A DNA stretch of 64,000 nucleotides from a virus, in the IMG/VR virus record IMGVR_UViG_3300050821_005436, positions 3,194 to 67,193 of that record, one strand, 5' to 3'. Below, piece by piece: positions 1 through 64,000 of this stretch. A program made the translations under genes and the position numbers. How positions within the stretch are numbered: the stretch's first letter is position 1; each line of letters starts with the position of its first letter. A model generated the notes under the pieces. That model saw only the letters and a program-made list of their open reading frames with translations, was not told the DNA's origin and searched no databases.

Positions 1-43
1 TTAAAAAGCTATTTGATGTATTAAATTTTGTCCATTTTGTTAA

Positions 44-49
44 TAAATA
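44..49 (+). promoter_or_regulatory. T4-like late promoter core (TAAATA)
   Basis: TAAATA 20 nt upstream of the ATG at 70; the same hexamer recurs before most transcription units and a gp55 homolog is in the window. Confidence 0.7.
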
Positions 50-69
50 CATAATATGGAATTGACAAA

Positions 70-1950
70 ATGACCCAACAAATAATCAATATAGGTTCAA
101 CCCCAAACGACGGAACGGGTGATAATCTTCGTTCTGGCATGACTAAGGTGAATGCAAACTTCACTGATCTTTACAATGAGAATGTTACTCTAGCGGGAAG
201 TACTGGATCTAATCTTGTGGGATTCCTGCAGGCTGGGACTGGTGGTGTCTTAAGAACAGTTCAATCCAAGCTTCAAGATATAGTAAATGTTAAAGATTTC
301 AATGCGAAAGGAGATGGAGTAACGAATGACTCTACAGCAATTCAAGCTGCTATTGATGCAGTATATGCAACGGGTGGCGGATTTGTTCAATTAACTGCGC
401 ATACATATAGAGCAGCAGGTTTAATATTGCGAAGTGGTGTTGTATTATGTGGGGTAGGCAGAGACGCTACGATCATTATGGCACCGGACGGTTGGAATAG
501 CACTTCAATCATAGACACATACAATTTCGATTTCTATAAATTTACAACAGGAAATCCTACTGACGCAAATACTCCAAATGCATGTGGATTAGTAAATCTC
601 ATCTTGGATGGCAATAATTATAATTTTGCAGGAACTCCTTCAGTAACATCTGGATATGTTGCTCGTATCGCTGCATTACGCCCCATTATCGACAATGTTA
701 CTGTTCGTGGTGCGCCTGGTGCAGGGCTACACACATCCTTAGGATCAATAACTCGCCTAACTACCGATTGGTGGCGCAATGCCGCTGCTGTTGCTAATGG
801 CTATATAAACAACTTGAGCATATATGGTTGTGGAAATGATGGTTGGGTTCATGATGGTCCAGGTGATTTATTTCTTACTGGTATCATCGCTGGTTCTAGC
901 GGTTGGCCAGATACTGCTGCATATGCTGGTAGCTTTCCCTCATTTCTAGAACCTGGAAGACGCGTCTCTAACATAACTATTAATACTGCATGTGAAATTG
1001 GCAAACTACACACATTCGGTTGTCGTCAAGGATTTGGTATCATAATCGGACGGGCATCGTACGGTAGCGGAACTATTCGTATTAAATGGGATGAAATTAT
1101 TGCTGAATCTTGCAATAGCGGTATGTGGGCTCGTAACGGTGCTTACTATCAAGGAAGTATCCTGGATTTACATAATAATTTTGGAGTTAATGGAACTGCT
1201 GTAGGTAATGAATATTTCCGAGATGACGGTACTGTATTACAAGGTCATATCGATCAAGTTCAATGTGATTTGGGATCAAATAATGCAGGACAAAATATCA
1301 TTGTTTTGGCAGGACAATTTAAGTCTATCGGCAAGTTGATGGTTGATGGGCGTTATTTTCCATCTCAGGCACTTGTTATGGATGGTACGCAAAACCGAGT
1401 ATTAGATGGGGATATTGCTCGTATGGGTCCACAGGGCGGTAAGACAGGAATCCTGTCTGCAATCCATATTCTATCTACAGCAGCAAACTGGACAATTCGC
1501 TGCAAGGTTCGTGATAGCGATATTATTGCAACAATTGATGCAAATGCTGGCGTCGTAGGAACTCCAGAAGACTCGCATATTGTAGGTGCATTCCTTAATA
1601 GCACTACTGATTTCGTTGGATTCAGTGCTATGACGACGCCGCAGCGAAAAAATATCATGCTACATAACTTATCAGGGGACAAGCGTTCTCGTGGATATAG
1701 TTTTGCATCCACCACAATATCAGCTACGGTGACAACATTGCAAACTATTAATATCCCGATTACAGCGCTATTCGCTCCCAATGCAGATGAAATTACATTG
1801 TCAATGATGTATGTGTCAGGAGGCCAGCCCACTTTGAATATCCCGCCGATGTTTAACGGATCCAACCAGACAGCATCGCAGATTCAGACTTATTTGCAAT
1901 TTGCTGCAACTAATAGCGGCGTTGTCAAATTAGTAGTCAATGTTCCTTAA
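70..1950 (+). CDS. Tailspike/tail fibre with gp9/gp10-like N-terminal anchor and pectate-lyase-like beta-helix
   Basis: N-terminus QQIINIGSTPNDGTGDNLRSGMTKVNANFTDLY resembles the T4 gp10 start; VNVKDFNAKGDGVTNDSTAIQAAID is the typical beta-helix cap motif. Confidence 0.8.
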   Translation: MTQQIINIGSTPNDGTGDNLRSGMTKVNANFTDLYNENVTLAGSTGSNLVGFLQAGTGGVLRTVQSKLQDIVNVKDFNAKGDGVTNDSTAIQAAIDAVYATGGGFVQLTAHTYRAAGLILRSGVVLCGVGRDATIIMAPDGWNSTSIIDTYNFDFYKFTTGNPTDANTPNACGLVNLILDGNNYNFAGTPSVTSGYVARIAALRPIIDNVTVRGAPGAGLHTSLGSITRLTTDWWRNAAAVANGYINNLSIYGCGNDGWVHDGPGDLFLTGIIAGSSGWPDTAAYAGSFPSFLEPGRRVSNITINTACEIGKLHTFGCRQGFGIIIGRASYGSGTIRIKWDEIIAESCNSGMWARNGAYYQGSILDLHNNFGVNGTAVGNEYFRDDGTVLQGHIDQVQCDLGSNNAGQNIIVLAGQFKSIGKLMVDGRYFPSQALVMDGTQNRVLDGDIARMGPQGGKTGILSAIHILSTAANWTIRCKVRDSDIIATIDANAGVVGTPEDSHIVGAFLNSTTDFVGFSAMTTPQRKNIMLHNLSGDKRSRGYSFASTTISATVTTLQTINIPITALFAPNADEITLSMMYVSGGQPTLNIPPMFNGSNQTASQIQTYLQFAATNSGVVKLVVNVP

Positions 1951-1953
1951 ATA
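1948..1953 (+). promoter_or_regulatory. Late promoter core (TAAATA) overlapping the upstream stop codon
   Basis: TAA stop of 70..1950 is the first half of TAAATA; next ATG at 1975. Confidence 0.6.
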
Positions 1954-1974
1954 TATAATATAGGTATCCATAGT

Positions 1975-4470
1975 ATGGCACAACAAATAATCAATGTTGG
2001 AGCAAATTCCAACGACGGGACTGGTGATAAGTTACGATATAGTATGCAAAAAGTAAATGCAAACTTTACAGATTTGTATTCTACTTCCTACGCATCAAAT
2101 GTTTTAAACACTTTCAATACTAGAAGTGGAGCAGTAACGTTGCTTTCAGCAGATGTTACTGGGGCACTGGGTTATACACCATATAGTTCAACAGGTGGCC
2201 TCGTTTCTGGTGCAGTTAATATAGGATCTACTGCTGCATCCACATCTACTACGACTGGTGCATTAATTGTGGCTGGTGGTGTTGGTGTTGGTGGAGCGAT
2301 TAATAGCGGATCAATTTCAGCTGGTTCATTAACAGTAAATGGTACATTATTGTCATCTGGTTCAGGATCATCTTTAGTTGGATATATTCAAGGTGGTACC
2401 AATAGTGTCACTAGATCACTAACATCTAAATTACAAGATGAAGTTAGCGCAAAAGATTTTGGTGCGGTGGGTAACGGCGTAACTGACGACACAGCAGCAA
2501 TCCAAGCTTGGGCAACGTATGTAGTTGCAAATCAAAAACGAGGATATTTGCCAGAAGGTACGTATATATTGTCGTCCGCTATTAGCATTCCGCAGGGAGG
2601 TAATTATTCGTTTATAGGTGCTGGTCGTGCATCTAGTATTTTAAGACAAACTGTAAATAATTTACCAATATTTGATATGGGTGCAACTGGTTCTGCATCA
2701 TGCGTTTTCATTGAAATTGCTGAAATTTGGTTTGATTATTCTGTGACTCCGGTTGTGGGAGCATATGCTATTAGCATGCATGCTAGTTATTTTTTAAATT
2801 CATTTCACCATCTGAGAATGACTGGTTACTATTGTTTTAAAGTAGATTCTGGTCAGCCGGCTCCCCAAAATACCGTATTCAATGAAATCGATATGTTGAA
2901 TTCATGTACAGGCGGCATGATGGATTGGTCTGGAACTAGTAGCGCTGGTCCCAATAATGTTATCGGGCGTATGCAATTAGGTTGTGGGAATGCAGTAGGT
3001 CCCATATTTAATAATATCAAAGGCGTCAATTTCGTAATCGATTGTTTAGAATTTCTGTCAGTAACTAATGCAACACTAATTGCACTACAAGCTGGCACAA
3101 ATGTATCGATTAATTCTATAAAAATGGAATTTTTCACCTTCAATACTAGTGGCAATTTATTCAATTTTAATACAAATTGTAATGTGAAGTTGGGGCAATT
3201 TCATTGTTACGGAACCACTTCCATTTTTAATCCTGCTAGCGGTAGCTTCAACATTTTCAAAACTGATACAGGGGGAAATACTGGATCATTACATATAGAT
3301 TTATTAGAACTAACAGCTAATACCGTCGGCAGCAATGTATATGCAATTGAAGCATTAAACGGATCTGTACAAATTAATTCTTATATTACTGATGGGAATG
3401 CCAATTGGAATCTATCGAGCACTAGCTCAGCTACAGCAGATGTATTGAATGTTGTTACTTATAACAATGATCACATTAGTGCAAACAAAGGAGATTCTGA
3501 CTATACTGTTACTCTCGGAGATCCAAACATTATCAGTTTTGAGACTGCATTAACAGCGCCGAGAACCGTGAATCTTCCAGCTAATGCAAATAATTTGTTT
3601 AATGGATTACGATATACTGTTAGGAGCAATGGGGCAATAAATGGGGCAAATACTATTACAATTGCTTGCAATGCTGTAACTAAATTTACATTAACTACTG
3701 ATTTGTCTGCCGTCGATTTAATATGGCGGCGTGCAGGATCTGCACAAGCTGGTTGGATTATCGAACGGGCTTATGGATTGTCTGGCGGTATTAGTGGAAC
3801 AGCAGGTGGCGATCTTGCAGGTTCTTATCCAAATCCAACAGTCTCTCAGGCGACTGGATTGAATTTATTTTTAGAATCAGCGAATACAGTCTCTCAATAC
3901 AATGCCGCTAATGCACAAAATTATAGAATTTACAATTTTAGAAATTCGGTAAATGATTTTGAACGTGGCGGTGTTTCTTGGCAATCAAACACATTAAGGG
4001 TTTTTACTGAACAAGGTGGTACTGGTGTAACTAGAAATATCGGATTCTATGTAAATGGCTCATTTAGATGGCAAATAGGACAAACCCAGTTATATCCTCA
4101 GGTTGATGCAACTTATGATTTTGGTCAATCGTCTCAATCAGTCAGAAATGTGTATTCATCAGGAATAGATGTAAATAAGGGCACTAACGTTGCTGTTCCT
4201 ACTACGGGCACTACAGTTACGGTAGCACAAACAACAAATTGCCAAATTTGTCAGCCAGCTGGATCATTGGCTGCATTAACGATTCAGTTTCCGACACCAT
4301 TGGCAGACGGACACACATTTGAATTAAGTATTACTAATTCAATTACAACCTTAACTCTAACTCCGAATGCAGGTGCATCAATAGTTGGGACATTTAGCGC
4401 AGTTACTACGTATCTAGCAACAAAATATAGGTATGTTGCTTCTACGACGACGTGGTATGAAATTGCATAA
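1975..4470 (+). CDS. Second tailspike/tail fibre with gp9/gp10-like anchor and beta-helix domain
   Basis: Same N-terminal motif (NDGTGDKLR...KVNANFTDLY); VSAKDFGAVGNGVTDDTAAIQ; fibre motifs FNTRSGAVTL and AGGDLAGSYPNPTV. Confidence 0.8.
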   Translation: MAQQIINVGANSNDGTGDKLRYSMQKVNANFTDLYSTSYASNVLNTFNTRSGAVTLLSADVTGALGYTPYSSTGGLVSGAVNIGSTAASTSTTTGALIVAGGVGVGGAINSGSISAGSLTVNGTLLSSGSGSSLVGYIQGGTNSVTRSLTSKLQDEVSAKDFGAVGNGVTDDTAAIQAWATYVVANQKRGYLPEGTYILSSAISIPQGGNYSFIGAGRASSILRQTVNNLPIFDMGATGSASCVFIEIAEIWFDYSVTPVVGAYAISMHASYFLNSFHHLRMTGYYCFKVDSGQPAPQNTVFNEIDMLNSCTGGMMDWSGTSSAGPNNVIGRMQLGCGNAVGPIFNNIKGVNFVIDCLEFLSVTNATLIALQAGTNVSINSIKMEFFTFNTSGNLFNFNTNCNVKLGQFHCYGTTSIFNPASGSFNIFKTDTGGNTGSLHIDLLELTANTVGSNVYAIEALNGSVQINSYITDGNANWNLSSTSSATADVLNVVTYNNDHISANKGDSDYTVTLGDPNIISFETALTAPRTVNLPANANNLFNGLRYTVRSNGAINGANTITIACNAVTKFTLTTDLSAVDLIWRRAGSAQAGWIIERAYGLSGGISGTAGGDLAGSYPNPTVSQATGLNLFLESANTVSQYNAANAQNYRIYNFRNSVNDFERGGVSWQSNTLRVFTEQGGTGVTRNIGFYVNGSFRWQIGQTQLYPQVDATYDFGQSSQSVRNVYSSGIDVNKGTNVAVPTTGTTVTVAQTTNCQICQPAGSLAALTIQFPTPLADGHTFELSITNSITTLTLTPNAGASIVGTFSAVTTYLATKYRYVASTTTWYEIA

Positions 4471-4490
4471 TTAAACCACGTTTTTTCTCA

Positions 4491-4543
4491 TGCCACATCT
4501 CTATTAGTTAAATATCTGTATATAACTCAATGGAGATGTAGCA
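4491..4543 (+). promoter_or_regulatory. Imperfect stem-loop sequestering an SD, with a late promoter (TAAATA 4509-4514) at its apex
   Basis: ACATCTCTATTAGTTA (4495-4510) pairs with TAACTCAATGGAGATGT (4523-4539) with one G:U and one bulge; GGAG at 4532-4535 lies in the 3' arm. Confidence 0.6.
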
Positions 4544-4545
4544 AC

Positions 4546-4779
4546 ATGTCAGATGTAACCCAACAACCAGCACCAGAATTAGGCGTCCAGGATCTTCAAG
4601 TTGTTTTGCAAGTAATTGAACTTGCAAGCACACGTGGAGCATTTAAGGGTGGCGAATTAAGTGCTGTCGGTCAAATTTTTGATAAGATCAACAATTTTGT
4701 AACAGCATTCACCAAACAAGCAGAAGAAGCCGCTGCAAATGAAGCACAACAAGAAGCAGCACCTGCTGCAGGAGAATAA
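4546..4779 (+). CDS. Small acidic hypothetical phage protein (77 aa)
   Basis: GGAG SD, late promoter upstream, helical LxVxDL...ASxRGAF core. Confidence 0.75.
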   Translation: MSDVTQQPAPELGVQDLQVVLQVIELASTRGAFKGGELSAVGQIFDKINNFVTAFTKQAEEAAANEAQQEAAPAAGE

Positions 4780-4780
4780 T

Positions 4781-5446
4781 ATGATTAAGCATATCGGACG
4801 TCACAACAATAAAAAAGTTATCATCCTATATAGAGAAGTTCCTGAGGAAGCACATATGTGTTTAGTAACTTACAGTGACGCATTGCCACGTAAGTATCAT
4901 GATACAATTATGCCAATTCTTGAATCTCAACCAGGTCAAGCAGCAGACGTATTTGCAGAAGCATTACACCGCAATTTATTGCATGATGGTCGCAACATTC
5001 TAGGTAGCTTGCACAAAGAAGGGTTTATCAAGAAAGTTCCGACAAATCAAGTCATTGTGACAGCAACCCCAACAAGCCAAGTTCGTCTTGATGAATTGAA
5101 CAACATTCTTTCTGAAATGAGAAAGGGTGAAGAAGCAATTAAGAAGATGGCTGACCTAGACTCAAATCGCGGCATGAATGGAAATAACAATCCATACAAA
5201 CAAAAAGCACAAGATATTGCAGAACAATTTGCTGAGCCGCAAAGTAGTGTTGGTGTATTAGATGATACATATTTTGCACAACAGAATCTAGCCCAAGCTG
5301 CTAGAATGAAAACTGAAGCAGAAGGTTTGCTAAAAGAGGCAGCGCGTTTGGAAGCGGAAGCAAAAAAGTTCCTTCCAGAAGAAAAAGAAGCAAAAGTAGT
5401 CAAGACACGAGCTCCTCGCAATGCCAAGAAAGCAGTCCAAAGCTAA
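4781..5446 (+). CDS. Hypothetical phage protein with C-terminal coiled coil (start revised from 4739 to 4781)
   Basis: GGAGA SD at 4771-4775 before the ATG at 4781, directly after the upstream stop. Confidence 0.75.
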   Translation: MIKHIGRHNNKKVIILYREVPEEAHMCLVTYSDALPRKYHDTIMPILESQPGQAADVFAEALHRNLLHDGRNILGSLHKEGFIKKVPTNQVIVTATPTSQVRLDELNNILSEMRKGEEAIKKMADLDSNRGMNGNNNPYKQKAQDIAEQFAEPQSSVGVLDDTYFAQQNLAQAARMKTEAEGLLKEAARLEAEAKKFLPEEKEAKVVKTRAPRNAKKAVQS

Positions 5447-5768
5447 CTCAGGACCCAAAGCCCGAAAAATTTCAATCAACGCTAAAAAAGATTGGAAGAA
5501 TATTCTCAAGCAGGTGGAGAAACAGGAAGTTCCCTTAGAACTCCTCAACTCCATCAATATTAGGTTAATAGACGGCACAGACATAAGTTTGGATGTGCCT
5601 GCTCTATTAGAATCTTCTACTGATGCTGCACTAGTAGAAGCATACCTTAATGAAAAATTTGAGGAGTTGGATGCTTATATTCAAACTGTAGATTTCTTTA
5701 TTAACTTAGAAGTCGTTTCTAAGACTGTTCAAGAAGCTACTAATCAACTTTTCAAAAACTTACCGTAA
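5421..5768 (+). CDS. Hypothetical protein (115 aa)
   Basis: ORF fills the gap in a co-directional operon; no recognised motif. Confidence 0.65.
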   Translation: MPRKQSKANSGPKARKISINAKKDWKNILKQVEKQEVPLELLNSINIRLIDGTDISLDVPALLESSTDAALVEAYLNEKFEELDAYIQTVDFFINLEVVSKTVQEATNQLFKNLP

Positions 5769-5773
5769 AAATT

Positions 5774-6283
5774 ATGAAAGCTATATTTGCTGTTGACTCA
5801 TCCGGCGGGATAGGCAACAAGGGGTCACTCCCTTGGCCAAAACACGCCGACGACCTAGCGTGGTTTAAAGAACACACACTGAACAATATCGTTGTAATGG
5901 GAAAAAATACGTGGAAGGACAAGAAAATGCCCAAACCACTCAAAGATCGCATCAATGTTGTTGTAACAAACAATCCACCTGAAGATGCTTTGGCTAGATA
6001 TTCTACTCCAGACAATCTCACTGAAACATTAATAACTCTTAAAGAAAGTTTCCCCGAAAAAGAAATTTTTGTCATCGGTGGCAAACAAGTTCTAGAATGG
6101 CTAAGACCAGAAATCAAGACGATTTATTTGACACGCTTCAAGGGAAGGTATTATACTGACACTAGATTAGACTTGAATTCCTTTTTAACAGGATTCCGTT
6201 TAATGTCAGTCAAACCAGGTGATAATTGCACCTTCGAGGTTTGGGAAAAAATTACATTTCCATGGAAGGATAAAGAAGAATGA
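5774..6283 (+). CDS. frd: Dihydrofolate reductase
   Basis: GIGNKGSLPW, DLAWFK, VVMGKNTW, PLKDRINVVVT, FVIGG motifs. Confidence 0.95.
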   Translation: MKAIFAVDSSGGIGNKGSLPWPKHADDLAWFKEHTLNNIVVMGKNTWKDKKMPKPLKDRINVVVTNNPPEDALARYSTPDNLTETLITLKESFPEKEIFVIGGKQVLEWLRPEIKTIYLTRFKGRYYTDTRLDLNSFLTGFRLMSVKPGDNCTFEVWEKITFPWKDKEE

Positions 6284-7185
6284 AACAATATTTAGAACTA
6301 TTACAAGACGTATTAGACAACGGAGTGCAGAAAACTGATAGAACAGGGACTGGCACTCTTTCTGTTTTCGGCAGACAATTGAGATTCGATCTATCAAAAG
6401 GGTTTCCTGCTGTAACGACAAAAAAACTTGCATTCAATGCAATGAAAGCAGAATTATTGTGGTTTATAAGTGGATCAGGAAATGAATTAGATTTGCGTGA
6501 AATTCTACATGGTGATCGTAACTCAGAAAAATCCACAATCTGGACTGATAATGCAAATGCAGATTATTGGAAACCACATGCAGAATTTGAGGGTGATTTG
6601 GGACGCGTATATGGTGTGCAGTGGAGGCGCTGGATTACTCCGATTAATGAATTCGGTGTTCATCAAGGCTCTCCAGCATACACTACTGTAGAAATTGATC
6701 AATTAACTGCATTGATCGATGGAATCAATACTGACCCAACTGGTCGCCGTCATATTATTTCTGCATGGAACGCAGGTGAGATTGCTACGAAACAATTTGC
6801 ATTGCCACCGTGTCACGTTATGGCGCAATTCAATGTTGTAAATAACAAACTGGATTGCATGATGACCCAAAGGAGTGTGGATACCTTCTTAGGATTGCCA
6901 TTTAACATCGCGTCATATGCGCTATTCACACACATGATTGCTCAAATATGCAATCTGGAAGTAGGTGAGTTAATTATGTCATTGGGTGATACACATATCT
7001 ATTTAAATCATATAGATCAGGTAAGAGAACAGCTTTCTAGAACTCCGTTGCAAGCACCTGCATTATGGCTCAATCCTGAAATAACTGGAAGTAACGGATT
7101 TAATATCGAAGATTTCGACATGGATGATATTCTGTTAGAAGATTATCAATCACATGCAGCCATCAAAGCTCCGATGGCGGTTTAA
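6280..7185 (+). CDS. thyA: Thymidylate synthase (canonical, dUMP-specific)
   Basis: DRTGTGT, LPPCH catalytic Cys, QRSVD, PFNIASY with the dUMP-specifying Asn, GDTHIY; uninterrupted ORF. Confidence 0.97.
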   Translation: MKQYLELLQDVLDNGVQKTDRTGTGTLSVFGRQLRFDLSKGFPAVTTKKLAFNAMKAELLWFISGSGNELDLREILHGDRNSEKSTIWTDNANADYWKPHAEFEGDLGRVYGVQWRRWITPINEFGVHQGSPAYTTVEIDQLTALIDGINTDPTGRRHIISAWNAGEIATKQFALPPCHVMAQFNVVNNKLDCMMTQRSVDTFLGLPFNIASYALFTHMIAQICNLEVGELIMSLGDTHIYLNHIDQVREQLSRTPLQAPALWLNPEITGSNGFNIEDFDMDDILLEDYQSHAAIKAPMAV

Positions 7186-8130
7186 ATGACTAAGAAAATT
7201 CTAGTTACTGGTGGAGACGGATTTATAGGAACGTATGTTGTAAAACTTCTCTCAGAGAAGTACGGTTCTGATAATATCCTAAGTATGGATAATCATACAA
7301 CCTACCTTGATTTAATTCCTAGAGAAGAATTGACATTTCTATTAACAGAACGTCAAAAGATCGTAGGTGTTCCTCTAGCTTATTGCGATATTAATGACAA
7401 GAAACTAGTGAAACGAGCATTTGATATGTTCAAGCCGACACATGTTATTCATCTTGCAGCTTTTCCGCGTGCCAAAGTTGTTGATAAGAGCCCGTCATAC
7501 GCCAGCGAAACCTTAGTGTCAGGACTGCTTAATATTTTAGAAAATTGCTCTACTGTAGAGCATTTTGTTTATATCAGTAGCTCGATGGTCTATGGTGATT
7601 TCAATCATCCGATATCAGAAAATGAACTGTGTAATCCAAAAGGAACATATGGTATTCTTAAACTAGCAGGCGAGCAGCTAGTTAAAGATTGGGCATCTAG
7701 AATGGATAAAAATTATACAATTCTACGTCCTAGCGCGGTTTATGGTCAGCTTGATGTTAAAGATCGTGTTGTTAGTAAATTCTTTGAAGCTGCAATGAAA
7801 GATGAAGCATTAAACGTTCATGGTGCCGAACAATTACTAGACTTTACGTATGTAGAAGATTTAGCAGCTGGCATTTGTTCTACAATAGAAACACATAAAA
7901 GCTTTGGACACACATTCAATATGTCTAGAGGTTCTTCTCGGACATTATTAGATGCTGCTGAATGTATTACAAAAATTGTCGGTGCTGGACGAATCAATAT
8001 TCAATCCAAACACCCGATGTATCCATCAAGAGATTCATTAGATTGCAGTAAAGCATATGAATTATTAGATTTTACTCCTACTACTGAAATTGAAGTAGGC
8101 TTTCTCAAATATTATGATTGGCTAAAATGA
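7186..8130 (+). CDS. NAD-dependent nucleotide-sugar epimerase/dehydratase (extended SDR)
   Basis: TGGDGFIG, HLAA, SSSMVYG, YGILK (YxxxK), DFTYVEDLA. Confidence 0.9.
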   Translation: MTKKILVTGGDGFIGTYVVKLLSEKYGSDNILSMDNHTTYLDLIPREELTFLLTERQKIVGVPLAYCDINDKKLVKRAFDMFKPTHVIHLAAFPRAKVVDKSPSYASETLVSGLLNILENCSTVEHFVYISSSMVYGDFNHPISENELCNPKGTYGILKLAGEQLVKDWASRMDKNYTILRPSAVYGQLDVKDRVVSKFFEAAMKDEALNVHGAEQLLDFTYVEDLAAGICSTIETHKSFGHTFNMSRGSSRTLLDAAECITKIVGAGRINIQSKHPMYPSRDSLDCSKAYELLDFTPTTEIEVGFLKYYDWLK

Positions 8131-9233
8131 ATATTCCTTTCTTTGCACTAGACAGACAGTATCAAACGATTAGAACCGACATCCTCAATGCATATGACAA
8201 AGTAATGTCATCAGGCAAAGTAATCAGAGGTATTAATACTCAAATGCTTGAGGAGGAAATTGCTGCTAGATGTGATAGACAATTTGCAATCGCAGTTAAT
8301 AGTGGCACAAGTGCATTAATGGGTGCTATCATTTCTTTGCATTGCCAATCAAAGAATATCTTATGTCCAGCAGAAAGCTTTGTTGCTACAGCAAACGCAA
8401 TCTACTCTACATCAAATAATCCTGTGATTGTAGATTCTGATTACAGTGGCTTACTTAATATTAAAAAATTAACTAAGTCAAAGTTAGAAAATGCTAGTGC
8501 ATTGCTTTATGTAAATCTGTATGGTAATTGTTTGGATTATGATAACCTACGTGTAATGCTAGAGTTATATGGGATCAGCAATCTTCCTATCATTGAAGAT
8601 GCTTGCCAAAGCTTTGGTTCATCATATAAAGGAATTCCATCTGGAAAACTAGGAACAATAAGTTGCTTGAGTTTTGATCCTACTAAAAATCTAAACAATT
8701 ATGGATCAGGTGGAATGATCTTGACTGACGATATTCATGTTGCAGAATATATGCGAAACTTTAGATCAAATGGGACTGAAGTATATTCACACCGTTTAGA
8801 GTATGGAATCAATGTTCAAATGTCTGAAATGGATGCAGCTGGATTACTTGTAAAGTTGAAACATTTTGATAAATGGCAAGCACGTAGAACACAAATTGCT
8901 AATCACTATAATTCAGAATTTTCTAAAATATTTGCATTGGATATTCCTACCCAAACATTAGATTCTGTGTGCAACTGGCACAAATACGTGTTACGGGCAT
9001 CACATGTTGATAGAAATAAACTCAAGGAACATCTAGAGAAGAATGGCATTGAAACTAGAATTCATTATGATATGTCATTGCGCCAACATCAAATGAATAT
9101 TGACAAATACGATACTAATACTATTTCTCATAAAAACTGTCAGGAAAAGCTTAGTTTGCCCATCTATCCAGAGCTAAAGGATGAGGAAGTCGAATACATC
9201 ATAAAGGTAGTAAAAGAATACTACGGTAAATAG
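8127..9233 (+). CDS. DegT/DnrJ/EryC1/StrS family PLP-dependent sugar aminotransferase
   Basis: NSGTSAL, IIEDACQSFG, SFDPTKNL (PLP Lys), LSLPIYPEL; ATG at 8127 overlaps the upstream TGA. Confidence 0.9.
   Translation: MNIPFFALDRQYQTIRTDILNAYDKVMSSGKVIRGINTQMLEEEIAARCDRQFAIAVNSGTSALMGAIISLHCQSKNILCPAESFVATANAIYSTSNNPVIVDSDYSGLLNIKKLTKSKLENASALLYVNLYGNCLDYDNLRVMLELYGISNLPIIEDACQSFGSSYKGIPSGKLGTISCLSFDPTKNLNNYGSGGMILTDDIHVAEYMRNFRSNGTEVYSHRLEYGINVQMSEMDAAGLLVKLKHFDKWQARRTQIANHYNSEFSKIFALDIPTQTLDSVCNWHKYVLRASHVDRNKLKEHLEKNGIETRIHYDMSLRQHQMNIDKYDTNTISHKNCQEKLSLPIYPELKDEEVEYIIKVVKEYYGK
9227..9232 (+). promoter_or_regulatory. Late promoter core, 5 nt before the ATG (leaderless)
   Basis: TAAATAgtagtATG, no SD. 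Confidence 0.6.
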
Positions 9234-9237
9234 TAGT

Positions 9238-10122
9238 ATGAGACTCTATGAACTTAAACCAGGCCGAAAGAAGGAATTTCACCCTTCAAACACCGAAGAA
9301 CCTCAATCATTCACTACATTTTTAGCGAATTGTAGTGAATCTATTGCTGCTATGCGCGAAGCTAAAAGTTTCTTATATCGCGGAACTTATGGCGCTCATG
9401 ATATATTTTTGGGTCGCCCCAGGGAAAATAGAAAAACTACTGACACCTCTCCCACTTTGCAGAAAGAATGGGATAAAATTTATACCTCTGCAGGATTCAC
9501 TGCACTTCGCTCTAATTCTATTTTTTGTTCTGCTGATATTCATGTTGCAGATTCTTATGGCCATTCATATATAATTTTTCCTATAAATGGATTCTCATTC
9601 ACATGGAGTCCTAAGATTTACGATCTGTATAATCATATGCAACAACATGATATTAATAGGCCAGCAGATTTATACGTAAATCCAGATGCAAAAAAGAAGA
9701 TTGATTCTATAGCAGATAAAATCTATACTAACCTTAGGTATCCGCCTGGCAGCACGTATGGTGAATTAGAAGATGATTTATATTCATTAAGTTATCTATT
9801 CCAAGATATTATTATTGTTGATGATTATTCTATAAAAGGTCCTGCAAAACTTCTTCAGAAGATTATTGCATCCACTGCCAAAATAGAAAAGAAACACAAA
9901 ATAAATCTAGATAAAGTTCATGTTGCTATTAAAGAAATTCACGCGTTACTAAATTCATCAATAATGTCTCCAGAAACAGTCATTGAAAAATATCAATACT
10001 CAAATCAAGATTTTCCTGCAGCGTTAAAATCCAAAAAAGAAATAATTGTCAATGGTGAATATTATGCATTCATGAACAAGATATATTTCAAATATTTATG
10101 GGATGCACTAATTACTAAATGA
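9238..10122 (+). CDS. Paralog family member 1 (long form), ADP-ribosyltransferase-like motifs
   Basis: MRLYEL start; LYRG, ALRSNSIFCS, YG..YIIFP.NGF.FTWS, KEIIVNGEYY shared with four paralogs; function inferred. Confidence 0.55.
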   Translation: MRLYELKPGRKKEFHPSNTEEPQSFTTFLANCSESIAAMREAKSFLYRGTYGAHDIFLGRPRENRKTTDTSPTLQKEWDKIYTSAGFTALRSNSIFCSADIHVADSYGHSYIIFPINGFSFTWSPKIYDLYNHMQQHDINRPADLYVNPDAKKKIDSIADKIYTNLRYPPGSTYGELEDDLYSLSYLFQDIIIVDDYSIKGPAKLLQKIIASTAKIEKKHKINLDKVHVAIKEIHALLNSSIMSPETVIEKYQYSNQDFPAALKSKKEIIVNGEYYAFMNKIYFKYLWDALITK

Positions 10123-10721
10123 AGCTATACGAATTAGAAATCCAACCCGGTGAGAAACAAGAGCTAACACCAGAACTTAGTGAAACGTATATCTCACTTA
10201 TTAGACGAGATTGTTCGGAAGCACTTGCGGCAATGAAAGCTACAGGAAGATTTTTGTATCGTGGCATACCGCATGTAGAGTCTCGCGCATTCAAAGGTGC
10301 ATCAAGAGAAAATCGCAGACCACTCTCAACTAAAGCACATTTTCAAATATTAATTGATCAAATGTTGGAACAACGGGGATTCAAAGCATTACGATCTAAT
10401 TCTATCTATTGCACTTCTGCTGATGTTGAGGCTTCGTATTATACAAAAAGCGTAGGGCAAACTTACATGATATTTCCTATTAATGGATTTGATTACACCT
10501 GGAGTAGATACTCTGGCGATTTGTATGCTATGATGAATTGGCAAGACTATCAAATGTTAAACAATCATGCATTTGATGATTTTATGGAAAAATTCCAATT
10601 TACAAACAAGTATCTGAATGATGCCTTGACAGCTGGGCACGAAGTAATGGTCCATGGTCAATATTATGCATTTTCTAATAAAATATATGGCTATAATTTT
10701 GATAAGGAATTATTAGAATGA
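10119..10721 (+). CDS. Paralog family member 2 (short form), ART-like motifs
   Basis: MKLYEL; LYRG, ALRSNSIYCTS, HEVMVHGQYY; ATGA coupling. Confidence 0.55.
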   Translation: MKLYELEIQPGEKQELTPELSETYISLIRRDCSEALAAMKATGRFLYRGIPHVESRAFKGASRENRRPLSTKAHFQILIDQMLEQRGFKALRSNSIYCTSADVEASYYTKSVGQTYMIFPINGFDYTWSRYSGDLYAMMNWQDYQMLNNHAFDDFMEKFQFTNKYLNDALTAGHEVMVHGQYYAFSNKIYGYNFDKELLE

Positions 10722-11356
10722 AAATATATGAAATCGAAGCTGGTGAAAAAGAACCTATTGCACCTGAAGACGAAATTACAGATAGACTTAATCATGTCAT
10801 CCCATTGGTTCAACAGCATTGCACCCAATCACTCCATGCCATGAGAGAGACTGGTAAGTATTTGTATAGAGGCATCAAACAGTCTCCGCCTTTAGTATTC
10901 TTAGGTCAATCCAGAAATAATAGAAATCCATCGGCTTCGCCAGGACAGTTTCAACGAAATGTTGATGCAGCATTTAATATGGCAGGGTTCAAGGCATTAC
11001 GTTCAAATTCAATTTTCGTCTCCTCTTCTATAAGTGAAGCTAAAAATTATAGTTATGAAGGCGTATATTTGATTTTTCCTGTCGATGGATTTTCCTTTAC
11101 ATGGAGCCCAAGAATAAGTGATTTATATATTGATGAATATAATATATTTGATGATTATACCAAACGAACTTTATTTTTCAGAGAAGACGACGCTTCTCCA
11201 GAATTACTAAAAGAATTTTTAGAAAGATCACTCTATAGAAACACTGATTTTACATCAGCGATTGAATCAACTAATGAAATCATGATAAGTGGCAAATATT
11301 ATGCGATTCATTCAAAATACGCAGAACAGCCTGGTCTTAAACAATTGATGATTTGA
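10718..11356 (+). CDS. Paralog family member 3 (short form), ART-like motifs
   Basis: MKIYEI; LYRG, ALRSNSIFVSSS, NEIMISGKYY; ATGA coupling. Confidence 0.55.
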   Translation: MKIYEIEAGEKEPIAPEDEITDRLNHVIPLVQQHCTQSLHAMRETGKYLYRGIKQSPPLVFLGQSRNNRNPSASPGQFQRNVDAAFNMAGFKALRSNSIFVSSSISEAKNYSYEGVYLIFPVDGFSFTWSPRISDLYIDEYNIFDDYTKRTLFFREDDASPELLKEFLERSLYRNTDFTSAIESTNEIMISGKYYAIHSKYAEQPGLKQLMI

Positions 11357-14234
11357 AATATTCATCCAACCATTTCCATTCGAAAGATAACAACAATTTA
11401 CTTAGTTCGCCATTGACGCTTTCATAATATGTGATAGCGTCTTTTGCACCTTTAAGGCACATATCTGCATTCTCGCCTTCGGCAACATTCAACCAAATAT
11501 CCAATCTTTCTTTTGCAATATAGTCGCCATTGTCTGCAAAATATTTCAGCTTGATGCATTCACGGAAGGCTGTTCTCCAACACACCTTACTATCTCTATT
11601 AAAGTGACTAACACCGCTAAGCATAGGAACAACTTCATGTTCTGCTGACAATGTGAAGTCAAGACCGTGCGTATCGTCCATACCTAATACAATATGTTTG
11701 TTATAAGCAATAACAGCTTGGTGGCCATATTCTAATCCATTGACAGGATTCTTTGCATGAAAAATATAGTGTTTAGGTTTCTGTAGGCGGTCTGGCTGCC
11801 AATTAAAATCAAAGGTCGTATCAATTTCTAACTTAGCAAATACGTTGAATGCCCATGGCGTCATACTTGCATTTGATGCTGCCTTATATGCTGCTGATCT
11901 ACCATTCACACCATCAACTCTAACAATACGATTTTCAAATCCTTTATCCAGAATATATTCGTTTAGTTTCATCCACATGTCATTAGCCATCGATTCACCG
12001 TTACTAATAAACACAATATCAAGTGGATTACTTTGATACCAATCTTTCTTATCTGTTGTAATGAATGGATAATCGTATATTTGAGAATTGAAATAGTTCT
12101 TAACGTCTTTTGGGACCAATGCAAACTCTGCACCTTTACTCAACACATGCACTGATCTATCTTTGCCTGACCATAGATTTGGTGTATATGTAAGAACGTT
12201 CCCTTCATATTTTTCAGGTAAAAACAATGCATAATTAGTAGAAAAAACGTGATTTTCGATTACTTGAGGCAAGGTTTCTTCAGTAAATCGCACAGTTTCA
12301 ACGTCATACCTATTAACTGGCTGTACTGATACGTAATTCACTGTTTTAAAGTCCTCTAACTTACTAATTTGCTGTCTCTGCGCTTTAAATTCTGTAATTG
12401 GAACATAAAATGTATCACCATACTTCTGATCATTGCTAGGAAATACGTGCATCATGTTATGTTGCCAAGCACCTGGATGCCAGCTAAAATCAAATGTTGA
12501 ATAATCACATATGCTAGAGATAACCCAAATATATTTTGTCTCAGACTGATTAGCGCATCGCGTTATAGCATCCAAATAGTTATCAACAAATCGCATCGTT
12601 TTGATGTTAGAATACTTTTGCTTTAGAATATCTAATTGTGTTTTGCTTTCTGGATTAAAATGATCTAGATACCAAATATCAATTTGTTCCTCACTATTAT
12701 CCACTGGTTGATTCTTGACAAAATTAAGATTTGGCCAATCTTTGATATCTTCACACCATGTTTTATTTCGATTTAACTCAAACCTGGACAATAGAATTGT
12801 ATCAGTCCATTTATCCCATTTGCTACCGAATACATGCGTCATAGACAGTTCCCAGGGTTCTGGGGACCAACTGAAATCAAATTCATCATAAACAAATTCA
12901 CTGCTGATAATCCAGAATCTGTCTGTATTACATTTATTAGCACAACGGATTGCTGTTTGTTGCAAATTATTAACGAGTCTAGTTTTTTGTATCTGAGGAT
13001 AGTTGTTCTTTAATGATTCAAATCTTTCAGCACTTTCTTTGTTGCCTTTGTCTAAAAAGAACATATCAAGTGATGCTGTATTTGTAGTCTTTATATCAGC
13101 AACGTAATTCAATTCTTTATTACCAGCTAGATACGATGGTGCATTAATGAAATATGTTTCACTGTGCTGTTGCCATTGTGACGCAAATACATGAACAAGA
13201 TCAATTTGACTTTGATCCGGATGCCAACTAAAATCGAATTTATCGTAATTCAATTCTTTACTCAATGCCCAAAACTTTTCAGTCGGATGTTCGCTTATTA
13301 AATCTTCTAACGTAGATAATATGAAATAGCGAGGGGAATTAATACCACTAAGATGAACCCGTACATCATTGATATAATTGCATCCACGAGGCGAGCTTGT
13401 TCCTGAAAAATATGAAGTCTCAGAAGTTTTTTGCCATTGCGAAGGGAAAACATGTTTATAATCCTTTTGACTTTCATCTGGATGCCATGAGAAATCAAAC
13501 GTAGAATAATCTGCATTAGGATCAAGCGTCCAATATTGCATTTCAGGTATTGCTTTAGCTTTTAACTGCGGGACATATTTTTCTTGTGTCGCATTTTTTG
13601 AAACATATATTGGTCCGCCTGTCGTTTGCCACTGAGTTCCAAATTTATAAATATATGGAGGGTCATTAGGATGTGGGCACCAACTAAAATCAAAGCTACT
13701 CTTATCGATATTGGCGGGAACAATCCAGTTATCAGATGGAATAGTTTTTGCTCGAAGTTCATTATGGAATTTTGGAGCAACTGCATTAATGCAATGATAT
13801 TCGGGACCACCAATGTCCCACCATACCGTACCGAATATGTGAATGTAAGATGGCTCGTCTGGGTCAGGGTGCCAGGAGAAGTCGAAACTATCTACATCTA
13901 TGTTTTCAGGGACTACCCAGTTTTCGACACACGGTTTCCTAACAACTCGTTGCTCAGTTCTATAATTTTTAATTAACGTTGATTCAGTTAGATTTGCTGG
14001 AATGAAATACGTTCCAGCATTGCGCTGCCACTGCGAACCAAACACATGAGTATGATGCTGCTCCCATTTAGGTGGCATCCAATAAAAATCAAAATTGTCG
14101 TAATCTGTATCTGCTGTAATCACCCAACAAAACTTAGTTCTGCTTTGTTTTGCAGCATCGAAAATATCTACAGCACGTTTTTCATGTGGAAATAGATTTG
14201 GTTTAGTAGAAGTGGTGTAGAATACGTCGAACAT
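11337..14234 (-). CDS. 965-aa repeat protein built from degenerate glycosyltransferase-like units
   Basis: Eight FDF[SYN]WxP motifs; the C-terminal ~230 aa align by eye with the 312-aa GT at 32008..32946. Confidence 0.65.
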   Translation of the reverse strand: MFDVFYTTSTKPNLFPHEKRAVDIFDAAKQSRTKFCWVITADTDYDNFDFYWMPPKWEQHHTHVFGSQWQRNAGTYFIPANLTESTLIKNYRTEQRVVRKPCVENWVVPENIDVDSFDFSWHPDPDEPSYIHIFGTVWWDIGGPEYHCINAVAPKFHNELRAKTIPSDNWIVPANIDKSSFDFSWCPHPNDPPYIYKFGTQWQTTGGPIYVSKNATQEKYVPQLKAKAIPEMQYWTLDPNADYSTFDFSWHPDESQKDYKHVFPSQWQKTSETSYFSGTSSPRGCNYINDVRVHLSGINSPRYFILSTLEDLISEHPTEKFWALSKELNYDKFDFSWHPDQSQIDLVHVFASQWQQHSETYFINAPSYLAGNKELNYVADIKTTNTASLDMFFLDKGNKESAERFESLKNNYPQIQKTRLVNNLQQTAIRCANKCNTDRFWIISSEFVYDEFDFSWSPEPWELSMTHVFGSKWDKWTDTILLSRFELNRNKTWCEDIKDWPNLNFVKNQPVDNSEEQIDIWYLDHFNPESKTQLDILKQKYSNIKTMRFVDNYLDAITRCANQSETKYIWVISSICDYSTFDFSWHPGAWQHNMMHVFPSNDQKYGDTFYVPITEFKAQRQQISKLEDFKTVNYVSVQPVNRYDVETVRFTEETLPQVIENHVFSTNYALFLPEKYEGNVLTYTPNLWSGKDRSVHVLSKGAEFALVPKDVKNYFNSQIYDYPFITTDKKDWYQSNPLDIVFISNGESMANDMWMKLNEYILDKGFENRIVRVDGVNGRSAAYKAASNASMTPWAFNVFAKLEIDTTFDFNWQPDRLQKPKHYIFHAKNPVNGLEYGHQAVIAYNKHIVLGMDDTHGLDFTLSAEHEVVPMLSGVSHFNRDSKVCWRTAFRECIKLKYFADNGDYIAKERLDIWLNVAEGENADMCLKGAKDAITYYESVNGELSKLLLSFEWKWLDEYFKSSIV

Positions 14235-14250
14235 AAATATATTTAAATAT
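14234..14250. promoter_or_regulatory. Divergent overlapping late promoters (palindrome ATATTTAAATAT)
   Basis: TAAATA on + at 14234-14239 and 14244-14249, and on - at 14240-14245, between divergent genes. Confidence 0.65.
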
Positions 14251-14262
14251 GCATATTATAAC

Positions 14263-15165
14263 ATGAAAATAAACGAACTTCAAGCTGGTGAGAAACAATC
14301 ATTCGATCCATCAAACACCAAAGAAGGTCATAAATTTAATGACTTCATGATTCAGTGTAGTCAATCTATTGCAGAAATGCAGAAGGTCGGTAAATTTTTG
14401 TTTCGAGGTATTAACAATGCACCTAAAATCTTCATTGGGGTGCCGCGAGCAAATAGAAAGGCCCTCGACACTGACCAAGACGTAAATAATGCATTTGATG
14501 AAATATTGAAAGCAAGTGGATTCAAGGCGTTGCGTGGCAATTCTATTTTTTGTTATGGTGGAGATCCATATGCTGTGTCAAACTTCGGAAAGCCCTATAT
14601 GATTTTTCCTAAAAATGGATACCAATTAACTTGGAGTCCTAAGGTAGAAGATTTTACAAACAAGTTGCCATATCAATTCCAGCCAGAGGATTTTTGGCAA
14701 TTTTCTGAAACAGCAATGAAAGCCAAAGAGGAAATGCAGGACGATGAGTCTCGAAATGAAATTTTCAATCTACTTGATAAGTTAGAAAACAAATTTTATC
14801 ATTCTAATACTCAGCCTGAGGAAAGACTGATCATACGAGACCTGAAGGCTGAATTGGGTAAGCTTGTATATAATGGTGATCAGAAGATATTCAATATCAA
14901 AAAATTACTTAATTTTGATAAAGATACTGATTACTGCATGAACTATATGCCATACATTCGAAAACTTGCTGAAGCACAAAAATTATATCTTTCAACAAAA
15001 GGACATGCAGATTCAATGGATGTTATCAAAGGTTTGAATTATCAAAATACTAACTTAGCGGCAGCTATAGTAGCGAACAAAGAAATAATGATTAGCGGTG
15101 AATATTATGCATTTTCTGCAAAAGACTATCTGAAACCAATGGAAGAGGCTTTGTTAGAAAAATGA
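14263..15165 (+). CDS. Paralog family member 4 (long form), ART-like motifs
   Basis: MKINEL; LFRG, ALRGNSIFC, YMIFPKNG, KEIMISGEYY. Confidence 0.55.
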   Translation: MKINELQAGEKQSFDPSNTKEGHKFNDFMIQCSQSIAEMQKVGKFLFRGINNAPKIFIGVPRANRKALDTDQDVNNAFDEILKASGFKALRGNSIFCYGGDPYAVSNFGKPYMIFPKNGYQLTWSPKVEDFTNKLPYQFQPEDFWQFSETAMKAKEEMQDDESRNEIFNLLDKLENKFYHSNTQPEERLIIRDLKAELGKLVYNGDQKIFNIKKLLNFDKDTDYCMNYMPYIRKLAEAQKLYLSTKGHADSMDVIKGLNYQNTNLAAAIVANKEIMISGEYYAFSAKDYLKPMEEALLEK

Positions 15166-15827
15166 AAATATACGAAATAGAAGCTGGTGAAAGAAATCCT
15201 GTCTCAAATGATGCAAATGAAAAAATTATTGAACTACTTACTACAGAATGCAGTGATGCTATTTCAGCTATGCAGCAAGCTGGAACATTTTTGTATAGGG
15301 GGTTTAAAGATGCTGCTAATGTTCCAGAAGCATTCCATGCCAGACCAAGAGAAGATAGACGTGCATTACACTCTAATCCAAAAATTCAGATTGCATTTGA
15401 TGAAAATATGAAGGTTTATGGCTTTGCTACCAATAGATCAAATTCTATATTTTGCACTTCTGTAAAAAAGAGGACCAGTATCTATGGATACCCTTACTTG
15501 ATCTTCCCTAAGAATGGATTCAATTTTCTATGGAGCCCAGATGTTTATGATTTATTTTCCGACCCGCAGGTCGACGGTTGGGCTGAAACTATAATGCAAA
15601 CATCTAATAAAGAAGCGGCCGCACAAGAGTTTGTTAGGCGTTTCAAATACACTGACAGCAACTTCGTTGCTGCATTAGAAAAAGGCCACGAGATTATGGT
15701 AAGTGGTGAATATTATGCATTCTCTGCTAATAATACAAGTGAGGTATTTAAGCAGCATTATGGTGATAAGATTAATTTTGAAACTATCCTTTCTGCAACA
15801 TTTAAAATCCCATCGCAAGGTGATTAA
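15162..15827 (+). CDS. Paralog family member 5 (short form), ART-like motifs
   Basis: MKIYEI; LYRG, NRSNSIFCTS, HEIMVSGEYY; ATGA coupling. Confidence 0.55.
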   Translation: MKIYEIEAGERNPVSNDANEKIIELLTTECSDAISAMQQAGTFLYRGFKDAANVPEAFHARPREDRRALHSNPKIQIAFDENMKVYGFATNRSNSIFCTSVKKRTSIYGYPYLIFPKNGFNFLWSPDVYDLFSDPQVDGWAETIMQTSNKEAAAQEFVRRFKYTDSNFVAALEKGHEIMVSGEYYAFSANNTSEVFKQHYGDKINFETILSATFKIPSQGD

Positions 15828-16249
15828 AGTTTAGTAACATTGATTCCACAGTGTTTTAAGAAATCAATACCAGACGCATCACGATAAACTTCATCATAGA
15901 AAACTTCTTTGATTCCAGCGCCTTGTATTGCTTTAGCACAATCCATACAAGGGCTCAAGGTGCAATACATTGTTGCACCATTTCCACTTTCTGTTCCTTT
16001 AGCTAATTTTAGAATTGAATTCATTTCTGAATGCACTACTGATGGTTTTGTTTTTGTTGTGCCATCATCTAAAACATCTTCGCAACAATTATCAAAACCT
16101 GAGGGAGTGCCATTCCAAGCAGTAGAAATTATGTTACCATTCTTAACAATAACTGCTCCTACCTTGCGACGTTCTGCATAAGACATTTGGGCTGCACGTT
16201 TAGCAACGTCCATGTAAAATTCATTGTATTTCTTTTCTTTATCGTTCAT
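15824..16249 (-). CDS. cd: dCMP deaminase
   Basis: RRKVGAVIVK, NGTPSG, HSEMN, SPCMDC zinc-deaminase motifs. Confidence 0.92.
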   Translation of the reverse strand: MNDKEKKYNEFYMDVAKRAAQMSYAERRKVGAVIVKNGNIISTAWNGTPSGFDNCCEDVLDDGTTKTKPSVVHSEMNSILKLAKGTESGNGATMYCTLSPCMDCAKAIQGAGIKEVFYDEVYRDASGIDFLKHCGINVTKL

Positions 16250-17736
16250 AACACTCTTACGTTATATTTTTGTTCAAACATTGCAGCATCCTGCAGATCA
16301 TTTACCATGGGAAATCCTCTAACGTTTAGTGACGTATTCAACAACATCGGGCATCCTGTCTTAGCATACCAAACTTCTAATAACTTTCTAACACCACTCT
16401 TAGAATTTATAGGAACTGTCTGAACGCGTGATGTGTTATCAGTATGAACAATAGCAGGGAATCGATTAGGAAATTTACATGGTGCGACCACTTGCATGTA
16501 ATCACTCTTGTCCCAACCATGAGGCATAATAAAATATTGATGCACATGTTCCTCAAGTATGATGGGAGCGAATGGTCTGAAGTTCTGTCTGCGCTTAATA
16601 GAATTTACTTGATCTTTAATCTCTGGGCCCCTTGGATCAGCTAACAAACTTCTATTGCCCAAAGCACGAGGACCAAACTCTGCACAACCATTCGCTACCC
16701 CGACAATCTTATTTGTTTGAAGTTCATTAATTAGATCATCTACAGGATAAGGTCTATCGATATTATATCCTAGGTAGGGCCCTTGCCAAGACATTTGTTT
16801 GCCATAATTCAATGCACATGCACCTAGGCTGCTACCAGCATCGCCCGGATTTGGCATTACCCATATATTCTCAAAATAATTTCCTATTAGTCTATTAGCT
16901 AAACAATTCAATGCAACACCACCCATGAATACTAAATTATAAGATTTACCTATTGCCGCAGCACGACTCATTACATTACAAATCAATGTCTCAGTTATAG
17001 TTTGAACACTCGCAGCAACATCAATCTTATGTGTATGATGATTCGAATCTAAAAATGTAGGATCGATTCCGATATGCAAATTTTCTTTAAATTGAATTTC
17101 GTATTCGTTCGAGATATATTTGTTTTTGATTTCATCAGCATACTTTGGTTCGCCATATGCAGACATGCCCATCATAATGTATTCTTCATCCAACGGTTCC
17201 AATCCAACATGCTTTGTAAATGCACTATAGAACAATCCAATGCTGTGCGGATACTTAGAAGACCAAAGCTTTTTATAAAATGCCTTTCCATTATAATCAT
17301 ATTGTGCATGCCAAATCGTGATGCAATCAAACTCTCCGATTGCATCAATGACAACTACCGTAGCATGTTCGAAATTAGATGTTTGAAACCCTGCTGCTGC
17401 ATGAGACATATGATGATCATAACTAACGAATGGAACTTTGCTTAAATTAAATTTCCGTAATATCTCAGATGTTGGATTACATCTGAATACATTATAATTT
17501 TCTCCGCTACGAAGTTGTCTAATTTTTTTCTTTGTATGATTTTCATAGTAAGCAATCGTGTCTGGCTTACCGAAATTATCTATAGCATATGATAGCATTG
17601 ATTCACTTAAATCTTTATCGTGTTTCTTTTTAGAGAAACGTTCTGAATGGGATGCAAACAAAATATTTTCATCTTGTGTGATTGTCAATGCTGCGTCATG
17701 GAAGCCCGCTGAGATGCCATAGATTAATTTTGTCAT
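16246..17736 (-). CDS. O-carbamoyltransferase (NodU/CmcH/TobZ family)
   Basis: GFHDAA, HHMSHAA, DAIGE, GGVALNC, GDAGSSLG, EFGPRALGNRS, FRPFAP, RVQTV, LLNTSLN. Confidence 0.95.
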   Translation of the reverse strand: MTKLIYGISAGFHDAALTITQDENILFASHSERFSKKKHDKDLSESMLSYAIDNFGKPDTIAYYENHTKKKIRQLRSGENYNVFRCNPTSEILRKFNLSKVPFVSYDHHMSHAAAGFQTSNFEHATVVVIDAIGEFDCITIWHAQYDYNGKAFYKKLWSSKYPHSIGLFYSAFTKHVGLEPLDEEYIMMGMSAYGEPKYADEIKNKYISNEYEIQFKENLHIGIDPTFLDSNHHTHKIDVAASVQTITETLICNVMSRAAAIGKSYNLVFMGGVALNCLANRLIGNYFENIWVMPNPGDAGSSLGACALNYGKQMSWQGPYLGYNIDRPYPVDDLINELQTNKIVGVANGCAEFGPRALGNRSLLADPRGPEIKDQVNSIKRRQNFRPFAPIILEEHVHQYFIMPHGWDKSDYMQVVAPCKFPNRFPAIVHTDNTSRVQTVPINSKSGVRKLLEVWYAKTGCPMLLNTSLNVRGFPMVNDLQDAAMFEQKYNVRVL

Positions 17737-18344
17737 AATAATTTCTTCTCAATGTGAGTAATCAATTCGTTAGCAACATCTGCTGTGCTGCCAAACTTCA
17801 CTGCCCCGTTAGGAAATATAGTTTGATTCTTCAAATACATTTCCTTCATTACTGCTATGTTTTCTAATTTTGGGTTATCGTTTCTATACTTTTCTTCATG
17901 ATCGTATGCGGTGAATGTAATTGTAGGAACATCATAACAACTAAAGAATTCAGCTAGACCAAAACATGATGCATAGAATTGCGTTCCTAAATTTTCATCA
18001 TTCAAAAACTTTCTGCCAAACTTCACCAAATCTTTTGTATGTGGAAACTCTTTATGATGTTGATCCAAACTATCTAGATTCATTCCCATGTATTGTTTTA
18101 ATTTGGGATCGAAATAAGTAAAAATGTTTCTAGTGGTTTCTTGCACCACACAAACATACGTATCGTCAGGATAGGTTCCTTTAAGTTTAGTGTATGTGCT
18201 ATATGCTGTAGCTGAGATTAATGATTGCCCAGATTTCGCCTTAGCATAGTTTTCTACTATCCAATCAGGTTTCTTGTTTTTGACAAGATCAACAATACCT
18301 GATTGTTCCGTATAGGCATCGCCAAAAAATAATATTCTATTCAT
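17733..18344 (-). CDS. Divergent SGNH-like protein lacking the catalytic Ser
   Basis: ILFFGDAYT (GDS changed to GDA) and NYAKAKSG block-II-like segment; coupled to the carbamoyltransferase. Confidence 0.45.
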   Translation of the reverse strand: MNRILFFGDAYTEQSGIVDLVKNKKPDWIVENYAKAKSGQSLISATAYSTYTKLKGTYPDDTYVCVVQETTRNIFTYFDPKLKQYMGMNLDSLDQHHKEFPHTKDLVKFGRKFLNDENLGTQFYASCFGLAEFFSCYDVPTITFTAYDHEEKYRNDNPKLENIAVMKEMYLKNQTIFPNGAVKFGSTADVANELITHIEKKLL

Positions 18345-18347
18345 AAT

Positions 18348-18452
18348 TTATTTGTAGATAAATGGATCTCGTTCTTTCATCTTCTTAAGACGCTTGCGAT
18401 ATAACACTTCCATCTTAAATTTCAACCACATTAGCTTAAACCAATTTTTCAT
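18348..18452 (-). CDS. Unannotated 34-aa basic peptide MKNWFKLMWLKFKMEVLYRKRLKKMKERDPFIYK
   Basis: Translated by hand; ATGA overlap with the upstream stop and ends 3 nt before the next ATG, filling the gap exactly. Confidence 0.8.
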   Translation of the reverse strand: MKNWFKLMWLKFKMEVLYRKRLKKMKERDPFIYK

Positions 18453-19273
18453 AATATTTTCCTTTTTTGCATTTCTTCTACTAACCATTTTCCTATAACT
18501 TTGTGTGAATCACAATTTACATGCAAGCCAGGCAGATAAAAATTTTTGTTACCATAATAATCTTCTAGCTTATAAACCATTGCTATAGGCATACAATACT
18601 TATCATCAAAAAATACATCATGCATAAATGACATATCCAAATTTGATTCGCCTATCTTGTGTTGATTATCCCACATGATAAAGTGCAGAAAATCTATATT
18701 ATTATCGATGCAATATTTTTGCACCATTGCACTCTGCATATAATAATCAAAATGTATTTGTTCTACTTTAGAATACTTCAAATAGATATCTTTGATTTCA
18801 TATGCTTCTAACTCATCATAATAATATCGTTCTAGCAAAGGCAACACATAACTTTTCAGCCCATTGATAGGTCTATTATAGACTCGATTTGGGTCTCTGT
18901 CTTTTATCCAAATCCTGTCAGGACTAGTATCTTGCATGATACAAATGATTTTTTCAGTAGGATAATTTTTCTTCACTTCATCCAAAGTAATTAACGTTTT
19001 TTGCGCTATCTCTTGTTGTGATGCGCCACCCATTCCTACATTTATTACTTCGCATTCTAATATATTTTTTAATGTTCCGCTGTAAGACAGATTGCGGGCC
19101 TTTTCATCAATATTACTGTGTGCGCCTTTGTTGCCAGGTGGTTTATTAAAAAAATCCTCTGATATTTTCGTTCCTTCTTCGTAGGTTTTTGCTTGACTGT
19201 AGAAGGGGATAGTTTTTTCTTCCCAAAGTTCAGCACCATGTGTAAATGAACATCCAGAGCAAACAATAATCAC
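18449..19273 (-). CDS. SGNH/GDSL-like hydrolase/acyltransferase paralog
   Basis: GCSFTHG, NVGMGGAS, C-terminal LPGLHVN. Confidence 0.7.
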   Translation of the reverse strand: MIIVCSGCSFTHGAELWEEKTIPFYSQAKTYEEGTKISEDFFNKPPGNKGAHSNIDEKARNLSYSGTLKNILECEVINVGMGGASQQEIAQKTLITLDEVKKNYPTEKIICIMQDTSPDRIWIKDRDPNRVYNRPINGLKSYVLPLLERYYYDELEAYEIKDIYLKYSKVEQIHFDYYMQSAMVQKYCIDNNIDFLHFIMWDNQHKIGESNLDMSFMHDVFFDDKYCMPIAMVYKLEDYYGNKNFYLPGLHVNCDSHKVIGKWLVEEMQKRKIL

Positions 19274-20046
19274 ACTAAACCCCTGATTTTTAACTCTTCA
19301 AATAGCAACTTTGCAATTATTTTTTGTGCTTCGCAATTCACATGTAATCCAGGCAATACAAAATTATTATGTTGATAGTATTCTACTAGCATATTCGTCA
19401 TATTATCTTTTACAGTGTGATTAGGATCAAAATATATTTTTTCGATCATTGATAGTTCCACAGTCTTATTCCATTGGTCATCGCGTTTCCAATTTCGGAA
19501 CATTTGAAAATGCAAAAAATCTATATCATTATTAATACAGAAATTTTTAACTGCAAGTCCTTGAAGGTAATATTCAGATAACAGCATTTCAGTTGGTTGT
19601 TTAGTCAGATAAATATGTTTTATTTCATATCCGTCTATTTTGTTTCCAGGAAAAAAGGTTTCTGCTCCCGATACAATAACATTAAGATTTTTTTCAAACT
19701 CATCACACCAAAGCCACACACGTTCAAGTTGTGTATCTTGCATAATGCACACAATTTTCTCATAAGGGAACTCATTTCTAATTTTATTCAATTTGTTTAT
19801 AGTTTTTTGTGAGATGGCGTGCTCTGAACAGCCATCTTCTCCTATATTAAATGATCTACAATTTAATTTTTGTGCTAATGCATAAGGCCAGGTTAGTTGT
19901 AACCTTGCTTCCTCATTGTCTAATGTTTTTACTTTTGCATCAAGTGCTTCTTCTTTAGTTTTCAATTCAGTATAACCAGGAACGTTCTTTTCTTCCCAAA
20001 GTTCCATACCATGCGTAAATGAATCACCTGAACAAACTAGTATCAT
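19270..20046 (-). CDS. SGNH/GDSL-like paralog
   Basis: GDSFTHG, TWPYALA, NIGEDGCS, LPGLHVN; GAGGA SD. Confidence 0.7.
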   Translation of the reverse strand: MILVCSGDSFTHGMELWEEKNVPGYTELKTKEEALDAKVKTLDNEEARLQLTWPYALAQKLNCRSFNIGEDGCSEHAISQKTINKLNKIRNEFPYEKIVCIMQDTQLERVWLWCDEFEKNLNVIVSGAETFFPGNKIDGYEIKHIYLTKQPTEMLLSEYYLQGLAVKNFCINNDIDFLHFQMFRNWKRDDQWNKTVELSMIEKIYFDPNHTVKDNMTNMLVEYYQHNNFVLPGLHVNCEAQKIIAKLLFEELKIRGLV

Positions 20047-20062
20047 AATTTTCCTCTACTAT

Positions 20063-20070
20063 TATTTATA
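20063..20070 (-). promoter_or_regulatory. Late promoter, full T4 consensus TATAAATA
   Basis: TATTTATA on + strand, 16 nt upstream of the ATG at 20046. Confidence 0.75.
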
Positions 20071-20107
20071 GAGTAATAGCACGATATAATTCTTATTTCA
20101 CTGACAC

Positions 20108-20113
20108 TAAATA
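20108..20113 (+). promoter_or_regulatory. Late promoter core for the inverted fibre-like gene
   Basis: TAAATA followed by a 10-bp RNA hairpin (20120-20142) and an AAGGAG SD (20182-20187). Confidence 0.6.
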
Positions 20114-20193
20114 TTAATCCATACTTGCACAATGTAGGTATGTAATGATATTGAAGAAATCAAAAGTTTTACTAACATATAAAGGAGAAAATT

Positions 20194-20973
20194 ATGACAA
20201 CTTCAAACCTTTCCACAACGCTGACAGCGATTCTGCCATCAGCAACCTCTACCACTCTTGGTGGTGTCTTAGTAGATTCAACTTCATCTGGCTTACTTGC
20301 TATGTCTGATGGACATATTGCTGTGAAATACAGTACTGGTCTTCAGATTGATAGTACAGGTCACTTACATGTTGATTCAACACAATTTTTAACTACATCT
20401 GATGCATTTGCTGAATATGCACAAATATCATCTTTGTCTAATTATTTGCCAGTTACTGGCGGTATTGTATATGGGCCAACACAAATTGATAGTACTGGAT
20501 CTCTTCATCCTGGTAATATTCAATTCAATGTTGACGGTACTGGTGCATTTTTAGAATTCAACGTTGGTGTGAGCGGAGTTAATGGTGGCATCGTATTTTC
20601 AGATGGCTCTACACAAACCACTGCATTTACAGTCCAAAAATTACTCAATATTACAGACTGGGTGAGTAACTCACAAACCGGTGTATGGACTGGTTCGCCC
20701 TCTAGCATTACTCTTGGTCCAGACAATAATTGTGAAATTATTCAATTATCATCTTATCCAACTACTCTTAACGTAATTTTCCCTACGCCAGCAAACGATG
20801 GACAGTTCTTCGAACTAGTCATTATTGGCGGTAGCGGCGGATATGCATTCAGTGGATTGGGAATTGATGGTGTAACTTCTGTCACAATCCTCAATGACAT
20901 TGGATCTACTGCATATGAGAAAGGCGGATTCAGATACAAAACTAGTACTAATACTTGGTATCAAGTTTCGTAA
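20194..20973 (+). CDS. Short fibre/decoration-like virion protein
   Basis: LPSATSTTLGGV and GIVFSDGSTQTTA fibre motifs; C-terminus (FPTPANDGQFFEL...RYKTSTNTWY) resembles the C-terminus of 1975..4470 (FPTPLADGHTFEL...RYVASTTTWY). Confidence 0.65.
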   Translation: MTTSNLSTTLTAILPSATSTTLGGVLVDSTSSGLLAMSDGHIAVKYSTGLQIDSTGHLHVDSTQFLTTSDAFAEYAQISSLSNYLPVTGGIVYGPTQIDSTGSLHPGNIQFNVDGTGAFLEFNVGVSGVNGGIVFSDGSTQTTAFTVQKLLNITDWVSNSQTGVWTGSPSSITLGPDNNCEIIQLSSYPTTLNVIFPTPANDGQFFELVIIGGSGGYAFSGLGIDGVTSVTILNDIGSTAYEKGGFRYKTSTNTWYQVS

Positions 20974-21695
20974 GTAATAAAAACGGGACATAATGTCCCG
21001 TTTTTCATTTTATCAATCAACCACTCTGCTATATGTTTATGTGCTTCACAATTTAAATGCCCGCTCGGAAGCAAAACCTCTGTTGTACCCAATTTATCAT
21101 AAAACCAATTTATTGACAAATCATTTTGTATTTCTTCTTGTTGTAATAGCTTAAATTCTAAGAAATCTATATTTAGAATGTTACATACATATTTTACTGC
21201 TAATATTTGCAAATAATAATTATCTTCTAAGATCCTCTCATCAATAAAATCTATACAAACATTTTGTATTTCGTATGCTTCCAATTTATCTCCGTGGTGT
21301 GTTTCTATAATTGACGGGATAATAATACTGAAATTTTTATTATAGATATTATTATACAACCATAATCTATATTTTTCAGTCATCTGATGTATGCACAATA
21401 TAGATTCATTAGGATTATTTTTTCTAATCTTGTTTAATGCCACACATAAATTTTGCAATATTTCTAGTTGAGAAGCACCACTAATGCCTAGGTTTAAAAC
21501 TTCACAGCATAATATATTTTTCAAATGACCAGAATAAGTTAAATCTCGTCGTTCTAAATCATTGTCGTTAGAAATTGACCGTATTATTTTGTATGCCTCA
21601 TATGGATCAGTAATTAATGTATAACCAGGAACATTCTTTTCTTCCCAAAGTTCTGCTCCAGCAGTAAATGAGTCTCCAGCACAAACAATAATCAT
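20961..21695 (-). CDS. SGNH/GDSL-like paralog
   Basis: GDSFTAG, NLGISGAS, LPSGHLN. Confidence 0.7.
   Translation of the reverse strand: MIIVCAGDSFTAGAELWEEKNVPGYTLITDPYEAYKIIRSISNDNDLERRDLTYSGHLKNILCCEVLNLGISGASQLEILQNLCVALNKIRKNNPNESILCIHQMTEKYRLWLYNNIYNKNFSIIIPSIIETHHGDKLEAYEIQNVCIDFIDERILEDNYYLQILAVKYVCNILNIDFLEFKLLQQEEIQNDLSINWFYDKLGTTEVLLPSGHLNCEAHKHIAEWLIDKMKNGTLCPVFITYET
20979..21005. terminator. Bidirectional rho-independent terminator
   Basis: AAAAACGGGACA-TAA-TGTCCCGTTTTT, a perfect 12-bp inverted repeat between convergent genes. Confidence 0.85.
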
Positions 21696-22465
21696 AAAAA
21701 TTTATCCTCGACATACTCAATCAAATCATTTGCAATTATCTCATGATATTGACCTTTCAAATGCCAAGAAGGTAACACTGCATCCTTCTCTTTTATTCGA
21801 TAGTAATCATATGCTCTCTGTAATGCGCCCATCGGAAAAATATCAACGGTTTTCATATACTCAGACTTCATTGCACGTATTTTTTCAGACATATCAAATC
21901 TGTATGTGTATGCATGATTATAAAAAGAAAAATTTAAGAATGATATGTTAAGTTTCTTGAAGAAGTCTCGTATAATAAATGCTTGAGAATAAAATTGTGT
22001 CGCCAATGTTTCTTCATCTATAAATTTCTTAATATAACTTACTAATTCTGAAGTCTCTGGATAGTTGTTCATATGAATGTCAATTTTATCAACATTCAAC
22101 CCCTCTAATTGATATTTTTGGCTACTGCAAAAAGTCATTCTATTTCTGAACGTGTCTTGGGTGACGCAGATAATTTTTTCGTTTGGATATTCCATCCTAA
22201 TTCTAACAAAATTGTTGAACATGTTTTCGGTGATCATTTGTTGTGATGCGCCACCTTTCCCAAAATTGTGTATTGACCAATCTGTTCTCATTTCCTTCAT
22301 GAATCCAGTATAAGTTAGATCCTTTCTAAGAACATCAGTAGTTGGATTATACACCATACTACTTCTAGCAATGTCAGGTGTCATTAAGCAATATCCTGGC
22401 ACATTTTGTTCTTCCCACAATTCAGTTCCATCCGTATATGAATCACCAACACAAATAACGATCAT
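21692..22465 (-). CDS. SGNH/GDSL-like paralog
   Basis: GDSYTDG, NFGKGGAS, LPSWHLK; GAGGA SD. Confidence 0.7.
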   Translation of the reverse strand: MIVICVGDSYTDGTELWEEQNVPGYCLMTPDIARSSMVYNPTTDVLRKDLTYTGFMKEMRTDWSIHNFGKGGASQQMITENMFNNFVRIRMEYPNEKIICVTQDTFRNRMTFCSSQKYQLEGLNVDKIDIHMNNYPETSELVSYIKKFIDEETLATQFYSQAFIIRDFFKKLNISFLNFSFYNHAYTYRFDMSEKIRAMKSEYMKTVDIFPMGALQRAYDYYRIKEKDAVLPSWHLKGQYHEIIANDLIEYVEDKFL

Positions 22466-22483
22466 TTTATCTTCCTCATGAAT

Positions 22484-22497
22484 TATTTACGTAAATA
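22484..22497. promoter_or_regulatory. Back-to-back late promoters (palindrome TATTTACGTAAATA)
   Basis: Perfect 14-bp palindrome giving TAAATA on both strands between divergent genes. Confidence 0.7.
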
Positions 22498-22502
22498 TTC
22501 GC

Positions 22503-23357
22503 ATGACTACGATTAAAATCACTTTTAATACGCACTACACGTTAGATTTTACATTAACTGAATCTGAGATATCAGAGCGATGGCTCACTGTGTTAAAAGA
22601 TGCTATCAAAAATTACAGTATAGATGATCCAATGAGATTCTATGGCTTTTCTTCCAATGCTGATATTGCACTCCAAAAAATAAACACAACAATAGATACG
22701 ATAAACAACCATAAACCGTTAATTGATAGAAACGTGTTATCAGTTCATGATTATGATACTCTGAATTACTTGCACAGCATTTTTGAAAAACACCATGGAC
22801 TATCAGATGCGCAAACAAATGAATTCAAAAGTATGCCAGAAGAATACCAGAAAGCATTGTGCCAATTGAACATAGATGTTCATAGATGCGAGTCTGTCCT
22901 CAGAGGTAACAAACCCAGGGTCGTCGTAACGTATTTTGAGCAACCAAAGACAGAAAAATTCAATGATGCTGATTTTGATTTGATGACTAATCGATATGAA
23001 TTCGGAACTGTTTATCTTAATTATGTGAATATCGGAAAAACTTTAGAAGATTTAGCACAAGACAATGATGAATATATCAGTAGAGAAGCATTCAAGCCAT
23101 TCATAAATTTTAGTTCTGATTTCAATATCAAATTTTGGGACACTGATGTTCCAAAAGCAAAGATAGTAGAAAAAATGATGGACGAATATTACATTGAGCA
23201 TCAAGAATTTTTCAATTCGTTGGGCTATGAAAGAAATCATCCGTATTTAAAACCAGGCTCAATTCCTGTAGCAAAATTGTCTAGCAGTGAAGATCGTGAA
23301 TCTATCATTAACAACATAAAGAACAATCAACTCATTACAAAGATATTAATAGAATGA
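22503..23357 (+). CDS. Hypothetical protein (284 aa) coupled to a radical SAM gene
   Basis: Long ORF with ATGA overlap to the downstream gene; His motifs LNYLHSIFE and LNIDVHRCE. Confidence 0.7.
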   Translation: MTTIKITFNTHYTLDFTLTESEISERWLTVLKDAIKNYSIDDPMRFYGFSSNADIALQKINTTIDTINNHKPLIDRNVLSVHDYDTLNYLHSIFEKHHGLSDAQTNEFKSMPEEYQKALCQLNIDVHRCESVLRGNKPRVVVTYFEQPKTEKFNDADFDLMTNRYEFGTVYLNYVNIGKTLEDLAQDNDEYISREAFKPFINFSSDFNIKFWDTDVPKAKIVEKMMDEYYIEHQEFFNSLGYERNHPYLKPGSIPVAKLSSSEDRESIINNIKNNQLITKILIE

Positions 23358-24307
23358 AACGAATCATAGAAATTTTCTCAGAAAAGCCAAACACATTTCA
23401 TATTGATTTTTTGATCAACAATATTTGCCAAAATTCTTGCTGGTATTGTGAGCCAAATCTATACAATGGTTCTAATCATCATTTCGAAGATGAAGAATTA
23501 TTTGCATTCATTGATAATCTGAATTCGAATCTAAAAGATAAAAAAGTTCATATCGCATTTAGTGGTGGCGAGCCAACTCTCTATCCCAAATTTATAGAGT
23601 TAGTTCAACGAATGAAATCCTTAGGATGGACAGTAGGACTTACTTCAAATGGACAAAGAACTGCTAGATACTTTTCTGAACTCGCACCACACTGTGCATA
23701 TATTGCAATGTCGTATCATTCAGAATTTGCTAAAGAGGATTGGATGAATACTGCGTTAGCTGCTGCTGAACATACACAAGTGCTCGTGCGTGTTATGATG
23801 GATCCATATAATTGGGATCATTGCTATGCTAAGTTTAATGAGTTTGCTGCAAATCCCAATTTAGCTGTTGAAGCTGTCAGATTATATAGACATGAAGGTA
23901 TGAGTCTAGGGGCAGACGGGAAGGATGTGGGTTATATTGATGAACAAGACGCATGGTTAAACAGCGTATCAAGAGTAGAACGTAAGAATTGGATTCAAAC
24001 CGAAGTCAATACAACTGATGCATTCGCCAAGTTCAATGATAGTGAATTCAAAAAGATCAATACGATTGATTTAGTTAATTCAAAGCAGAATTCATTTGTA
24101 GGATTTGAATGTGATATCGGTAAAGCGAGTTTGTTTATAAATTATGATGGCCAAGTGAAGCGGGGGAATTGCTTCAATGATGGATGGGAGGGAAGATTTA
24201 ATGAAGTGGATTTAGAAAAACTCTTATCCACTTCTACCAAATGTCGGACGCCATTCTGTTATTGCGGGATTGACGTTACTGTCCCTAAGAGAAAATTACC
24301 TAAATAA
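23354..24307 (+). CDS. Radical SAM enzyme with C-terminal SPASM/Twitch-like Cys domain
   Basis: CQNSCWYC, SGGEPTL, TSNG; C-terminal C..G...GNC...C..PFCYC. Confidence 0.9.
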   Translation: MKRIIEIFSEKPNTFHIDFLINNICQNSCWYCEPNLYNGSNHHFEDEELFAFIDNLNSNLKDKKVHIAFSGGEPTLYPKFIELVQRMKSLGWTVGLTSNGQRTARYFSELAPHCAYIAMSYHSEFAKEDWMNTALAAAEHTQVLVRVMMDPYNWDHCYAKFNEFAANPNLAVEAVRLYRHEGMSLGADGKDVGYIDEQDAWLNSVSRVERKNWIQTEVNTTDAFAKFNDSEFKKINTIDLVNSKQNSFVGFECDIGKASLFINYDGQVKRGNCFNDGWEGRFNEVDLEKLLSTSTKCRTPFCYCGIDVTVPKRKLPK

Positions 24308-25456
24308 TTTATGATTTGTTCCGCGCGTTTCATCTAATCCATTCAACACCTCTTTCATTTTCTTACGTTCAGTATAGTCAGGTTTATTGTTTTCTAACCA
24401 AGAATTCACAGTAGAAACAATCTGTTGATTATCAATCTTTGTGATACTTTCTTTAACTTGCTCTTGCTCTTGCTCCGTTAATGCTGAGGCAGAATAATAA
24501 GATGGTGAATAGACTGGATTCACATGCATATCTAAATTATAGTTTTTTAACCAATTATACATGCATGGAACTTCTACATAATTGATTGCTGATAGTGTTT
24601 GACACACCATGTAATATACATTGTCAGGCTTATTCGCAATGAACCATTCTAAGTTAGCAACGATGTTTTCAAATTTAGAACCCCATCGCAAATAATCATT
24701 AAATTCACCTAGTGCATCAATACTGAATTGCACAACTACGCGCTTAAACTGACTCCAAAGTTCAATAAATTCTTCATCTTTGATCGTTAAATTGATACTG
24801 TATTCAATATGAATGTTCTTAGCAACTCCCATATCAATAAGTTTTTGAAGCAATACCTTGTGTTGCTTGATTAGAAGTGGTTCTCCACCATTGATATAAA
24901 TTTTCTGAACATGTTTGCTTATAGCTGCTAGATTTTCGTAAAATTCTTCGCTTTCGAACCAACGAGTTTGCTTAGAATTTTCAAAAGCTTTGAACCATTC
25001 AATTTTCTTTGTAAGAAACTGTTCATCCTTACTCCACTTAGAACTAGATATGCTGTTACACGTAATGCAGGCCAGGTTACACGTATTACCCAACCGTAAC
25101 TCGATGAATTGTAAAGGTGAATCAATGCTACCATCCACATACGTAAATGTGTCATCTTCTTTCCAGTTATATAAATGATTTTCTAACTGTCTCTTACTTC
25201 TTCCGCCAGATCGCTCTGTTTCATAGCATCTATGGCATTGGGAAGGTTCAATTCCAGCAAGCATATTTAGACGAACTTGTTTAAATGATTCACTGTTGCG
25301 AATTTCATCTAATGTATTTTTACCTAAGAAAAGCATCTGCCCGTTTGTTCTAGCAAATGTATCTGAATTAGAAAAATCACCTTGACAACATACACTTACA
25401 GAACCATTTGGATGTGATGCAAGATGATTCCACATCAATGCACATGATTTAAACAT
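24296..25456 (-). CDS. Radical SAM enzyme with N-terminal Twitch-like domain
   Basis: N-terminal C...CC...CHRC; CNLACITC; NGGEPLL. Confidence 0.9.
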   Translation of the reverse strand: MFKSCALMWNHLASHPNGSVSVCCQGDFSNSDTFARTNGQMLFLGKNTLDEIRNSESFKQVRLNMLAGIEPSQCHRCYETERSGGRSKRQLENHLYNWKEDDTFTYVDGSIDSPLQFIELRLGNTCNLACITCNSISSSKWSKDEQFLTKKIEWFKAFENSKQTRWFESEEFYENLAAISKHVQKIYINGGEPLLIKQHKVLLQKLIDMGVAKNIHIEYSINLTIKDEEFIELWSQFKRVVVQFSIDALGEFNDYLRWGSKFENIVANLEWFIANKPDNVYYMVCQTLSAINYVEVPCMYNWLKNYNLDMHVNPVYSPSYYSASALTEQEQEQVKESITKIDNQQIVSTVNSWLENNKPDYTERKKMKEVLNGLDETRGTNHKLFR

Positions 25457-26738
25457 TTTTCCACCATTCTAACGCATCACCAGTCAATATTGTATTCATA
25501 GATAAAGCTGTTTTCCTATGTTCCTCTAACTTCATATATCGTTCCTTACCCCATTTGATACCTTGTTCATAGTTATCATATTTTTGATCAAACGTCTGAC
25601 GATTCTTCATGTCTTTAAATGTATCTGCATATACTTTTGTATAAGGTGAATTCAAAGTGCTTTCATATGAAATCAAATCATCCAAGATTGGATCTAGAAT
25701 TGCATGCGGAAGACACATCGGGCTCATGATTGCAGAACTTTCAAAATCAAACGTAATCTTAACATAAGATTTTACTTGCAATTCTGCTGCAAGTCTCATT
25801 AAATTTTTCATATCAAACAGACCAGGCAAAGTTATCGTCACATCAATAACCATTCCGTTCATTCCGAACAGATTATTTAAGAACATACCTTCTTTAAAGT
25901 TCTCTAACCATTGCTCCCATTTAAGTCCAGTTCTAATGTATTCTGCAACATCGCCTGTTGCATCCATGCTTGCACATACATTCACCCCCTTAAAGTAAGG
26001 TAACAAATCATATAGATTTCTTACATTGCTTAGATTTGTATTGTATCGCACGATTACATTTTTACTCTGACCAGACTCTACAAGATGATTCATTATCGAC
26101 CAGTGAATAGGATACATAAGTGGCTCTCCACCAACCCAATATATTTCTTCAATACGATTTTCTTTGACTGCATCCCAAAGTTCTTGTTCCAAGACTTGTT
26201 GAAAATTTTCTATCTTCGCTTTGTTATCAGCATTCATCCATTTTTCAGTTTGCGGATTCCAAGTGCCTAGCATTCTTTTTTCACTTTCCCATGCAGAACT
26301 AAGTTCTGGGCCACACATACGACATTTGAAGTTACACAGATTGCTAACACGGTAATCATAGCTCATTGGCTTCAATGAAGTATATCCATTTTCGTCAATA
26401 GAATCAAACGCTTCTTGAATCTTCTGTGAAAACAATGTTTCATTAAAATATTGTTTATATGTATGAAGATTCAAGATATTATCATTGCATATTTCGCACT
26501 GCGAGGGAACTTCACCATTTTTCATTTTCAATCGTATGCTTCGAATGTATTCGCTATTCCACCAATCATCTAGGGGAATAGGATTATAGTCTGAGTGTTT
26601 TGCTTCACCCTTATCAATATACCCTTTAAAGAATTGCGGTTCCTCTCTACTAGCACAACATAATCTGCGCTCTCCTGTAGGATGCGCCATAGTATGCAAT
26701 ACCGAAGCAGTGCAAAATGATTTTGGTATTTGAGACAT
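25449..26738 (-). CDS. Radical SAM enzyme with N-terminal Twitch-like domain
   Basis: FC...LCC...CEIC; CNFKCRMC; GGEPLM; YNTN. Confidence 0.9.
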   Translation of the reverse strand: MSQIPKSFCTASVLHTMAHPTGERRLCCASREEPQFFKGYIDKGEAKHSDYNPIPLDDWWNSEYIRSIRLKMKNGEVPSQCEICNDNILNLHTYKQYFNETLFSQKIQEAFDSIDENGYTSLKPMSYDYRVSNLCNFKCRMCGPELSSAWESEKRMLGTWNPQTEKWMNADNKAKIENFQQVLEQELWDAVKENRIEEIYWVGGEPLMYPIHWSIMNHLVESGQSKNVIVRYNTNLSNVRNLYDLLPYFKGVNVCASMDATGDVAEYIRTGLKWEQWLENFKEGMFLNNLFGMNGMVIDVTITLPGLFDMKNLMRLAAELQVKSYVKITFDFESSAIMSPMCLPHAILDPILDDLISYESTLNSPYTKVYADTFKDMKNRQTFDQKYDNYEQGIKWGKERYMKLEEHRKTALSMNTILTGDALEWWKNV

Positions 26739-27031
26739 TATAAGTGTTTAATTATGAATTCTAGTGCTTCTTTTTCGCAATCGAAGACTAAAATAATTCT
26801 TGAGTAAAGGGATGTTCCAGCAAATCCCTGAGGATAAATTGGTGTTTCTAATTCTAATTTTGATCTTACAGATTTTCCTTGAAGGAAATTTGATTGTGCA
26901 GTAGTTAGCCACATGCGAGTTTCGAAACATAATGAATCATTTTCTACTGTTTTCATTTCAGTATATGCTCCTGGCCATGAGGCGTCTAAATTGATTCTAT
27001 TCCAGGATTTCAAAACTACTTCAGTTGCCAT
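26738..27031 (-). CDS. Small hypothetical protein (F-x-x-x-x-[DE]A-x-x-F family)
   Basis: C-terminal LVFDCEKEALEFIIK; coupled on both sides. Confidence 0.65.
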   Translation of the reverse strand: MATEVVLKSWNRINLDASWPGAYTEMKTVENDSLCFETRMWLTTAQSNFLQGKSVRSKLELETPIYPQGFAGTSLYSRIILVFDCEKEALEFIIKHL

Positions 27032-27330
27032 TAATTCGCCATTCTATTGTTGTATCTTAAACTAAATTCAAACGCATCCTGGTCAGTATCAAATTCTATA
27101 TAATAATGTATAGAATACTTTTGGCCAGGCCATTCAGTGTGAGTCTGTTTTACAATTGTCTCTCTAATTATCCTATATGATTTTTGTTTTAACCAATCGA
27201 GAGACAATATTTCCTTATACAGAGAAAATGGATTCTTCTCTATTTCTTTTTTATCATAAACAACTTTCCCAACTTCCATCGTCCTCAAGAAGTTTGGTTC
27301 AATTTTTTCGAGTAATACTCTGCTTGTCAT
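27031..27330 (-). CDS. Small hypothetical protein (same C-terminal motif)
   Basis: IEFDTDQDAFEFSLRY. Confidence 0.65.
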   Translation of the reverse strand: MTSRVLLEKIEPNFLRTMEVGKVVYDKKEIEKNPFSLYKEILSLDWLKQKSYRIIRETIVKQTHTEWPGQKYSIHYYIEFDTDQDAFEFSLRYNNRMAN

Positions 27331-28558
27331 AAAGAGTTTTATTAATTAACAACTCAGCTAGTTCTGGAGCAACATCGAAAATATTTTCGTTCCTCTGAAA
27401 ATCCAATAATTCAGTGCTAATTGTTAATTGGTCACTTAAGTCTTGCCCAGGTTGCATCATAAAGCTGATCAATCCTTCAGCAGAAGAAACCAAATTGTTA
27501 TCAAACTCAAATTTAGATTTCTTCAAATATTCAACATAGCTTTCTAGTTTAATTTTTGCATATTGTTTAAATTCATCACTTGTATTCTTAACACAATAAT
27601 ATTCTTGTGTGTGCAAAAGGTTAAACAAAATTTCTGGTCTTGCACCATCTAACCAACCAGCTTCTCTAAAATATTTATGAATGTCTTCTAGACGTGCAAT
27701 ATTAAAAACACTGATTGTAGGAGCAAACCAAACACAAACATTTGTATGTTCTTTAGTATAAATCATCATTTCATCAATATTTTTCTTAACGACTGACCAA
27801 TCTGTTCCATAGCGCCAATATTCAGCACGATCCTCAATTTCATCTATACTAAAATTCATAGTAACACAATCAAATTTATGCCAGGCATCCCTGAAATCAA
27901 ATGATTTATAAGTTAATTTACTACCATTGGTAGAATATTGAATATTCACATCCGTTCTATTTTCTTCAATCAACTTATTGATAATTTTATAGTGATCTTC
28001 CATTAATAATGGTTCGCCGCCCGCAAAATGCATTGCCTTAACTTGATTAGTATTCTGTTCAATAATTTGATTAAGACCAATTTCTGATGCACTTCGAATG
28101 TGTGTTACTTTGTCACTTTTAATTCCTGATGCCCTATCTGACAGTTGCTTATATGTGCTACTCAATTGTGGTCCGCATGTTCTGCATGCATAGTTGCATA
28201 AATTGCTTGATCTAAAATCCCAATTCAACATTTTTACATCTGCTGTTCCATCTTCTTGTGTAGAATCTATCAACTCTTGGGCATGATCTAAAAATTGGTG
28301 ATTGTATGATTTTCTAAGAGATACTTGTCCAGCCTCTTCTGCTTTCCAACATGTTTTGCATACATCTAGTTTTTTATCTGCTAGAATGTCAATTCTAAAT
28401 TTCTTAAATTTTTCATTGTTCATTATAGCGATGCCAGACTCATCTAGCTGCCCAAATGAATCAGCAGGATTCACTGCACAGCATGGATACACGTTGTTGT
28501 TTGGCCATAAGTGCATAGAGACCCATGGCGCCACACAGAGATGTTTTCTTTCAGTCAT
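27299..28558 (-). CDS. Radical SAM enzyme with N-terminal Twitch-like domain
   Basis: LCVAPW...PCC...CKTC; CNYACRTC; AGGEPLL; YSTNG. Confidence 0.9.
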   Translation of the reverse strand: MTERKHLCVAPWVSMHLWPNNNVYPCCAVNPADSFGQLDESGIAIMNNEKFKKFRIDILADKKLDVCKTCWKAEEAGQVSLRKSYNHQFLDHAQELIDSTQEDGTADVKMLNWDFRSSNLCNYACRTCGPQLSSTYKQLSDRASGIKSDKVTHIRSASEIGLNQIIEQNTNQVKAMHFAGGEPLLMEDHYKIINKLIEENRTDVNIQYSTNGSKLTYKSFDFRDAWHKFDCVTMNFSIDEIEDRAEYWRYGTDWSVVKKNIDEMMIYTKEHTNVCVWFAPTISVFNIARLEDIHKYFREAGWLDGARPEILFNLLHTQEYYCVKNTSDEFKQYAKIKLESYVEYLKKSKFEFDNNLVSSAEGLISFMMQPGQDLSDQLTISTELLDFQRNENIFDVAPELAELLINKTLYDKQSITRKN

Positions 28559-28854
28559 TTCTTCAATTTAAACGCCAATGCGTCTAACCTATTTTCAAAT
28601 TTAATAAAGAATTTGGCTTGCACAAAGGGGGAACAATTAACGTCTTGCTCTTCCTTTGTTTCTACTAATATTTTTACACTTTTATACATAGAAAAATCTA
28701 TAGTTGATAATATCTTTTGCACTGCATGATTTACAAAACGAATATGACCTAGATCATATTCATGTTCTGTATCGTAAAAAGACGCATCATATCTATCTTC
28801 AATAATGCCATAGCTTTGTGTATAAACTAAAACTTTTAGATCGTCATCATTCAT
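28555..28854 (-). CDS. Small hypothetical protein (same C-terminal motif)
   Basis: IKFENRLDALAFKLK. Confidence 0.65.
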   Translation of the reverse strand: MNDDDLKVLVYTQSYGIIEDRYDASFYDTEHEYDLGHIRFVNHAVQKILSTIDFSMYKSVKILVETKEEQDVNCSPFVQAKFFIKFENRLDALAFKLKK

Positions 28855-30385
28855 TTGAGTCAGGATTAATAATATCCCTGACAGTCTGAGGTTCTACATA
28901 TTCTTGACTGCCAGGATTTGCTTTTGAGGGTGAAAGAATCCATCCCTCCTCTTTAGCTTTATTTAACAACTCCTTATGCACGAACTCCATCGCTTTGGTG
29001 TTATCACCATTAATCAATTCTTTAATTGGTTTCAACTCTGTCATCGGAAGACTTAGATACCAATCTTTCAATGCAGGAAACGTTTCAACGAAGTTTTTAC
29101 CTCTACGTTGATCGTATTCAGCAAAGAATGTTCTAAAATCCCTTTGGCGAGATTCCAAACTACTAACGTTGCTATGTCCCTCATCAACTTCACGAATATA
29201 TGTTATCATGCGTTCGATACCTTCGACTTCATGTTGAGCTAATCTGTATTTGTTTGCACTCAACCAACGTTCTATCCACAGTGCTTGCTTTAATCGAATA
29301 TCTTCTGGTAGTGTATTAACACTCATAAAGCTAGGGAAACGAAGTATATTGAAACTCATACAAGCATGATGGTCTCCATATGTTCGTTTCAGGTCAAGCA
29401 TATCATCCATGAAGTCTGTAATGCTTCCTAAGCACAATGCATTTATTGTCATCATAACATGCGTGTTTTTGCAATTCCCTTCTCGCAGCATGTAATCAAA
29501 ATTATTGAGCCATTCATCATAGTTGAGTCCATCGCGAATATATTCTGCTTGTTCTCCCCAAGCTTCGCAACTTGTATAAAGATGAAAATCTTCAAAACTG
29601 TGTGTTGCATTACATAGACGTTCAATCAACTCTTTCTTTGCACCAAGATTACTATTGACTGCTAAACGAACTTTACAATCTGGATTCTGTTCCCACCAGT
29701 CTATAAGCTTCCAGAAGTCTGGGCTCATAGTTCCTTCTCCGCCTGTAACACGTAGTTCAACTAAACTATGCTGTAACTCATTATTCCACCATTGCCAAAA
29801 TGCTTCAGTATATGGATTGTCCTTATTCTTAATTCCATATGGCATTGCCCAACTTCCATCTTGATGATAGGCACCTGCACCATCACTTACGAGGTTTTGA
29901 TAAGCGCCATTAACTTTAATATCATGCGCCCAAGTTGAGCTAAAACTTGCATTGCAGTATGAACAAGCAAAGTTGCACAAATTATCAAACGAAATTTCTA
30001 ATGTCTTTGGGGCAATATCTTCAAAATTTTTATATTGTTCAATGCTCTTTTGAATGTCTTCCTCTGAATGAATGATACTTTTATAAACTCTATCACTCAC
30101 TAAATCCTTGCCTAAATTTTCTACTCGCCAACAGTAATCGCATTCTTTGGTTTGTATGCCATCAATCATTTCTTTTCTTACTGTCTTTCTATATTCTGTG
30201 TTTAGCAATGCTTTGTAACTTGCTTTTAGTTCAGTAAGAGGAATCTTTGATGCTGGTGGATGATGGCATGCAGTGGAAGTTCCAGACCCTAACCAAACTG
30301 TTCCGTTAAGTCCTTTTGCTGCACAATAAGTTGGGCTAATTGCATCCAATACCCGTTTCTTGTAATCTGAGTTTGATTCATTCAT
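28847..30385 (-). CDS. Radical SAM enzyme with N-terminal Twitch-like (CHH) domain
   Basis: YCAAK...ACHHP...CDYCW; CNFACSYC; TGGEG. Confidence 0.9.
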   Translation of the reverse strand: MNESNSDYKKRVLDAISPTYCAAKGLNGTVWLGSGTSTACHHPPASKIPLTELKASYKALLNTEYRKTVRKEMIDGIQTKECDYCWRVENLGKDLVSDRVYKSIIHSEEDIQKSIEQYKNFEDIAPKTLEISFDNLCNFACSYCNASFSSTWAHDIKVNGAYQNLVSDGAGAYHQDGSWAMPYGIKNKDNPYTEAFWQWWNNELQHSLVELRVTGGEGTMSPDFWKLIDWWEQNPDCKVRLAVNSNLGAKKELIERLCNATHSFEDFHLYTSCEAWGEQAEYIRDGLNYDEWLNNFDYMLREGNCKNTHVMMTINALCLGSITDFMDDMLDLKRTYGDHHACMSFNILRFPSFMSVNTLPEDIRLKQALWIERWLSANKYRLAQHEVEGIERMITYIREVDEGHSNVSSLESRQRDFRTFFAEYDQRRGKNFVETFPALKDWYLSLPMTELKPIKELINGDNTKAMEFVHKELLNKAKEEGWILSPSKANPGSQEYVEPQTVRDIINPDSNE

Positions 30386-31763
30386 AAAATTCTCTATATT
30401 CTGGGAACGTGGTTAAAAAATCTGTTCCTCTACGTTGATCGTATTCTTTGTAAAAACTTTTAAAATCTGCCAATCGTTTTTGTAAATCAACATTGTCGAG
30501 TGGTGTCAAAGCATATTCCTTTAGTCGCGCAATTTGATCCAATTCTTCTAGATAAAATCTACCAGCCGCATCCTCGCTATGATTTCTATCATGCATATTC
30601 ATCCATTGATCAATATCATTAAGATACTTTAACTTAAATTCAGTAGGTAAAATTCTAACGTCTTGAAACTGTGGCCACCGCAAATAACTAATTACAAACG
30701 GGATGCGGTTAAATCCATCATCCTCGTTGTATGCTCGCCTGAAACTCCATATATCATACATGAAACCCTTGAATGAAGTCAAACTCAATGCATTAAACGT
30801 AATCATAAAATTTATACGGTAATTACTAGGTGTTTCGTCTAAGTATCTATCTACATTTTTTATAAATGTATCATAATCCATTCCATATCTGATATAATTA
30901 GCTTGAATGTCTGACGCTTCGCAGCTTGTATATAATTCAAATTCTTTGACCTTGCCGTTTAGCTTATTTGCATAGTCAATTATTTTGTCTATTAATTGGT
31001 CAGGAACCATCATGTTTGAATTTACTGATAATTTCAAATTTGGCATAGGATTCTGATAAATCATATCGAGCAATTTCCAGAAATCTTTACTTAACAATGG
31101 TTCGCCGCCCGTAATTCTTAGCTCTACTAACGTTTTACTTAGTTCAGGCCACCAACCCCAGAATGCATCTACATATGGATTATGATCTTTGTGAGGAATT
31201 GGCATCTTCCCTTGTTGCTTAATCCATTCTATATTACCTATCCCAACTTTATATTCACCATACCGCTCAATTTCTTCCATCCAACTAGAAGAAACGTCAG
31301 GGGAACAATACATACAAGACATTTGACATACACTGCTAAACGAAATTTCTACGTATGTTGGCGTTATATTGTTTAATGGGCCATTCGTTAATACTTTATC
31401 AGCATACGGATATGCCCAGCTTTCATCTGTGCTTTTGTATGTCCTATCACTGATATGATCATTACCTAAATCCTCAATGTTCCAACAATAGTTGCATGCA
31501 GATGGGCGACGAGATTCCATCATATCCAATCGTTCTAGCTTCTTTTCTTTTGTATTATGTAGTGCTGAATAATTGTTCTTAAGTTCATCCACTGAAATTT
31601 TATTTGACTTACAATGATGACAGGATGACGTATGACCGTTGTGTAAGTTGATAGTCGTTTGTAGCCATTTAGCTAAACAAATACTATCGCTACCTGCCTT
31701 AATTTCTATTTCAGTCATTCTCGATAACATGTTATCGACGTTGATCTGGTTTGGTGATTTCAT
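30378..31763 (-). CDS. Radical SAM enzyme, paralog of 28847..30385
   Basis: ICLAK...SCHHC...CNYCW; CQMSCMYC; TGGEPLL; shared EYDQRRG.xF..TFP C-terminus. Confidence 0.9.
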   Translation of the reverse strand: MKSPNQINVDNMLSRMTEIEIKAGSDSICLAKWLQTTINLHNGHTSSCHHCKSNKISVDELKNNYSALHNTKEKKLERLDMMESRRPSACNYCWNIEDLGNDHISDRTYKSTDESWAYPYADKVLTNGPLNNITPTYVEISFSSVCQMSCMYCSPDVSSSWMEEIERYGEYKVGIGNIEWIKQQGKMPIPHKDHNPYVDAFWGWWPELSKTLVELRITGGEPLLSKDFWKLLDMIYQNPMPNLKLSVNSNMMVPDQLIDKIIDYANKLNGKVKEFELYTSCEASDIQANYIRYGMDYDTFIKNVDRYLDETPSNYRINFMITFNALSLTSFKGFMYDIWSFRRAYNEDDGFNRIPFVISYLRWPQFQDVRILPTEFKLKYLNDIDQWMNMHDRNHSEDAAGRFYLEELDQIARLKEYALTPLDNVDLQKRLADFKSFYKEYDQRRGTDFLTTFPEYREFYE

Positions 31764-32011
31764 TAACTGTGTTTTAATCTCTCTACTAATTTTTCTTGGT
31801 CTGTCAATTCTTTATTATAAATTATGATTCTTCCTTCAAGCAAGCATTCTTCATAATCGTGAATATCTGACAGGAACGAGTCTTCACCTTCATATTGAAC
31901 TTCAATATATGGCCATTTTGAATCTGAGTCTATGACCCTTATAATCATTCCAAACTCGTGTATAGTTTTAGAATATATTGAGCAACCAACCGGAATCGTC
32001 ATTTGGCTCAT
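31763..32011 (-). CDS. Small hypothetical protein (82 aa)
   Basis: Coupled ORF filling the gap in the operon. Confidence 0.6.
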   Translation of the reverse strand: MSQMTIPVGCSIYSKTIHEFGMIIRVIDSDSKWPYIEVQYEGEDSFLSDIHDYEECLLEGRIIIYNKELTDQEKLVERLKHS

Positions 32012-32946
32012 TGTAACCCTCTGTTGAAATTGAGAACATCCATTTCAGTAATCATTGCATTAGAAACATTCTTATGTGCGTTTGCATAATGATGCTTAAA
32101 AAACTTGCTTTGTTCAGCATTCATGTCGATTATAGGAAGATTCAATCTACTCCTGAGCATCGGAGTAATGTGATTAATATCATGGACTTGGTTCCAAATT
32201 TCTTTAATCTTGTCAAAGTCATGCACTTCAATATAATCCCAATCTGTTAGCATTGTTAGATACGTTCCTAAGCGGGCACCGTAAATTGCATAATTGCCAT
32301 TTTCTATATCAGCACCAACATTCATCCAGATCATTAAATTATCTAAATTGCGAGAATGCACTTTCTTTTCAAAATCTACAAGTGATGGCTTAGAACCTCT
32401 ATCCAAACACATCTTCACACCTTCTCTAAATCCTGCACGAAATGCTTGAAACGCACTTTGATTAGGATATGTTGTGCTATACGTATTATGTAGTGCGATA
32501 TATTTAGGATCAAAGCAAAATTCAACATTGTTTTCGTCTTTTCCGTCGCTGTTTTCATGTGTCTTCATGTTGTTTATGAAATCTTTAGTCCATAAACTTA
32601 ACCCACCGTTACCATAACAAAGACCATTGATATGGTTGCGTGCTTTCCAACGAAATACGCAATCATCTTGCCAATCCTGAATACATAATTGTAGATTAAA
32701 GAATTCAGGATCAGGAATATTGTCGCCGTCAATCAAAATAAATCTATCTGTCTCACTTACAGCGGCAGCGGCTTTATGGGCAGAATCTGAACCCTTGACT
32801 CCATCGATGCGTTTTGCCCAGGGCACTATGTTTTGAACTTTAATCCAAAATTCCTCTTTTTTCGGCTCATCATAGGTCAAAAAGATAATATCTAAATCTG
32901 CTACGTCTATAATCTTATCACTACTAATGTATTCATTTTGAAACAT
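32008..32946 (-). CDS. GT-A fold glycosyltransferase-like protein
   Basis: DIIFLTYDE, AHKAAA, FILIDGD (DxD), YGNGG. Confidence 0.65.
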   Translation of the reverse strand: MFQNEYISSDKIIDVADLDIIFLTYDEPKKEEFWIKVQNIVPWAKRIDGVKGSDSAHKAAAAVSETDRFILIDGDNIPDPEFFNLQLCIQDWQDDCVFRWKARNHINGLCYGNGGLSLWTKDFINNMKTHENSDGKDENNVEFCFDPKYIALHNTYSTTYPNQSAFQAFRAGFREGVKMCLDRGSKPSLVDFEKKVHSRNLDNLMIWMNVGADIENGNYAIYGARLGTYLTMLTDWDYIEVHDFDKIKEIWNQVHDINHITPMLRSRLNLPIIDMNAEQSKFFKHHYANAHKNVSNAMITEMDVLNFNRGLQ

Positions 32947-33277
32947 AAGAATCTCTCTCAGTTATCGAATCATCTGCTAAAATTAGCATATTATTCTTTA
33001 CGGTTTTAAAATTTCCATCTTCTACTTTTTCTAAGTAGATAGTGTTAATACTAGATAGGGACATATTATGAATCTCACCATTCTTTACTTTATATTTTCC
33101 CATCTGAATTGCTATAAATGCGTCAAGATCAACTACGATATAATCACCATCTTTATCTTCTATAGTGCAATCCGTAATATTTCCTTTAGCATCATAATAT
33201 ATTTTATGCTCTATTGGTGGCGGTGCGACAAAAGTTGAGTCTGCTAATGCCTTCCAAAATTCATCCTCATTGGACAT
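32933..33277 (-). CDS. Hypothetical protein (probable start MSNEDEF at 33277)
   Basis: In-frame ATG near the upstream stop removes a ~100-nt overlap. Confidence 0.6.
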   Translation of the reverse strand: MSNEDEFWKALADSTFVAPPPIEHKIYYDAKGNITDCTIEDKDGDYIVVDLDAFIAIQMGKYKVKNGEIHNMSLSSINTIYLEKVEDGNFKTVKNNMLILADDSITERDSYVSK

Positions 33278-34124
33278 ATTTCTGTATAACCTCATCTGTT
33301 GCGTAATCTTTTTGATAATAATGAAATGGATACAATTGTCTAGTAAAACCAACTGTATGATTACAATCATCATCTATTTGTGAATAGAGTTTAGTGGTCC
33401 AATCCTCATCGATACCCCAACCCTGAATTCCACCTTTCATATGAACAATTTTCGGGATGCTTAGGTCAGGAATGTAAAAATTTTCTTCCCCTAATATCTT
33501 TGCTGCAATAGCAAAAACAACATCTGTGGTTGGATATGTATCTCTACAATTAATAAGCAATTCGTCTCTGAAGTAATCCCAATCTTGATAAATCTTTCTT
33601 GATAAATCAAAGAACTCTGCTGATTGCATTGAATATCTGAAATAGAAAAATGCTGAATATAGATTTGGTAAGCTATTTTCATCAAACAATCGCCTATATG
33701 CTCTAGAATTTGAAACATTTCCCAGATAATCAACGACTTTTGTTGTGAATAAAACATCTTTCAACTGATATACTGACCACCAATGGTCTATGTTGCGATT
33801 GAAAGTCATGTCACAATCTAGCTTAACTGTTTCTTTGAATGGCGTAAGCCAATAAGCTTTCCATTCGTCACCTAGTTTCCAACTTGGGTCTTCATTCTCA
33901 TTTGAATCAGGAATCTCTATCACATAATCAAACACTTTTTTATGTTTGTCAGTAATTTCCTTGAACGTCTCTGAATCAACTGCAACTGCATATAAATTAG
34001 TTTCTTGTGTTTTTTTAATTGACGCTGCTTGCAAATATGCTAGACGCAAGTAATCACATTTGCTAGTATTTTTCGCAAATGTGAAGTATCCTTTTTGTGC
34101 AGAGAATTCACCTCTAATTAGCAT
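33267..34124 (-). CDS. GT-A (GT8-like) glycosyltransferase
   Basis: TPFKETVKLDCDM (DxD), TDVVFAIA, IVHMKG. Confidence 0.7.
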   Translation of the reverse strand: MLIRGEFSAQKGYFTFAKNTSKCDYLRLAYLQAASIKKTQETNLYAVAVDSETFKEITDKHKKVFDYVIEIPDSNENEDPSWKLGDEWKAYWLTPFKETVKLDCDMTFNRNIDHWWSVYQLKDVLFTTKVVDYLGNVSNSRAYRRLFDENSLPNLYSAFFYFRYSMQSAEFFDLSRKIYQDWDYFRDELLINCRDTYPTTDVVFAIAAKILGEENFYIPDLSIPKIVHMKGGIQGWGIDEDWTTKLYSQIDDDCNHTVGFTRQLYPFHYYQKDYATDEVIQKYVQ

Positions 34125-34945
34125 TCGTATTTCTCCAACTTGTCTAGTAATTCTTCATCTTGACACGACCATTTTCCTAAGATATGCACGTTATGATTTT
34201 TTATGTAATCAACATATTTTTTAGAATTCTTCTCGTATGTGTAGATCAGCCCTCTACCTTCTTTATAATCAATTATTTTAACATCCGTCGATAGCATGCA
34301 CATTTCTCCCGGAAGAGATTCTGCTCCAACATTACCTCGTGCTGCTAATGCAATAGTTAATGCATAATCATTTCTATATGGTTGAGGGTCTACTCCAAAT
34401 AATTTATGATAATAATCATATCTGTCTCTTACTTGTTTCATCATGTAAAATGTTGATCCTGCTGCATACGATCGGTCAAAATAACATACTGTCGCCCAAC
34501 TCATAGGTAACGTATATTTTGATATTAGACTGCTGCCAGCAAAAGAATCTCTGTTAGTAGGATCGAATACTTTAGAATAGCACATGAATTTATTGTTCGT
34601 TGCAAATAGCATTTTCAGTGATGGTTCCAAAACAAAATAATCAGCATCAATAAGTAATGTTTTATCGTAAGGAGATAAATCATATGCATCTGGACGAGAT
34701 TGATTGAACCATTTTATATTTTGGTATTCCTCCCCATCAAACATTGCCCTATTCGTATAAGACCCTTTATCTATAATGATACTATCTTCTGCATGTTTGA
34801 AGTTGCAGTCTTTATCTGTAATGATAGTTGTAGGTATTCCCAAATTTTTCTTGACAAATCCAGCTGCAACATCTGCTAATCTAGTGTATTCAAAATCGCC
34901 GTTGTTTATAGCGAAAATTATGCATCCCTTAGATTTGTTTGCCAT
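34118..34945 (-). CDS. GT-A (GT8-like) glycosyltransferase, paralog of 33267..34124
   Basis: SPYDKTLLIDADY (DxD), RNDYALTIA, VHILGK. Confidence 0.7.
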   Translation of the reverse strand: MANKSKGCIIFAINNGDFEYTRLADVAAGFVKKNLGIPTTIITDKDCNFKHAEDSIIIDKGSYTNRAMFDGEEYQNIKWFNQSRPDAYDLSPYDKTLLIDADYFVLEPSLKMLFATNNKFMCYSKVFDPTNRDSFAGSSLISKYTLPMSWATVCYFDRSYAAGSTFYMMKQVRDRYDYYHKLFGVDPQPYRNDYALTIALAARGNVGAESLPGEMCMLSTDVKIIDYKEGRGLIYTYEKNSKKYVDYIKNHNVHILGKWSCQDEELLDKLEKYEC

Positions 34946-35243
34946 TTCTGATCCTCAGAATTTTCTGATACTCAACTTCCCAATCATTCATGATTGTTTG
35001 GTAACATTGCTTTAGTTCATCTAATAATTTTTCACGTTCGATTCGGATTGGATTTCCATAACTATCCTCAATTACATTGACTTCTACAATTGATAGGAAT
35101 GTAATAAGTTCCGGGGAAGCCTTAAATAAGCCACCGTTATGTGCGACGTATAATTGTTGTTGAGATTTTTCTTTGAGTTCTAGCTTTTTGGCTGCATGAT
35201 TAAATGCAGCCTGAGCCATACTATTGATATTTGAGTTATTCAT
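34929..35243 (-). CDS. Hypothetical protein (104 aa), first gene of the GT/radical SAM operon
   Basis: ORF directly below a sigma70-type promoter. Confidence 0.7.
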   Translation of the reverse strand: MNNSNINSMAQAAFNHAAKKLELKEKSQQQLYVAHNGGLFKASPELITFLSIVEVNVIEDSYGNPIRIEREKLLDELKQCYQTIMNDWEVEYQKILRIRNGKQI

Positions 35244-35249
35244 ACAAAC

Positions 35250-35278
35250 ACTGTAGCAGGTTTTGTATGAAATGTCAA
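35250..35278 (-). promoter_or_regulatory. Host sigma70-type promoter, probably leaderless
   Basis: TTGACA (35273-35278), 17-nt spacer ending TGC, TACAGT (35250-35255); ATG 6 nt downstream. Confidence 0.7.
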
Positions 35279-35280
35279 AT

Positions 35281-36255
35281 TTAACTACCTGTTACTGTAC
35301 CGCCTGAGATTATGGGAGTGCCCCAAGTGTTGGATAGGTATGTCGTAGGCGGCATACCTGCTGACCAATTTAGTTGCGATACACCATCAACTATATCAGT
35401 AGGAGGTCCAAATGTATCAGATGCTGCGTCAGTCCAAACGATAGAGAATGTCAATACTGAACCTACATCACCGTTTGATCCTTGGTGTCCGTTTGAATTT
35501 ACGTTTGTTTGAATAAAATTGACGTTTGCATATGGTGCTGCACCTGCAGAATATTGCTTTTGAATGGTTTGGGCGCCAATTGTCTGTTGCCAATAACCTA
35601 TAGCAACAGGAGGCACAAGAGTTCCAGTTCCACCAGCAGTATTCCCAGAAGCAGTCGTTGTATTATACCCAAAGCTTATAGTTCCGCATGCGGCACATAA
35701 ATTTACCCATGACGTATTTTTATTATTTGTAGTTACTGGTGTATGTGTGAATGAGAAATTGATTGTTCCGCCAGCATTGAAGAAATATCTAGCTGCATCT
35801 CCAGAGGTAAAAGTGACAGTGACAGGAAAAGTTAATGCATTTTGCCAACGATTATTATTTGCTGCGCTGTATGCGGATGATCCAGATGCTGCAGTCGTTC
35901 TAGTAGTTACTTTGCCGATATTATTAGTGACTGTGTTGATATCTCCACTAAGAACTGATACGGCTTGAATTAAGTTACCTGTTGTTGGATTCGTCAGTGC
36001 AGAAATTGATGTGCCTTGATGATTTGCAGATGCAGTGATTTTCGAGAACATAGAAGACCATTGTGCTGCTGTTACTAATGTTCCGGTGGTTACCGGTGAT
36101 AATACTGATCCTTGACCGTAACCCTTGCTTCCGTTGCCAACGCCCCAAATTGTATTAACGTTAGCGACTGAGTTGTTAGCTACACCATTTGCTGATCCAG
36201 TCGCGAAAGTGTTGTAATCCCCATTTGCGATTATTTGGCCTGTTGCGTAAGTCAT
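35281..36255 (-). CDS. Virion structural protein (tail/fibre associated), Ser/Thr/Asn-rich
   Basis: Late promoter upstream, in the tail module; ARYFFNAGG motif; no Glu residue. Confidence 0.65.
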   Translation of the reverse strand: MTYATGQIIANGDYNTFATGSANGVANNSVANVNTIWGVGNGSKGYGQGSVLSPVTTGTLVTAAQWSSMFSKITASANHQGTSISALTNPTTGNLIQAVSVLSGDINTVTNNIGKVTTRTTAASGSSAYSAANNNRWQNALTFPVTVTFTSGDAARYFFNAGGTINFSFTHTPVTTNNKNTSWVNLCAACGTISFGYNTTTASGNTAGGTGTLVPPVAIGYWQQTIGAQTIQKQYSAGAAPYANVNFIQTNVNSNGHQGSNGDVGSVLTFSIVWTDAASDTFGPPTDIVDGVSQLNWSAGMPPTTYLSNTWGTPIISGGTVTGS

Positions 36256-36275
36256 GTATAGTTCCTATTCTTAAT

Positions 36276-37652
36276 TTAACTATTTAACTTAACAATTGCT
36301 TCAACAATGCCTAATCCGGTAGTATCTTTATCTTCTAACGAACGACCAATAACATTAAATGCTGATGCCTCACCTGGTTGCGCTGCACGCGCTAAACCAT
36401 TTCCTGCTGAAACTAGACGGTCGCCTTTCTTAACAATACCGGTGACATTAACTGGCACTCGACCATTAACAGCAACCGGTGGATGAGTATCTGTAGTTCC
36501 TGCGCCAGCATTCATTAGATATGCAGGTTGTGTGCTAATAACTCCAAAAACTGCTTCACTCAAATCTTCATTTGTCATAGTAATTTCATTGACACCACCT
36601 AGAGATACCACTGTTCCAGGCGCATATATTGAATCTGATTCGAAGCGTTCTGCCACGTCGGCGTAGAGTGCTTGGCTAGAAGTTCCGTTGAATGTAGTAG
36701 CATAAATGTTACTGAATACTAAACTTGGACTACCGATTGTTTGTGTATTTGTGGTAGTGGGCAATAATGCTGCATTCAATGTTACGTTGGACGTTGCACC
36801 TGCAATAGTAAGTGCAGGTGTCTGAGTTCCGCCTTTATTGACTTGAATATATAAATTACCATTCAAATCTGTATTTTGAATGTATGCATTTTGTGCGACG
36901 ATAGAAAACTGCAAATCATTGCCAGCACCAACAGTAAGTCCTGTATTATTAACAACACCTAAAGTTCCTGTCGTAGATGTATTAGTATCTGAGCGCATGA
37001 ACTGAGTTGCTAGTAATCCACCCACAGTATTAGAGTTTGTAGCCGTTCCAGTCAATTGAATTCCTGGAATAGCACCAGTTGTTGCTAAATTAAAACCAGG
37101 AGCAATAGTCGGGAAACCAGGGATAGTTGTCTGTGGTGTAAATAATGAGTCTTTACTTAAAATACCAACTGCGATATTACTTACATAGAAATAAACAATA
37201 ACGTGACTAGTTGATGTTGTATCAATAACTGTGCTAACAATAGCGCCTGACTGACCAGTTGCTGAGGTAAATGATGGTCCAATCAATGTAAATGATGATC
37301 CATTGAATACATTCAACTGTTGATTGACAGTATCGAACCACAAATCTCCGATAACTGCACCGACAGGAGCAGTGGCTGATGCAGTTGAACTACTAATCGG
37401 TTTAAATGTAGTTCCTGTATAAACTTTTAGAACGTTATGACTCGAATCCCACCATAGCTGTCCCACTAGTGGATTAACAGGGGCAGTCGTATTTGCAAAG
37501 TTTTCTAGCAAATAAACAAAGTTTTCATCAATGAACTGGCCATAACCTGCGTAGTTTTTACCTACTAGTGTCAAGTTGGTTGTTGTATCAACTGTGCCAT
37601 CATTAACTGTCGTTAGAGCGGCACCATTATAATGTGTTATTGTATAGGGCAT
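36276..37652 (-). CDS. Baseplate-attached fibre protein with C-terminal intramolecular-chaperone/autocleavage-like domain
   Basis: LVGKNYAGYG...ENFVYLLENFA...GQLWWD N-terminus; YADVAE...GTVV...GVIST.PAYLMN...GRVPV...KKGDRLVS C-terminus. Confidence 0.65.
   Translation of the reverse strand: MPYTITHYNGAALTTVNDGTVDTTTNLTLVGKNYAGYGQFIDENFVYLLENFANTTAPVNPLVGQLWWDSSHNVLKVYTGTTFKPISSSTASATAPVGAVIGDLWFDTVNQQLNVFNGSSFTLIGPSFTSATGQSGAIVSTVIDTTSTSHVIVYFYVSNIAVGILSKDSLFTPQTTIPGFPTIAPGFNLATTGAIPGIQLTGTATNSNTVGGLLATQFMRSDTNTSTTGTLGVVNNTGLTVGAGNDLQFSIVAQNAYIQNTDLNGNLYIQVNKGGTQTPALTIAGATSNVTLNAALLPTTTNTQTIGSPSLVFSNIYATTFNGTSSQALYADVAERFESDSIYAPGTVVSLGGVNEITMTNEDLSEAVFGVISTQPAYLMNAGAGTTDTHPPVAVNGRVPVNVTGIVKKGDRLVSAGNGLARAAQPGEASAFNVIGRSLEDKDTTGLGIVEAIVKLNS
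36281..36286 (-). promoter_or_regulatory. Late promoter core
   Basis: TAAATA on the minus strand, 25 nt upstream of the ATG at 36255. Confidence 0.55.
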
Positions 37653-37675
37653 TTAAAATTCCATAATCATAAGTG

Positions 37676-37681
37676 TATTTA
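37676..37681 (-). promoter_or_regulatory. Late promoter core overlapping a stop codon
   Basis: gcaTAAATAc on the minus strand. Confidence 0.6.
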
Positions 37682-38275
37682 TGCTAAATTAGTCAATGAT
37701 TGGATGCGTAATGTATAATCAATTTGCAACATACGATTCAGTGACTTTTGAACTGGACTAAAAATAACATGAGTTAATAATAATCCTGCTCCTGGTGTTC
37801 CGTTCCAACTTTTAAGACCCAACTCATCAAATGTAAATGTGTCGTTAAAGTTAGTTGAATTATCAAATGCTGATTGTCCTGATGGTTCTCCAAAATCCAA
37901 CAAACAGGAAATTAAAATATCTGTATATACTTGTCCTTGCGAGTGATTTACTTGCATGAAATTCACTCCTGGATTAGGATTTAATGAACTTTGGTCATTA
38001 ACCACTTTGTAATAAGTGTCATTATACAAACTAGCATTTTGTCCTGTAACATTAGGCGGCAAATAAGTAATGATACCAGTCGAACTGACGCTGGTTCCGC
38101 CATTACCAAAATGCATTTCTTGAATCCACCCAGTTGTTCTGTTTGCTAAGGTTAATGCCATTGCATTAGAAATATTTTCATAATGCACAGCGTTGTCTTT
38201 ATCAACAAAAATTTCTTTTGAAATCGGATCAAAAATTTTAATGTGTCCATGGACACTCATAGGAATATTAATCAT
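37679..38275 (-). CDS. Baseplate/tail-collar-like structural protein
   Basis: FGNGG, FDELGL, LLTHVIFSPVQKSLNR; position in the baseplate module. Confidence 0.6.
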   Translation of the reverse strand: MINIPMSVHGHIKIFDPISKEIFVDKDNAVHYENISNAMALTLANRTTGWIQEMHFGNGGTSVSSTGIITYLPPNVTGQNASLYNDTYYKVVNDQSSLNPNPGVNFMQVNHSQGQVYTDILISCLLDFGEPSGQSAFDNSTNFNDTFTFDELGLKSWNGTPGAGLLLTHVIFSPVQKSLNRMLQIDYTLRIQSLTNLA

Positions 38276-38279
38276 CTGT

Positions 38280-38423
38280 TCATGCCCTTATTTCGACAAA
38301 AACTTCATTTGTCTGTGGATCGAAGATTTTGATTTTGCCTTGTGTCAAAATACCCGACTTCTCGTCGGGTTTTTGATCTTTGGTCTTAACATCTTCATTA
38401 GGTTTAATAGGTTTTTCTTGCAT
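38280..38423 (-). CDS. Unannotated 47-aa protein MQEKPIKPNEDVKTKDQKPDEKSGILTQGKIKIFDPQTNEVFVEIRA
   Basis: Translated by hand; late promoter 6 nt upstream; its C-terminal half repeats the N-terminus of the next gene. Confidence 0.75.
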   Translation of the reverse strand: MQEKPIKPNEDVKTKDQKPDEKSGILTQGKIKIFDPQTNEVFVEIRA

Positions 38424-38429
38424 AAAGAA

Positions 38430-38435
38430 TATTTA
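38430..38435 (-). promoter_or_regulatory. Late promoter core overlapping the stop of the giant gene
   Basis: ggaTAAATAttctttATG on the minus strand. Confidence 0.65.
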
Positions 38436-41400
38436 TCCTATATAAAATGTCGGTTGTTCCTTCAAGAATATTGCCTGGGTTGTCTCTGCATTTATCAATG
38501 ATTGACCGTTAGATGGAGTAGTTGCGCCAGGCGCATACCAAGTAACTCCCGCAGCATTCGGTATTTCTTGACCCATACTTGCATCTTCAACTAAAGTTCC
38601 TACAGGAATAGTTGTTTGTGTTGCTCCTGTTCCTGCTGTTCCTCTTCTAATTTGTAGAAGTGCATTATTAGCTTTATCTATTTGCCAATATGTAATTCTT
38701 TCTCCGCCAATGAAGATTACGCCAGGGATTAATATCTCTACATTCGGAATTCCCAAAGTAGAAACATCCTTAACAAATATTTCTGTATCAGTTATATGTA
38801 AAGCTTGAACTAGAGTAGTTGTATTAGCTTGACTTAATCTCAAATAAGACCAATTGTCTCTCATATCCTTAAACATGCGGAATCCAATCGGAGATTGTTG
38901 AACAATTTCTGTCAGGCTAGTAATCACAACAATATCTGTTGGCTGAACGTTCAATTTTGAACTCAATGTGATAATTGATGGTGTCAATAATGAAAAATCG
39001 CTATAAGGGATCAATCGTCTTCCATTGAATGTAACAATCAAATAATTCAAATTAGCTGCGGGCCTGCTTAGTGCATAGTTAGGAACAATAAGCTCAACTG
39101 TTGATGGTGCATCAAAACCTGCTGTATCATAAGGTGCTGCTGAGAAACCATTTAATGTTGAAGCACCAATGATCTGTCCTCCCATAAACACTTGGGTTCT
39201 TATAGATTCAAGATCATCACATTGGACACTGATGATTGAAATAATATCACCGGGCACTAGTGTAACCTCAGAGGAATTAATAGTGAATTGATTGTTTCCG
39301 ATTGGTGATCCCCCAGTCATTACATATTGCGCCCCAGTATTCACACCAATTGAAATTTGTGCTCCAACTGGTGGTGCAGTATGGAATTGAATCTGCCTTG
39401 GATTTGTTCCTGACGGTGGTAATATAGTATAAGAACTAGAAAAATACGGAACATTATTAATCCATATATCAAAGTCGCCTGGTTGAACGGTTGCTGGATT
39501 AATATTTTGAGTTCCTTGTGATGCAAATATAGTAGTTGTTCCATCGCCAGTGTAATACGCTGTATTAGTAGGAATCAATCTATTTCCATTACGATTTACA
39601 ATGATAGAACCACCGATCGGTCCCGCATTGAAAATAGTCCTGTCCATGTTAATCACATATGACCCAGCAGTGATCGGGCCTGCAATAACTACTTCTTGAA
39701 CATGAACTTCTGCTCTAGTCAAATGAGTGCTATACAAATGCACATGAACATTCAAACCGTTCAATGCGGCGGCAGTAATTGTTAATAAAGTATTTCTGCC
39801 GTCTGGCGCTGCTGATAACGTGTAAGCGCTAGTTGTCAATCCATTAAATAGAACCAAACTATCCAAAACTTCAGCATAAGGTGCATTTAATTCAATGACA
39901 TTCGTATTGCCTGTCAGGATGAAGGTTTCAGCAAAAATCTGATTACCGCCTGCATCATCAATAACGTATATATAAACATTATCACTAGCTGCTAGTGGAA
40001 ATTTAAATGTAATTGTTTTACTATTAAATGAAATAGTATAATTTACACCTGGAATTTGCATACCACCATTTTGAGTGAAAACTAAAACGTTATCACCTAA
40101 TAAGTTCGTTGCAGCATATGAATATGTTTGTGTAAAACCTGTTCCTGGGTAGCTGAACAATTCAACAGGAACTCCCTTAGGATTCGTTGAATTAACTGTG
40201 GGATCATTAGTGACAACCTTAAAGTCTAATGTATCAAATACTGAACCAGGCACTAATTCTTCTGGAGCATGACTTGCGAATGCATCAATATACGCGCCAC
40301 CATCAACAATGATATCAGCTGGACGAATTCCTAGTTCCGAATCTGTATATAGACTAGAAACCTCTACGTCATACAGAGAATCAGATGGAACTGGGAAACC
40401 TTCTGGCCCAATTTTAGTTGCATCAAACGGTTCAGAGTCAAATCCACCCACGTCCCAGACTGGAGTTTGTTCATATGTCAATCCAGTCATCTTTACGCCA
40501 GGGTAATCAATACCTGCTTGAACTTGATTTAAGAAATCGCCTGGCATTCCAGATGTAGGATCATATAATGCAGCAATCCTATCATTTGCATTCGTATAGC
40601 TTGAATCATTTAGTAAGAATAAGTATGTTGCATCAAATGTATTTCCTGATACAAATGATCCTTCTGTTTCATCAGATGATATTAATGTGTTATCATCTGA
40701 TACTAATGAATCATCAACTGACCCATTGAAATTGACATTCACACCATACACTAAACCATTAAAAGTAATAATTTGATTTGTAGTAAATCTTGTATTTGGA
40801 GTCCATGGCACAACATTTGTATTATAGCTAATACGATCAAATTTCATAGTCAAATCAAATGATCGAATTAGATTATTTCCTATGATAGCGATTGCTGTTG
40901 CACCCACTCCACCACCGCCAGAAATTGTGATTGTAGGTGCTGTCACATAATTAATACCCTCTGACAATATTTCGATTGATGCGACTGCAGAGCCATTCAT
41001 GATGGCAATTGCTGTTGCGCCTATGCCACCGCCACCAGTAACATAAACTGTAGGAGTGCTAATAAAGCCTGAACCACCATTAATCAATTCGATACTAAGT
41101 AAATTTTTAGACAGGTGATAATTATTCCACATTTCATATTGTGGTTTGGTATCTAACAAGAATTGATCGTTAGGTTGAGTTCCATTGGGACTTCTGTAGT
41201 AGCCTAAGCTCGAATCAAAATATGGTGGCAAATCAAAGTCAGTAACATCACCTAGATAAGTATCTTGCCAAGTATAATCTAAGACATAATCTCTAATCAC
41301 AGTATGATATGGCAATACTTCATTTAAGTAATCTTGGAAGTATGTCTGATTATCAATTTGATAACTAGGAACCTGACTCAATTCACGAATTTGGTGCAGG

Positions 41401-44400
41401 ATTGAGACAAAACTTGTCTTGAAAATCCAATCAACCCATTTTTGTTCAGACAGAATATAATTAACCATTCTGAAGAACAAACTGTTAGCATTGATTGCTA
41501 GATCATCCACAAAAATGTTGTTAAAAATACAATTAATAATATTCCTTGTTTCTTGAACAGGGAACTTGTCAAATGATTGCACATCAAATCGTTGATTATC
41601 CCAACCCAACTGGTTATCAATAAAATCATATAAGCTACTATCAAATTGAATCGTTGCATTATCTATTGCTAGAGTTGTATAGTTCCCAACAGAATTGAAC
41701 AAGACGATTTCTGAATCTCCTGATCCATTATCGTTAATTTTAATTATATCGCCAGACTTAACAGTAGTTAAAAATGCAATATCAACTAAGGTATCTACAA
41801 CAAAATCTGGTGTAGATGCAGGATTATAATCTGGACTATACCAAGTCACATATTGCCAAAACTGCCTAGTATCATAGCTCTGCATTTGAACAGCAACCCA
41901 TACATTAGATTTTGTTTTAGCATAAATTGCCCAAAAGCCATTGAAATTAAAATCATTAGTTACGAGAACTTTGTAACCTACCGGTAGCGCAGCAATAGGC
42001 AAGAAAGTTAGTGTTTCATAGTTCGGCACTGTTTGATTGTAATTTACAACTCCATTGTTACTAGTCGCTGGAGGAATAGGATCAAATTGCTTAATAGAGC
42101 TTAAGTTTTTCGAGAATGCAATCTGATTAACAGCACATACAGAATTCACGTATTGAACTAAGACTTTCAATCCTGTGAGTCTATCTATCACCATGCTTTG
42201 GATCGGACGCAAACCTATACCATATTTCTCACTGACAGGTAATGTCGAATCAGGTACATTATTTCCTAGCTTATCTACACCAACAAGACTATCAGTTAAT
42301 TTACTGATAATTTGTGGAGGAATATGACTAGAAACATTGCCATTTTGAACCAATTGATATTCATTATGAATTAAATTGTTAGAGACAGCATTGTTATATT
42401 CAATGTGAAGAATCGTGTCATCACTAGAAACGGTATTAATTACATTGTATAACGCAAGTGCATTAGTATCCAATATTGCAGCAAATTCAATTCCTTGTGC
42501 TTGAGGATTAGCAATGATTTGAGCAACAGAATTGACAGGCAACGTTTTTGGACTAGTGACATTTATAGAAGTCTTATTTTTTACCCAATAAAAATACGTA
42601 ATAACTTGATTACCTGTTATTGAATCATATGTTATTTGAGAACTATAAACTGAATCATCTGCATGCTTAGGAACACCATCTCCAACCTGAGAAACATATT
42701 GGGATGGAAGGTATATAGTAGATACCCATTCATACACATCAATAGAACTGCCTGGCATCAATGATGCCCAATTTGCTGCACGATATGCCAAGTCACCTTG
42801 TTTATAATCTACAAACCTGACTGTATCTAAGTCCCACCATACCATTCCCACTTGCTCTTTGCCCCATGGAGCTAGAGGATTTAAAATCAAACCACTTTCT
42901 GTATTCTGGACCACTTCATATACAGCTGGATCGACACTAGCAGAAAAATCAATGTTTTGTTTTGCTTCACCAGGAATCATACCGAATAATGGATCAACTG
43001 TTTCTATATTCTGTAAAATAGTATTTGTTTGTTTGCTATAGACAAACATCTTATTAACAGGATTAGGAATGATAGGGGATGATTGTGAGCGCAATACTTC
43101 CCATCCTAGAGTCCCTGAAGAATTCACATACTGTTGGACTGTTCCCGCTTGAGGATTTCTATCGAACGCATTAGGAGATCCCACAAAAATGTCTGTGCCT
43201 GAACTATCTATCGCTGATCCGAACAAGTCTCCAGATACTTGAACACCAGATACAAGTTGTTGAACTTCTACATACTTTCCTAAATTAGAACCGTCAATAT
43301 CTGGCTCTAATTCAAATACAAATACACTTCCACTAGGAATACCATCTACAAAATGTGTAGTCGTCTTGTCAAATGTGGTTGTTTTAGTATCAAATGTAGT
43401 ATCCTCATATGTGCTTGCGAATGGACTACCCACCATCATTTCCGTACCACCTGCCTGTATCGCTACTTTGTATCCGAATCTAGCATTTGACGTAATGATA
43501 GGATTAGTAATTTGTTGTATCTGTTGTATAGGAGCAAAACCTAAATTTTTATACGTGTTTCCTAGTACTGGTCCGATCGCAAGTTTATTTGAAACTGCTG
43601 CTGAACTACTAGTAATTACTAGCATATTGTTTAACGCTGATGCAGTGATTCCGGTGATTTTTGCAGAATTAATATTAGTCGCAAAACCACTCAAAGTTGC
43701 ATTCGTTACAGTAACATAGAATCCATTAATGGAAATAATGTCCCCTGCTATCAACGTTGGATTTGTAACTGACGATAAAGTTCCGGTACTAGAACCCGCA
43801 TCGATGTATCGATAAGCTGCACCAGAATAATAAATTGCTTCATCTGTTTCATTCGGGGCGCCGACAATTAAGTTTCCACTAAAATCATCGTATGCAATTG
43901 ATTGGCCGAAATTGACAGTTTGTTGTGTTGTATTTCCTCCCAATTTTTGAATCTGATTAAAGTTTCCATACACAACTTTGACAATAGACCCCGCAGCTGG
44001 CGCATTTAAGAATACAATAGTATTGTTAGAAGTATTAATAATAACATTATATGTATTAGGATTAAAAATATTTGATGGTTGATATACCCCATCAATGGTT
44101 ACTGTCACGTTATTTGATATAGGAAGCGTAGGAACAACCACGGTTGTCGAACCGTCCATTACAAATTGCTGTCCCGATCTTGCGAAACAATATACTGCAC
44201 CAGCTTTAAATTCATGAGAATTCCCAACATTGTTGGGAGCAGAAACATACAATCTATTACCCAATGCATTACATGTTAGATCAAATCCAAACATATCATT
44301 TAGTGCTGAATCTGCTGTTGTAATAGTTGAAATATAGTTATAAAATTGTGTCGGTTGAGTAACAATCACATTTGTTGTGGGTGCTACGTTAAACACGATA

Positions 44401-47400
44401 TTCGTACCGCTAATGGTATAATCTATATTAGGTACGTATGCGATTAAGCCGCTGTTATCTAAAACATTTAATGAATTTATACTGATCGGTGTAAATCCTA
44501 ATGCAAAAGTAGTAGTTACATTGTCTGCGATCAATGTAATTTGATTATACGCTGCACCTTGAACCAGACCATAAACATATACTTCATTAACATTTGGTGC
44601 GCCTATAAACAAATATGATCCATCAGATGACGCGCATATACTTCCGCCGAAATTACTTAGCACACCGAAATCAGGTGCTACTATAGTTTGTGTAATTACG
44701 AATCCAGCGTTTTTGATAATACCCGCATATACATATCCTGTTCCACTTCGGCTTCCAGGCGCGGATGCTATCCAACCTACCGGAGTATTGATTACTTTTT
44801 GTCCTAGATTTGCTATCTGTGTGCTTGTAATTTCAAGTTCTTGTGCCGGAACTAAACTTCCTGTATTAGATTTTACAAACAATGCAAGAGTACCACCATT
44901 AGCATTAAAACCTTGACCTGGTGCGCCCACTAATACAAAATTATTTGTAGAAGATGCTGCGATAGAAGATCCAAAGTTTGCTCCTATATTTGTAGTAAAT
45001 CTTGATAGATAATTAGTAAAATCGAATGGACTCTGTTTTTGCAGCACTGCCCATTGTCCTAAATTTTGATAATTATCAACCCAAGTCATATCACCATCAA
45101 GCCATGCATTTATAGGAGTAAATGAAGACATATCTGATGCTACAGTAAATCTAACACTTTGCAATGTGAATACTAAGCCAGTTCCAGTAGCTTGGATAAA
45201 TCCTGTCAGGCTAGCTGAATAAGCAACCAGAATATTCTGAAGATCAACAACTTGCAATACTTGATAAAATCCATCAAATGCAGTGCTAAAATTCTTTAAT
45301 GCAATAATTTGTCCCACAGTAAATTGGTGATATTGTGCAAATGATAATTGAATCAATCCATCAAGTGCATTAGATACCGTCTCACAAGTTACACCTGTCT
45401 CAGAAACCCTGAAAACATTCCAATCATTGCTGAAGTCTTTCGCAGTCCAAATAGTATATCCACTGCCAATATTTGGAATCACGTTGTCAATAGAAGAAAT
45501 GTCAGTGATATCAAAAATGATTGCATCAACATCACTTGGCCTTACATATCCAGCAGTGGGCAACTGTTGTTCGACAGGGGTTCCTGGCCCAATTATAAAT
45601 GGTACCGAATTCCAATCCAGTGGTGCTGAATATAATTCTGACGGTGCATAACTAACAGCCGGAACAACGCTATCAGAAGTATCTACAACTGTAGGATTAA
45701 ATTCAATGATCTGTGGATTTCCTGTAAAGGTAGCACTGTTCAACTGAACTTCTACATCCAATTTCGTTTGGGTTGCTCCGAACGATCCCACACGAATTGC
45801 CCACTCTTCGAACAATTCTACATTACTGCTTAGATTTCCGAAGTTTGCACGCGTAAATGCATCAACTGCTGTAGTCGTTCCTTTTTGTTTAATAAATCCT
45901 TGATAGAACTTAATTTGACTACTACTTTCAACATCAAGATCCGTTAAATAAGTTCGTGGTCTAAAGCCAATTAATCCCTTAGCATGCTCATCTGCTTGAT
46001 CATTAAAATTCACATAATCAACATTGTAAAAATTTTGATATTGCTGTGCAGTATTTGCAAAGTTAGGAATCAAACCAGTCTTAATGACTGTTGAATCAAT
46101 CTGTTGCCATACATTAAAGTTAAATGTGGAGCTAGGATAAACAATTTGTTTAGCTGTATAGAATACACCCTTAAAGCTTACTAAATCGTTTGTATTATAT
46201 GTTGCATTAGGATTCCACTCTTGAACATTATTTTGATTAATAAAGAATCCTGGAGTAGATAATGATCCATTCCAATCTGTAGTCTTATAACCATTCAGCT
46301 TTACGCGGAATTGTCTATCGCTTGTTACAGGTTGATAGATGATGTCATTAAACGATGTGATATTATCAAATACCAACACATGTTCCCATTGGACTAAATT
46401 AACAGTCAATAATCCTATCGTAGTTCCATCAACAACTTCTACTGCAAATATATTAGGAGATGCTGAAGAGTCACGCAATATTGTGTAACGAGTATTATCT
46501 ACAACATTAAAATTCAAATCTAAGATTCTAGCGCCGAAAGCATTATCCTGCAAAGAATCTGCCACTGACAATGTTGATAATAATTGCAATTTATTTGCCA
46601 CTGGACTCAAAACAATGGCACTGCCCAAATCCCAACCCTGTTGGCTCCAAGACAAAAATTCATTCGCACTTAGGTACCAATCTTGTTGTTGATTCAATGC
46701 TGAACTTCTATCTGAAAAATTAAATCCGACTGCATTCAAATATCGTTGATAGCTGACTAAGAAATCCACAAGTTGTTGTTTAGTAGTGAATGTAGATCCG
46801 TAAGCAACTGACATTAATACAGGATCATAGTCTTGATATATTGTTGCTGTAGCACCAGCTTGTGAAATAGTTACTGAATTTCCACTTGAAATGCTAGGAA
46901 CTATATTGAAGAATGGTGCTGTCGTATCATATCCTCTCACAGAATAGCCAGCAGAAGTTAGTTCAACAATAACAGCACTATACGTTGCTGTGGTTATTGG
47001 GGCAGATTTAATCAACGACACGCTGTAATTATCAACTGGTACTAAAATACCTTGAGTAGTTACTGCAGGAGTATTTTGTTCCAAAATTACATTCAAATAA
47101 TTTTGATCAGTAAATGCTCCCATTTTATACGCCAATTGGATAGTCATTGCATTGATATCAGACAGCAATGTTATTGATGGATTAATACCTTGAGTTCTAA
47201 TATAATCCGCAATCCAGTTTGTATAACTTGCTTGTCTAACAATACTACCGTTGAGTGTAGTTCCATTCAATGATACATCAATTTGTTTGAATCGCTCATT
47301 ATCCGTAAATAAAAATTGATTAAGTGAAGAATTTTTTTGGTATCCATTATCAATTAGTAACCCAAAATACTTAGCGGGTTTAGCTAATGCAGCCAAAATT

Positions 47401-50400
47401 TGCAAGGAGAATGGATATTCACTAGAACTTCTCCAAGAGTATTCTGGTGGTGCAATATCACCGAATGAATAATTCGCATCTGCTAACGTCGAATCAAAGT
47501 TTTTTGTAATGACTTGAGTGGGAGGTAGCAAATTACCCGCTAGATCGACTGGAATGTATTTTGACAATCCTGGTCTAGCATATAATGGGTTTATGCCTAT
47601 ATTATTTCCGCCAGCAATATAACCTGCTTCTAAGTCTTGCCACAGTAAAGTGTTGCCTTTAGTATATGGTGCAGGACCGTATTGGCTAATCCACCAGCTT
47701 GGAATTTGCGAGAATCCCAACATTTCCCACGGACGAGAGTCTGGATGAGTTGTATCATAGAAATATTCATAGATGCCTCTCCAATAACCACTAAGTGCTT
47801 TGCTATCCTTATCTAAGAAAGAACTATAGTTCCAAGTAAATGCATTACTATTTTGAAACCATTTATTGTCAGTGTAATCTACTTTGTTAATTCCTGCCCA
47901 AGTTAAGAACTCACCAGATAAAATTTGATTTATTTCTGCAATAGAATAATCAGTAGTTCTGAACTTACCAGGAATTATTGCATTGATATCAAGTTTATTT
48001 GTATATGTTGTTTTGATATTGTTATAGATGCGTAATTCAAGTTCCAACAATAATTGATCTCTAAAATCACCGAACGATGGTGTATAGCTACCATCGTGCC
48101 CGATAATAACATTCATAGGAGTTTGATACGTATCATCTAGTGTAATTTGAGGAACGAAGGATGGATACAAACCCAATTTAGTCGGAGTTTCTGGAACCAA
48201 TGAGCCATCCGTACTAGAATAATCAACAATATCGATTACATCGCCTGCAGCAAATACAATATTATTAAACTCAATAACTGCATTGGTTTTACTAAACTGA
48301 TAATTAATTCCTTTAACTAATTGAGTTCCGTTATGATACACTAATACTGCTCTATTAGATAATGCAGTTGGATCAAAAATTGCAGAAATATTATAATTTA
48401 ATTGCGTAGGATTAGAAATATTATAAGTTGTTGTAACTCCTGTAGTTCCGTAAGGAATCATATCACTATAGTAATATGGGAATGAAATATCTTTATTCGC
48501 ATTAATATATTTCATTATAGTATCAATTGCTACTGGAGCAGTTAATTGATCTATATCACCAATGGTAATTGCCGCTTGCAAGAATTTTATCTTGAACGTA
48601 TTATATTCATATCGTGCTTGACGAATAGCATTAACAAAATTATAATTATTGTTCAACAAAAACAATTCAGCATATTGAAGTCCAGCACTATTCTGAATAA
48701 TTTTCCCTTTGTATTTGTATATGTTAGGAAAATCTCGAAGATTTTGTGTTTCTACTCCTGTTCCGCCATAAGTTAAATTAGGCGATGATACATTGTCGCT
48801 AGAATACAGCATTGTATCAGCATCAAATAATGTTGTATCAGAAGTTAATATTTGATTTTGAGTATTTTCAGCAAATGCGAATACATTAGTTTTTTGTGAA
48901 GAAAACTGTGATACATTATCAGAAGTAACGATTGCTGTATCAGATGTAATCTGTGTTGTGTCAGAAGTATCAACGACTGCTGGTGAATAATTTGCAACTG
49001 CAAGACCAGGAATAATACCCAATGATTGTGTCGCTGAGATAAATTGCTCGCTAATATGATTTCTGTATTGTCCTAATGTAACTGTTCCGATGGTCGCATT
49101 TTGTGCATTATCTTCTAAGTTGTCTGGGATTTCATAGTAACCAATTGATGTTGATTCTTGGCTATAGATAAAAATATCCACTTTATCACCGGCAGTCAAT
49201 ATAACATTTAGAACAACAAACAAACCAGCATCAAGTTGTTCAATAGAATAAAGATCATTTTCAACAAACAAATCATTTACATACAACAACATATTTTCAA
49301 CCAAAGTTGAAATCTGTGGTGTTATATCGATAGCGAATTGAGTTGCTCCGCCTGTATAGGTATATGTGAAATGTTGATATTGTTTGCTATCTTCTATCGC
49401 CGTAGACCAGACATTTCTTAAATCATATCCTAAAACTTCTGCTGAATTTGTTTTATGCAGGAATCCTATATTGATATTTTTAGTGATAGTCAATCCATTA
49501 CTCAAATACGAGAATGTATCAGTATCAAAAAAGTTTGTAAATTGAATATCTCCTACATTATTGAAAGTTCTATGTGTAATAGGGAATCCTAGTGCTGAGT
49601 CAGGATTTCCAGAACCAATGGTATATCCGAAAATCTTTGTCCCTATGAACGTTGTTCCTGGATATAACGCTTGATCCGTAAAACTATTTCCATTTGTATC
49701 GAAAACATCAAATAAAATAGGTTGATTAACAGAAAATTTTTCTTGATTAGATACCCAATTGGTTCCGTCATAATGCATCGAAACGCCAGCATAACTAAAT
49801 CCCTCTGATATAATAATGTTTTGACCTTCTTCTGCTACTTCTACTGGTGTCAAATTCAACTGAGGATTGGATCCTGCTGTAACTGTAATTAGCTGAGCTT
49901 CATACACTGTTTTTCTAACTGTAGGATCTGTTGCAGCAGCAAATATTACTTTTATACCATTGGTCAAATTAACTCTATCAACATAGAATCCTAATTTACC
50001 TTCAACTTGCGAAAATGGATCAGTAACAGAAAAATCGATCAAATTGATAACGTCGAAAAACGATGATCCACTATTTACAAGTTGATAATTTTTTTCAAAT
50101 TCAACAATAGGTCTGACCGCACGTTTCGTAGGATCTAATACTAACGAAGTGCTATTATAATTTGCAGCAGATTGCAACACATCAACGTGGAACCAACGGT
50201 TTGATCTTGCCCATGGATTTCTATCTTCACTAGATCGTTGCATAGTGAGATAATCTGGTTCTGTCAAACCGATGACTGTATTTGCGTATGCCTCTGGAGT
50301 AACAAGTGTATTGACTGGAACCAACTCAATGGATTGTCCTACACCCTCAACATAATATGCATTAAATTGATAATTCGATGGAGAAACATCATCCCCAAAA

Positions 50401-51710
50401 ATAATTTTTAATCCATTTGTGAATTGCACGCCATCTGGGCTAGTATATGTTGTCCTTCCTAGAATTTCATTAGTTACATCAATAATTGCTGATGTAGGAG
50501 TATTAACGATGTTAATAACTCCAAATTGTGTAGCATCATTGCTAGTTTGATAATACAACTTTTGAAGATTCGCTGTAATGACAGGAATCAATTCGAAAGA
50601 ATTATCATAATTCGTGCTTCTAGTAAACTCTCTGTTAGCGTAAGTATCACCCTCAAGGACGTGAACCTTTTGTCCAATTGGTACTACATTTAGTGGTGAT
50701 AAGCGAATATAATTATTCGTATCCACAGTGAGCAACCAAGTCCCGAATCTTTCAGATGATGGAACTACAGTATGTGTCTGAGTGGATGTCCATGCTGAAT
50801 CAGCATTCGTTTGATTCGAGAAAATGATTATTTTATTATTAACATAGCGAAGGCCATCAATTCCATCGTAATTAGAAATAATAGTATTGAGCGGCATATC
50901 AGCAATTTGCGCATATGTTAAATCTGATGCAATATTAACTGTTGCAGCGACTGTCATGTTGATATAACCATCCTGAGCATCTGCTTGAGGCACAGTGAAT
51001 GTTACCGTCTGAAGTGAGGAGGCGCCATTATTGCTTACACCATCAATTTGTCTAGTAGGAACAGTAGTTAATACAGTATTAAATCCGCTAAGGCCTGGCT
51101 GTGTTTGAATCCAAAAATTTTGAACATCTGTATTTAAAACAAAGGAATATGATCCTCCTCTAGAGAGATTCAGAGTAGGATTTGCATCATTTCCAGTTTG
51201 ATCAAATTGAACATGGTTTGCTTGATTGTTTGACGATACTAAAAATGATTCATTTAATGGAACAGTTACTGTGCTTACATTAACGACTGGAGGACCCTCA
51301 GGAATCCAATAGTATTGGAAGAAGTTTATAAATTTATCTTCATCAATCAATGGGTTGAAGTTATAGTATTCGTTTTCAAACAGTCTAGAATGATTGTTAG
51401 TAGGAACGTTATAGTTCGCTAACTTATTAATCAAGTCAGGATAAGTGGTAACTGATGATACTAAACCAATGGTTTTGTCTGTAATAACAAGACTAGGTTC
51501 TAATTGATAATTAGTTCTGTCCGTTGTTGTTTCGACAACATATCCATCACCTTGCTTCCATGTTGGTGTAAATGTTCTACCTACAAAAGCACTAATCTTT
51601 TGTAGTTGTGGTTCCGTAGTTAATTTATCTAGGGTTGATCCTAAAAATTTTCTGTTTGTATCAGTGCGGAAAATACCTGGGAGAAAGTCTAAACTGCGCA
51701 ATGTAGCCAT
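38433..51710 (-). CDS. Giant (4425 aa) baseplate wedge protein, gp7-like position, with beta-propeller (FG-GAP-like) repeats
   Basis: Follows gp6; repeated FG....VGAP motifs, Ig-like DG.T..F repeats, YLNEVLPYHT motif near the C-terminal third. Confidence 0.7.
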   Translation of the reverse strand: MATLRSLDFLPGIFRTDTNRKFLGSTLDKLTTEPQLQKISAFVGRTFTPTWKQGDGYVVETTTDRTNYQLEPSLVITDKTIGLVSSVTTYPDLINKLANYNVPTNNHSRLFENEYYNFNPLIDEDKFINFFQYYWIPEGPPVVNVSTVTVPLNESFLVSSNNQANHVQFDQTGNDANPTLNLSRGGSYSFVLNTDVQNFWIQTQPGLSGFNTVLTTVPTRQIDGVSNNGASSLQTVTFTVPQADAQDGYINMTVAATVNIASDLTYAQIADMPLNTIISNYDGIDGLRYVNNKIIIFSNQTNADSAWTSTQTHTVVPSSERFGTWLLTVDTNNYIRLSPLNVVPIGQKVHVLEGDTYANREFTRSTNYDNSFELIPVITANLQKLYYQTSNDATQFGVINIVNTPTSAIIDVTNEILGRTTYTSPDGVQFTNGLKIIFGDDVSPSNYQFNAYYVEGVGQSIELVPVNTLVTPEAYANTVIGLTEPDYLTMQRSSEDRNPWARSNRWFHVDVLQSAANYNSTSLVLDPTKRAVRPIVEFEKNYQLVNSGSSFFDVINLIDFSVTDPFSQVEGKLGFYVDRVNLTNGIKVIFAAATDPTVRKTVYEAQLITVTAGSNPQLNLTPVEVAEEGQNIIISEGFSYAGVSMHYDGTNWVSNQEKFSVNQPILFDVFDTNGNSFTDQALYPGTTFIGTKIFGYTIGSGNPDSALGFPITHRTFNNVGDIQFTNFFDTDTFSYLSNGLTITKNINIGFLHKTNSAEVLGYDLRNVWSTAIEDSKQYQHFTYTYTGGATQFAIDITPQISTLVENMLLYVNDLFVENDLYSIEQLDAGLFVVLNVILTAGDKVDIFIYSQESTSIGYYEIPDNLEDNAQNATIGTVTLGQYRNHISEQFISATQSLGIIPGLAVANYSPAVVDTSDTTQITSDTAIVTSDNVSQFSSQKTNVFAFAENTQNQILTSDTTLFDADTMLYSSDNVSSPNLTYGGTGVETQNLRDFPNIYKYKGKIIQNSAGLQYAELFLLNNNYNFVNAIRQARYEYNTFKIKFLQAAITIGDIDQLTAPVAIDTIMKYINANKDISFPYYYSDMIPYGTTGVTTTYNISNPTQLNYNISAIFDPTALSNRAVLVYHNGTQLVKGINYQFSKTNAVIEFNNIVFAAGDVIDIVDYSSTDGSLVPETPTKLGLYPSFVPQITLDDTYQTPMNVIIGHDGSYTPSFGDFRDQLLLELELRIYNNIKTTYTNKLDINAIIPGKFRTTDYSIAEINQILSGEFLTWAGINKVDYTDNKWFQNSNAFTWNYSSFLDKDSKALSGYWRGIYEYFYDTTHPDSRPWEMLGFSQIPSWWISQYGPAPYTKGNTLLWQDLEAGYIAGGNNIGINPLYARPGLSKYIPVDLAGNLLPPTQVITKNFDSTLADANYSFGDIAPPEYSWRSSSEYPFSLQILAALAKPAKYFGLLIDNGYQKNSSLNQFLFTDNERFKQIDVSLNGTTLNGSIVRQASYTNWIADYIRTQGINPSITLLSDINAMTIQLAYKMGAFTDQNYLNVILEQNTPAVTTQGILVPVDNYSVSLIKSAPITTATYSAVIVELTSAGYSVRGYDTTAPFFNIVPSISSGNSVTISQAGATATIYQDYDPVLMSVAYGSTFTTKQQLVDFLVSYQRYLNAVGFNFSDRSSALNQQQDWYLSANEFLSWSQQGWDLGSAIVLSPVANKLQLLSTLSVADSLQDNAFGARILDLNFNVVDNTRYTILRDSSASPNIFAVEVVDGTTIGLLTVNLVQWEHVLVFDNITSFNDIIYQPVTSDRQFRVKLNGYKTTDWNGSLSTPGFFINQNNVQEWNPNATYNTNDLVSFKGVFYTAKQIVYPSSTFNFNVWQQIDSTVIKTGLIPNFANTAQQYQNFYNVDYVNFNDQADEHAKGLIGFRPRTYLTDLDVESSSQIKFYQGFIKQKGTTTAVDAFTRANFGNLSSNVELFEEWAIRVGSFGATQTKLDVEVQLNSATFTGNPQIIEFNPTVVDTSDSVVPAVSYAPSELYSAPLDWNSVPFIIGPGTPVEQQLPTAGYVRPSDVDAIIFDITDISSIDNVIPNIGSGYTIWTAKDFSNDWNVFRVSETGVTCETVSNALDGLIQLSFAQYHQFTVGQIIALKNFSTAFDGFYQVLQVVDLQNILVAYSASLTGFIQATGTGLVFTLQSVRFTVASDMSSFTPINAWLDGDMTWVDNYQNLGQWAVLQKQSPFDFTNYLSRFTTNIGANFGSSIAASSTNNFVLVGAPGQGFNANGGTLALFVKSNTGSLVPAQELEITSTQIANLGQKVINTPVGWIASAPGSRSGTGYVYAGIIKNAGFVITQTIVAPDFGVLSNFGGSICASSDGSYLFIGAPNVNEVYVYGLVQGAAYNQITLIADNVTTTFALGFTPISINSLNVLDNSGLIAYVPNIDYTISGTNIVFNVAPTTNVIVTQPTQFYNYISTITTADSALNDMFGFDLTCNALGNRLYVSAPNNVGNSHEFKAGAVYCFARSGQQFVMDGSTTVVVPTLPISNNVTVTIDGVYQPSNIFNPNTYNVIINTSNNTIVFLNAPAAGSIVKVVYGNFNQIQKLGGNTTQQTVNFGQSIAYDDFSGNLIVGAPNETDEAIYYSGAAYRYIDAGSSTGTLSSVTNPTLIAGDIISINGFYVTVTNATLSGFATNINSAKITGITASALNNMLVITSSSAAVSNKLAIGPVLGNTYKNLGFAPIQQIQQITNPIITSNARFGYKVAIQAGGTEMMVGSPFASTYEDTTFDTKTTTFDKTTTHFVDGIPSGSVFVFELEPDIDGSNLGKYVEVQQLVSGVQVSGDLFGSAIDSSGTDIFVGSPNAFDRNPQAGTVQQYVNSSGTLGWEVLRSQSSPIIPNPVNKMFVYSKQTNTILQNIETVDPLFGMIPGEAKQNIDFSASVDPAVYEVVQNTESGLILNPLAPWGKEQVGMVWWDLDTVRFVDYKQGDLAYRAANWASLMPGSSIDVYEWVSTIYLPSQYVSQVGDGVPKHADDSVYSSQITYDSITGNQVITYFYWVKNKTSINVTSPKTLPVNSVAQIIANPQAQGIEFAAILDTNALALYNVINTVSSDDTILHIEYNNAVSNNLIHNEYQLVQNGNVSSHIPPQIISKLTDSLVGVDKLGNNVPDSTLPVSEKYGIGLRPIQSMVIDRLTGLKVLVQYVNSVCAVNQIAFSKNLSSIKQFDPIPPATSNNGVVNYNQTVPNYETLTFLPIAALPVGYKVLVTNDFNFNGFWAIYAKTKSNVWVAVQMQSYDTRQFWQYVTWYSPDYNPASTPDFVVDTLVDIAFLTTVKSGDIIKINDNGSGDSEIVLFNSVGNYTTLAIDNATIQFDSSLYDFIDNQLGWDNQRFDVQSFDKFPVQETRNIINCIFNNIFVDDLAINANSLFFRMVNYILSEQKWVDWIFKTSFVSILHQIRELSQVPSYQIDNQTYFQDYLNEVLPYHTVIRDYVLDYTWQDTYLGDVTDFDLPPYFDSSLGYYRSPNGTQPNDQFLLDTKPQYEMWNNYHLSKNLLSIELINGGSGFISTPTVYVTGGGGIGATAIAIMNGSAVASIEILSEGINYVTAPTITISGGGGVGATAIAIIGNNLIRSFDLTMKFDRISYNTNVVPWTPNTRFTTNQIITFNGLVYGVNVNFNGSVDDSLVSDDNTLISSDETEGSFVSGNTFDATYLFLLNDSSYTNANDRIAALYDPTSGMPGDFLNQVQAGIDYPGVKMTGLTYEQTPVWDVGGFDSEPFDATKIGPEGFPVPSDSLYDVEVSSLYTDSELGIRPADIIVDGGAYIDAFASHAPEELVPGSVFDTLDFKVVTNDPTVNSTNPKGVPVELFSYPGTGFTQTYSYAATNLLGDNVLVFTQNGGMQIPGVNYTISFNSKTITFKFPLAASDNVYIYVIDDAGGNQIFAETFILTGNTNVIELNAPYAEVLDSLVLFNGLTTSAYTLSAAPDGRNTLLTITAAALNGLNVHVHLYSTHLTRAEVHVQEVVIAGPITAGSYVINMDRTIFNAGPIGGSIIVNRNGNRLIPTNTAYYTGDGTTTIFASQGTQNINPATVQPGDFDIWINNVPYFSSSYTILPPSGTNPRQIQFHTAPPVGAQISIGVNTGAQYVMTGGSPIGNNQFTINSSEVTLVPGDIISIISVQCDDLESIRTQVFMGGQIIGASTLNGFSAAPYDTAGFDAPSTVELIVPNYALSRPAANLNYLIVTFNGRRLIPYSDFSLLTPSIITLSSKLNVQPTDIVVITSLTEIVQQSPIGFRMFKDMRDNWSYLRLSQANTTTLVQALHITDTEIFVKDVSTLGIPNVEILIPGVIFIGGERITYWQIDKANNALLQIRRGTAGTGATQTTIPVGTLVEDASMGQEIPNAAGVTWYAPGATTPSNGQSLINAETTQAIFLKEQPTFYIG

Positions 51711-51739
51711 AGGTTTATCAAGTTAATATCTGTTAAAGA

Positions 51740-51745
51740 TATTTA
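51740..51745 (-). promoter_or_regulatory. Late promoter core for the giant gene
   Basis: caTAAATAtc on the minus strand, directly after the terminator. Confidence 0.65.
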
Positions 51746-51751
51746 TGCCAT

Positions 51752-51788
51752 AAAAAAGCCCACTTTTTGAATCTGTGGGCTTCTTTTT
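51752..51788 (-). terminator. Rho-independent terminator after gp6
   Basis: AAGCCCAC/GTGGGCTT inverted repeat flanked by A6 and T-rich tracts. Confidence 0.8.
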
Positions 51789-51805
51789 AGATTTACTAAG
51801 TGAAT

Positions 51806-54800
51806 TTAACTAAAAATAACATTACTAGCTTTGATTTGACTTGCTGTTATAGAAGAAATAATTTGAACATTTGCCACAGTTGCTGCTGAAATTAAAATTT
51901 CATTGAAGTTTGCATTTACTTGCATCAAACTACCAAATGATTGATTATTTGCTGCAGGAACTAACAAAACTGAGCTAATTTCTGATGCTAACTGTGTGTG
52001 TAAATATGCCGCCAAATCAGAATAATAAAATGTCTGGCCAAAATCCCAATTGCTTATAGAGAAATAATTATTAATAGCACCAATGATGCTAGTCTGTACT
52101 TCATTCGGCGTAGCATTTGTAGAAGGGTTCATAACTACTAGGAAATTCGCTTGCAATGACGGATCTGCCTTAGATCCAAATAATGGCTTATACACTGCAC
52201 TATTAAAGATCAGTTCATCACTTATCATCTTAAAATTATTCAACGAACTATATGCATCAAATAATTCGTCTGTTGTGGGAGCACTAGGTTCCGTCACTGT
52301 TCCTGTGGTGTCTTGAATCCAATTTCTAAAGGCTGTATCGAATGATTGAGTGAGCAAATAGATGTCAATCAAATTCATAGGGCTAGGATCAATGCGTCTA
52401 TTGCCTGGCGCATTATGTTTGTATTGGAAATACAAACCATAACGACCTACCCTAGTGATATAATTTGTTACAATATTCAATGTAGTTGCCGTGAATAATC
52501 CTGTTACTGAATTTATTGTATTTGCAGATTGATAAAACACTCCTTCACTAGTAGCATAAAATACTGTTCCTATTGCGAAGGTATTTACTGCCGATTTGAT
52601 TTGTGCTTGAGTTGCATATGCATTAATGATTACGCCTGGAGCGACTGGAGTATATTTAATATATCCACCGTAAGTAGTAGATTGCTTAAAAAACACAATT
52701 TTGTTATTGACATTTACCGTAGGATTTACTATGTTTATAAAAAAATCAGGATTATCAGGAGCACCATTACCATTTATGCTACTGAATGTCACCTTAACTC
52801 TGTTCGGATCGACAAAACCATCACTTGCCGTAATTGAGTTTAATACTGAGCATGAGATATCATTCGGGAATCCAACTGAAGTGTCAGGCTGCGCATTAAT
52901 TTTCAATACATTGATTGTATCTGCAACTACTTGACCTGTAGATGAATCATATACTTTTGCTAGTGGATCAAAATAAAATGTTGTTTCACTAACACTTTCA
53001 AAGATATAAGCTAATCCACGATAAAATGCATTATAACCAGTTGATGTTGGTTGAAACCAAATTAACCAACTGTTGTCTAAATTTTGATTTGATGTGTCTC
53101 CTGCAAATTGCAATGAAAATGGCGTGGTTGTGTTCAAATTTTGAGAATTTATAATCACTAGGGAACCAGTAGAAACATCGTATCTGATACCAAAAGTAAC
53201 ATTAGTAATAAAATTAGTTAGCATAGTCTTGCTAAGCGATGACGAAATTTGAAATTGATATTGAGGAATAATAGAAGTGACAATTGCGTTAGTCGGCAAT
53301 ACGCCATCGATTACAACAGGCCCGAATCCTGTAGATAAAATGCCTGTTCCGTTAGCAGTTCCATCTCCAGTAACTGCTCCTATTTGAAAATACAATACAG
53401 TTGAATCACCTGGATTCACCGGAGAGCCACTAGTCAGCAAACCTGCAGTTGAAAAATAAAATCCTGTGGGCGCAGTAAATTTAAGTAATGATCCTTGAGT
53501 AATATATTTGTTATTTGTTTGAGAAAAACTTCCCAACTCAACAATTTTTCCAGTAGAATCTGTGAAATATCCTGTCGTATTACTAGTCGTTGCAGTCACT
53601 TGATTCCAAGTCAATGCAGAGGAAAATCTAGGAAAATTTGCATAGAAAAATTGGAGCATTTCTGGACCTTCTAGTGCTTCTTGAATTTCACCTGTAATAA
53701 TGTTGTTGATATCATTATTGTTAGTAAAACTAAATGCAAAAGATTGATCATCTTCTTCTTCGTATATGATGCCATCATCACAAAACACATTAGTGCTACT
53801 ATATGTTCCTGTCACATCGATTACATCAATGAATCTACTAATGCCGCTAGACACACGATTAACAGCTTTGGCTTTTACAATTGTGCTGAAGGATGTGTAT
53901 GGTAAAATGTTATAATCTTCACCATTCACCATTCGATTTTGTGTATAATACTGCTGCGGAGCTTTTAGTTTAATATCTGCTAATGATTCGCGACTAGTTG
54001 CAGTAGAAACTGTGTATTGTAGGCTAGCAGTCACCGTCATCGTTTCTATTCTACCTAGCCTACTAATATAATTGACAGGCACAACAATTCGTTGCATTTC
54101 AGTAGGGCTAATAACATATGTTAAACCGTTGCTAATACGATAGTAGACTCTAAACGTTCCTTGGGGAATATTCGCAAAAACACCATCACCAAATACTAAA
54201 TCAACCTGATCATTTGCTCTAGAAACAACTTGATAGATATTTCTATTTGTCGCAGCGATACTGTTAAACGCAATATTCACTCCAGAAACTGCAGGGACTT
54301 GCTTCCACAGTGTGGATGGATTATTATTTGCATCAAGTTGATACAACCAAATGTCTGTATTATTGATATTATCAAAATTTACGCTAATGACACGATTAGT
54401 CAAAACTTCAGTGATATTAAAATCTTGATATGCAAGGGTTCCTTGTGTAAATCTGACAAAGAAACCTGTATTAGGACTTGTGTTTCCTGCATTATCATTT
54501 TGATAAAATAATGAGAATGGTGCGCCTGGAGTCGGATTCACTTCTGCTATAGTTCCAGAATTTATATCTGTTCCTGTCACTTCAAACGATGTATTAGTTC
54601 CATTGACTTTATTTTGAAACGAAAACACAGGTAATACGTTTGACAACGAATTCACTTGATATACATTTGTAGAAATGTTATTTACTAGATTAGTGGCAGC
54701 AGGGGTGCCAACTTTTTGTGCGGGTGAAAATGATGCATTCAAAATCGAATTAAACTGTTCTTGCCAATTAAGATTCGATGCATCATTCCAATTTACTGAA

Positions 54801-55207
54801 ATGTTTGCGATATTGTTCCCTAAACTATCAATGACACTTTCCGTTGTTGATAGTGAAACTATTTTCATCTGTCCGTTTGCAGGAATATTTCTACTTGAAT
54901 TGTAGCTTACCAGGCGCGCCAATTTCAAGATGCTGTCTCTACGTTCAGCAGTATCAATAAAATTTTCTCGTGAATTTAAATCTCCACGGAATGCTAAATT
55001 CTGACCGAAAAATGCGATCAATTCAATTAATGCGATATATTCACTGCTATCAATGAAGTCATTGAAATTTTCTGCATAGTTCAAGCGCAGATAATCGATC
55101 ATCGCTTTTCTGATAGTTTGAAAGTCATATGATTGAAAATCAGCCTTACTAAAGGCTTGATAGATTTTCGTCCAGTCATTTACTGCTTGTAGATTTTGTG
55201 AGGCCAT
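51806..55207 (-). CDS. gp6: Baseplate wedge subunit, T4 gp6-like
   Basis: DFQSYDF, ENFIDTAERRDSILKLARLVSY, LVFGDG, ESLADIK..AP..YYTQNRMVNGEDY. Confidence 0.85.
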   Translation of the reverse strand: MASQNLQAVNDWTKIYQAFSKADFQSYDFQTIRKAMIDYLRLNYAENFNDFIDSSEYIALIELIAFFGQNLAFRGDLNSRENFIDTAERRDSILKLARLVSYNSSRNIPANGQMKIVSLSTTESVIDSLGNNIANISVNWNDASNLNWQEQFNSILNASFSPAQKVGTPAATNLVNNISTNVYQVNSLSNVLPVFSFQNKVNGTNTSFEVTGTDINSGTIAEVNPTPGAPFSLFYQNDNAGNTSPNTGFFVRFTQGTLAYQDFNITEVLTNRVISVNFDNINNTDIWLYQLDANNNPSTLWKQVPAVSGVNIAFNSIAATNRNIYQVVSRANDQVDLVFGDGVFANIPQGTFRVYYRISNGLTYVISPTEMQRIVVPVNYISRLGRIETMTVTASLQYTVSTATSRESLADIKLKAPQQYYTQNRMVNGEDYNILPYTSFSTIVKAKAVNRVSSGISRFIDVIDVTGTYSSTNVFCDDGIIYEEEDDQSFAFSFTNNNDINNIITGEIQEALEGPEMLQFFYANFPRFSSALTWNQVTATTSNTTGYFTDSTGKIVELGSFSQTNNKYITQGSLLKFTAPTGFYFSTAGLLTSGSPVNPGDSTVLYFQIGAVTGDGTANGTGILSTGFGPVVIDGVLPTNAIVTSIIPQYQFQISSSLSKTMLTNFITNVTFGIRYDVSTGSLVIINSQNLNTTTPFSLQFAGDTSNQNLDNSWLIWFQPTSTGYNAFYRGLAYIFESVSETTFYFDPLAKVYDSSTGQVVADTINVLKINAQPDTSVGFPNDISCSVLNSITASDGFVDPNRVKVTFSSINGNGAPDNPDFFINIVNPTVNVNNKIVFFKQSTTYGGYIKYTPVAPGVIINAYATQAQIKSAVNTFAIGTVFYATSEGVFYQSANTINSVTGLFTATTLNIVTNYITRVGRYGLYFQYKHNAPGNRRIDPSPMNLIDIYLLTQSFDTAFRNWIQDTTGTVTEPSAPTTDELFDAYSSLNNFKMISDELIFNSAVYKPLFGSKADPSLQANFLVVMNPSTNATPNEVQTSIIGAINNYFSISNWDFGQTFYYSDLAAYLHTQLASEISSVLLVPAANNQSFGSLMQVNANFNEILISAATVANVQIISSITASQIKASNVIFS

Positions 55208-55228
55208 GTATTAACCCGATAATATGAA

Positions 55229-55234
55229 TATTTA
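55229..55234 (-). promoter_or_regulatory. Late promoter core
   Basis: gaTAAATAtt on the minus strand, 21 nt upstream of the gp6 ATG. Confidence 0.65.
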
Positions 55235-55260
55235 TCTTGATTCTTTAAGGCTAATTTTAG

Positions 55261-55647
55261 TTAAATTGTGGTTACTGTAGAGAATAATTGCTGATTTTCA
55301 TTATAAAAACTTAGCAACATATTTGCGGTTTGATTTGTGGGTATGTATGTCAATGTGATTGCTAGTTGAATACCTTTGTTAAATTGCGTAACGACGATAT
55401 TTGACAATGAAACACGAGGGTCATTTCCAGCGATGGTCTGAATATCTTTAACCATTGCTGATTTCACATCTTCAGTGAAATTTTCAAATAGTAGATTCCA
55501 AATGATGGTGCCATAATTAGGATTCATTAATTTTTCACCTTTTCGGATGTTAAAATTATTTAGAATATCCCTAATAACTAAATCTATGTCAGACAAAGTA
55601 AATTTCTTTGTCTGACCGATGGTTGAAAAACCTATATAATTTGCCAT
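55261..55647 (-). CDS. gp25: Baseplate wedge subunit gp25-like
   Basis: RKGEKLMNPNYGT.IWNLLFE, DPRV motifs. Confidence 0.9.
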   Translation of the reverse strand: MANYIGFSTIGQTKKFTLSDIDLVIRDILNNFNIRKGEKLMNPNYGTIIWNLLFENFTEDVKSAMVKDIQTIAGNDPRVSLSNIVVTQFNKGIQLAITLTYIPTNQTANMLLSFYNENQQLFSTVTTI

Positions 55648-55652
55648 ACTAA

Positions 55653-55658
55653 TATTTA
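55653..55658 (-). promoter_or_regulatory. Late promoter core, 5 nt before the gp25 ATG
   Basis: gcTAAATAttagtATG; overlaps the gp5 stop. Confidence 0.6.
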
Positions 55659-57692
55659 GCTAGATCCTGTTCCTGTCGTTGATGCAGCACCTAGAACAGT
55701 TACTCCATATTTCCCCTGATTGAAATATTGTGACCCTGTTGTTCCGAAAGCATCTGATCCTGCTCCAGTATTTCTCCACTGGTTTGCACCGCCGGCACCC
55801 AATAGATGTCCAACCTGAAGCATACCTCCTACAGTTCCTGGATCATCTCCAGGTTGAATTGCGCCATTCTTAATCATTGCATTATAGTTGCTTTGAGTGT
55901 AATTTGTCATAACAGTTTCTTGAACATTAGGATTATTCAAGAAATCTTGTGCAGAATTGATTCCGTTATGCCCAGTCCATGCTGATGGATCATTCACTAC
56001 TGCATTGCCTTCAGCATTATATGATGCAGGTGAAATATAGCCTTGACTTACTAATGCTGCTGCTCCCATCTGATACTTTCCTAGAAAATGCCCGTTTGAG
56101 CCACCTTGAACACTATAATTATCTCCGCTTTCATTATATCCTACTTGGGCTAAGTATGCTTGCGTTTGCGCTGTAGATAACGTTCCAAGAGCTTTACTAG
56201 GAATAGGTTGATTTTGTAATACTGATAACGGTGCGCCCTTCTTGACTCCTTTACCTACTTGTGTTTTTACTGCATCTTGTGTTATTGTTTGCCCATTCTT
56301 AGTAACAGGGACAGTTGAGGTAGAACTAGCAACTGGTGCAGTTCCTGCAGGATCTACAGGTCTTTTCCATGGTTCATGCGTAGGAATTTTTTGAGAAACA
56401 GGATCACTTAATGACGGGGCGGATGCTACTGGGGAACCTCCTCCATCATTTAATCCTATATGACTAGCATTAAAATTTAATGTTCCTGGCGATGTAACAT
56501 TTGTTCCTGATCCACTGGACATGTTAAGCTGTGCGCCAGCCTTAAACAATAAATTGCTACCAGTTGTAAAATTAGTATCAGATTTACTATTCGTATATAG
56601 ATTATTTCCTTGTAATTGCAGATTTCCTTTAGCATTTACTTGGAAATTACCGCCAGCGTCGATCCTAACATCTTTATCAAATTTCATGTTTAATGATCCG
56701 TTAGCGTGCAAATTAAAATCTCCTTGCACAAACATGTTAAAATCGCCAACGTTAGTCAGTTCAATCCATACTGTTCCTTTGGCGTTAGCAATATAAACTA
56801 CTCCGCCATTATCATGCATTAAAAATTGGTGTCCAGATGATGACCTCAATCTAAACAATTGATTGTCACCAAACACGTCACCGTCATCCATTACAAATGT
56901 GTGGCCACCTTGACGTGCTGCAACATCAAAATCAGATTGTTGAAATGTTCCATTTTGCAACTTTGCAGCGAATTCAGGGTCTTGTGCTAAGTCGGGGTCG
57001 CGGCGGCCTGGCGAGCTTATTCCAAATACAGCGCCTGGAATATCTCGTTGGCTACTACTTGTAGTTGTCCCTCTAAGTGTATCTTTGTCTAAACCTTGAG
57101 TTTGCAAAATTTGATATTGGACAGTATGTAAAGGATGTGGGTTATTTAAAAAATCTGTTTTCTTCGCTTGTGCATCAATTTTATCATTAAATTCTACTAC
57201 AGGTGCATTGGGTGCTGCATTGTCTGCAACATTAGTGCTTGCGGCAAGGCCAGGCACCATATAATGATTCGTTCCGTCAGGAACACAAGCAAACCAATAA
57301 CCTCTATTTGGGTCGCCATTGACAAACATAACTAATACAACTGTTCCAGGATCAGGTGGCACAAACCACATACCATAACTTTGTTTAGTATAACCGAATT
57401 GATTTTGTTCTGTCTGTTGTGAACTTTTACCTGTATTAGGATTAACTACACCATAAAAAGGAGTAGCATAACTAACTGTTCTCCAAAATGTAGGATCTTC
57501 GGGATTTTGTGTTGAGGTGCTTGTATCATTTGCACCCAATTCTGGGATATACACTTGCAACCGACCATGGCGTGCAGGATCAACCACGTTTTTAACAACT
57601 GCTTCATATGGACCTGCATCAATTCTCACACCAGGTGCAAGATTTCTGTCGTAAATATCATTCTGCTTACGACCAACTCGTTTATCTAACAT
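55656..57692 (-). CDS. gp5: Baseplate central spike gp5-like (OB fold plus beta-helix) with C-terminal lysozyme-like domain
   Basis: DPARHGRLQVYIP, GMWFVPPDPGTVVLV.F.NGD, GH.F.MDD repeats, PTHEPW, then ESGDNY...GKYQMG. Confidence 0.8.
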   Translation of the reverse strand: MLDKRVGRKQNDIYDRNLAPGVRIDAGPYEAVVKNVVDPARHGRLQVYIPELGANDTSTSTQNPEDPTFWRTVSYATPFYGVVNPNTGKSSQQTEQNQFGYTKQSYGMWFVPPDPGTVVLVMFVNGDPNRGYWFACVPDGTNHYMVPGLAASTNVADNAAPNAPVVEFNDKIDAQAKKTDFLNNPHPLHTVQYQILQTQGLDKDTLRGTTTSSSQRDIPGAVFGISSPGRRDPDLAQDPEFAAKLQNGTFQQSDFDVAARQGGHTFVMDDGDVFGDNQLFRLRSSSGHQFLMHDNGGVVYIANAKGTVWIELTNVGDFNMFVQGDFNLHANGSLNMKFDKDVRIDAGGNFQVNAKGNLQLQGNNLYTNSKSDTNFTTGSNLLFKAGAQLNMSSGSGTNVTSPGTLNFNASHIGLNDGGGSPVASAPSLSDPVSQKIPTHEPWKRPVDPAGTAPVASSTSTVPVTKNGQTITQDAVKTQVGKGVKKGAPLSVLQNQPIPSKALGTLSTAQTQAYLAQVGYNESGDNYSVQGGSNGHFLGKYQMGAAALVSQGYISPASYNAEGNAVVNDPSAWTGHNGINSAQDFLNNPNVQETVMTNYTQSNYNAMIKNGAIQPGDDPGTVGGMLQVGHLLGAGGANQWRNTGAGSDAFGTTGSQYFNQGKYGVTVLGAASTTGTGSS

Positions 57693-57702
57693 TGTTTAAC
57701 CT

Positions 57703-60441
57703 TTATTGTCGTCTATTATTAGGATTTTGAATTACTAATACATTTAATTCTGGATTCGGCATAGCGCCTTGTCCTGGAGCTAATATATCCGATACCGTTC
57801 CAGTAAAGTCACTAACAAACGGAGTTTGCCCTACCTGCACCCTATTTGTGGGCGGTGGTAAATTAGAAACTTGATCAGTTGCATTACTAACCAAATTATT
57901 CAAAGTGGATATTGCACCATTTCCAAATGATGCTCCAGCTAAAACAGAAGCATTAATTTGTGTAGAATTTATACCAGATGGAGTGTCATATCCAGTAACT
58001 GATCGTTCTGCACTTGTATCTGATGTTGTTGTTCCTTGTGCAGTGTAATCGTTAGTTTGATTAGGTAATCTAATCATACTTAGTTTTTGTGTAAATTGTC
58101 CTGACACAAAGCTGGATGTAACTTGCAATACTCTATATAAGCCGTCAAACACATTATTAGTTGCTTGATATGTTGTTTTAGAAAGCAATCCAGTATTCAT
58201 ATCATAATCACCAGCAGATTTAAACGTTAATCTAACATCCACTTCTCCAGTATCCATTGGAATGGAACCCTTCAAATTTGTGATATTGTTGCCCACATAT
58301 AAAATATCATCTTGTTTAATAAAATCAGGGTCACCAATTATTTCCATTGATACAGACAACATATCTGCTTGCGCTTTAGACAACAAATTAGCATGCAAGT
58401 CAGCTGCCATAGTTGTTTTAGTATCTTTAAATGCATATCCCGGGGCAGTAGCAGACATAATACCTGCTACTGGCTGAAAACTGCTGGGACTCAAATTACC
58501 TTGTGTTGCAATTAAATTGCTTTCAACCTGAGGATTATTGTTATCGGTTAGTGATTGTGAAGAGGTTGCCTGAGCTTGCGCTGGAAATGCAGTTACTGCG
58601 GTATAAAATAGTGCCTCGAAACTCAAATCTAAATTGATAATACTAGTATTTTCTCCAGTGAATAAGTATTGATAATCCTTAACATACTTACTTGCTTTAC
58701 CTTGAGGGGCATATGGATATCTCACATTAAACATAGTGTATTTGTTTATATAATATGTGATCTTTTTTGCATACTTATTTCTAGTTTTATCAAAATCCAA
58801 TAGTTGCACTTGTGTGGTAATTCTCCAATGTTCATATGGTTTATTTTGATTGTTTGTTGATGATCTTGGTGTTTCAGATGCTTGCGTTCCGCTTGTTGGA
58901 TCCGTCAATTGATTTGTCATATAATCACTATTTCTAATAATGTTATTGATTAAATCAATTATTGATGTGCCTGCATTTATTCTGAATGTGTTTGTTGTAT
59001 AATCAACAGTATAAGAACCTTGATTTTGGGAACTCTGCGCACCTTTGAGTTTGTAATCCTTTTCATCTTTATCATTCAAATATTGAACATTTTTAATATC
59101 TGTTCTTGATGGGATAGTGAGTTTCGCACTAGCGATTGCTGGATCAAATACAAACACATATTCATCCTGCTTTTGCATAGACTTATTTTGGACTAAATTA
59201 GCATTCCATTGATTCAATGCATCCTTTACACCAGTGACTATCATCGTTTGACTAGATGCATCTGTAGTAGGTCCAGGATTAGTGCTTTGTGCATTAAGTA
59301 GTGCTTGTGTCTGGTTATCTGTTGTAGCTCCCTGGAGTTGCTGAATTCTCTGTGCCAATGCCACAGTAGTTGATTCTTGCCTATTAGTTGATGTGTTTGC
59401 CGGCTTCGCCGCGGTCGCATTGAAAAAATCATTTATTGTAGATGCAGAAATTTCAAAATTAGCTGGAATTATAACCTGAGTATCATTATACGCAGCATGA
59501 TTGACAGGAATTGCATCAACCTTATACACAGTTCCTTTCTCATTATAATTAATCTTCATACTAATCAAATTGATAGGTATAATTTTAGTTGTCCCAGGAA
59601 TAGGATTTACAGGATTACCATTCGAATCATATCCGACAAAATCAATTTGAAATATATATGGCATGCTGATGTAATTATGTCCGTTTATGGACGCTGTGCA
59701 ATCGATCAACCTATTCAACAGAGTGCAACCATATGGTTCTATAATGTCAAATTTCATACTTATTGCATTTGACCCTCTTGTCTCAGCATTTAAGCCAATT
59801 ACTGTGTCAATTTCGACATTTTCGAAATAAAAATCATCTGTAAATAATGAATTTCTAGTAAAAGTGTTATTGCCATATAATCCTGCACTAGCAATCAACA
59901 CATTTGACGGCACAAAGGATTCTGGATTTTCGATCGTATTATTATACGTGCCAGGAGGGACCATCATCAAAGAAAATCTATAAGTATATGTAGGATAACT
60001 ATCTAAGATATTTGGTTTAGGGGCACTGTTTGACGCTGCTTTTCCGCTAGAAGAAATATCTGAAATAGCTAATTGTCCGAAGCCTGCATCCACACCAAAT
60101 AGCGAGCCAGGCAGATTACTTGCTGATACAGAATTTAGCGTTGTGCTATTCAGCAATGCTGCTGATGAGGATGTATCTGTTCCGTTTGGTGTAGTAAAAT
60201 TGTATGACGATGTTTGTGTTGTAGTAGCAAATAACCCAGGAGAACCTGGTTGTCCTGATATAGAAGATGTATTAACACTATCTGATGTATTAGTCAATCC
60301 AGTCGAAGGATTTTGTGGGATAGGTGGATTATTTAAACCCCTTCCTAAATCGGTTCCGCCTGGCAAGGGCTCGCCACCAGTATTAATGTTGTTTATAGCA
60401 CTATCAGTAAGCTGCCCTAGACTATTAGTTAAACCAGGCAT
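57703..60441 (-). CDS. Baseplate hub protein (gp27-like position)
   Basis: NILDSYPTYTYRFSL, IIEPYG, Y.YLFTGEN, IIGDPDFI, GLYRVLQVTSSF.SGQFTQ.L. Confidence 0.6.
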   Translation of the reverse strand: MPGLTNSLGQLTDSAINNINTGGEPLPGGTDLGRGLNNPPIPQNPSTGLTNTSDSVNTSSISGQPGSPGLFATTTQTSSYNFTTPNGTDTSSSAALLNSTTLNSVSASNLPGSLFGVDAGFGQLAISDISSSGKAASNSAPKPNILDSYPTYTYRFSLMMVPPGTYNNTIENPESFVPSNVLIASAGLYGNNTFTRNSLFTDDFYFENVEIDTVIGLNAETRGSNAISMKFDIIEPYGCTLLNRLIDCTASINGHNYISMPYIFQIDFVGYDSNGNPVNPIPGTTKIIPINLISMKINYNEKGTVYKVDAIPVNHAAYNDTQVIIPANFEISASTINDFFNATAAKPANTSTNRQESTTVALAQRIQQLQGATTDNQTQALLNAQSTNPGPTTDASSQTMIVTGVKDALNQWNANLVQNKSMQKQDEYVFVFDPAIASAKLTIPSRTDIKNVQYLNDKDEKDYKLKGAQSSQNQGSYTVDYTTNTFRINAGTSIIDLINNIIRNSDYMTNQLTDPTSGTQASETPRSSTNNQNKPYEHWRITTQVQLLDFDKTRNKYAKKITYYINKYTMFNVRYPYAPQGKASKYVKDYQYLFTGENTSIINLDLSFEALFYTAVTAFPAQAQATSSQSLTDNNNPQVESNLIATQGNLSPSSFQPVAGIMSATAPGYAFKDTKTTMAADLHANLLSKAQADMLSVSMEIIGDPDFIKQDDILYVGNNITNLKGSIPMDTGEVDVRLTFKSAGDYDMNTGLLSKTTYQATNNVFDGLYRVLQVTSSFVSGQFTQKLSMIRLPNQTNDYTAQGTTTSDTSAERSVTGYDTPSGINSTQINASVLAGASFGNGAISTLNNLVSNATDQVSNLPPPTNRVQVGQTPFVSDFTGTVSDILAPGQGAMPNPELNVLVIQNPNNRRQ

Positions 60442-60442
60442 C

Positions 60443-60748
60443 TTAAATTCCTAATGCAGTCGTTAGAGTTTGCTTCGATGGAAGTTGTATATTCACACCT
60501 GATACGAAATCCCCGATAGGATCTTCTATAACATTCGGATTTCTAACGGCAAATACCCACCACAAGCCTGCATTTCCGTATAAGTCAAATGCCAAAAGGT
60601 CTGGGCGAAATTCGTAAATTTTATTGATCTGAAATATTTTATCATCTATATATTTCGGAAAATTTCTAAAATTAATAACATCTAGAAACTGACCAAAAGT
60701 ATCAGTTGTATAATATGGAGAAGTTGCTGAATATTGTGCTGTGCTCAT
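60443..60748 (-). CDS. gp53: Baseplate wedge subunit gp53-like (LysM-like)
   Basis: RPDLLAFDLYG...LWWVFA..N motif. Confidence 0.85.
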   Translation of the reverse strand: MSTAQYSATSPYYTTDTFGQFLDVINFRNFPKYIDDKIFQINKIYEFRPDLLAFDLYGNAGLWWVFAVRNPNVIEDPIGDFVSGVNIQLPSKQTLTTALGI

Positions 60749-61677
60749 TATATGAAGTTTCCTGCGCCTTGAATTAATTGACCAGCAGCAAATTGACTCA
60801 ATGTAAAGTTATTGTGCAATACTTGCCTACTGTAGATAGGAGCCACTGTAATTGTTATGGTGCTCATCGTCGGCAATCGTGTGCTCAACGAACTATTAGT
60901 TATTAAGTTTTGCACTGAAGATGTTCCAAATTGTTGAGGAGATGATGATGGTATTTCTACATAATCAACATCATTGGGCATCTCATGAGAAAAAGATTTT
61001 ACAACACAAGGAACATGGGGGAAATAATTAGCACCATATCCATCCAAATACACTAACGGGGGAGGATTTCCTGCTAATGCATCTTGTCCGAAAAACATCT
61101 TTGTCGCGCTTCTGAAAAATTCAATGACTGCCATAAGATATGTGCCTTCTTGAATATTCTGAACTGTAAATTGGCCAGAAATATTAATTTCAGATACTTG
61201 AGATCCCTTATAAAAATAGTTTGCATAATTAGAGTGGGTCAATGTTGCTGACTCATAATCTGCTGTGTGTGACAATCCAACCGTTGGTGTATATGGAAAA
61301 ATAACTCCACTCGTTCCTATGAGTGGCCACTGGATTCCTGGATTCGAGGATTGATAGAATATTCCAGCCGCTGGCGGCAAACTAATTCTTACACGCCAAT
61401 CATTTGCTGGTGTAACTCCACCTAATGCACCAGCAATATTAAAACCCACAGAAGGAATTAATGATCGTAATGCTGAATTGCCCAATCCGCTAGAAATTAA
61501 TCTATTCGCTGATACATTTGCAATATTTGTTAGATTTGTATCTACAAATGTTTGTGCAGAGTTTAGTGCTTGCGATGTTTGAGACGAGACAAAGCCGCCG
61601 ACATTGTTATTGATGTAACTAGTCGCGCTATTGACAGTATTATCTACTGTGCTAGTGATGTTATCCAGGAATCCCAT
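60748..61677 (-). CDS. Baseplate/tail-tube initiator-like protein (gp48/gp54-type)
   Basis: GVIFPYTP, THSNY, GNPPPLVYL.GYG, VPCVVKSF; upstream of gp53. Confidence 0.55.
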   Translation of the reverse strand: MGFLDNITSTVDNTVNSATSYINNNVGGFVSSQTSQALNSAQTFVDTNLTNIANVSANRLISSGLGNSALRSLIPSVGFNIAGALGGVTPANDWRVRISLPPAAGIFYQSSNPGIQWPLIGTSGVIFPYTPTVGLSHTADYESATLTHSNYANYFYKGSQVSEINISGQFTVQNIQEGTYLMAVIEFFRSATKMFFGQDALAGNPPPLVYLDGYGANYFPHVPCVVKSFSHEMPNDVDYVEIPSSSPQQFGTSSVQNLITNSSLSTRLPTMSTITITVAPIYSRQVLHNNFTLSQFAAGQLIQGAGNFI

Positions 61678-61699
61678 TGATTAAGCCATTTATATACAA

Positions 61700-61705
61700 T
61701 ATTTA
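61700..61705 (-). promoter_or_regulatory. Late promoter core heading the baseplate operon
   Basis: gaTAAATAtt on the minus strand. Confidence 0.65.
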
Positions 61706-61799
61706 TCGGTTGCATAATAGCATGACATTATAGTAGAACCAGTTTTACTTAGAATGCTTGACTATGGCTGTATAATAATTATATAAGGAAGGAATTTAG

Positions 61800-62705
61800 A
61801 TGGCCAATTATATCAATAACAAAGATTTCTTATTTGAAATCGCAAAAAGCAAAATTACATATTGCTGTTTTACTGAAAAAACTGATGCATATTACGATAT
61901 CATTCTACCTAATGTAGATTTGATTCCAGAAAGTATAGAACAAGGTAGGCAAAATCGTGCTGATCGTTTATCAAAAATAGCATATGATCAAGGTTTAATA
62001 GACGCTAAAGCTGCCGGGCAAGCAAAACCAAAATCTGAAGATTTTCAAATCGATCCTACAACTATTTCTGATGATGAAATCATATTTCGAATCATGACTT
62101 GGGAACATATTCCAATGGAAGTAGTAAAAACTAAAAAAGAAGCAAAACTCAAGATTGAAGAATTTTTTCCTGAGGATTCTTTGTTCGAAGAAGAGACAAC
62201 TATGATAGAAGTTCCGGCTGTCAGTTTAGATCCAGAATCTGGAATAGCAAAGCCGAAGATGAAATATGTGAAGGTAAATTTTCCACCGTTCCAACATTTC
62301 AAATACGTTGATGGATCAATCACACTAATAGGTAAAAGTCATTGGAAAGGCACACTAGAAGATGGACATTTCTCTAAGGATCACGGTGCCATGACAAGAA
62401 AATTAGCAGAAATGTTTATTAAATTGTGCGATAGATATGCTACGCGTAGCAATTGGCGCAGTTACACATACAATGATGAAATGCGTGGCCAAGCCCTTCT
62501 ACAACTCTCACAAGTTGGATTGCAATTTGATGAATCAAAGAGCAACAATCCATTCGCATTCTACACCACTGTCACCACTAACTCCTTCTGTCGTATCCTC
62601 AATGAGGAAAAGAAACGACAATCGTTGCGAGATGATATCCTAGAATCATATAATCTTAATCCGTCATTTACTCGGCAAAATGAATGGAACAATTATGATG
62701 ATTGA
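61800..62705 (+). CDS. gp55: Late transcription sigma factor, T4 gp55-like
   Basis: NYINNKDFL start; NWRSYTYNDEM...FDESKSNNPFAFYT...F.RILNEEKK; adjacent to gp47/gp46; AGGAAGG SD. Confidence 0.88.
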   Translation: MANYINNKDFLFEIAKSKITYCCFTEKTDAYYDIILPNVDLIPESIEQGRQNRADRLSKIAYDQGLIDAKAAGQAKPKSEDFQIDPTTISDDEIIFRIMTWEHIPMEVVKTKKEAKLKIEEFFPEDSLFEEETTMIEVPAVSLDPESGIAKPKMKYVKVNFPPFQHFKYVDGSITLIGKSHWKGTLEDGHFSKDHGAMTRKLAEMFIKLCDRYATRSNWRSYTYNDEMRGQALLQLSQVGLQFDESKSNNPFAFYTTVTTNSFCRILNEEKKRQSLRDDILESYNLNPSFTRQNEWNNYDD

Positions 62706-62719
62706 TGGATGAATCAGTA

Positions 62720-62748
62720 TTGCTAATCATTTACAAATCCTGCATAAT
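62720..62748 (+). promoter_or_regulatory. Candidate sigma70-type promoter for gp47, leaderless
   Basis: TTGCTA-17 nt-CATAAT, ATG 6 nt downstream, no SD. Confidence 0.45.
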
Positions 62749-62754
62749 CATTGA

Positions 62755-63777
62755 ATGACTACAAATTTATTTAAGAAGGCAGTGTTTTTTACAGATATCC
62801 ATTTCGGAAAATCTAGTAACAGCTTAGCCCACAACAATGATTGCATTGAGTTTATTGAATGGATGATTAAAGTCGCTAAGGAACAAGGATGTGAAACATG
62901 TTTCTTCCTAGGCGACTATCACAACAATAGAGCAAGCGTTAATGTTCATACGTTGAACTATGCATTGAAAGGTCTTGAACTTATCAGCGCAGCATTCGAT
63001 CAAACGTATTTCATTCCTGGAAATCACGATCTATATTGGAAAGAAAGCCGACAAATTCAGAGTATGGAATTTGCAAAACATCTTCCTAATATTACTATCG
63101 TAAATGACTTTTTTAAGCAAGGCGATGTTAGCATCGTACCATGGTTGATTGGGGATGACTACAAAAAATTGAGCAAAATTTCTGCACAATATATGTTAGG
63201 ACATTTTGAGTTACCTAGTTTCTATATGAATGCTCAAATACAAATGCCTGAGCATAGCAACGGTCCTAAGAGAGAACAACTCTCAAAAATTGGGCATGTG
63301 TTTAGCGGTCACTTTCATAAACGTCAAACAAATGGTAACATTACCTATATGGGAAATTGCTTCCCTCACAACTTCTCTGACGAAGGAGATGATGATAGAG
63401 GTATTATGATCTTAGAATGGGGTCAGGAGCCAGTCTATCAAGCTTGGCCTGATGCTCCTGCATATAGAATTTATAGTTTATCTCAAATTCTAGAAGATCC
63501 AGCACAATTCTTAAAACCAAAACGACATATCAAAGTAAATCTTGATGTGGATATTTCTTATGAAGAAGCAAATTTCATCAAAGAAACATTCATTAAACAA
63601 TATTCGTTAAGAGAACTAACTCTTATACCTACTAAAAATTCCGAGCATGAGCATGATTCGACCACTGGCGAAATCAAGTTTCAGACCGTCGACCAGGTAG
63701 TTTTTGAAAACATCAACGATATTTCTAGTGAATTCTTTAACAACCAGTTATTATTAGATATCTACAGGAGCCTTTAA
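62755..63777 (+). CDS. gp47: Recombination endonuclease subunit (Mre11/SbcD-like)
   Basis: TDIHFG, LGDYH, PGNHD, GHFE, SGHFH metallophosphoesterase motifs. Confidence 0.92.
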   Translation: MTTNLFKKAVFFTDIHFGKSSNSLAHNNDCIEFIEWMIKVAKEQGCETCFFLGDYHNNRASVNVHTLNYALKGLELISAAFDQTYFIPGNHDLYWKESRQIQSMEFAKHLPNITIVNDFFKQGDVSIVPWLIGDDYKKLSKISAQYMLGHFELPSFYMNAQIQMPEHSNGPKREQLSKIGHVFSGHFHKRQTNGNITYMGNCFPHNFSDEGDDDRGIMILEWGQEPVYQAWPDAPAYRIYSLSQILEDPAQFLKPKRHIKVNLDVDISYEEANFIKETFIKQYSLRELTLIPTKNSEHEHDSTTGEIKFQTVDQVVFENINDISSEFFNNQLLLDIYRSL

Positions 63778-64000
63778 TGTCAATAAAAATTAAGAGTTTA
63801 ACCTGCAGAAATTTTATGTCTGTAGGAGCAGTTAGTCAAGGTGTCAATTTCGATAGAAATGACTTGACAATGGTATTGGGTGAGAATTTAGATTTAGGAG
63901 GCAATGATGCCGGTGCTCGGAATGGTGTGGGTAAGTCTGCTATTCTTAACGCTATTAGCTATGGTTTATATGGACAAGCTATTAGTAATATTCGACGTGA
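63777..64000 (+). CDS. gp46: Recombination ATPase subunit (Rad50/SbcC-like), truncated by the window end
   Basis: Hand translation MSIKIKSLTCRNFMSVG...VLGEN...RNGVGKSAILNAISYGLYG (Walker A); TAATG overlap with gp47. Confidence 0.9.
   Translation, partial: MSIKIKSLTCRNFMSVGAVSQGVNFDRNDLTMVLGENLDLGGNDAGARNGVGKSAILNAISYGLYGQAISNIRR

Follow-up and report, generated by a model that had tools for sequence, protein, structure and literature searches.

Gene Content of the Interval between Tailspike and Baseplate Genes

The window analyzed here comprises 64,000 nucleotides of viral DNA. Its interval 7186..35243 is flanked by tailspike genes (70-4470) and baseplate genes (51806-61677), as an earlier sequence-only reading had noted. 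The enzyme families named in that reading were recovered by domain, profile and structure searches, and none of the enzymes has a predicted membrane segment.

The module of interest is headed by a gene for a tail-fibre-like protein (36276..37652, minus strand; 458 aa, 22% Ser + Thr), which matches PHROG tail-fibre and virion families and, weakly, the Peptidase_G2 chaperone domain. It is followed by the gene for a Ser/Thr-rich fibre-associated protein (35281..36255, minus strand; 324 aa, 26% Ser/Thr), a candidate glycan acceptor with homologues at the same position in loci L007/L008, L043-L046, L009 and L014. The first gene of the enzyme operon itself encodes a conserved 104-aa protein (34929..35243, minus strand) with homologues in 10 loci and in Ralstonia phage RsoM2USA. 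From 35243 to 24296, the genes overlap and leave no gaps.

The three expected DxD glycosyltransferases are two GT8-like enzymes and one GT-A-fold enzyme, all encoded on the minus strand. The profile of GT8a (33267..34124; 285 aa) matched glycogenin-1 (GT8) with an E-value of 1.2e-6 in the N-terminal region that carries the DxD motif. GT8b (34118..34945; 275 aa; D100 and D102 invariant) is paralogous to the GT8a family (hhalign probability 99.5%). The GT-A-fold, GT2-like transferase (32008..32946; 312 aa) was modeled with AF2 at a pLDDT of 91.9, and 32 sequences all share its residues D73 and D75. Its best Foldseek matches were SunS (1.4e-4) and PBCV-1 A64R (3.9e-4), followed by ArnC and TarP; by VIA, the model gave a Z of 9.1 and an rmsd of 3.2 over 142 residues. 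The family is very abundant, with >8000 metagenome relatives, none of which has a name or a Pfam match. Degenerate copies of its domain make up the multi-repeat protein of the earlier reading (11337..14234, minus strand; 965 aa), with a GT-A-like domain at the C-terminus (iE 4.9e-28) and two to three incomplete copies besides. DxD is absent from all of these copies and eight FDFxWxP motifs are present; the protein is probably non-catalytic.

All six predicted radical SAM enzymes scored above the Pfam cut-off. Five of them reached 295-323 bits on the N-terminal twitch model NCBIfam NF033640 (cut-off 170 bits), and their genes lie on the minus strand: 30378..31763 (461 aa; 314 bits), 28847..30385 (512 aa; 299 bits), 27299..28558 (419 aa; 323 bits) and two in 24296..26738 (429 and 386 aa; 295 and 305 bits). 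In this family, the N-terminal four-Cys region, CX3CX2C and GGE are invariant in 28 sequences. An orthologue of the 30378..31763 enzyme is kept in every module and adjoins the GT-A gene in L020, L012, L025, L036, L040, L047 and RsoM2USA, while the 28847..30385 enzyme is 51% identical to an RsoM2USA protein. The sixth enzyme (317 aa; PF04055, E 5e-12) falls outside the N-twitch family and is encoded on the plus strand together with a 284-aa unknown protein (22503..24307), a conserved pair that is also adjacent in L043.

Small proteins are encoded between these enzymes, likewise on the minus strand. The true start of the 146-aa ORF at 32933..33373 is probably later, its L008 homologue having 123 aa and its hydrophobic N-terminus lying inside the overlap with the upstream gene. 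An 82-aa protein (31763..32011) was found only in L007/L008. The same holds for a 99-aa protein (28555..28854), whose C-terminal motif recurs in two other small proteins in the alignment. Two further proteins of 99 and 97 aa (26738..27330) lie between radical SAM genes, and the 97-99-aa proteins are confined to the closest relatives.

The four to five SGNH-like proteins that had been proposed are five paralogues, all on the minus strand: two aligned proteins of 244 and 257 aa (20961-21695 and 21692-22465), two of 274 and 258 aa (18449-19273 and 19270-20046) and a divergent fifth one (17733..18344; 203 aa), in which GDA replaces GDS. Pfam GDSL models gave no match (best E 0.04). The AF2 model of 19270-20046 (pLDDT 90) had 28 PDB matches in Foldseek with E <= 0.001, and among the matches listed nearly all were of the GDSL/SGNH type (TesA, PatB, carbohydrate esterases). 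A search of 5.8 billion proteins yielded no more than 19 relatives of these paralogues, a set restricted to close kin. A Ser/Thr-rich (26%) fibre-like protein of 259 aa (20194..20973, plus strand), not listed before, is accompanied by a strong terminator-like hairpin at 20979-21005.

Several transcription units had been proposed to start at TAAATA late promoters. Of the 50 genes, 14 have this motif in the 60 nt that precede them; ATAAATA is located 30 nt upstream of the tail-fibre-like gene and 23 nt before the second SGNH paralogue of 18449..20046. The full T4 consensus TATAAATA occurred twice, with 9.7 occurrences expected. The motif was not found at the main operon (35243->24296), which is preceded by a sigma-70-like site at 35278-35250 instead. 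Thus, late timing of this operon and its late co-expression with the fibres are unproven.

A Conserved Core and a Variable Periphery

Glycosyltransferases lie within 10 kb in 12 of the 31 distinct viral lineages examined. Eleven of these 12 share the collinear order fibre, 104-aa protein, GT8, GT8, GT-A and radical SAM(s), often with a carbamoyltransferase, and in 11 of the 12 fibre homologues lie directly upstream of the glycosyltransferase genes. The order is kept in RsoM2USA and in the complete genome G002, and across phage lineages it persists down to 27-57% protein identity. GT-A and GT8 genes were present in all five related records, including all three complete genomes among them.

The periphery is not co-inherited among the relatives, so that the 28-kb interval does not hold as the single pathway initially proposed. 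The SDR and DegT genes at its end (7186..9233, plus strand) are peripheral and lineage-specific. The epimerase-like SDR (7186-8130; PF01370, E 4.9e-39) carries SSS...YxxxK; the DegT aminotransferase (8118-9233; PF01041, E 6e-77) was found in one of five related records and in none of the three complete ones. In one relative, 124 kb separate the carbamoyltransferase gene from one radical SAM gene, and another relative has no carbamoyltransferase gene. The interval also holds genes that had gone unlisted: three phrog_11975 paralogues (9238..11356, plus strand), which are placed outside the pathway, two further ones (14263-15827), and a dCMP deaminase of nucleotide metabolism (15824..16249, minus strand). 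In structure, the phrog_11975 models weakly resemble Arr and PARP (TM 0.33-0.51), suggesting a possibly ADP-ribosyltransferase-like family.

Such features would be expected if the region between the structural modules tolerated insertions and had collected independent accessory genes (sugar enzymes, esterase paralogues, ART-like paralogues, nucleotide enzymes) with no common product. The strand switches at 11356, 14234, 15827, 20046, 20973, 22465 and 24307, the lineage-specific paralogue expansions, a phrog_11975 copy number that differs in the close relative G001, the unrelated genes and the periphery that is not co-inherited all fit this explanation. However, it is hard to reconcile with a core order conserved across divergent phages, with the gapless operon and with the renewed association of the same families in bacteria, and it is considered improbable for the interval as a whole. 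The reading of the interval as a mosaic, whose core is a soluble cytoplasmic pathway for building and editing a glycan and is genetically tied to tail-fibre genes, is given about an even chance.

Several observations speak against this glycan core. Radical SAM arrays, most of them accompanied by a carbamoyltransferase, have no glycosyltransferase within 10 kb in 19 of the 31 lineages; 18 of these 19 also lack a fibre gene, and some of the arrays adjoin PhoH and nuclease genes. The relative G004 has its GT8, GT-A and radical SAM genes dispersed over three sites. The papers searched contain no record of a glycosylated phage fibre.

The Carbamoyltransferase and Its Neighbors

The O-carbamoyltransferase (16246..17736, minus strand; 496 aa) scored above the cut-off for both Pfam domains and is of the TobZ/NovN/NodU type; its PDB matches were NovN (2e-50), then GdmN and TobZ. 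A twitch radical SAM gene lies no more than 10 kb away from its gene in 21 of the 31 distinct viral lineages. Close to it, a previously unlisted ORF (18348..18452, minus strand) encodes a 34-aa basic peptide with a C-terminal DPFIY followed by K. The loci examined contain 35 such ORFs, and 19 aligned sequences from phages and bacteria share DPFIY without exception. In 19 of the 27 viral cases and in 2 of the 10 bacterial ones, the ORF runs up to the point at which the carbamoyltransferase match begins. Binding of the peptide to the carbamoyltransferase was predicted with weak support (score 0.46; best control 0.00), with at least 96% contact agreement between runs and a partner pLDDT of at least 73. 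Among 157 solved complexes, 116 attained the mark for binding, as did 2 of 215 mismatched pairs; a score no higher than 0.60, however, was obtained for just 18 of all 157 complexes, but for both of the passing mismatches.

In the biosynthesis of PQQ and mycofactocin, a small peptide containing Tyr is the substrate of a radical SAM/SPASM enzyme, with a glycosyltransferase acting later, and glycogenin-type GT8 enzymes glycosylate tyrosine. The DPFIY peptide might similarly be the substrate or scaffold of a RiPP-like product, its Phe-Ile-Tyr being modified by the twitch radical SAM enzymes, the carbamoyltransferase and the glycosyltransferases. Besides the invariant C-terminus, the tight coupling to the carbamoyltransferase gene and the predicted binding, this would agree with the 97-99-aa proteins between the radical SAM genes and with twitch and SPASM enzymes being typical peptide maturases; 24296-25456 gave weak NCBIfam matches to SkfB, YhhB and MftC-type models. 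Yet the peptide tracks the carbamoyltransferase rather than the radical SAM enzymes or glycosyltransferases. It is absent from loci of the L020/L012/L036 type, which have all three enzyme classes, and from G004, where DPFIY matches once, by chance and in the middle of an ORF, and it occurs in only 3 of 72 bacterial radical SAM loci. Moreover, no protease or exporter was seen, and the 97-99-aa proteins do not extend beyond the closest relatives. A peptide product thus appears to be a long shot.

The carbamoyltransferase gene also abuts the dCMP deaminase gene, whose product additionally matches MafB19-deam, and a thymidylate synthase gene lies 9 kb away. According to PMC8670742, a characterized phage carbamoyltransferase makes 5-carbamoyloxymethylcytosine, and thymidylate synthase, dCMP deaminase and MafB19 deaminase are its Pfam neighbors in modified contigs. 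Supplement file 2 of that paper gives Carbam_trans_C in 19 selected and 33 unselected contigs, and a weak enrichment of Radical_SAM (33 vs 1239, corrected p 0.045). Phage GT-A-fold enzymes are described to glycosylate 5hmC (bioRxiv 10.1101/2023.12.21.572611), a base that is also a known substrate of a carbamoyltransferase. The glycosyltransferases, the carbamoyltransferase and perhaps the radical SAM enzymes might accordingly decorate 5-hydroxymethyl-pyrimidines of the phage DNA as a means of evading host nucleases. In each of RsoM2USA, G002 and G003, a second homologue of thymidylate synthase has Asp at the positions of E. coli N177 and L143 (N177D + L143D), and G004 encodes a homologue of the L143D type. 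Since the N177D + L143D homologues are dCMP-hydroxymethylase-like, hydroxymethylated DNA acceptors probably exist in the lineage and DNA hypermodification is a live rival. The sigma-70-like operon promoter, possibly an early one, would also suit it.

The thymidylate synthase of the window itself, however, is canonical (PFNIASY with Asn, LPPCH with Leu and His) and adjoins DHFR. Adjacency to the deaminase is not conserved, a homologue being present in 1 of 45 loci and there 14 kb away. In G004, a separate, classical cluster for DNA hypermodification beside the thymidylate-synthase homologue (5-hmdU DNA kinase, two TET-associated glycosyltransferases, APH-type kinase, nucleotidyltransferase) has its own glycosyltransferases and lies far from the GT8, GT-A and radical SAM genes. 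The conserved neighbors of the glycosyltransferases are fibre genes, not replication genes, and radical SAM, carbamoyltransferase and GT-A also occur together in bacterial chromosomal glycan loci. The DNA glycosyltransferase motif as quoted in bioRxiv 10.1101/2023.12.21.572611 (R...DDD...EDY/F) is not evident in the GT-A of the window, which has DGD. On balance, DNA as the target is considered unlikely.

Bacterial Homologues and Proposed Pathway

Bacterial radical SAM loci numbered 72, with 54 assigned to Bdellovibrionota by record title; ten have a GT-A homologue and ten a carbamoyltransferase. On long chromosomal contigs, the twitch radical SAM genes neighbor genes for GT2, GT7-like enzymes, UDP-glucose dehydrogenase, asparagine synthase, ABC-2 transporters/exporters and also carbamoyltransferases. 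In L110, the GT-A, two GT2 genes and the radical SAM lie beside dnaB, ftsK and dapA, a setting in which DNA glycosylation is unlikely. In the complete phage genome G002, the stretch between radical SAM and carbamoyltransferase encodes a nucleotidyltransferase, a HAD phosphatase, an aminotransferase, a SPASM radical SAM enzyme and a protein with a weak GDSL-like match.

The ABC-2 exporters in these surface-polysaccharide-like loci could point to remodeling of the host surface glycan during infection, e.g., for superinfection block or progeny release. Since the module is linked to virion genes and the window encodes no membrane protein, polyprenyl-phosphate transferase, flippase, polymerase or exporter, this is regarded as very improbable. 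With bacterial homologues in glycan loci and all enzymes soluble, the genes are best read as a sugar pathway directed at an intracellular target, and a virion-fibre target is favored but unproven. Of the initial interpretation, the building and tailoring of a sugar or glycan is supported, by the three GT-A-type transferases and nucleotide-sugar enzymes, the bacterial glycan neighbors, the G002 genes between radical SAM and carbamoyltransferase, and the strongly conserved fibre link.

In the proposed pathway, the two glycogenin-like GT8 enzymes and the GT2-like GT-A would use nucleotide sugars as donors and glycosylate an intracellular acceptor, most likely the Ser/Thr-rich fibre proteins encoded just upstream. 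The five twitch radical SAM enzymes would then edit the sugars by dehydrogenation, epimerization or C-C/C-H chemistry, with BtrN-type enzymes as the model and an auxiliary Fe-S cluster held by the N-terminal four-cysteine twitch domain. SGNH-fold proteins may add or remove O-acyl groups, and the TobZ-type enzyme would O-carbamoylate a hydroxyl group at the expense of carbamoyl phosphate and ATP. An amino sugar might be supplied by the lineage-specific SDR and DegT enzymes. This fragment of an uncultured giant phage carries, behind its fibre genes, an enzyme set that would most likely build an unusual, edited sugar decoration of putative composition and target.

Genomic Context and Conservation of the Gene Module

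The window covers nearly the whole of a 67-kb IMG/VR viral contig, which by estimate represents about 19% of the phage genome. T4-type tailspike genes (70–4470) are followed by genes for dihydrofolate reductase (DHFR) and thymidylate synthase (5774–7185), and a late sigma factor is encoded as well. The baseplate module lies within 38433–61677 together with the gene for a 4425-aa virion structural protein (38433–51710, minus strand; phrog_10938, 1084 bits), which is preceded by ATAAATA. No DNA-level match to 20 kb of the window was obtained by megablast against 50,697 phage records, among which the 344-kb Ralstonia jumbo phage RsoM2USA was the sole cultured relative at the protein level. The DNA sequencing runs containing window DNA were soil metagenomes, and no RNA run was among those listed. 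All enzyme families that the sequence-only reading had named for a sugar-tailoring supercluster of about 28 kb (7186–35243) were found in this interval by Pfam, NCBIfam, profile or fold evidence.

Relatives of the 512-aa radical SAM enzyme were present in 44 viral loci, which were collapsed to 31 distinct lineages. In 12 of the 31, GT-A and GT8 glycosyltransferase genes occurred within 10 kb, with a fibre homologue directly upstream in 11 of the 12. The gene order was identical in all 12: (fibre, Ser/Thr-rich protein), small protein, GT8, (GT8), GT-A, radical SAM. The number of radical SAM genes that come next ranged from one to seven, usually with a carbamoyltransferase gene in addition (21 of 31 lineages). 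RsoM2USA keeps this order at 216–226 kb, with an SDR gene five genes upstream, and carries a second radical SAM gene and a carbamoyltransferase gene at 123–128 kb. According to the accessible text of the RsoM2USA paper, mass spectrometry identified ORF356, ORF359 and ORF361 on the flanks of the module as virion proteins (PMC8504454); ORF361 is the counterpart of the 4425-aa protein. The radical SAM and carbamoyl genes of the module are not mentioned in that text. In the complete genome G002, the stretch from the radical SAM to the carbamoyltransferase gene encodes a weak GDSL-like match, a HAD phosphatase, a sugar-phosphate nucleotidyltransferase, a SPASM radical SAM protein and a class I/II aminotransferase. 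The conserved order and these variable genes indicate that, as in the glycan islands of bacteria, the transferase core stays constant and the tailoring set varies.

The GT-A and GT8 genes were present in all five related records, the three complete genomes included. The carbamoyltransferase was found in four of the five records, and DegT in one of the five and in none of the three complete genomes. In the related phage G004, GT8, GT-A and radical SAM genes are located at three different places. The window's SGNH paralogues had just 19 relatives in a large protein collection. This uneven presence and the scatter in G004 speak against the single 28-kb pathway that had been proposed; judged by gene content, the interval is a conserved core with lineage-specific additions and not one inherited unit. 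That the genes are unrelated neighbours without any common product was considered improbable.

Glycosyltransferases and Radical SAM Enzymes of the Core

Two of the three DxD proteins, GT8a (33267–34124, minus strand) and GT8b (34118–34945, minus strand), are by profile comparison paralogues related to glycogenin. The profile of GT8a (A4) matched glycogenin-1 with an E-value of 1.2e-6 over profile positions 3–110, the D-x-D motif included, and the profile of GT8b (A5) was related to it with a probability of 99.5% in hhalign. The PDB match spans only the N-terminal third, and the pair gave no Pfam Glyco_transf_8 match even at an E-value of 5.

The third DxD protein (312 aa; 32008–32946, minus strand) was unrelated to GT8a in hhalign. 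Its AlphaFold2 (AF2) model (pLDDT 91.9) contains a Rossmann-like GT-A domain, for which Foldseek returned SunS, A64R, ArnC and TarP at E-values of 1e-4 to 4e-3 and VIA returned B4GALNT1 (Z 9.1, rmsd 3.2 over 142 residues). Since the nucleotidyltransferases MobA and IspD reach Z 8.1–8.5 on the same model, the fold alone does not separate a glycosyltransferase from a nucleotidyltransferase. D73 and D75 of the DxD metal/nucleotide-sugar site were invariant in 32 sequences of the family; by motif comparison, the DxD together with an N-terminal strand-plus-YDEP motif presumably fits a GT2-like enzyme. In a 965-aa protein, this GT-A domain occurs once in full and two to three times in part; as the DxD is lost in every copy, the protein is probably non-catalytic. 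The 312-aa family has more than 8000 unnamed metagenome relatives with 65–80% identity and occurs in just one cultured phage of the 50,697 records. Compared with PDB sequences, the profiles of the 312-aa family, GT8b, the SGNH proteins and phrog_11975 gave nothing significant, and relaxed Pfam scans of the window's proteins of no assigned family yielded only noise.

Six radical SAM enzymes were confirmed. Five of them (386, 429, 419, 512 and 461 aa, all within 24296–31763, minus strand) belong to NF033640 (N_Twi_rSAM), the five scores being 304.8, 295.2, 322.7, 299.3 and 314.0 bits at a curated cut-off of 170; the sixth (23354–24307), with 26.3 bits, is a non-member. As in NF033640, a Cys-rich N-terminal twitch domain precedes the CX3CX2C core in these five, and Pfam SPASM matched residues 5–78 and 8–71 of two members. 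In an alignment of 28 sequences, the N-terminal C29, C48, C90 and C93, the core C146, C150 and C153 (CX3CX2C) and G219-G220-E221 (GGE) were invariant, and with these residues retained the copies look catalytically intact. A literature search found no paper on NF033640 and no member with a tested reaction. It is a catalogue family, for which arrays of 4–7 copies beside fibre genes, as seen here, have not been described. Three proteins of 97–99 aa (26738–27330 and 28555–28854, minus strand) are encoded between the radical SAM genes; they are confined to the closest relatives and have only a C-terminal strand-helix motif (FD/FE...A-L/F-x-F) in common. Directly before a six-radical-SAM array, viral contigs encode an adenylate/guanylate cyclase with a CHASE2 sensor (L023, 2320–4380; L050, 4197–6278).

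Tailoring Genes and Other Genes of the Interval

The carbamoyltransferase (16246–17736, minus strand) scored above the Pfam cut-offs for both the Kae1-like Carbam_trans_N domain (135.7 bits) and the YrdC-like Carbam_trans_C domain (167.1 bits), and its PDB matches were NovN (E-value 2.2e-50), GdmN and TobZ, down to 3e-32. The DegT protein matched PF01041 with 259.7 bits and reached no equivalog cut-off (e.g., PseC, 176.8 versus 423.5), so that family scores do not assign its sugar specificity. For the SDR protein, RmlB-type models gave 116 bits at a cut-off of 365, and the closest PDB relative was the epimerase-domain protein 6zl6. NDP-sugar 4,6-dehydratases have the active-site motif T-D-E; the SDR protein was rejected as such an enzyme, since its equivalog score is far below the cut-off and it has SSSMVYG and YGILK instead. 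The radical SAM, DegT-type and O-carbamoyltransferase classes of aminoglycoside and aminocoumarin pathways are also found together in the window. In those pathways, BtrN is a twitch radical SAM dehydrogenase; its twitch domain is C-terminal, whereas that of the window's enzymes is N-terminal. In contrast to those systems, the window has no cyclitol or polyketide scaffold gene, and its genes stand in the context of phage structural modules.

The AF2 model of an SGNH paralogue (pLDDT 90), with the flavodoxin-like SGNH fold, had 28 Foldseek PDB matches at E-values of at most 0.001, led by 4rsh (3.4e-5), and almost all matches listed were GDSL/SGNH-type enzymes. The five paralogues did not reach the Pfam GDSL models (best: Lipase_GDSL_3, E-value 0.041, 14.6 bits versus a cut-off of 27). 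SGNH enzymes carry a Ser in G-D-S near the N-terminus (block I) and the catalytic His with an Asp in D-x-x-H (block V). The nucleophile S9 was nearly invariant in 24 sequences, in a GDS or GCS motif, while the 203-aa paralogue has GDA; H235 was nearly invariant within P-G-x-H-V-N, where the position three residues earlier is not Asp. ESM-Atlas neighbours of the SGNH proteins include clusters of DUF6071, which adjoins radical SAM and carbamoyltransferase genes in two bacterial loci. The SGNH set is interrupted by a Ser/Thr-rich fibre-like ORF (20194–20973, plus strand). Between this ORF and the convergent gene at 20961–21695 (minus strand) lies a 12-bp GC-containing hairpin with a T-run (20979–21005, plus strand), which is likely to serve as a bidirectional terminator; terminator-like sites in the window as a whole occur at chance level.

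Five tandem phrog_11975 paralogues of 200–300 aa (9238–11356 and 14263–15827, plus strand), which the sequence-only reading had not listed, are not sugar enzymes. They had no match in Pfam, NCBIfam or PDB sequence searches. ADP-ribosyltransferases of the R-S-E type have an R / S-x-S / E triad; in the paralogues, R48 (LYRG), S94 (SNS) and E268 are invariant in all five, and an Atlas model weakly resembled Arr, a rifampin ADP-ribosyltransferase, and PARP (TM 0.33–0.51). The family, with nine or more members in the close relative G001, may represent an expanded group of ModA/ModB-like ADP-ribosyltransferases.

Promoter Motifs

Several units of the interval had been thought to start at TAAATA late promoters. 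This applied to the structural genes and to those at 14263, 20046 and 22465, all preceded by (A)TAAATA at a distance of 20–36 nt; ATAAATA itself was located 23–36 nt upstream of seven genes, six of them structural. It did not apply to the gap-free main operon (35243 to 24296), which has no late-promoter-like motif. Its sole intergenic gap holds instead the sigma-70-like site TTGACA-17-TG-TACAGT, a type of site whose window-wide counts are at chance level. The full T4 late-promoter consensus TATAAATA was depleted in the window (2 matches versus 9.7 expected).

Sugar or DNA as the Substrate

Relatives of the 461-aa type of radical SAM enzyme were found in 72 bacterial genome loci, using as query a set of radical SAM sequences closer than the 28-member alignment. 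By record title, 54 of the 72 belong to Bdellovibrionota. A GT-A homologue was present in ten of the loci and a carbamoyltransferase in ten. On long chromosomal contigs, the neighbours of the radical SAM genes encode GT2 and GT7-like proteins, UDP-glucose dehydrogenase, asparagine synthases, an ABC-2 exporter pair and methyltransferases. These glycan neighbours are the strongest argument that the radical SAM enzymes and their partners would act on sugars rather than on DNA, and together with the transferases and nucleotide-sugar enzymes they support the sugar pathway of the earlier reading well. The bacterial contigs with 461-aa homologues (L051–L122) are concentrated in predatory Bdellovibrionota; some of these contigs, L053 among them, hold the entire phage module and are possibly phage sequences that were misbinned.

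Hypermodification of the phage DNA was weighed as a minor possibility. Systems described in three reports (PMC8670742; bioRxiv 10.1101/2023.12.21.572611; PMC13326640) have in common with the window the carbamoyltransferase family, the GT-A fold, the presence of further sugar enzymes and the co-occurrence with dCMP deaminase and thymidylate synthase. There, a phage carbamoyltransferase makes 5-carbamoyloxymethylcytosine and typically neighbours thymidylate-synthase homologues and dCMP/MafB19 deaminases (PMC8670742), and 5-hydroxymethylcytosine (5hmC) is glycosylated by GT-A-fold phage enzymes (bioRxiv 10.1101/2023.12.21.572611). Hydroxymethylases are distinguished by Asp at the position equivalent to N177 of the E. 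coli enzyme and an acidic side chain at L143 (PMC8670742, PMC13326640), and the 5hmC carbamoyltransferase subgroup by the residues at TobZ positions 408, 421 and 423 and by its association with a thymidylate-synthase homologue carrying Asp177. Asn177 and Leu143 (PFNIASY, LPPCH) led to the rejection of the window's thymidylate synthase (6280–7185; 330.7 bits, DHFR gene adjacent) as a hydroxymethylase. Unlike in the DNA-modification systems, the window's own enzyme, on a contig of about 19% of the genome, is canonical, the module's conserved neighbours are fibres, and bacterial counterparts reside in glycan loci.

In favour of DNA as the substrate, second thymidylate-synthase homologues with Asp at both 177 and 143 are encoded by RsoM2USA (L130, 7.6–8.5 kb), G002 (L135, 39.8–40.5 kb) and G003 (L136, 285 kb). 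They make hydroxymethylated bases likely in this jumbo-phage lineage, whose DNA is probably hypermodified. The homologue of G004 (L134/L139, 236–248 kb) has Asp143 and Asn177. It belongs to a classical cluster whose other genes encode a 5-hmdU DNA kinase, two TET-associated glycosyltransferases, an APH-type kinase and a nucleotidyltransferase; this cluster lies far from the GT8, GT-A and radical SAM genes of G004, which counts against DNA as the module's substrate. In RsoM2USA, G002 and G003, no glycosyltransferase gene was found beside the hydroxymethylase-like gene. The dCMP deaminase gene of the window (15824–16249, minus strand) lies between the phrog_11975 paralogues and the carbamoyltransferase gene; this adjacency was rejected as a conserved feature, since a homologue was present in 1 of 45 loci.

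Glycan decoration of the virion or of another intracellular protein target was given about an even chance, with the virion as the favoured target. No membrane segments were predicted in the window's enzymes, which points to an intracellular acceptor; remodelling of the host surface was regarded as highly improbable. Virus-encoded glycan pathways are known from chloroviruses, giant viruses and mycobacteriophages, and to our knowledge none of them is combined with radical SAM arrays. In mycobacteriophage and PBCV-1 virion glycosylation, as in the window, soluble virus-encoded GT-A enzymes are found beside structural genes, and PBCV-1 A64R (2p6w) ranked second among the Foldseek matches to the 312-aa protein. 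Radical SAM arrays, a carbamoyltransferase and SGNH sets, all present in the window, are not part of those systems, and no glycosylated fibre is known for the phage lineage of the window. The capsid and tail-tube glycans of mycobacteriophages are virus-encoded (as cited in PMC12619734).

A Conserved Micro-Peptide

Beside the carbamoyltransferase gene, a 34-residue basic peptide ending in DPFIYK is encoded (18348–18452, minus strand). The loci compared contained 35 DPFIY-type ORFs, including those of three bacterial loci and RsoM2USA, and an alignment of 19 sequences showed DPFIY to be invariant. Almost all of the ORFs adjoin a carbamoyltransferase gene; the end of the peptide ORF coincided with the start of the carbamoyltransferase match in 19 of 27 viral cases. 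The peptide was not found in L020/L012-type loci or in G004, where the carbamoyltransferase is also absent; a DPFIY match in G004 was rejected as a real peptide because of its position in the middle of an ORF. A predicted complex of peptide and carbamoyltransferase scored 0.46 (best control 0.00), with at least 96% of contacts agreeing between runs and a partner pLDDT of at least 73. This is weak support. The same mark was reached by 116 of the 157 solved complexes and by 2 of the 215 mismatched pairs, but just 18 of the 157 solved complexes, and both of the mismatches that passed, scored 0.60 or less.

There is a slim chance that the peptide, a ribosomal product encoded by the phage, is a primer or substrate: it would receive a carbamoyl or sugar group on its Tyr, and the array of N-terminal-twitch radical SAM enzymes would cross-link or oxidise it. 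Peptide-derived cofactors of the PQQ/mycofactocin type arise from a small peptide in which a Tyr is conserved, auxiliary-cluster radical SAM enzymes and a glycosyltransferase. The window likewise combines a small peptide with a Tyr near its C-terminus, auxiliary-cluster radical SAM enzymes and a glycosyltransferase. Unlike in those systems, the DPFIY peptide tracks the carbamoyltransferase and not the radical SAM enzymes, and no peptidase is present; there is also no sequence similarity to the PqqA or MftA systems, NCBIfam matches being far below cut-off. A peptide-based product was ranked among the unlikely outcomes. If it were true, the phage would produce a kind of 'RiPP', either a glyco-peptide or a small molecule derived from the peptide, during infection or for transfer to the fibres, and this would represent a new natural-product class of abundant environmental jumbo phages and predatory Bdellovibrionota.

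Implications for Phage Biology

Literature searches on radical SAM in phages, carbamoyltransferase, virion glycosylation and RsoM2USA found no paper on the module. With more than 8000 metagenome relatives of the 312-aa GT-A protein alone but one cultured carrier, it thus represents an abundant, conserved and unstudied piece of phage biology. Decoration of the fibres, if true, would give host range or immune evasion a new chemical layer, and decoration of DNA would be a new hypermodification. With either target, the module would provide the first reaction for NF033640 and a role for the conserved micro-peptide.

Follow-up and report, generated by a model that had tools for sequence, protein, structure and literature searches.

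A 34-residue microprotein with an invariant tyrosine in its tail, which had been overlooked, recurs across many phages and bacteria as part of a trio with an O-carbamoyltransferase (CT) and SGNH-fold proteins (the S family). Our evidence, which is computational throughout, supports the genes, their conservation, the linkage of the microprotein to CT and SGNH proteins (natural fusions included), a common F-x-Y motif, and a modelled interface with CT. By analogy with the FXYXXF acyl shuttle of DltX and PatA, we give an even chance to the trio being a soluble three-part carbamoyl-transfer module that operates as a carbamoyl-tyrosine relay.

Organization of the locus

The window, namely the whole 64,000-nucleotide stretch of DNA analyzed here, derives from the genome of a giant phage. 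All of the genes described in an earlier note on this DNA (SGNH genes, a 34-aa DPFIYK peptide, CT, and a dCMP deaminase) lie where it had placed them, on the minus strand (Table 1). Overlaps of 4 nt connect S1/S2, S3/S4, S4/peptide (ATGA), S5/CT, and CT/deaminase, and the micro-ORF/S5 junction is a 3-nt gap. What had been termed a tightly coupled late operon is therefore coupled at most of its junctions, but it comprises two units rather than one operon, because S2 and S3 are separated by a 914-nt gap containing an opposite-strand ORF; late expression is at most a possibility, with two TATAAATA sites seen in the window versus 9.7 expected.

Table 1. Features of the carbamoyltransferase locus (window coordinates)
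Feature	Position	Strand	Evidence and remarks
S1, SGNH-fold paralog, 257 aa	21692..22465	minus	ORF, paralogy; family HMM E 2.6e-41; family's Gly-x-Ser, Arg, and His kept
S2, SGNH-fold paralog, 244 aa	20961..21695	minus	ORF, paralogy, conserved residues; weak Pfam GDSL match (E 0.04)
Opposite-strand ORF inside S2-S3 gap	20194..20973	plus	
TATAAATA, possible T4-type late promoter (weak evidence)	20063..20070	minus	17 nt upstream of S3 start
S3, SGNH-fold paralog, 258 aa	19270..20046	minus	Opens second unit; ORF, paralogy, conserved residues
S4, SGNH-fold paralog, 274 aa	18449..19273	minus	ORF; AF2 model; Foldseek matches to TesA/GDSL esterases, PatB, CgnD
Micro-ORF, 34 aa, ends ERDPFIYK*	18348..18452	minus	Basic amphipathic helix and C-terminal DPFIYK; Tyr33 invariant
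S5, degenerate SGNH-fold paralog, 203 aa	17733..18344	minus	ORF, paralogy; lacks Ser9, Arg120, and His251 equivalents
O-carbamoyltransferase (CT), 496 aa	16246..17736	minus	Pfam, PHROG 1601; PDB relatives NovN, GdmN, TobZ
dCMP deaminase, 141 aa	15824..16249	minus	Pfam (dCMP_cyt_deam_1, 1.3e-23), PHROG; 4-nt overlap with CT

The SGNH-fold paralogs and the carbamoyltransferase

S1 to S5 are mutually paralogous (blastp identity 25-36%, with S5 closest to S1), and S2 alone among them has a Pfam GDSL match. An AF2 model of S4 (pLDDT 83, pTM 0.82) matched TesA and GDSL esterases in Foldseek (probability 1.0, target-normalized TM 0.6-0.7), with PatB also among the matches and CgnD at rank 45, which confirmed, at the level of predicted structure, that the S paralogs adopt an SGNH fold. 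Across 73 family sequences, the Ser, Arg, and His are conserved at 93%, 96%, and 95%, respectively; S1 to S4 keep all three, whereas the fifth paralog, S5, carries Ala, Ile, and Ala at these positions, so that the protein previously described as a Ser-less SGNH is also devoid of the Arg and the His. This locus has five S paralogs; Ralstonia phage RsoM2USA has three, and some IMG/VR loci have as many as four.

CT belongs to the NodU/TobZ/GdmN class, with Kae1-like and YrdC-like domains (Pfam Carbam_trans_N, 3e-39; Carbam_trans_C, 3.5e-49). It shares with TobZ, GdmN, and NovN, whose structures are solved, the domain order, the HxxxH plus Asp metal motif, and the general-base His; by motif spacing, its H108/H112/D131 correspond to H133/H137/D156 of GdmN, and its H13 to the general base H27 (PMC9633730). 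These three enzymes, however, are larger (576-702 aa) and act directly on small-molecule acceptors, with no peptide partner described.

Recurrence of the micro-ORF and its ties to both neighbors

A co-occurrence check for PFIY small ORFs beside phage CTs, as the earlier note had suggested, found a micro-ORF ending in [F/Y]-I-Y(K) in 41 of 81 viral CT loci; RsoM2USA also has one, there unannotated, and the resulting set comprises 43 occurrences of 29 distinct sequences. Among the aligned peptides (n=24), Ile32 and Tyr33 do not vary and at least 90% have Phe31, while the DPFIYK codons of 16 distinct 33-codon genes differ pairwise by 253 synonymous and 0 nonsynonymous changes. Because of this recurrence and these purely synonymous changes in the C-terminal codons, the micro-ORF is, as judged from sequence, a real and selected gene and more than a chance reading frame. 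A profile search of 1.84 billion proteins returned 157 cluster representatives at E <= 0.001, and 128 of the 149 representatives fetched end in [F/Y][I/V/L]Y followed by 0-2 residues.

Of the 43 occurrences, 25 have the peptide stop directly against, or overlapping, the start of CT, and 33 have an S-family gene no more than 100 nt away; in one locus (L063), and in the case of the second peptide copy of another (L075), the peptide adjoins S genes away from CT. Moreover, among homologs of a Geodermatophilus S-family protein, 50 of 73 clusters bear the basic helix and DPFIY fused C-terminally, and these fused genes stand directly upstream of CT in bacteria. In a model of the bacterial protein, the tail consists of a disordered tether of ∼40 residues (pLDDT <50 at 279-298) and a helix at 311-332. 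Owing to the stop/start abutment, these fusions, and the complex model described below, the microprotein is linked to both CT and the SGNH proteins, and we regard it as their conserved partner.

Modelled complex of CT and the microprotein

Three models of the CT-peptide complex gave ipSAE values of 0.65, 0.66, and 0.67 (best control, 0.00), with at least 97% of contacts common to the runs and a partner pLDDT of 77-78; in a benchmark, 58 of 80 solved complexes attained this ipSAE level, as did 2 of 110 mismatched pairs. One face of the peptide helix is predicted to pack against CT residues 217-225, while peptide residues 29-34 would contact CT residues 12, 132-133, 163, 168, 171-172, 175, 181-182, and 217-223. 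The acceptor pocket of GdmN involves loops 1, 2, 3, and 4' together with helix 2 (PMC9633730), and, with the contact residues aligned to GdmN by motif spacing, the modelled tail maps in or beside these elements, so that the complex modelling proposed in the earlier note does place the tail at the CT counterpart of this pocket. The CT interface residues are, however, conserved equally with and without a nearby peptide (30 versus 24 sequences), and the pocket could therefore be a general acceptor site for another substrate, into which the model puts the tail by default.

A putative carbamoyl-tyrosine relay

In the mechanism that we favor, CT would use ATP to convert carbamoyl phosphate into carbamoyl-AMP, a reaction established for the ATP-dependent O-carbamoyltransferase class. 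With the basic helix of the microprotein docked on CT and the DPFIYK tail in the acceptor pocket, CT would then move the carbamoyl group onto the phenol of Tyr33, near the microprotein C-terminus; from this aryl carbamate, the group would pass to the serine of an SGNH-fold paralog (Ser-His pair plus invariant Arg), and each paralog would deliver it to an acceptor of its own. As acceptors, we consider hydroxyls or amines the most likely, on a sugar structure that the sugar-nucleotide and radical-SAM genes around the locus would make, and S5 would be a catalytically dead paralog, perhaps an adaptor. We infer all of the Tyr and Ser chemistry, as well as the acceptor identity. Neighbors in the window include an NAD-dependent epimerase, a DegT aminotransferase, and five N_Twi_rSAM genes, and the bacterial soluble-type loci are flanked by GT2 and GT4 glycosyltransferases.

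The precedent comes from DltX and PatA, whose C-terminal FXYXXF motif (e.g., FIYANF) bears an acyl group on its Tyr; from there the group goes to the Ser of an SGNH protein, DltD or PatB (PMC12148441). The DltX/DltB/DltD and PatA/PatB systems share with ours a tiny protein or tail, an invariant Tyr in F-x-Y, and an SGNH partner with a Ser nucleophile, and the motif is free in DltX and fused in PatA, as it is free in phages and fused in bacteria here (PMC12148441). They differ in that (i) their donor is an MBOAT, which was not found in the record, whereas the phage donor is a soluble ATP-dependent O-carbamoyltransferase; (ii) the group transferred is acyl, whereas it would be carbamoyl in the phage; (iii) the phage module has no membrane segment or signal peptide, and its motif stops at Y/YK; and (iv) the fusion partner is the donor, whereas it is the SGNH protein in the bacterial soluble type.

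We counted in favor of the relay the selection on the micro-ORF, its linkage to CT with the modelled interface, its linkage to the SGNH proteins in free and fused forms, the DltX/PatA precedent, a membrane-bound counterpart (see below), the expansion of S paralogs, and the glycan context. We counted against it that the phage tail ends in F-I-Y-K or F/Y-I-Y at the extreme C-terminus, without the last three FXYXXF positions; that common descent with DUF5989 cannot be demonstrated (see below); that, among 54 well-flanked viral loci, 17 have S genes without a detectable peptide and 6 have neither; that the CT interface is equally conserved whether or not a peptide is near; and that a soluble enzyme has no obvious need of a carrier. 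Further, carbamoyl-serine enzymes usually turn over slowly, as in the carbamate inhibition of serine hydrolases, and a Ser relay is therefore chemically less obvious for carbamoyl than for acyl groups.

Alternative explanations

The microprotein might instead be a RiPP-like precursor whose (F/Y)-I-Y(K) core is carbamoylated by CT, perhaps edited by a radical-SAM enzyme, and cut from its basic leader by an SGNH protein, which we regard as unlikely. The five N_Twi_rSAM genes are close by, peptides are often the substrates of SPASM-type radical-SAM enzymes, and the complex model suits a peptide substrate as well as a carrier. Crocagin biosynthesis has matching parts in one cluster, namely CgnA, a precursor of 21 aa whose leader is positively charged and whose C-terminal core is Ile-Tyr-Trp, CgnD, a leader peptidase with an esterase fold, and CgnI, a carbamoyltransferase (PMC10070186); CgnD and the S family are also structurally alike, with CgnD (8a2n) as PDB rank 2 for the bacterial fused S-family model (E 3e-6) and rank 45 for phage S4. 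However, in crocagin the core is released first and bears the carbamoyl on a side chain that is hydroxylated, and there is one peptidase, with no fusion known (PMC10070186), whereas several paralogs are present here. It is difficult to see why one invariant core should require five peptidase paralogs, and a RiPP precursor would not usually be joined to the C-terminal end of the peptidase that processes it, as in the 50 clusters above. In addition, compact S-peptide-CT-S modules (e.g., L051) and bacterial S-tail plus CT pairs have no adjoining oxidase or radical-SAM gene, Pfam scans of the window genes examined did not find a CgnC-type dioxygenase, and glycosyltransferases flank the bacterial loci. 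Equally doubtful is that the microprotein or fused tail is a non-covalent CT subunit, which docks, tethers SGNH proteins, or gates the pocket as a pseudo-substrate, without ever being carbamoylated, while CT and then the SGNH enzymes act in turn on one sugar substrate. The tight translational coupling and the confident modelled interface of the helix face would fit such a subunit, the disordered tether plus helix is what one expects of a recruitment arm, and the interface residues are conserved regardless of a nearby peptide. Yet the strictest constraint falls on the Tyr with its F/Y-I neighbors at the C-terminal end, and less on the helix; F-x-Y is a known acyl-carrier motif in DltX and PatA (PMC12148441); and the model sets the Tyr motif beside the equivalent of the general-base histidine (PMC9633730).

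We consider it very improbable that the micro-ORF encodes a leader or arrest peptide, whose conserved C-terminus would stall the ribosome at the stop and tune translation of the overlapping downstream gene. The ORF is short, its conserved C-terminus contains a Pro, and in many loci its stop codon shares bases with the start of the next gene, but the identical tail type is fused onto SGNH proteins in the 50 clusters, the downstream gene differs between loci (CT or an S gene), and the CT interface is stable in the model. There is similarly little to be expected of DNA hypermodification, in which CT would carbamoylate 5-hydroxymethylcytosine (5hmC), with the coupled dCMP deaminase in the same nucleotide pathway. 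The earlier note had stated that phage CTs carbamoylate 5hmC, and a published case exists (PMC8670742): this enzyme is of the same class, phage-borne, and often beside a dCMP deaminase, and in metagenomic contigs with modified cytosine CT is found together with homologs of thymidylate synthase, PRA-PH, and dCMP deaminase domains. Further, a second thymidylate-synthase homolog of RsoM2USA carries Asp where E. coli has Asn177, and the deaminase is translationally coupled to CT here; a deaminase is present in the flanks of 14 of 84 loci, too few to support it as a constant part of the module. The published CT is ∼63 kDa, active alone in vitro, and accompanied by an Asp177 thymidylate-synthase homolog, whereas CT here stands beside a microprotein and SGNH paralogs, a combination absent from the text of PMC8670742, in which SGNH and GDSL have 0 occurrences. 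The sole thymidylate-synthase homolog of the window, which adjoins DHFR, carries the motifs PCH and PFNIASY, with His147 and Asn177 as the pair that marks a dUMP-type thymidylate synthase (PMC8670742, section 11). Two trio-bearing relatives (97% and 98% complete) have one homolog each, with the same canonical residues, and there is therefore no support for this lineage using 5hmC DNA as acceptor. PRA-PH had no match across the 67-kb record, and the neighbors of CT are sugar-nucleotide enzymes and radical-SAM genes.

Membrane-bound counterparts in bacteria

In the saxitoxin locus, two small uncharacterized genes, sxtJ and sxtK, accompany sxtI, as does sxtL, which is GDSL-like (PMC2885083). The tiny APFIYTLF-ending protein that the earlier note had assigned to such bacterial CT loci is indeed found, as Pfam DUF5989 (E ∼1e-24), beside SxtJ and GDSL/AlgX-like proteins. 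Among bacterial CT loci close to the phage type, 14 of 19 have the soluble basic type and none of the 19 has DUF5989, whereas 28 of 61 more distant loci have DUF5989 ending in PFIY(T/S)LF, plus SxtJ and anchored GDSL/AlgX-like proteins. The phage micro-ORF had no match to Pfam DUF5989 at E <= 10, and hhalign gave 18% probability over 8 columns, at which homology is not demonstrable. The CT-SxtJ-DUF5989(SxtK)-GDSL loci nevertheless resemble the phage locus in that CT adjoins a PFIY-ending microprotein and SGNH/GDSL-like proteins. They differ in that DUF5989 has a transmembrane helix, the full PFIY(T/S)LF end, and the membrane protein SxtJ, of which there is none in the record, whereas the phage peptide has a basic helix instead; the phage CT, in turn, belongs to a different and shorter clade (∼490 aa), with 29-36% identity to the DUF5989-linked CTs.

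Gene organization of the carbamoyltransferase array

The O-carbamoyltransferase (CT), a 34-aa micro-ORF with a tyrosine near its C terminus (Tyr33), and the paralogous SGNH-fold genes S1 to S5 (together, the trio) lie with a deaminase gene in a minus-strand array, in which five junctions (S1/S2, S3/S4, S4/peptide, S5/CT, and CT/deaminase) are 4-nt overlaps and the peptide gene is separated from S5 by 3 nt. The deaminase is a clear member of its family by Pfam and PHROGs. The 64-kb window comes from a 67-kb viral record with an estimated completeness of ∼19%, and contains T4-type baseplate and fiber genes (gp9/10 N-terminal domain, pectate-lyase-like domains); compared by megablast with 50,697 phage records, the region had no match. 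TATAAATA is rarer than expected across the window (2 sites versus 9.7 from shuffles), and one of its sites lies 17 nt upstream of S3. With so few sites in 64 kb, we rejected it as a general late promoter, and the description of the array as a late operon in the earlier note is therefore unproven.

Coordinates of features in the window
Feature	Position	Strand	Description
Trio genes and deaminase	22465 to 15824	minus	From ORF calls
S1		minus	257 aa; first gene in transcription order
S2		minus	244 aa; second gene in transcription order
Gap between S2 and S3			914 nt; contains an opposite-strand ORF
S3		minus	258 aa; 3' of the gap
S4		minus	274 aa; 3' of the gap
Micro-ORF	18452..18348	minus	34 aa, ending ERDPFIYK; between S4 and S5
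S5		minus	203 aa
CT	17736..16246	minus	496 aa; after S5
dCMP deaminase		minus	141 aa; after CT
Ser/Thr/Gly-rich ORF	20194-20973	plus	259 aa; divides the S array; 3' end overlaps the end of S2
Two neighboring paralogs	14263-15827	plus	300 and 221 aa (41% identical across 135 residues); directed toward the deaminase end of the array
Repeat protein	11337-14234	minus	965 aa; eight FDF(S/Y/N)W.P repeats, ∼65-130 residues apart
DHFR and thymidylate synthase	5774-7185	plus	Side by side; thymidylate synthase canonical (PCH, PFNIASY)
Epimerase/dehydratase (NAD-dependent) and DegT aminotransferase	7186-9233		After DHFR/thymidylate synthase
Sixth radical-SAM gene	23354-24307	plus	Different from the five paralogs
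Five paralogous radical-SAM genes	24296-31763	minus	NCBIfam NF033640 (N_Twi_rSAM), 1e-88 to 3e-96, above the curated cut-off
Long ORFs	38433-51710	minus	One ORF of 4425 aa, then ORFs of 1133, 678, and 912 aa

The Ser/Thr/Gly-rich ORF matches no Pfam or PHROGs family and is kept in L004 and L005, two relatives with 96%-identical CTs (phmmer, three hits in three loci). The paralog pair at the deaminase end likewise has no family match.

The micro-ORF is a conserved gene

Searches of Pfam, PHROGs, and NCBIfam with the 34-aa peptide returned no match. By CT, the closest cultured relative is Ralstonia phage RsoM2USA (44% identity), where tblastn with the window proteins located an unannotated 36-aa ORF ending in DPFIYK in the CT neighborhood. 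Flanked by two S-like genes, this ORF is located one gene upstream of the CT gene (8035-8145 of the fetched locus L001; about 125891-126001, complement, of MG752970.1) and is missing from the GenBank annotation; gp200, gp201, and gp203 of the same phage belong to the S family, and gp202 to the radical-SAM proteins. In IMG/VR, at least 598 stretches matched the CT, and the 80 best loci, with 45-96% identity, were retained. Among these and the window, 41 of 81 loci carry a micro-ORF with a basic tail ending in [F/Y]-I-Y or [F/Y]-I-Y-K, a co-occurrence that the earlier note had proposed to look for. With RsoM2USA, there are 43 occurrences and 29 distinct sequences, and a peptide HMM applied to every short frame in the 84 loci added nothing to this regular-expression set. 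Two subtypes track CT similarity: one of ∼33 aa, ending in RKRDPFIYK, accompanies CTs of at least 50% identity, and the other, of 26-35 aa and ending in (D/R/K)(R/K)(Y/F)IY, accompanies CTs of 45-48% identity. In phage C48C1, whose CT shares 37% identity, no peptide ORF and no S gene adjoins the CT.

Across 24 aligned peptides (the window peptide and 23 of 27 listed reference ORFs), Ile32 and Tyr33 never vary, and conservation of Phe31 is at least 90%. Among the 16 distinct genes of 33 codons that end in DPFIYK (from the 29 distinct peptides), pairwise comparison gave 253 synonymous and no non-synonymous differences in the last six codons, and 750 synonymous and 256 non-synonymous differences in codons 17-33. 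A profile of the 24 peptides matched 157 cluster representatives among 1.84 billion proteins (E ≤ 0.001); 128 of the 149 matches fetched have [F/Y][I/V/L]Y at the C terminus, followed by at most two residues, and the other 21 are mostly read-through variants or keep the tyrosine in a variant context. Judged by this conservation, the micro-ORF is a gene.

The carbamoyltransferase and its predicted contact with the peptide

The CT is a clear family member by Pfam and PHROGs, with a Carbam_trans_N (Kae1-like) domain (3.3e-39) followed by a Carbam_trans_C (YrdC-like) domain (3.5e-49) in Pfam, and its solved relatives in the PDB are NovN (2e-50), GdmN (1e-41), and TobZ (7e-33). Residues His108, His112, Asp131, and Asp299, together with His13, are invariant or nearly so among 24 sequences; by motif spacing, His108/His112/Asp131 correspond to His133/His137/Asp156 of GdmN, and His13 to GdmN His27. 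In GdmN, His27 is the general base and the other three are iron ligands, according to an excerpt of PMC9633730. By its domain order and motif residues, the CT is a predicted class III O-carbamoyltransferase (NodU/CmcH/TobZ/GdmN), which would use ATP and carbamoyl phosphate to carbamoylate an acceptor. Three IMG/VR loci (L011, L017, and L023) show the same CT clade in a different context: their CTs (58-60% identity) have no peptide nearby and lie 3' of an amidinotransferase-like gene (C terminus GGGHHC), a dehydrogenase-like gene, and other sugar-type genes.

In 25 of 43 occurrences, the peptide stop directly adjoins the CT start or overlaps it, and one or two S genes separate the two in a further 16; in the last two (L063 and the second copy in L075), the peptide lies beside S genes, apart from the CT. 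Modeling of the complex from the CT and peptide alignments, a check suggested in the earlier note, gave scores of 0.65, 0.66, and 0.67 versus 0.00 for the best control, with contact agreement of at least 97% and partner pLDDT of 77-78. Of 80 solved complexes, 58 scored this high, as did 2 of 110 mismatched pairs; this calibration is rough, because our own alignments were used. The model supports CT-peptide binding. In it, (i) the peptide helix rests with one face (residues 10, 14, 15, 17, 18, 21, 22, and 25) on CT residues 217-225, and (ii) the peptide tail (29-34) contacts CT residues 12, 132-133, 163, 168, 171-172, 175, and 181-182. The acceptor pocket described for GdmN includes loop 1, loop 2, helix 2, loop 3, and loop 4' (PMC9633730, in part), and the motif spacing therefore places the contacts in or beside these elements. 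We infer that the tail may occupy the equivalent of this pocket, the mapping being by motif spacing and not by structural superposition. Conservation of the modeled interface did not differ between CTs with (30) and without (24) a nearby peptide and gives no support.

S proteins have an SGNH fold and are linked to the peptide

S1 to S5 share 25-36% identity, as expected of paralogs, and curated models barely detect them; the one Pfam GDSL match, in S2, has an E value of 0.04, below the cut-off. An S-family HMM iterated over the fetched loci collected 102 ORFs in 53 of 84 loci, and the 73 non-identical members of at least 170 aa conserve Gly7 (99%), Ser9 (93%), Arg120 (96%), and His251 (95%; S4 numbering). 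An AlphaFold2 model of S4 (pLDDT 83, pTM 0.82), built from the five window paralogs and 48 of 65 available references (53 sequences), matched E. coli TesA and other GDSL esterases in Foldseek with probability 1.0 and target-normalized TM scores of 0.6-0.7; PatB ranked 30 and the crocagin protein CgnD 45. Based on this model, the S family has the SGNH α/β fold. The block I nucleophile motif (Gly-Asp-Ser) is present as G-x-S in S1-S4 and in 93% of the 73 members. At block III (Gly-x-Asn-Asp), no conserved oxyanion Asn was found; the alignment has the conserved arginine at S4 position 120 instead. The block V (Asp-x-x-His) histidine is conserved; its Asp is missing from phage S1-S4 (LPGLH, LPSGH, PSWH) and present in the bacterial fused relatives (Asp250, His253). 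S5 carries Ala, Ile, and Ala at the three signature positions, the first in place of the block I serine, and is therefore most likely inactive. In Agromyces (L093, 9350-10195), an S-family member adjoining the CT matches Pfam DUF6071 (1.4e-24), and this uncharacterized family thus belongs to the same SGNH-like group.

For 33 of the 43 peptide occurrences, an S gene is no more than 100 nt away. Of the 54 viral loci in which the CT has flanks of at least 3 kb in both directions, 28 have peptide and S, 17 S only, 3 peptide only, and 6 neither, although many are near-duplicates and these counts are not independent events. Among bacteria, represented by one genome per species, the CT alignment hit at least 600 stretches, from which 80 loci were retained. 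In 19 of these, the CT is closest to that of the phage (43-56% identity), and 14 of the 19 have the soluble basic tail motif; they come from Streptomyces, Nocardia, Agromyces, Geodermatophilus, and several MAGs, some of the MAGs being perhaps phage contigs. In Geodermatophilus amargosae and a Terrimicrobiaceae MAG, the tail is the C terminus of an S-family protein whose gene immediately precedes the CT; 50 of 73 homolog clusters of the Geodermatophilus protein (E ≤ 1e-5) end in a basic helix plus DPFIY, and the other 23 end shortly after the SGNH domain. These fusions are the strongest evidence for a peptide-SGNH link; they were seen only in bacteria, and in the viral set none of the 102 S ORFs, and no CT protein, ends in the tail. 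An AlphaFold2 model of the fusion, built on an alignment of 54 of the 73 sequences, has a confident SGNH domain, a disordered linker (279-298) with pLDDT below 50, a tail helix with pLDDT 72-77, and last residues at ∼63, and describes the tail as a tethered arm. Its structural matches include CE2 esterases and CgnD (E 2.5e-6).

A membrane-bound counterpart and known shuttle systems

Among the 61 distant bacterial CT loci (29-36% identity), 28 encode a ∼50-aa protein with a hydrophobic helix, ending in PFIY(T/S)LF, that matches Pfam DUF5989 (about 1e-24); among its neighbors are SxtJ (PF19588) and proteins anchored in the membrane that match GDSL/AlgX weakly. DUF5989 is found at none of the 19 close bacterial loci. 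According to the review PMC2885083, sxtI is accompanied by two short uncharacterized ORFs, sxtJ and sxtK, and by sxtL, which is GDSL-like. The tiny APFIYTLF-type protein and GDSL protein that the earlier note described at carbamoyltransferase loci therefore stand. The phage peptide resembles DUF5989/SxtK in its C-terminal PFIY beside a carbamoyltransferase, but consists of a basic helix, whereas DUF5989/SxtK has a central transmembrane helix and an SxtJ neighbor. The phage peptide had no hit to PF19451 (DUF5989) at E ≤ 10, the DUF5989 model had no match on the 67-kb record, and hhalign gave 18% probability over eight columns; homology is therefore not claimed.

In DltX and PatA, a C-terminal FXYXXF "acyl shuttle" motif (e.g., FIYANF) carries the acyl group on its tyrosine to the serine of DltD or PatB (PMC12148441, in part). 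DUF5989 contains this motif in full, whereas the soluble form has F/Y-I-Y alone, followed in the phage peptide by K or the stop. The phage system is likewise predicted to pair its peptide with an SGNH partner bearing a Ser nucleophile; DltX and PatA, however, use an MBOAT or AT3 donor, and neither MBOAT nor SxtJ was found in the 67-kb record (∼19% complete). In Algoriphagus (L107, 10291-11712), an MBOAT ending in FLYFRF, with its own FXYXXF motif, and a GDSL/AlgX-PD40 protein lie beside a CT-DUF5989-SxtJ set, so that two shuttle-type systems are adjacent in one locus. In the open-access main texts searched, DUF5989 was unmentioned and no paper joined "acyl shuttle" with "carbamoyltransferase".

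A possible carbamoyl-tyrosine relay and its alternatives

O-carbamoyltransferases, usually regarded as stand-alone tailoring enzymes, need a hydroxyl or amine as acceptor, and the Tyr33 hydroxyl is the only invariant hydroxyl of the peptide; the simplest reading would therefore be carbamoylation of Tyr33, with the S proteins acting next. We consider the chances about even that the CT loads a carbamoyl group onto Tyr33 and that S proteins then take it. Aryl carbamates, the class to which a Tyr carbamate belongs, carbamoylate serine hydrolases, which makes hand-over to the SGNH serine plausible and onward transfer less so. The fuller proposal, a previously unrecognized cytoplasmic, ATP-driven relay in which SGNH-fold transferases unload the tyrosine, each onto its own acceptor, is put forward more tentatively.

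A crocagin-like pathway has some of the same components, namely a 21-aa basic precursor ending in Ile-Tyr-Trp, the esterase-fold peptidase CgnD, and the carbamoyltransferase CgnI (from a portion of PMC10070186), and CgnD is second among the PDB matches of the bacterial S-family model. Pfam scans of the examined window genes detected neither the peptide-binding proteins CgnB and CgnE nor the dioxygenase CgnC. We regard such a pathway as a real but less likely alternative. The micro-protein might instead be a non-covalent docking or gating subunit, which seems to us about as likely as the crocagin-like reading.

If the carbamoyl-tyrosine relay is correct, one large CT branch works via a protein-bound intermediate, with its Tyr-tailed partner free or fused to an SGNH protein, and the recently established acyl-tyrosine shuttle principle extends to a new group, a new donor enzyme, and the cytoplasm. 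The membrane-bound form (CT, SxtJ, DUF5989, and anchored SGNH protein) would then explain the small partners of bacterial CTs, sxtJ and sxtK included, and the crocagin cluster would be an offshoot of the CT-peptide-SGNH trio. We know of no explanation for DUF5989 or SxtJ/SxtK since the description of the saxitoxin cluster, and the relay offers them a testable function, as it does for DUF6071-like SGNH proteins and for a family of micro-genes that lacks annotation and numbers at least 157 clusters. In phage biology, the trio marks part of a large, common tailoring island in giant aquatic phages.

Candidate acceptors

Several genes are evidence for a sugar structure as the putative acceptor: the epimerase and DegT aminotransferase genes, the radical-SAM genes, whose five N_Twi_rSAM paralogs have the SPASM/twitch domain at the N terminus, the 965-aa repeat protein, which has no Pfam or NCBIfam match, and the GT2 and GT4 glycosyltransferases flanking the bacterial soluble-type loci. 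In relatives, proteins that share the N terminus of this repeat protein (MFD[IV]FY) follow the CT or the deaminase gene (739 aa in L006, 558 aa in L012, and 1222 aa in L026).

The earlier note had also proposed testing 5hmC DNA as a substrate. By the criterion of PMC8670742 (within section 11), 5hmC systems have a thymidylate-synthase homolog in which the residue at E. coli position 177 is Asp. The window homolog, with DHFR adjacent, has Asn177 and His147, as does the one homolog in each of two near-complete relatives that carry the trio (G001 and G002, 97% and 98% complete), which argues against 5hmC DNA as the acceptor. RsoM2USA encodes a second, divergent homolog (L165, 7739-8398) with Asp in place of Asn177 and Thr in place of His147, a pattern linked to dCMP-specific enzymes, and this phage may modify cytosine.
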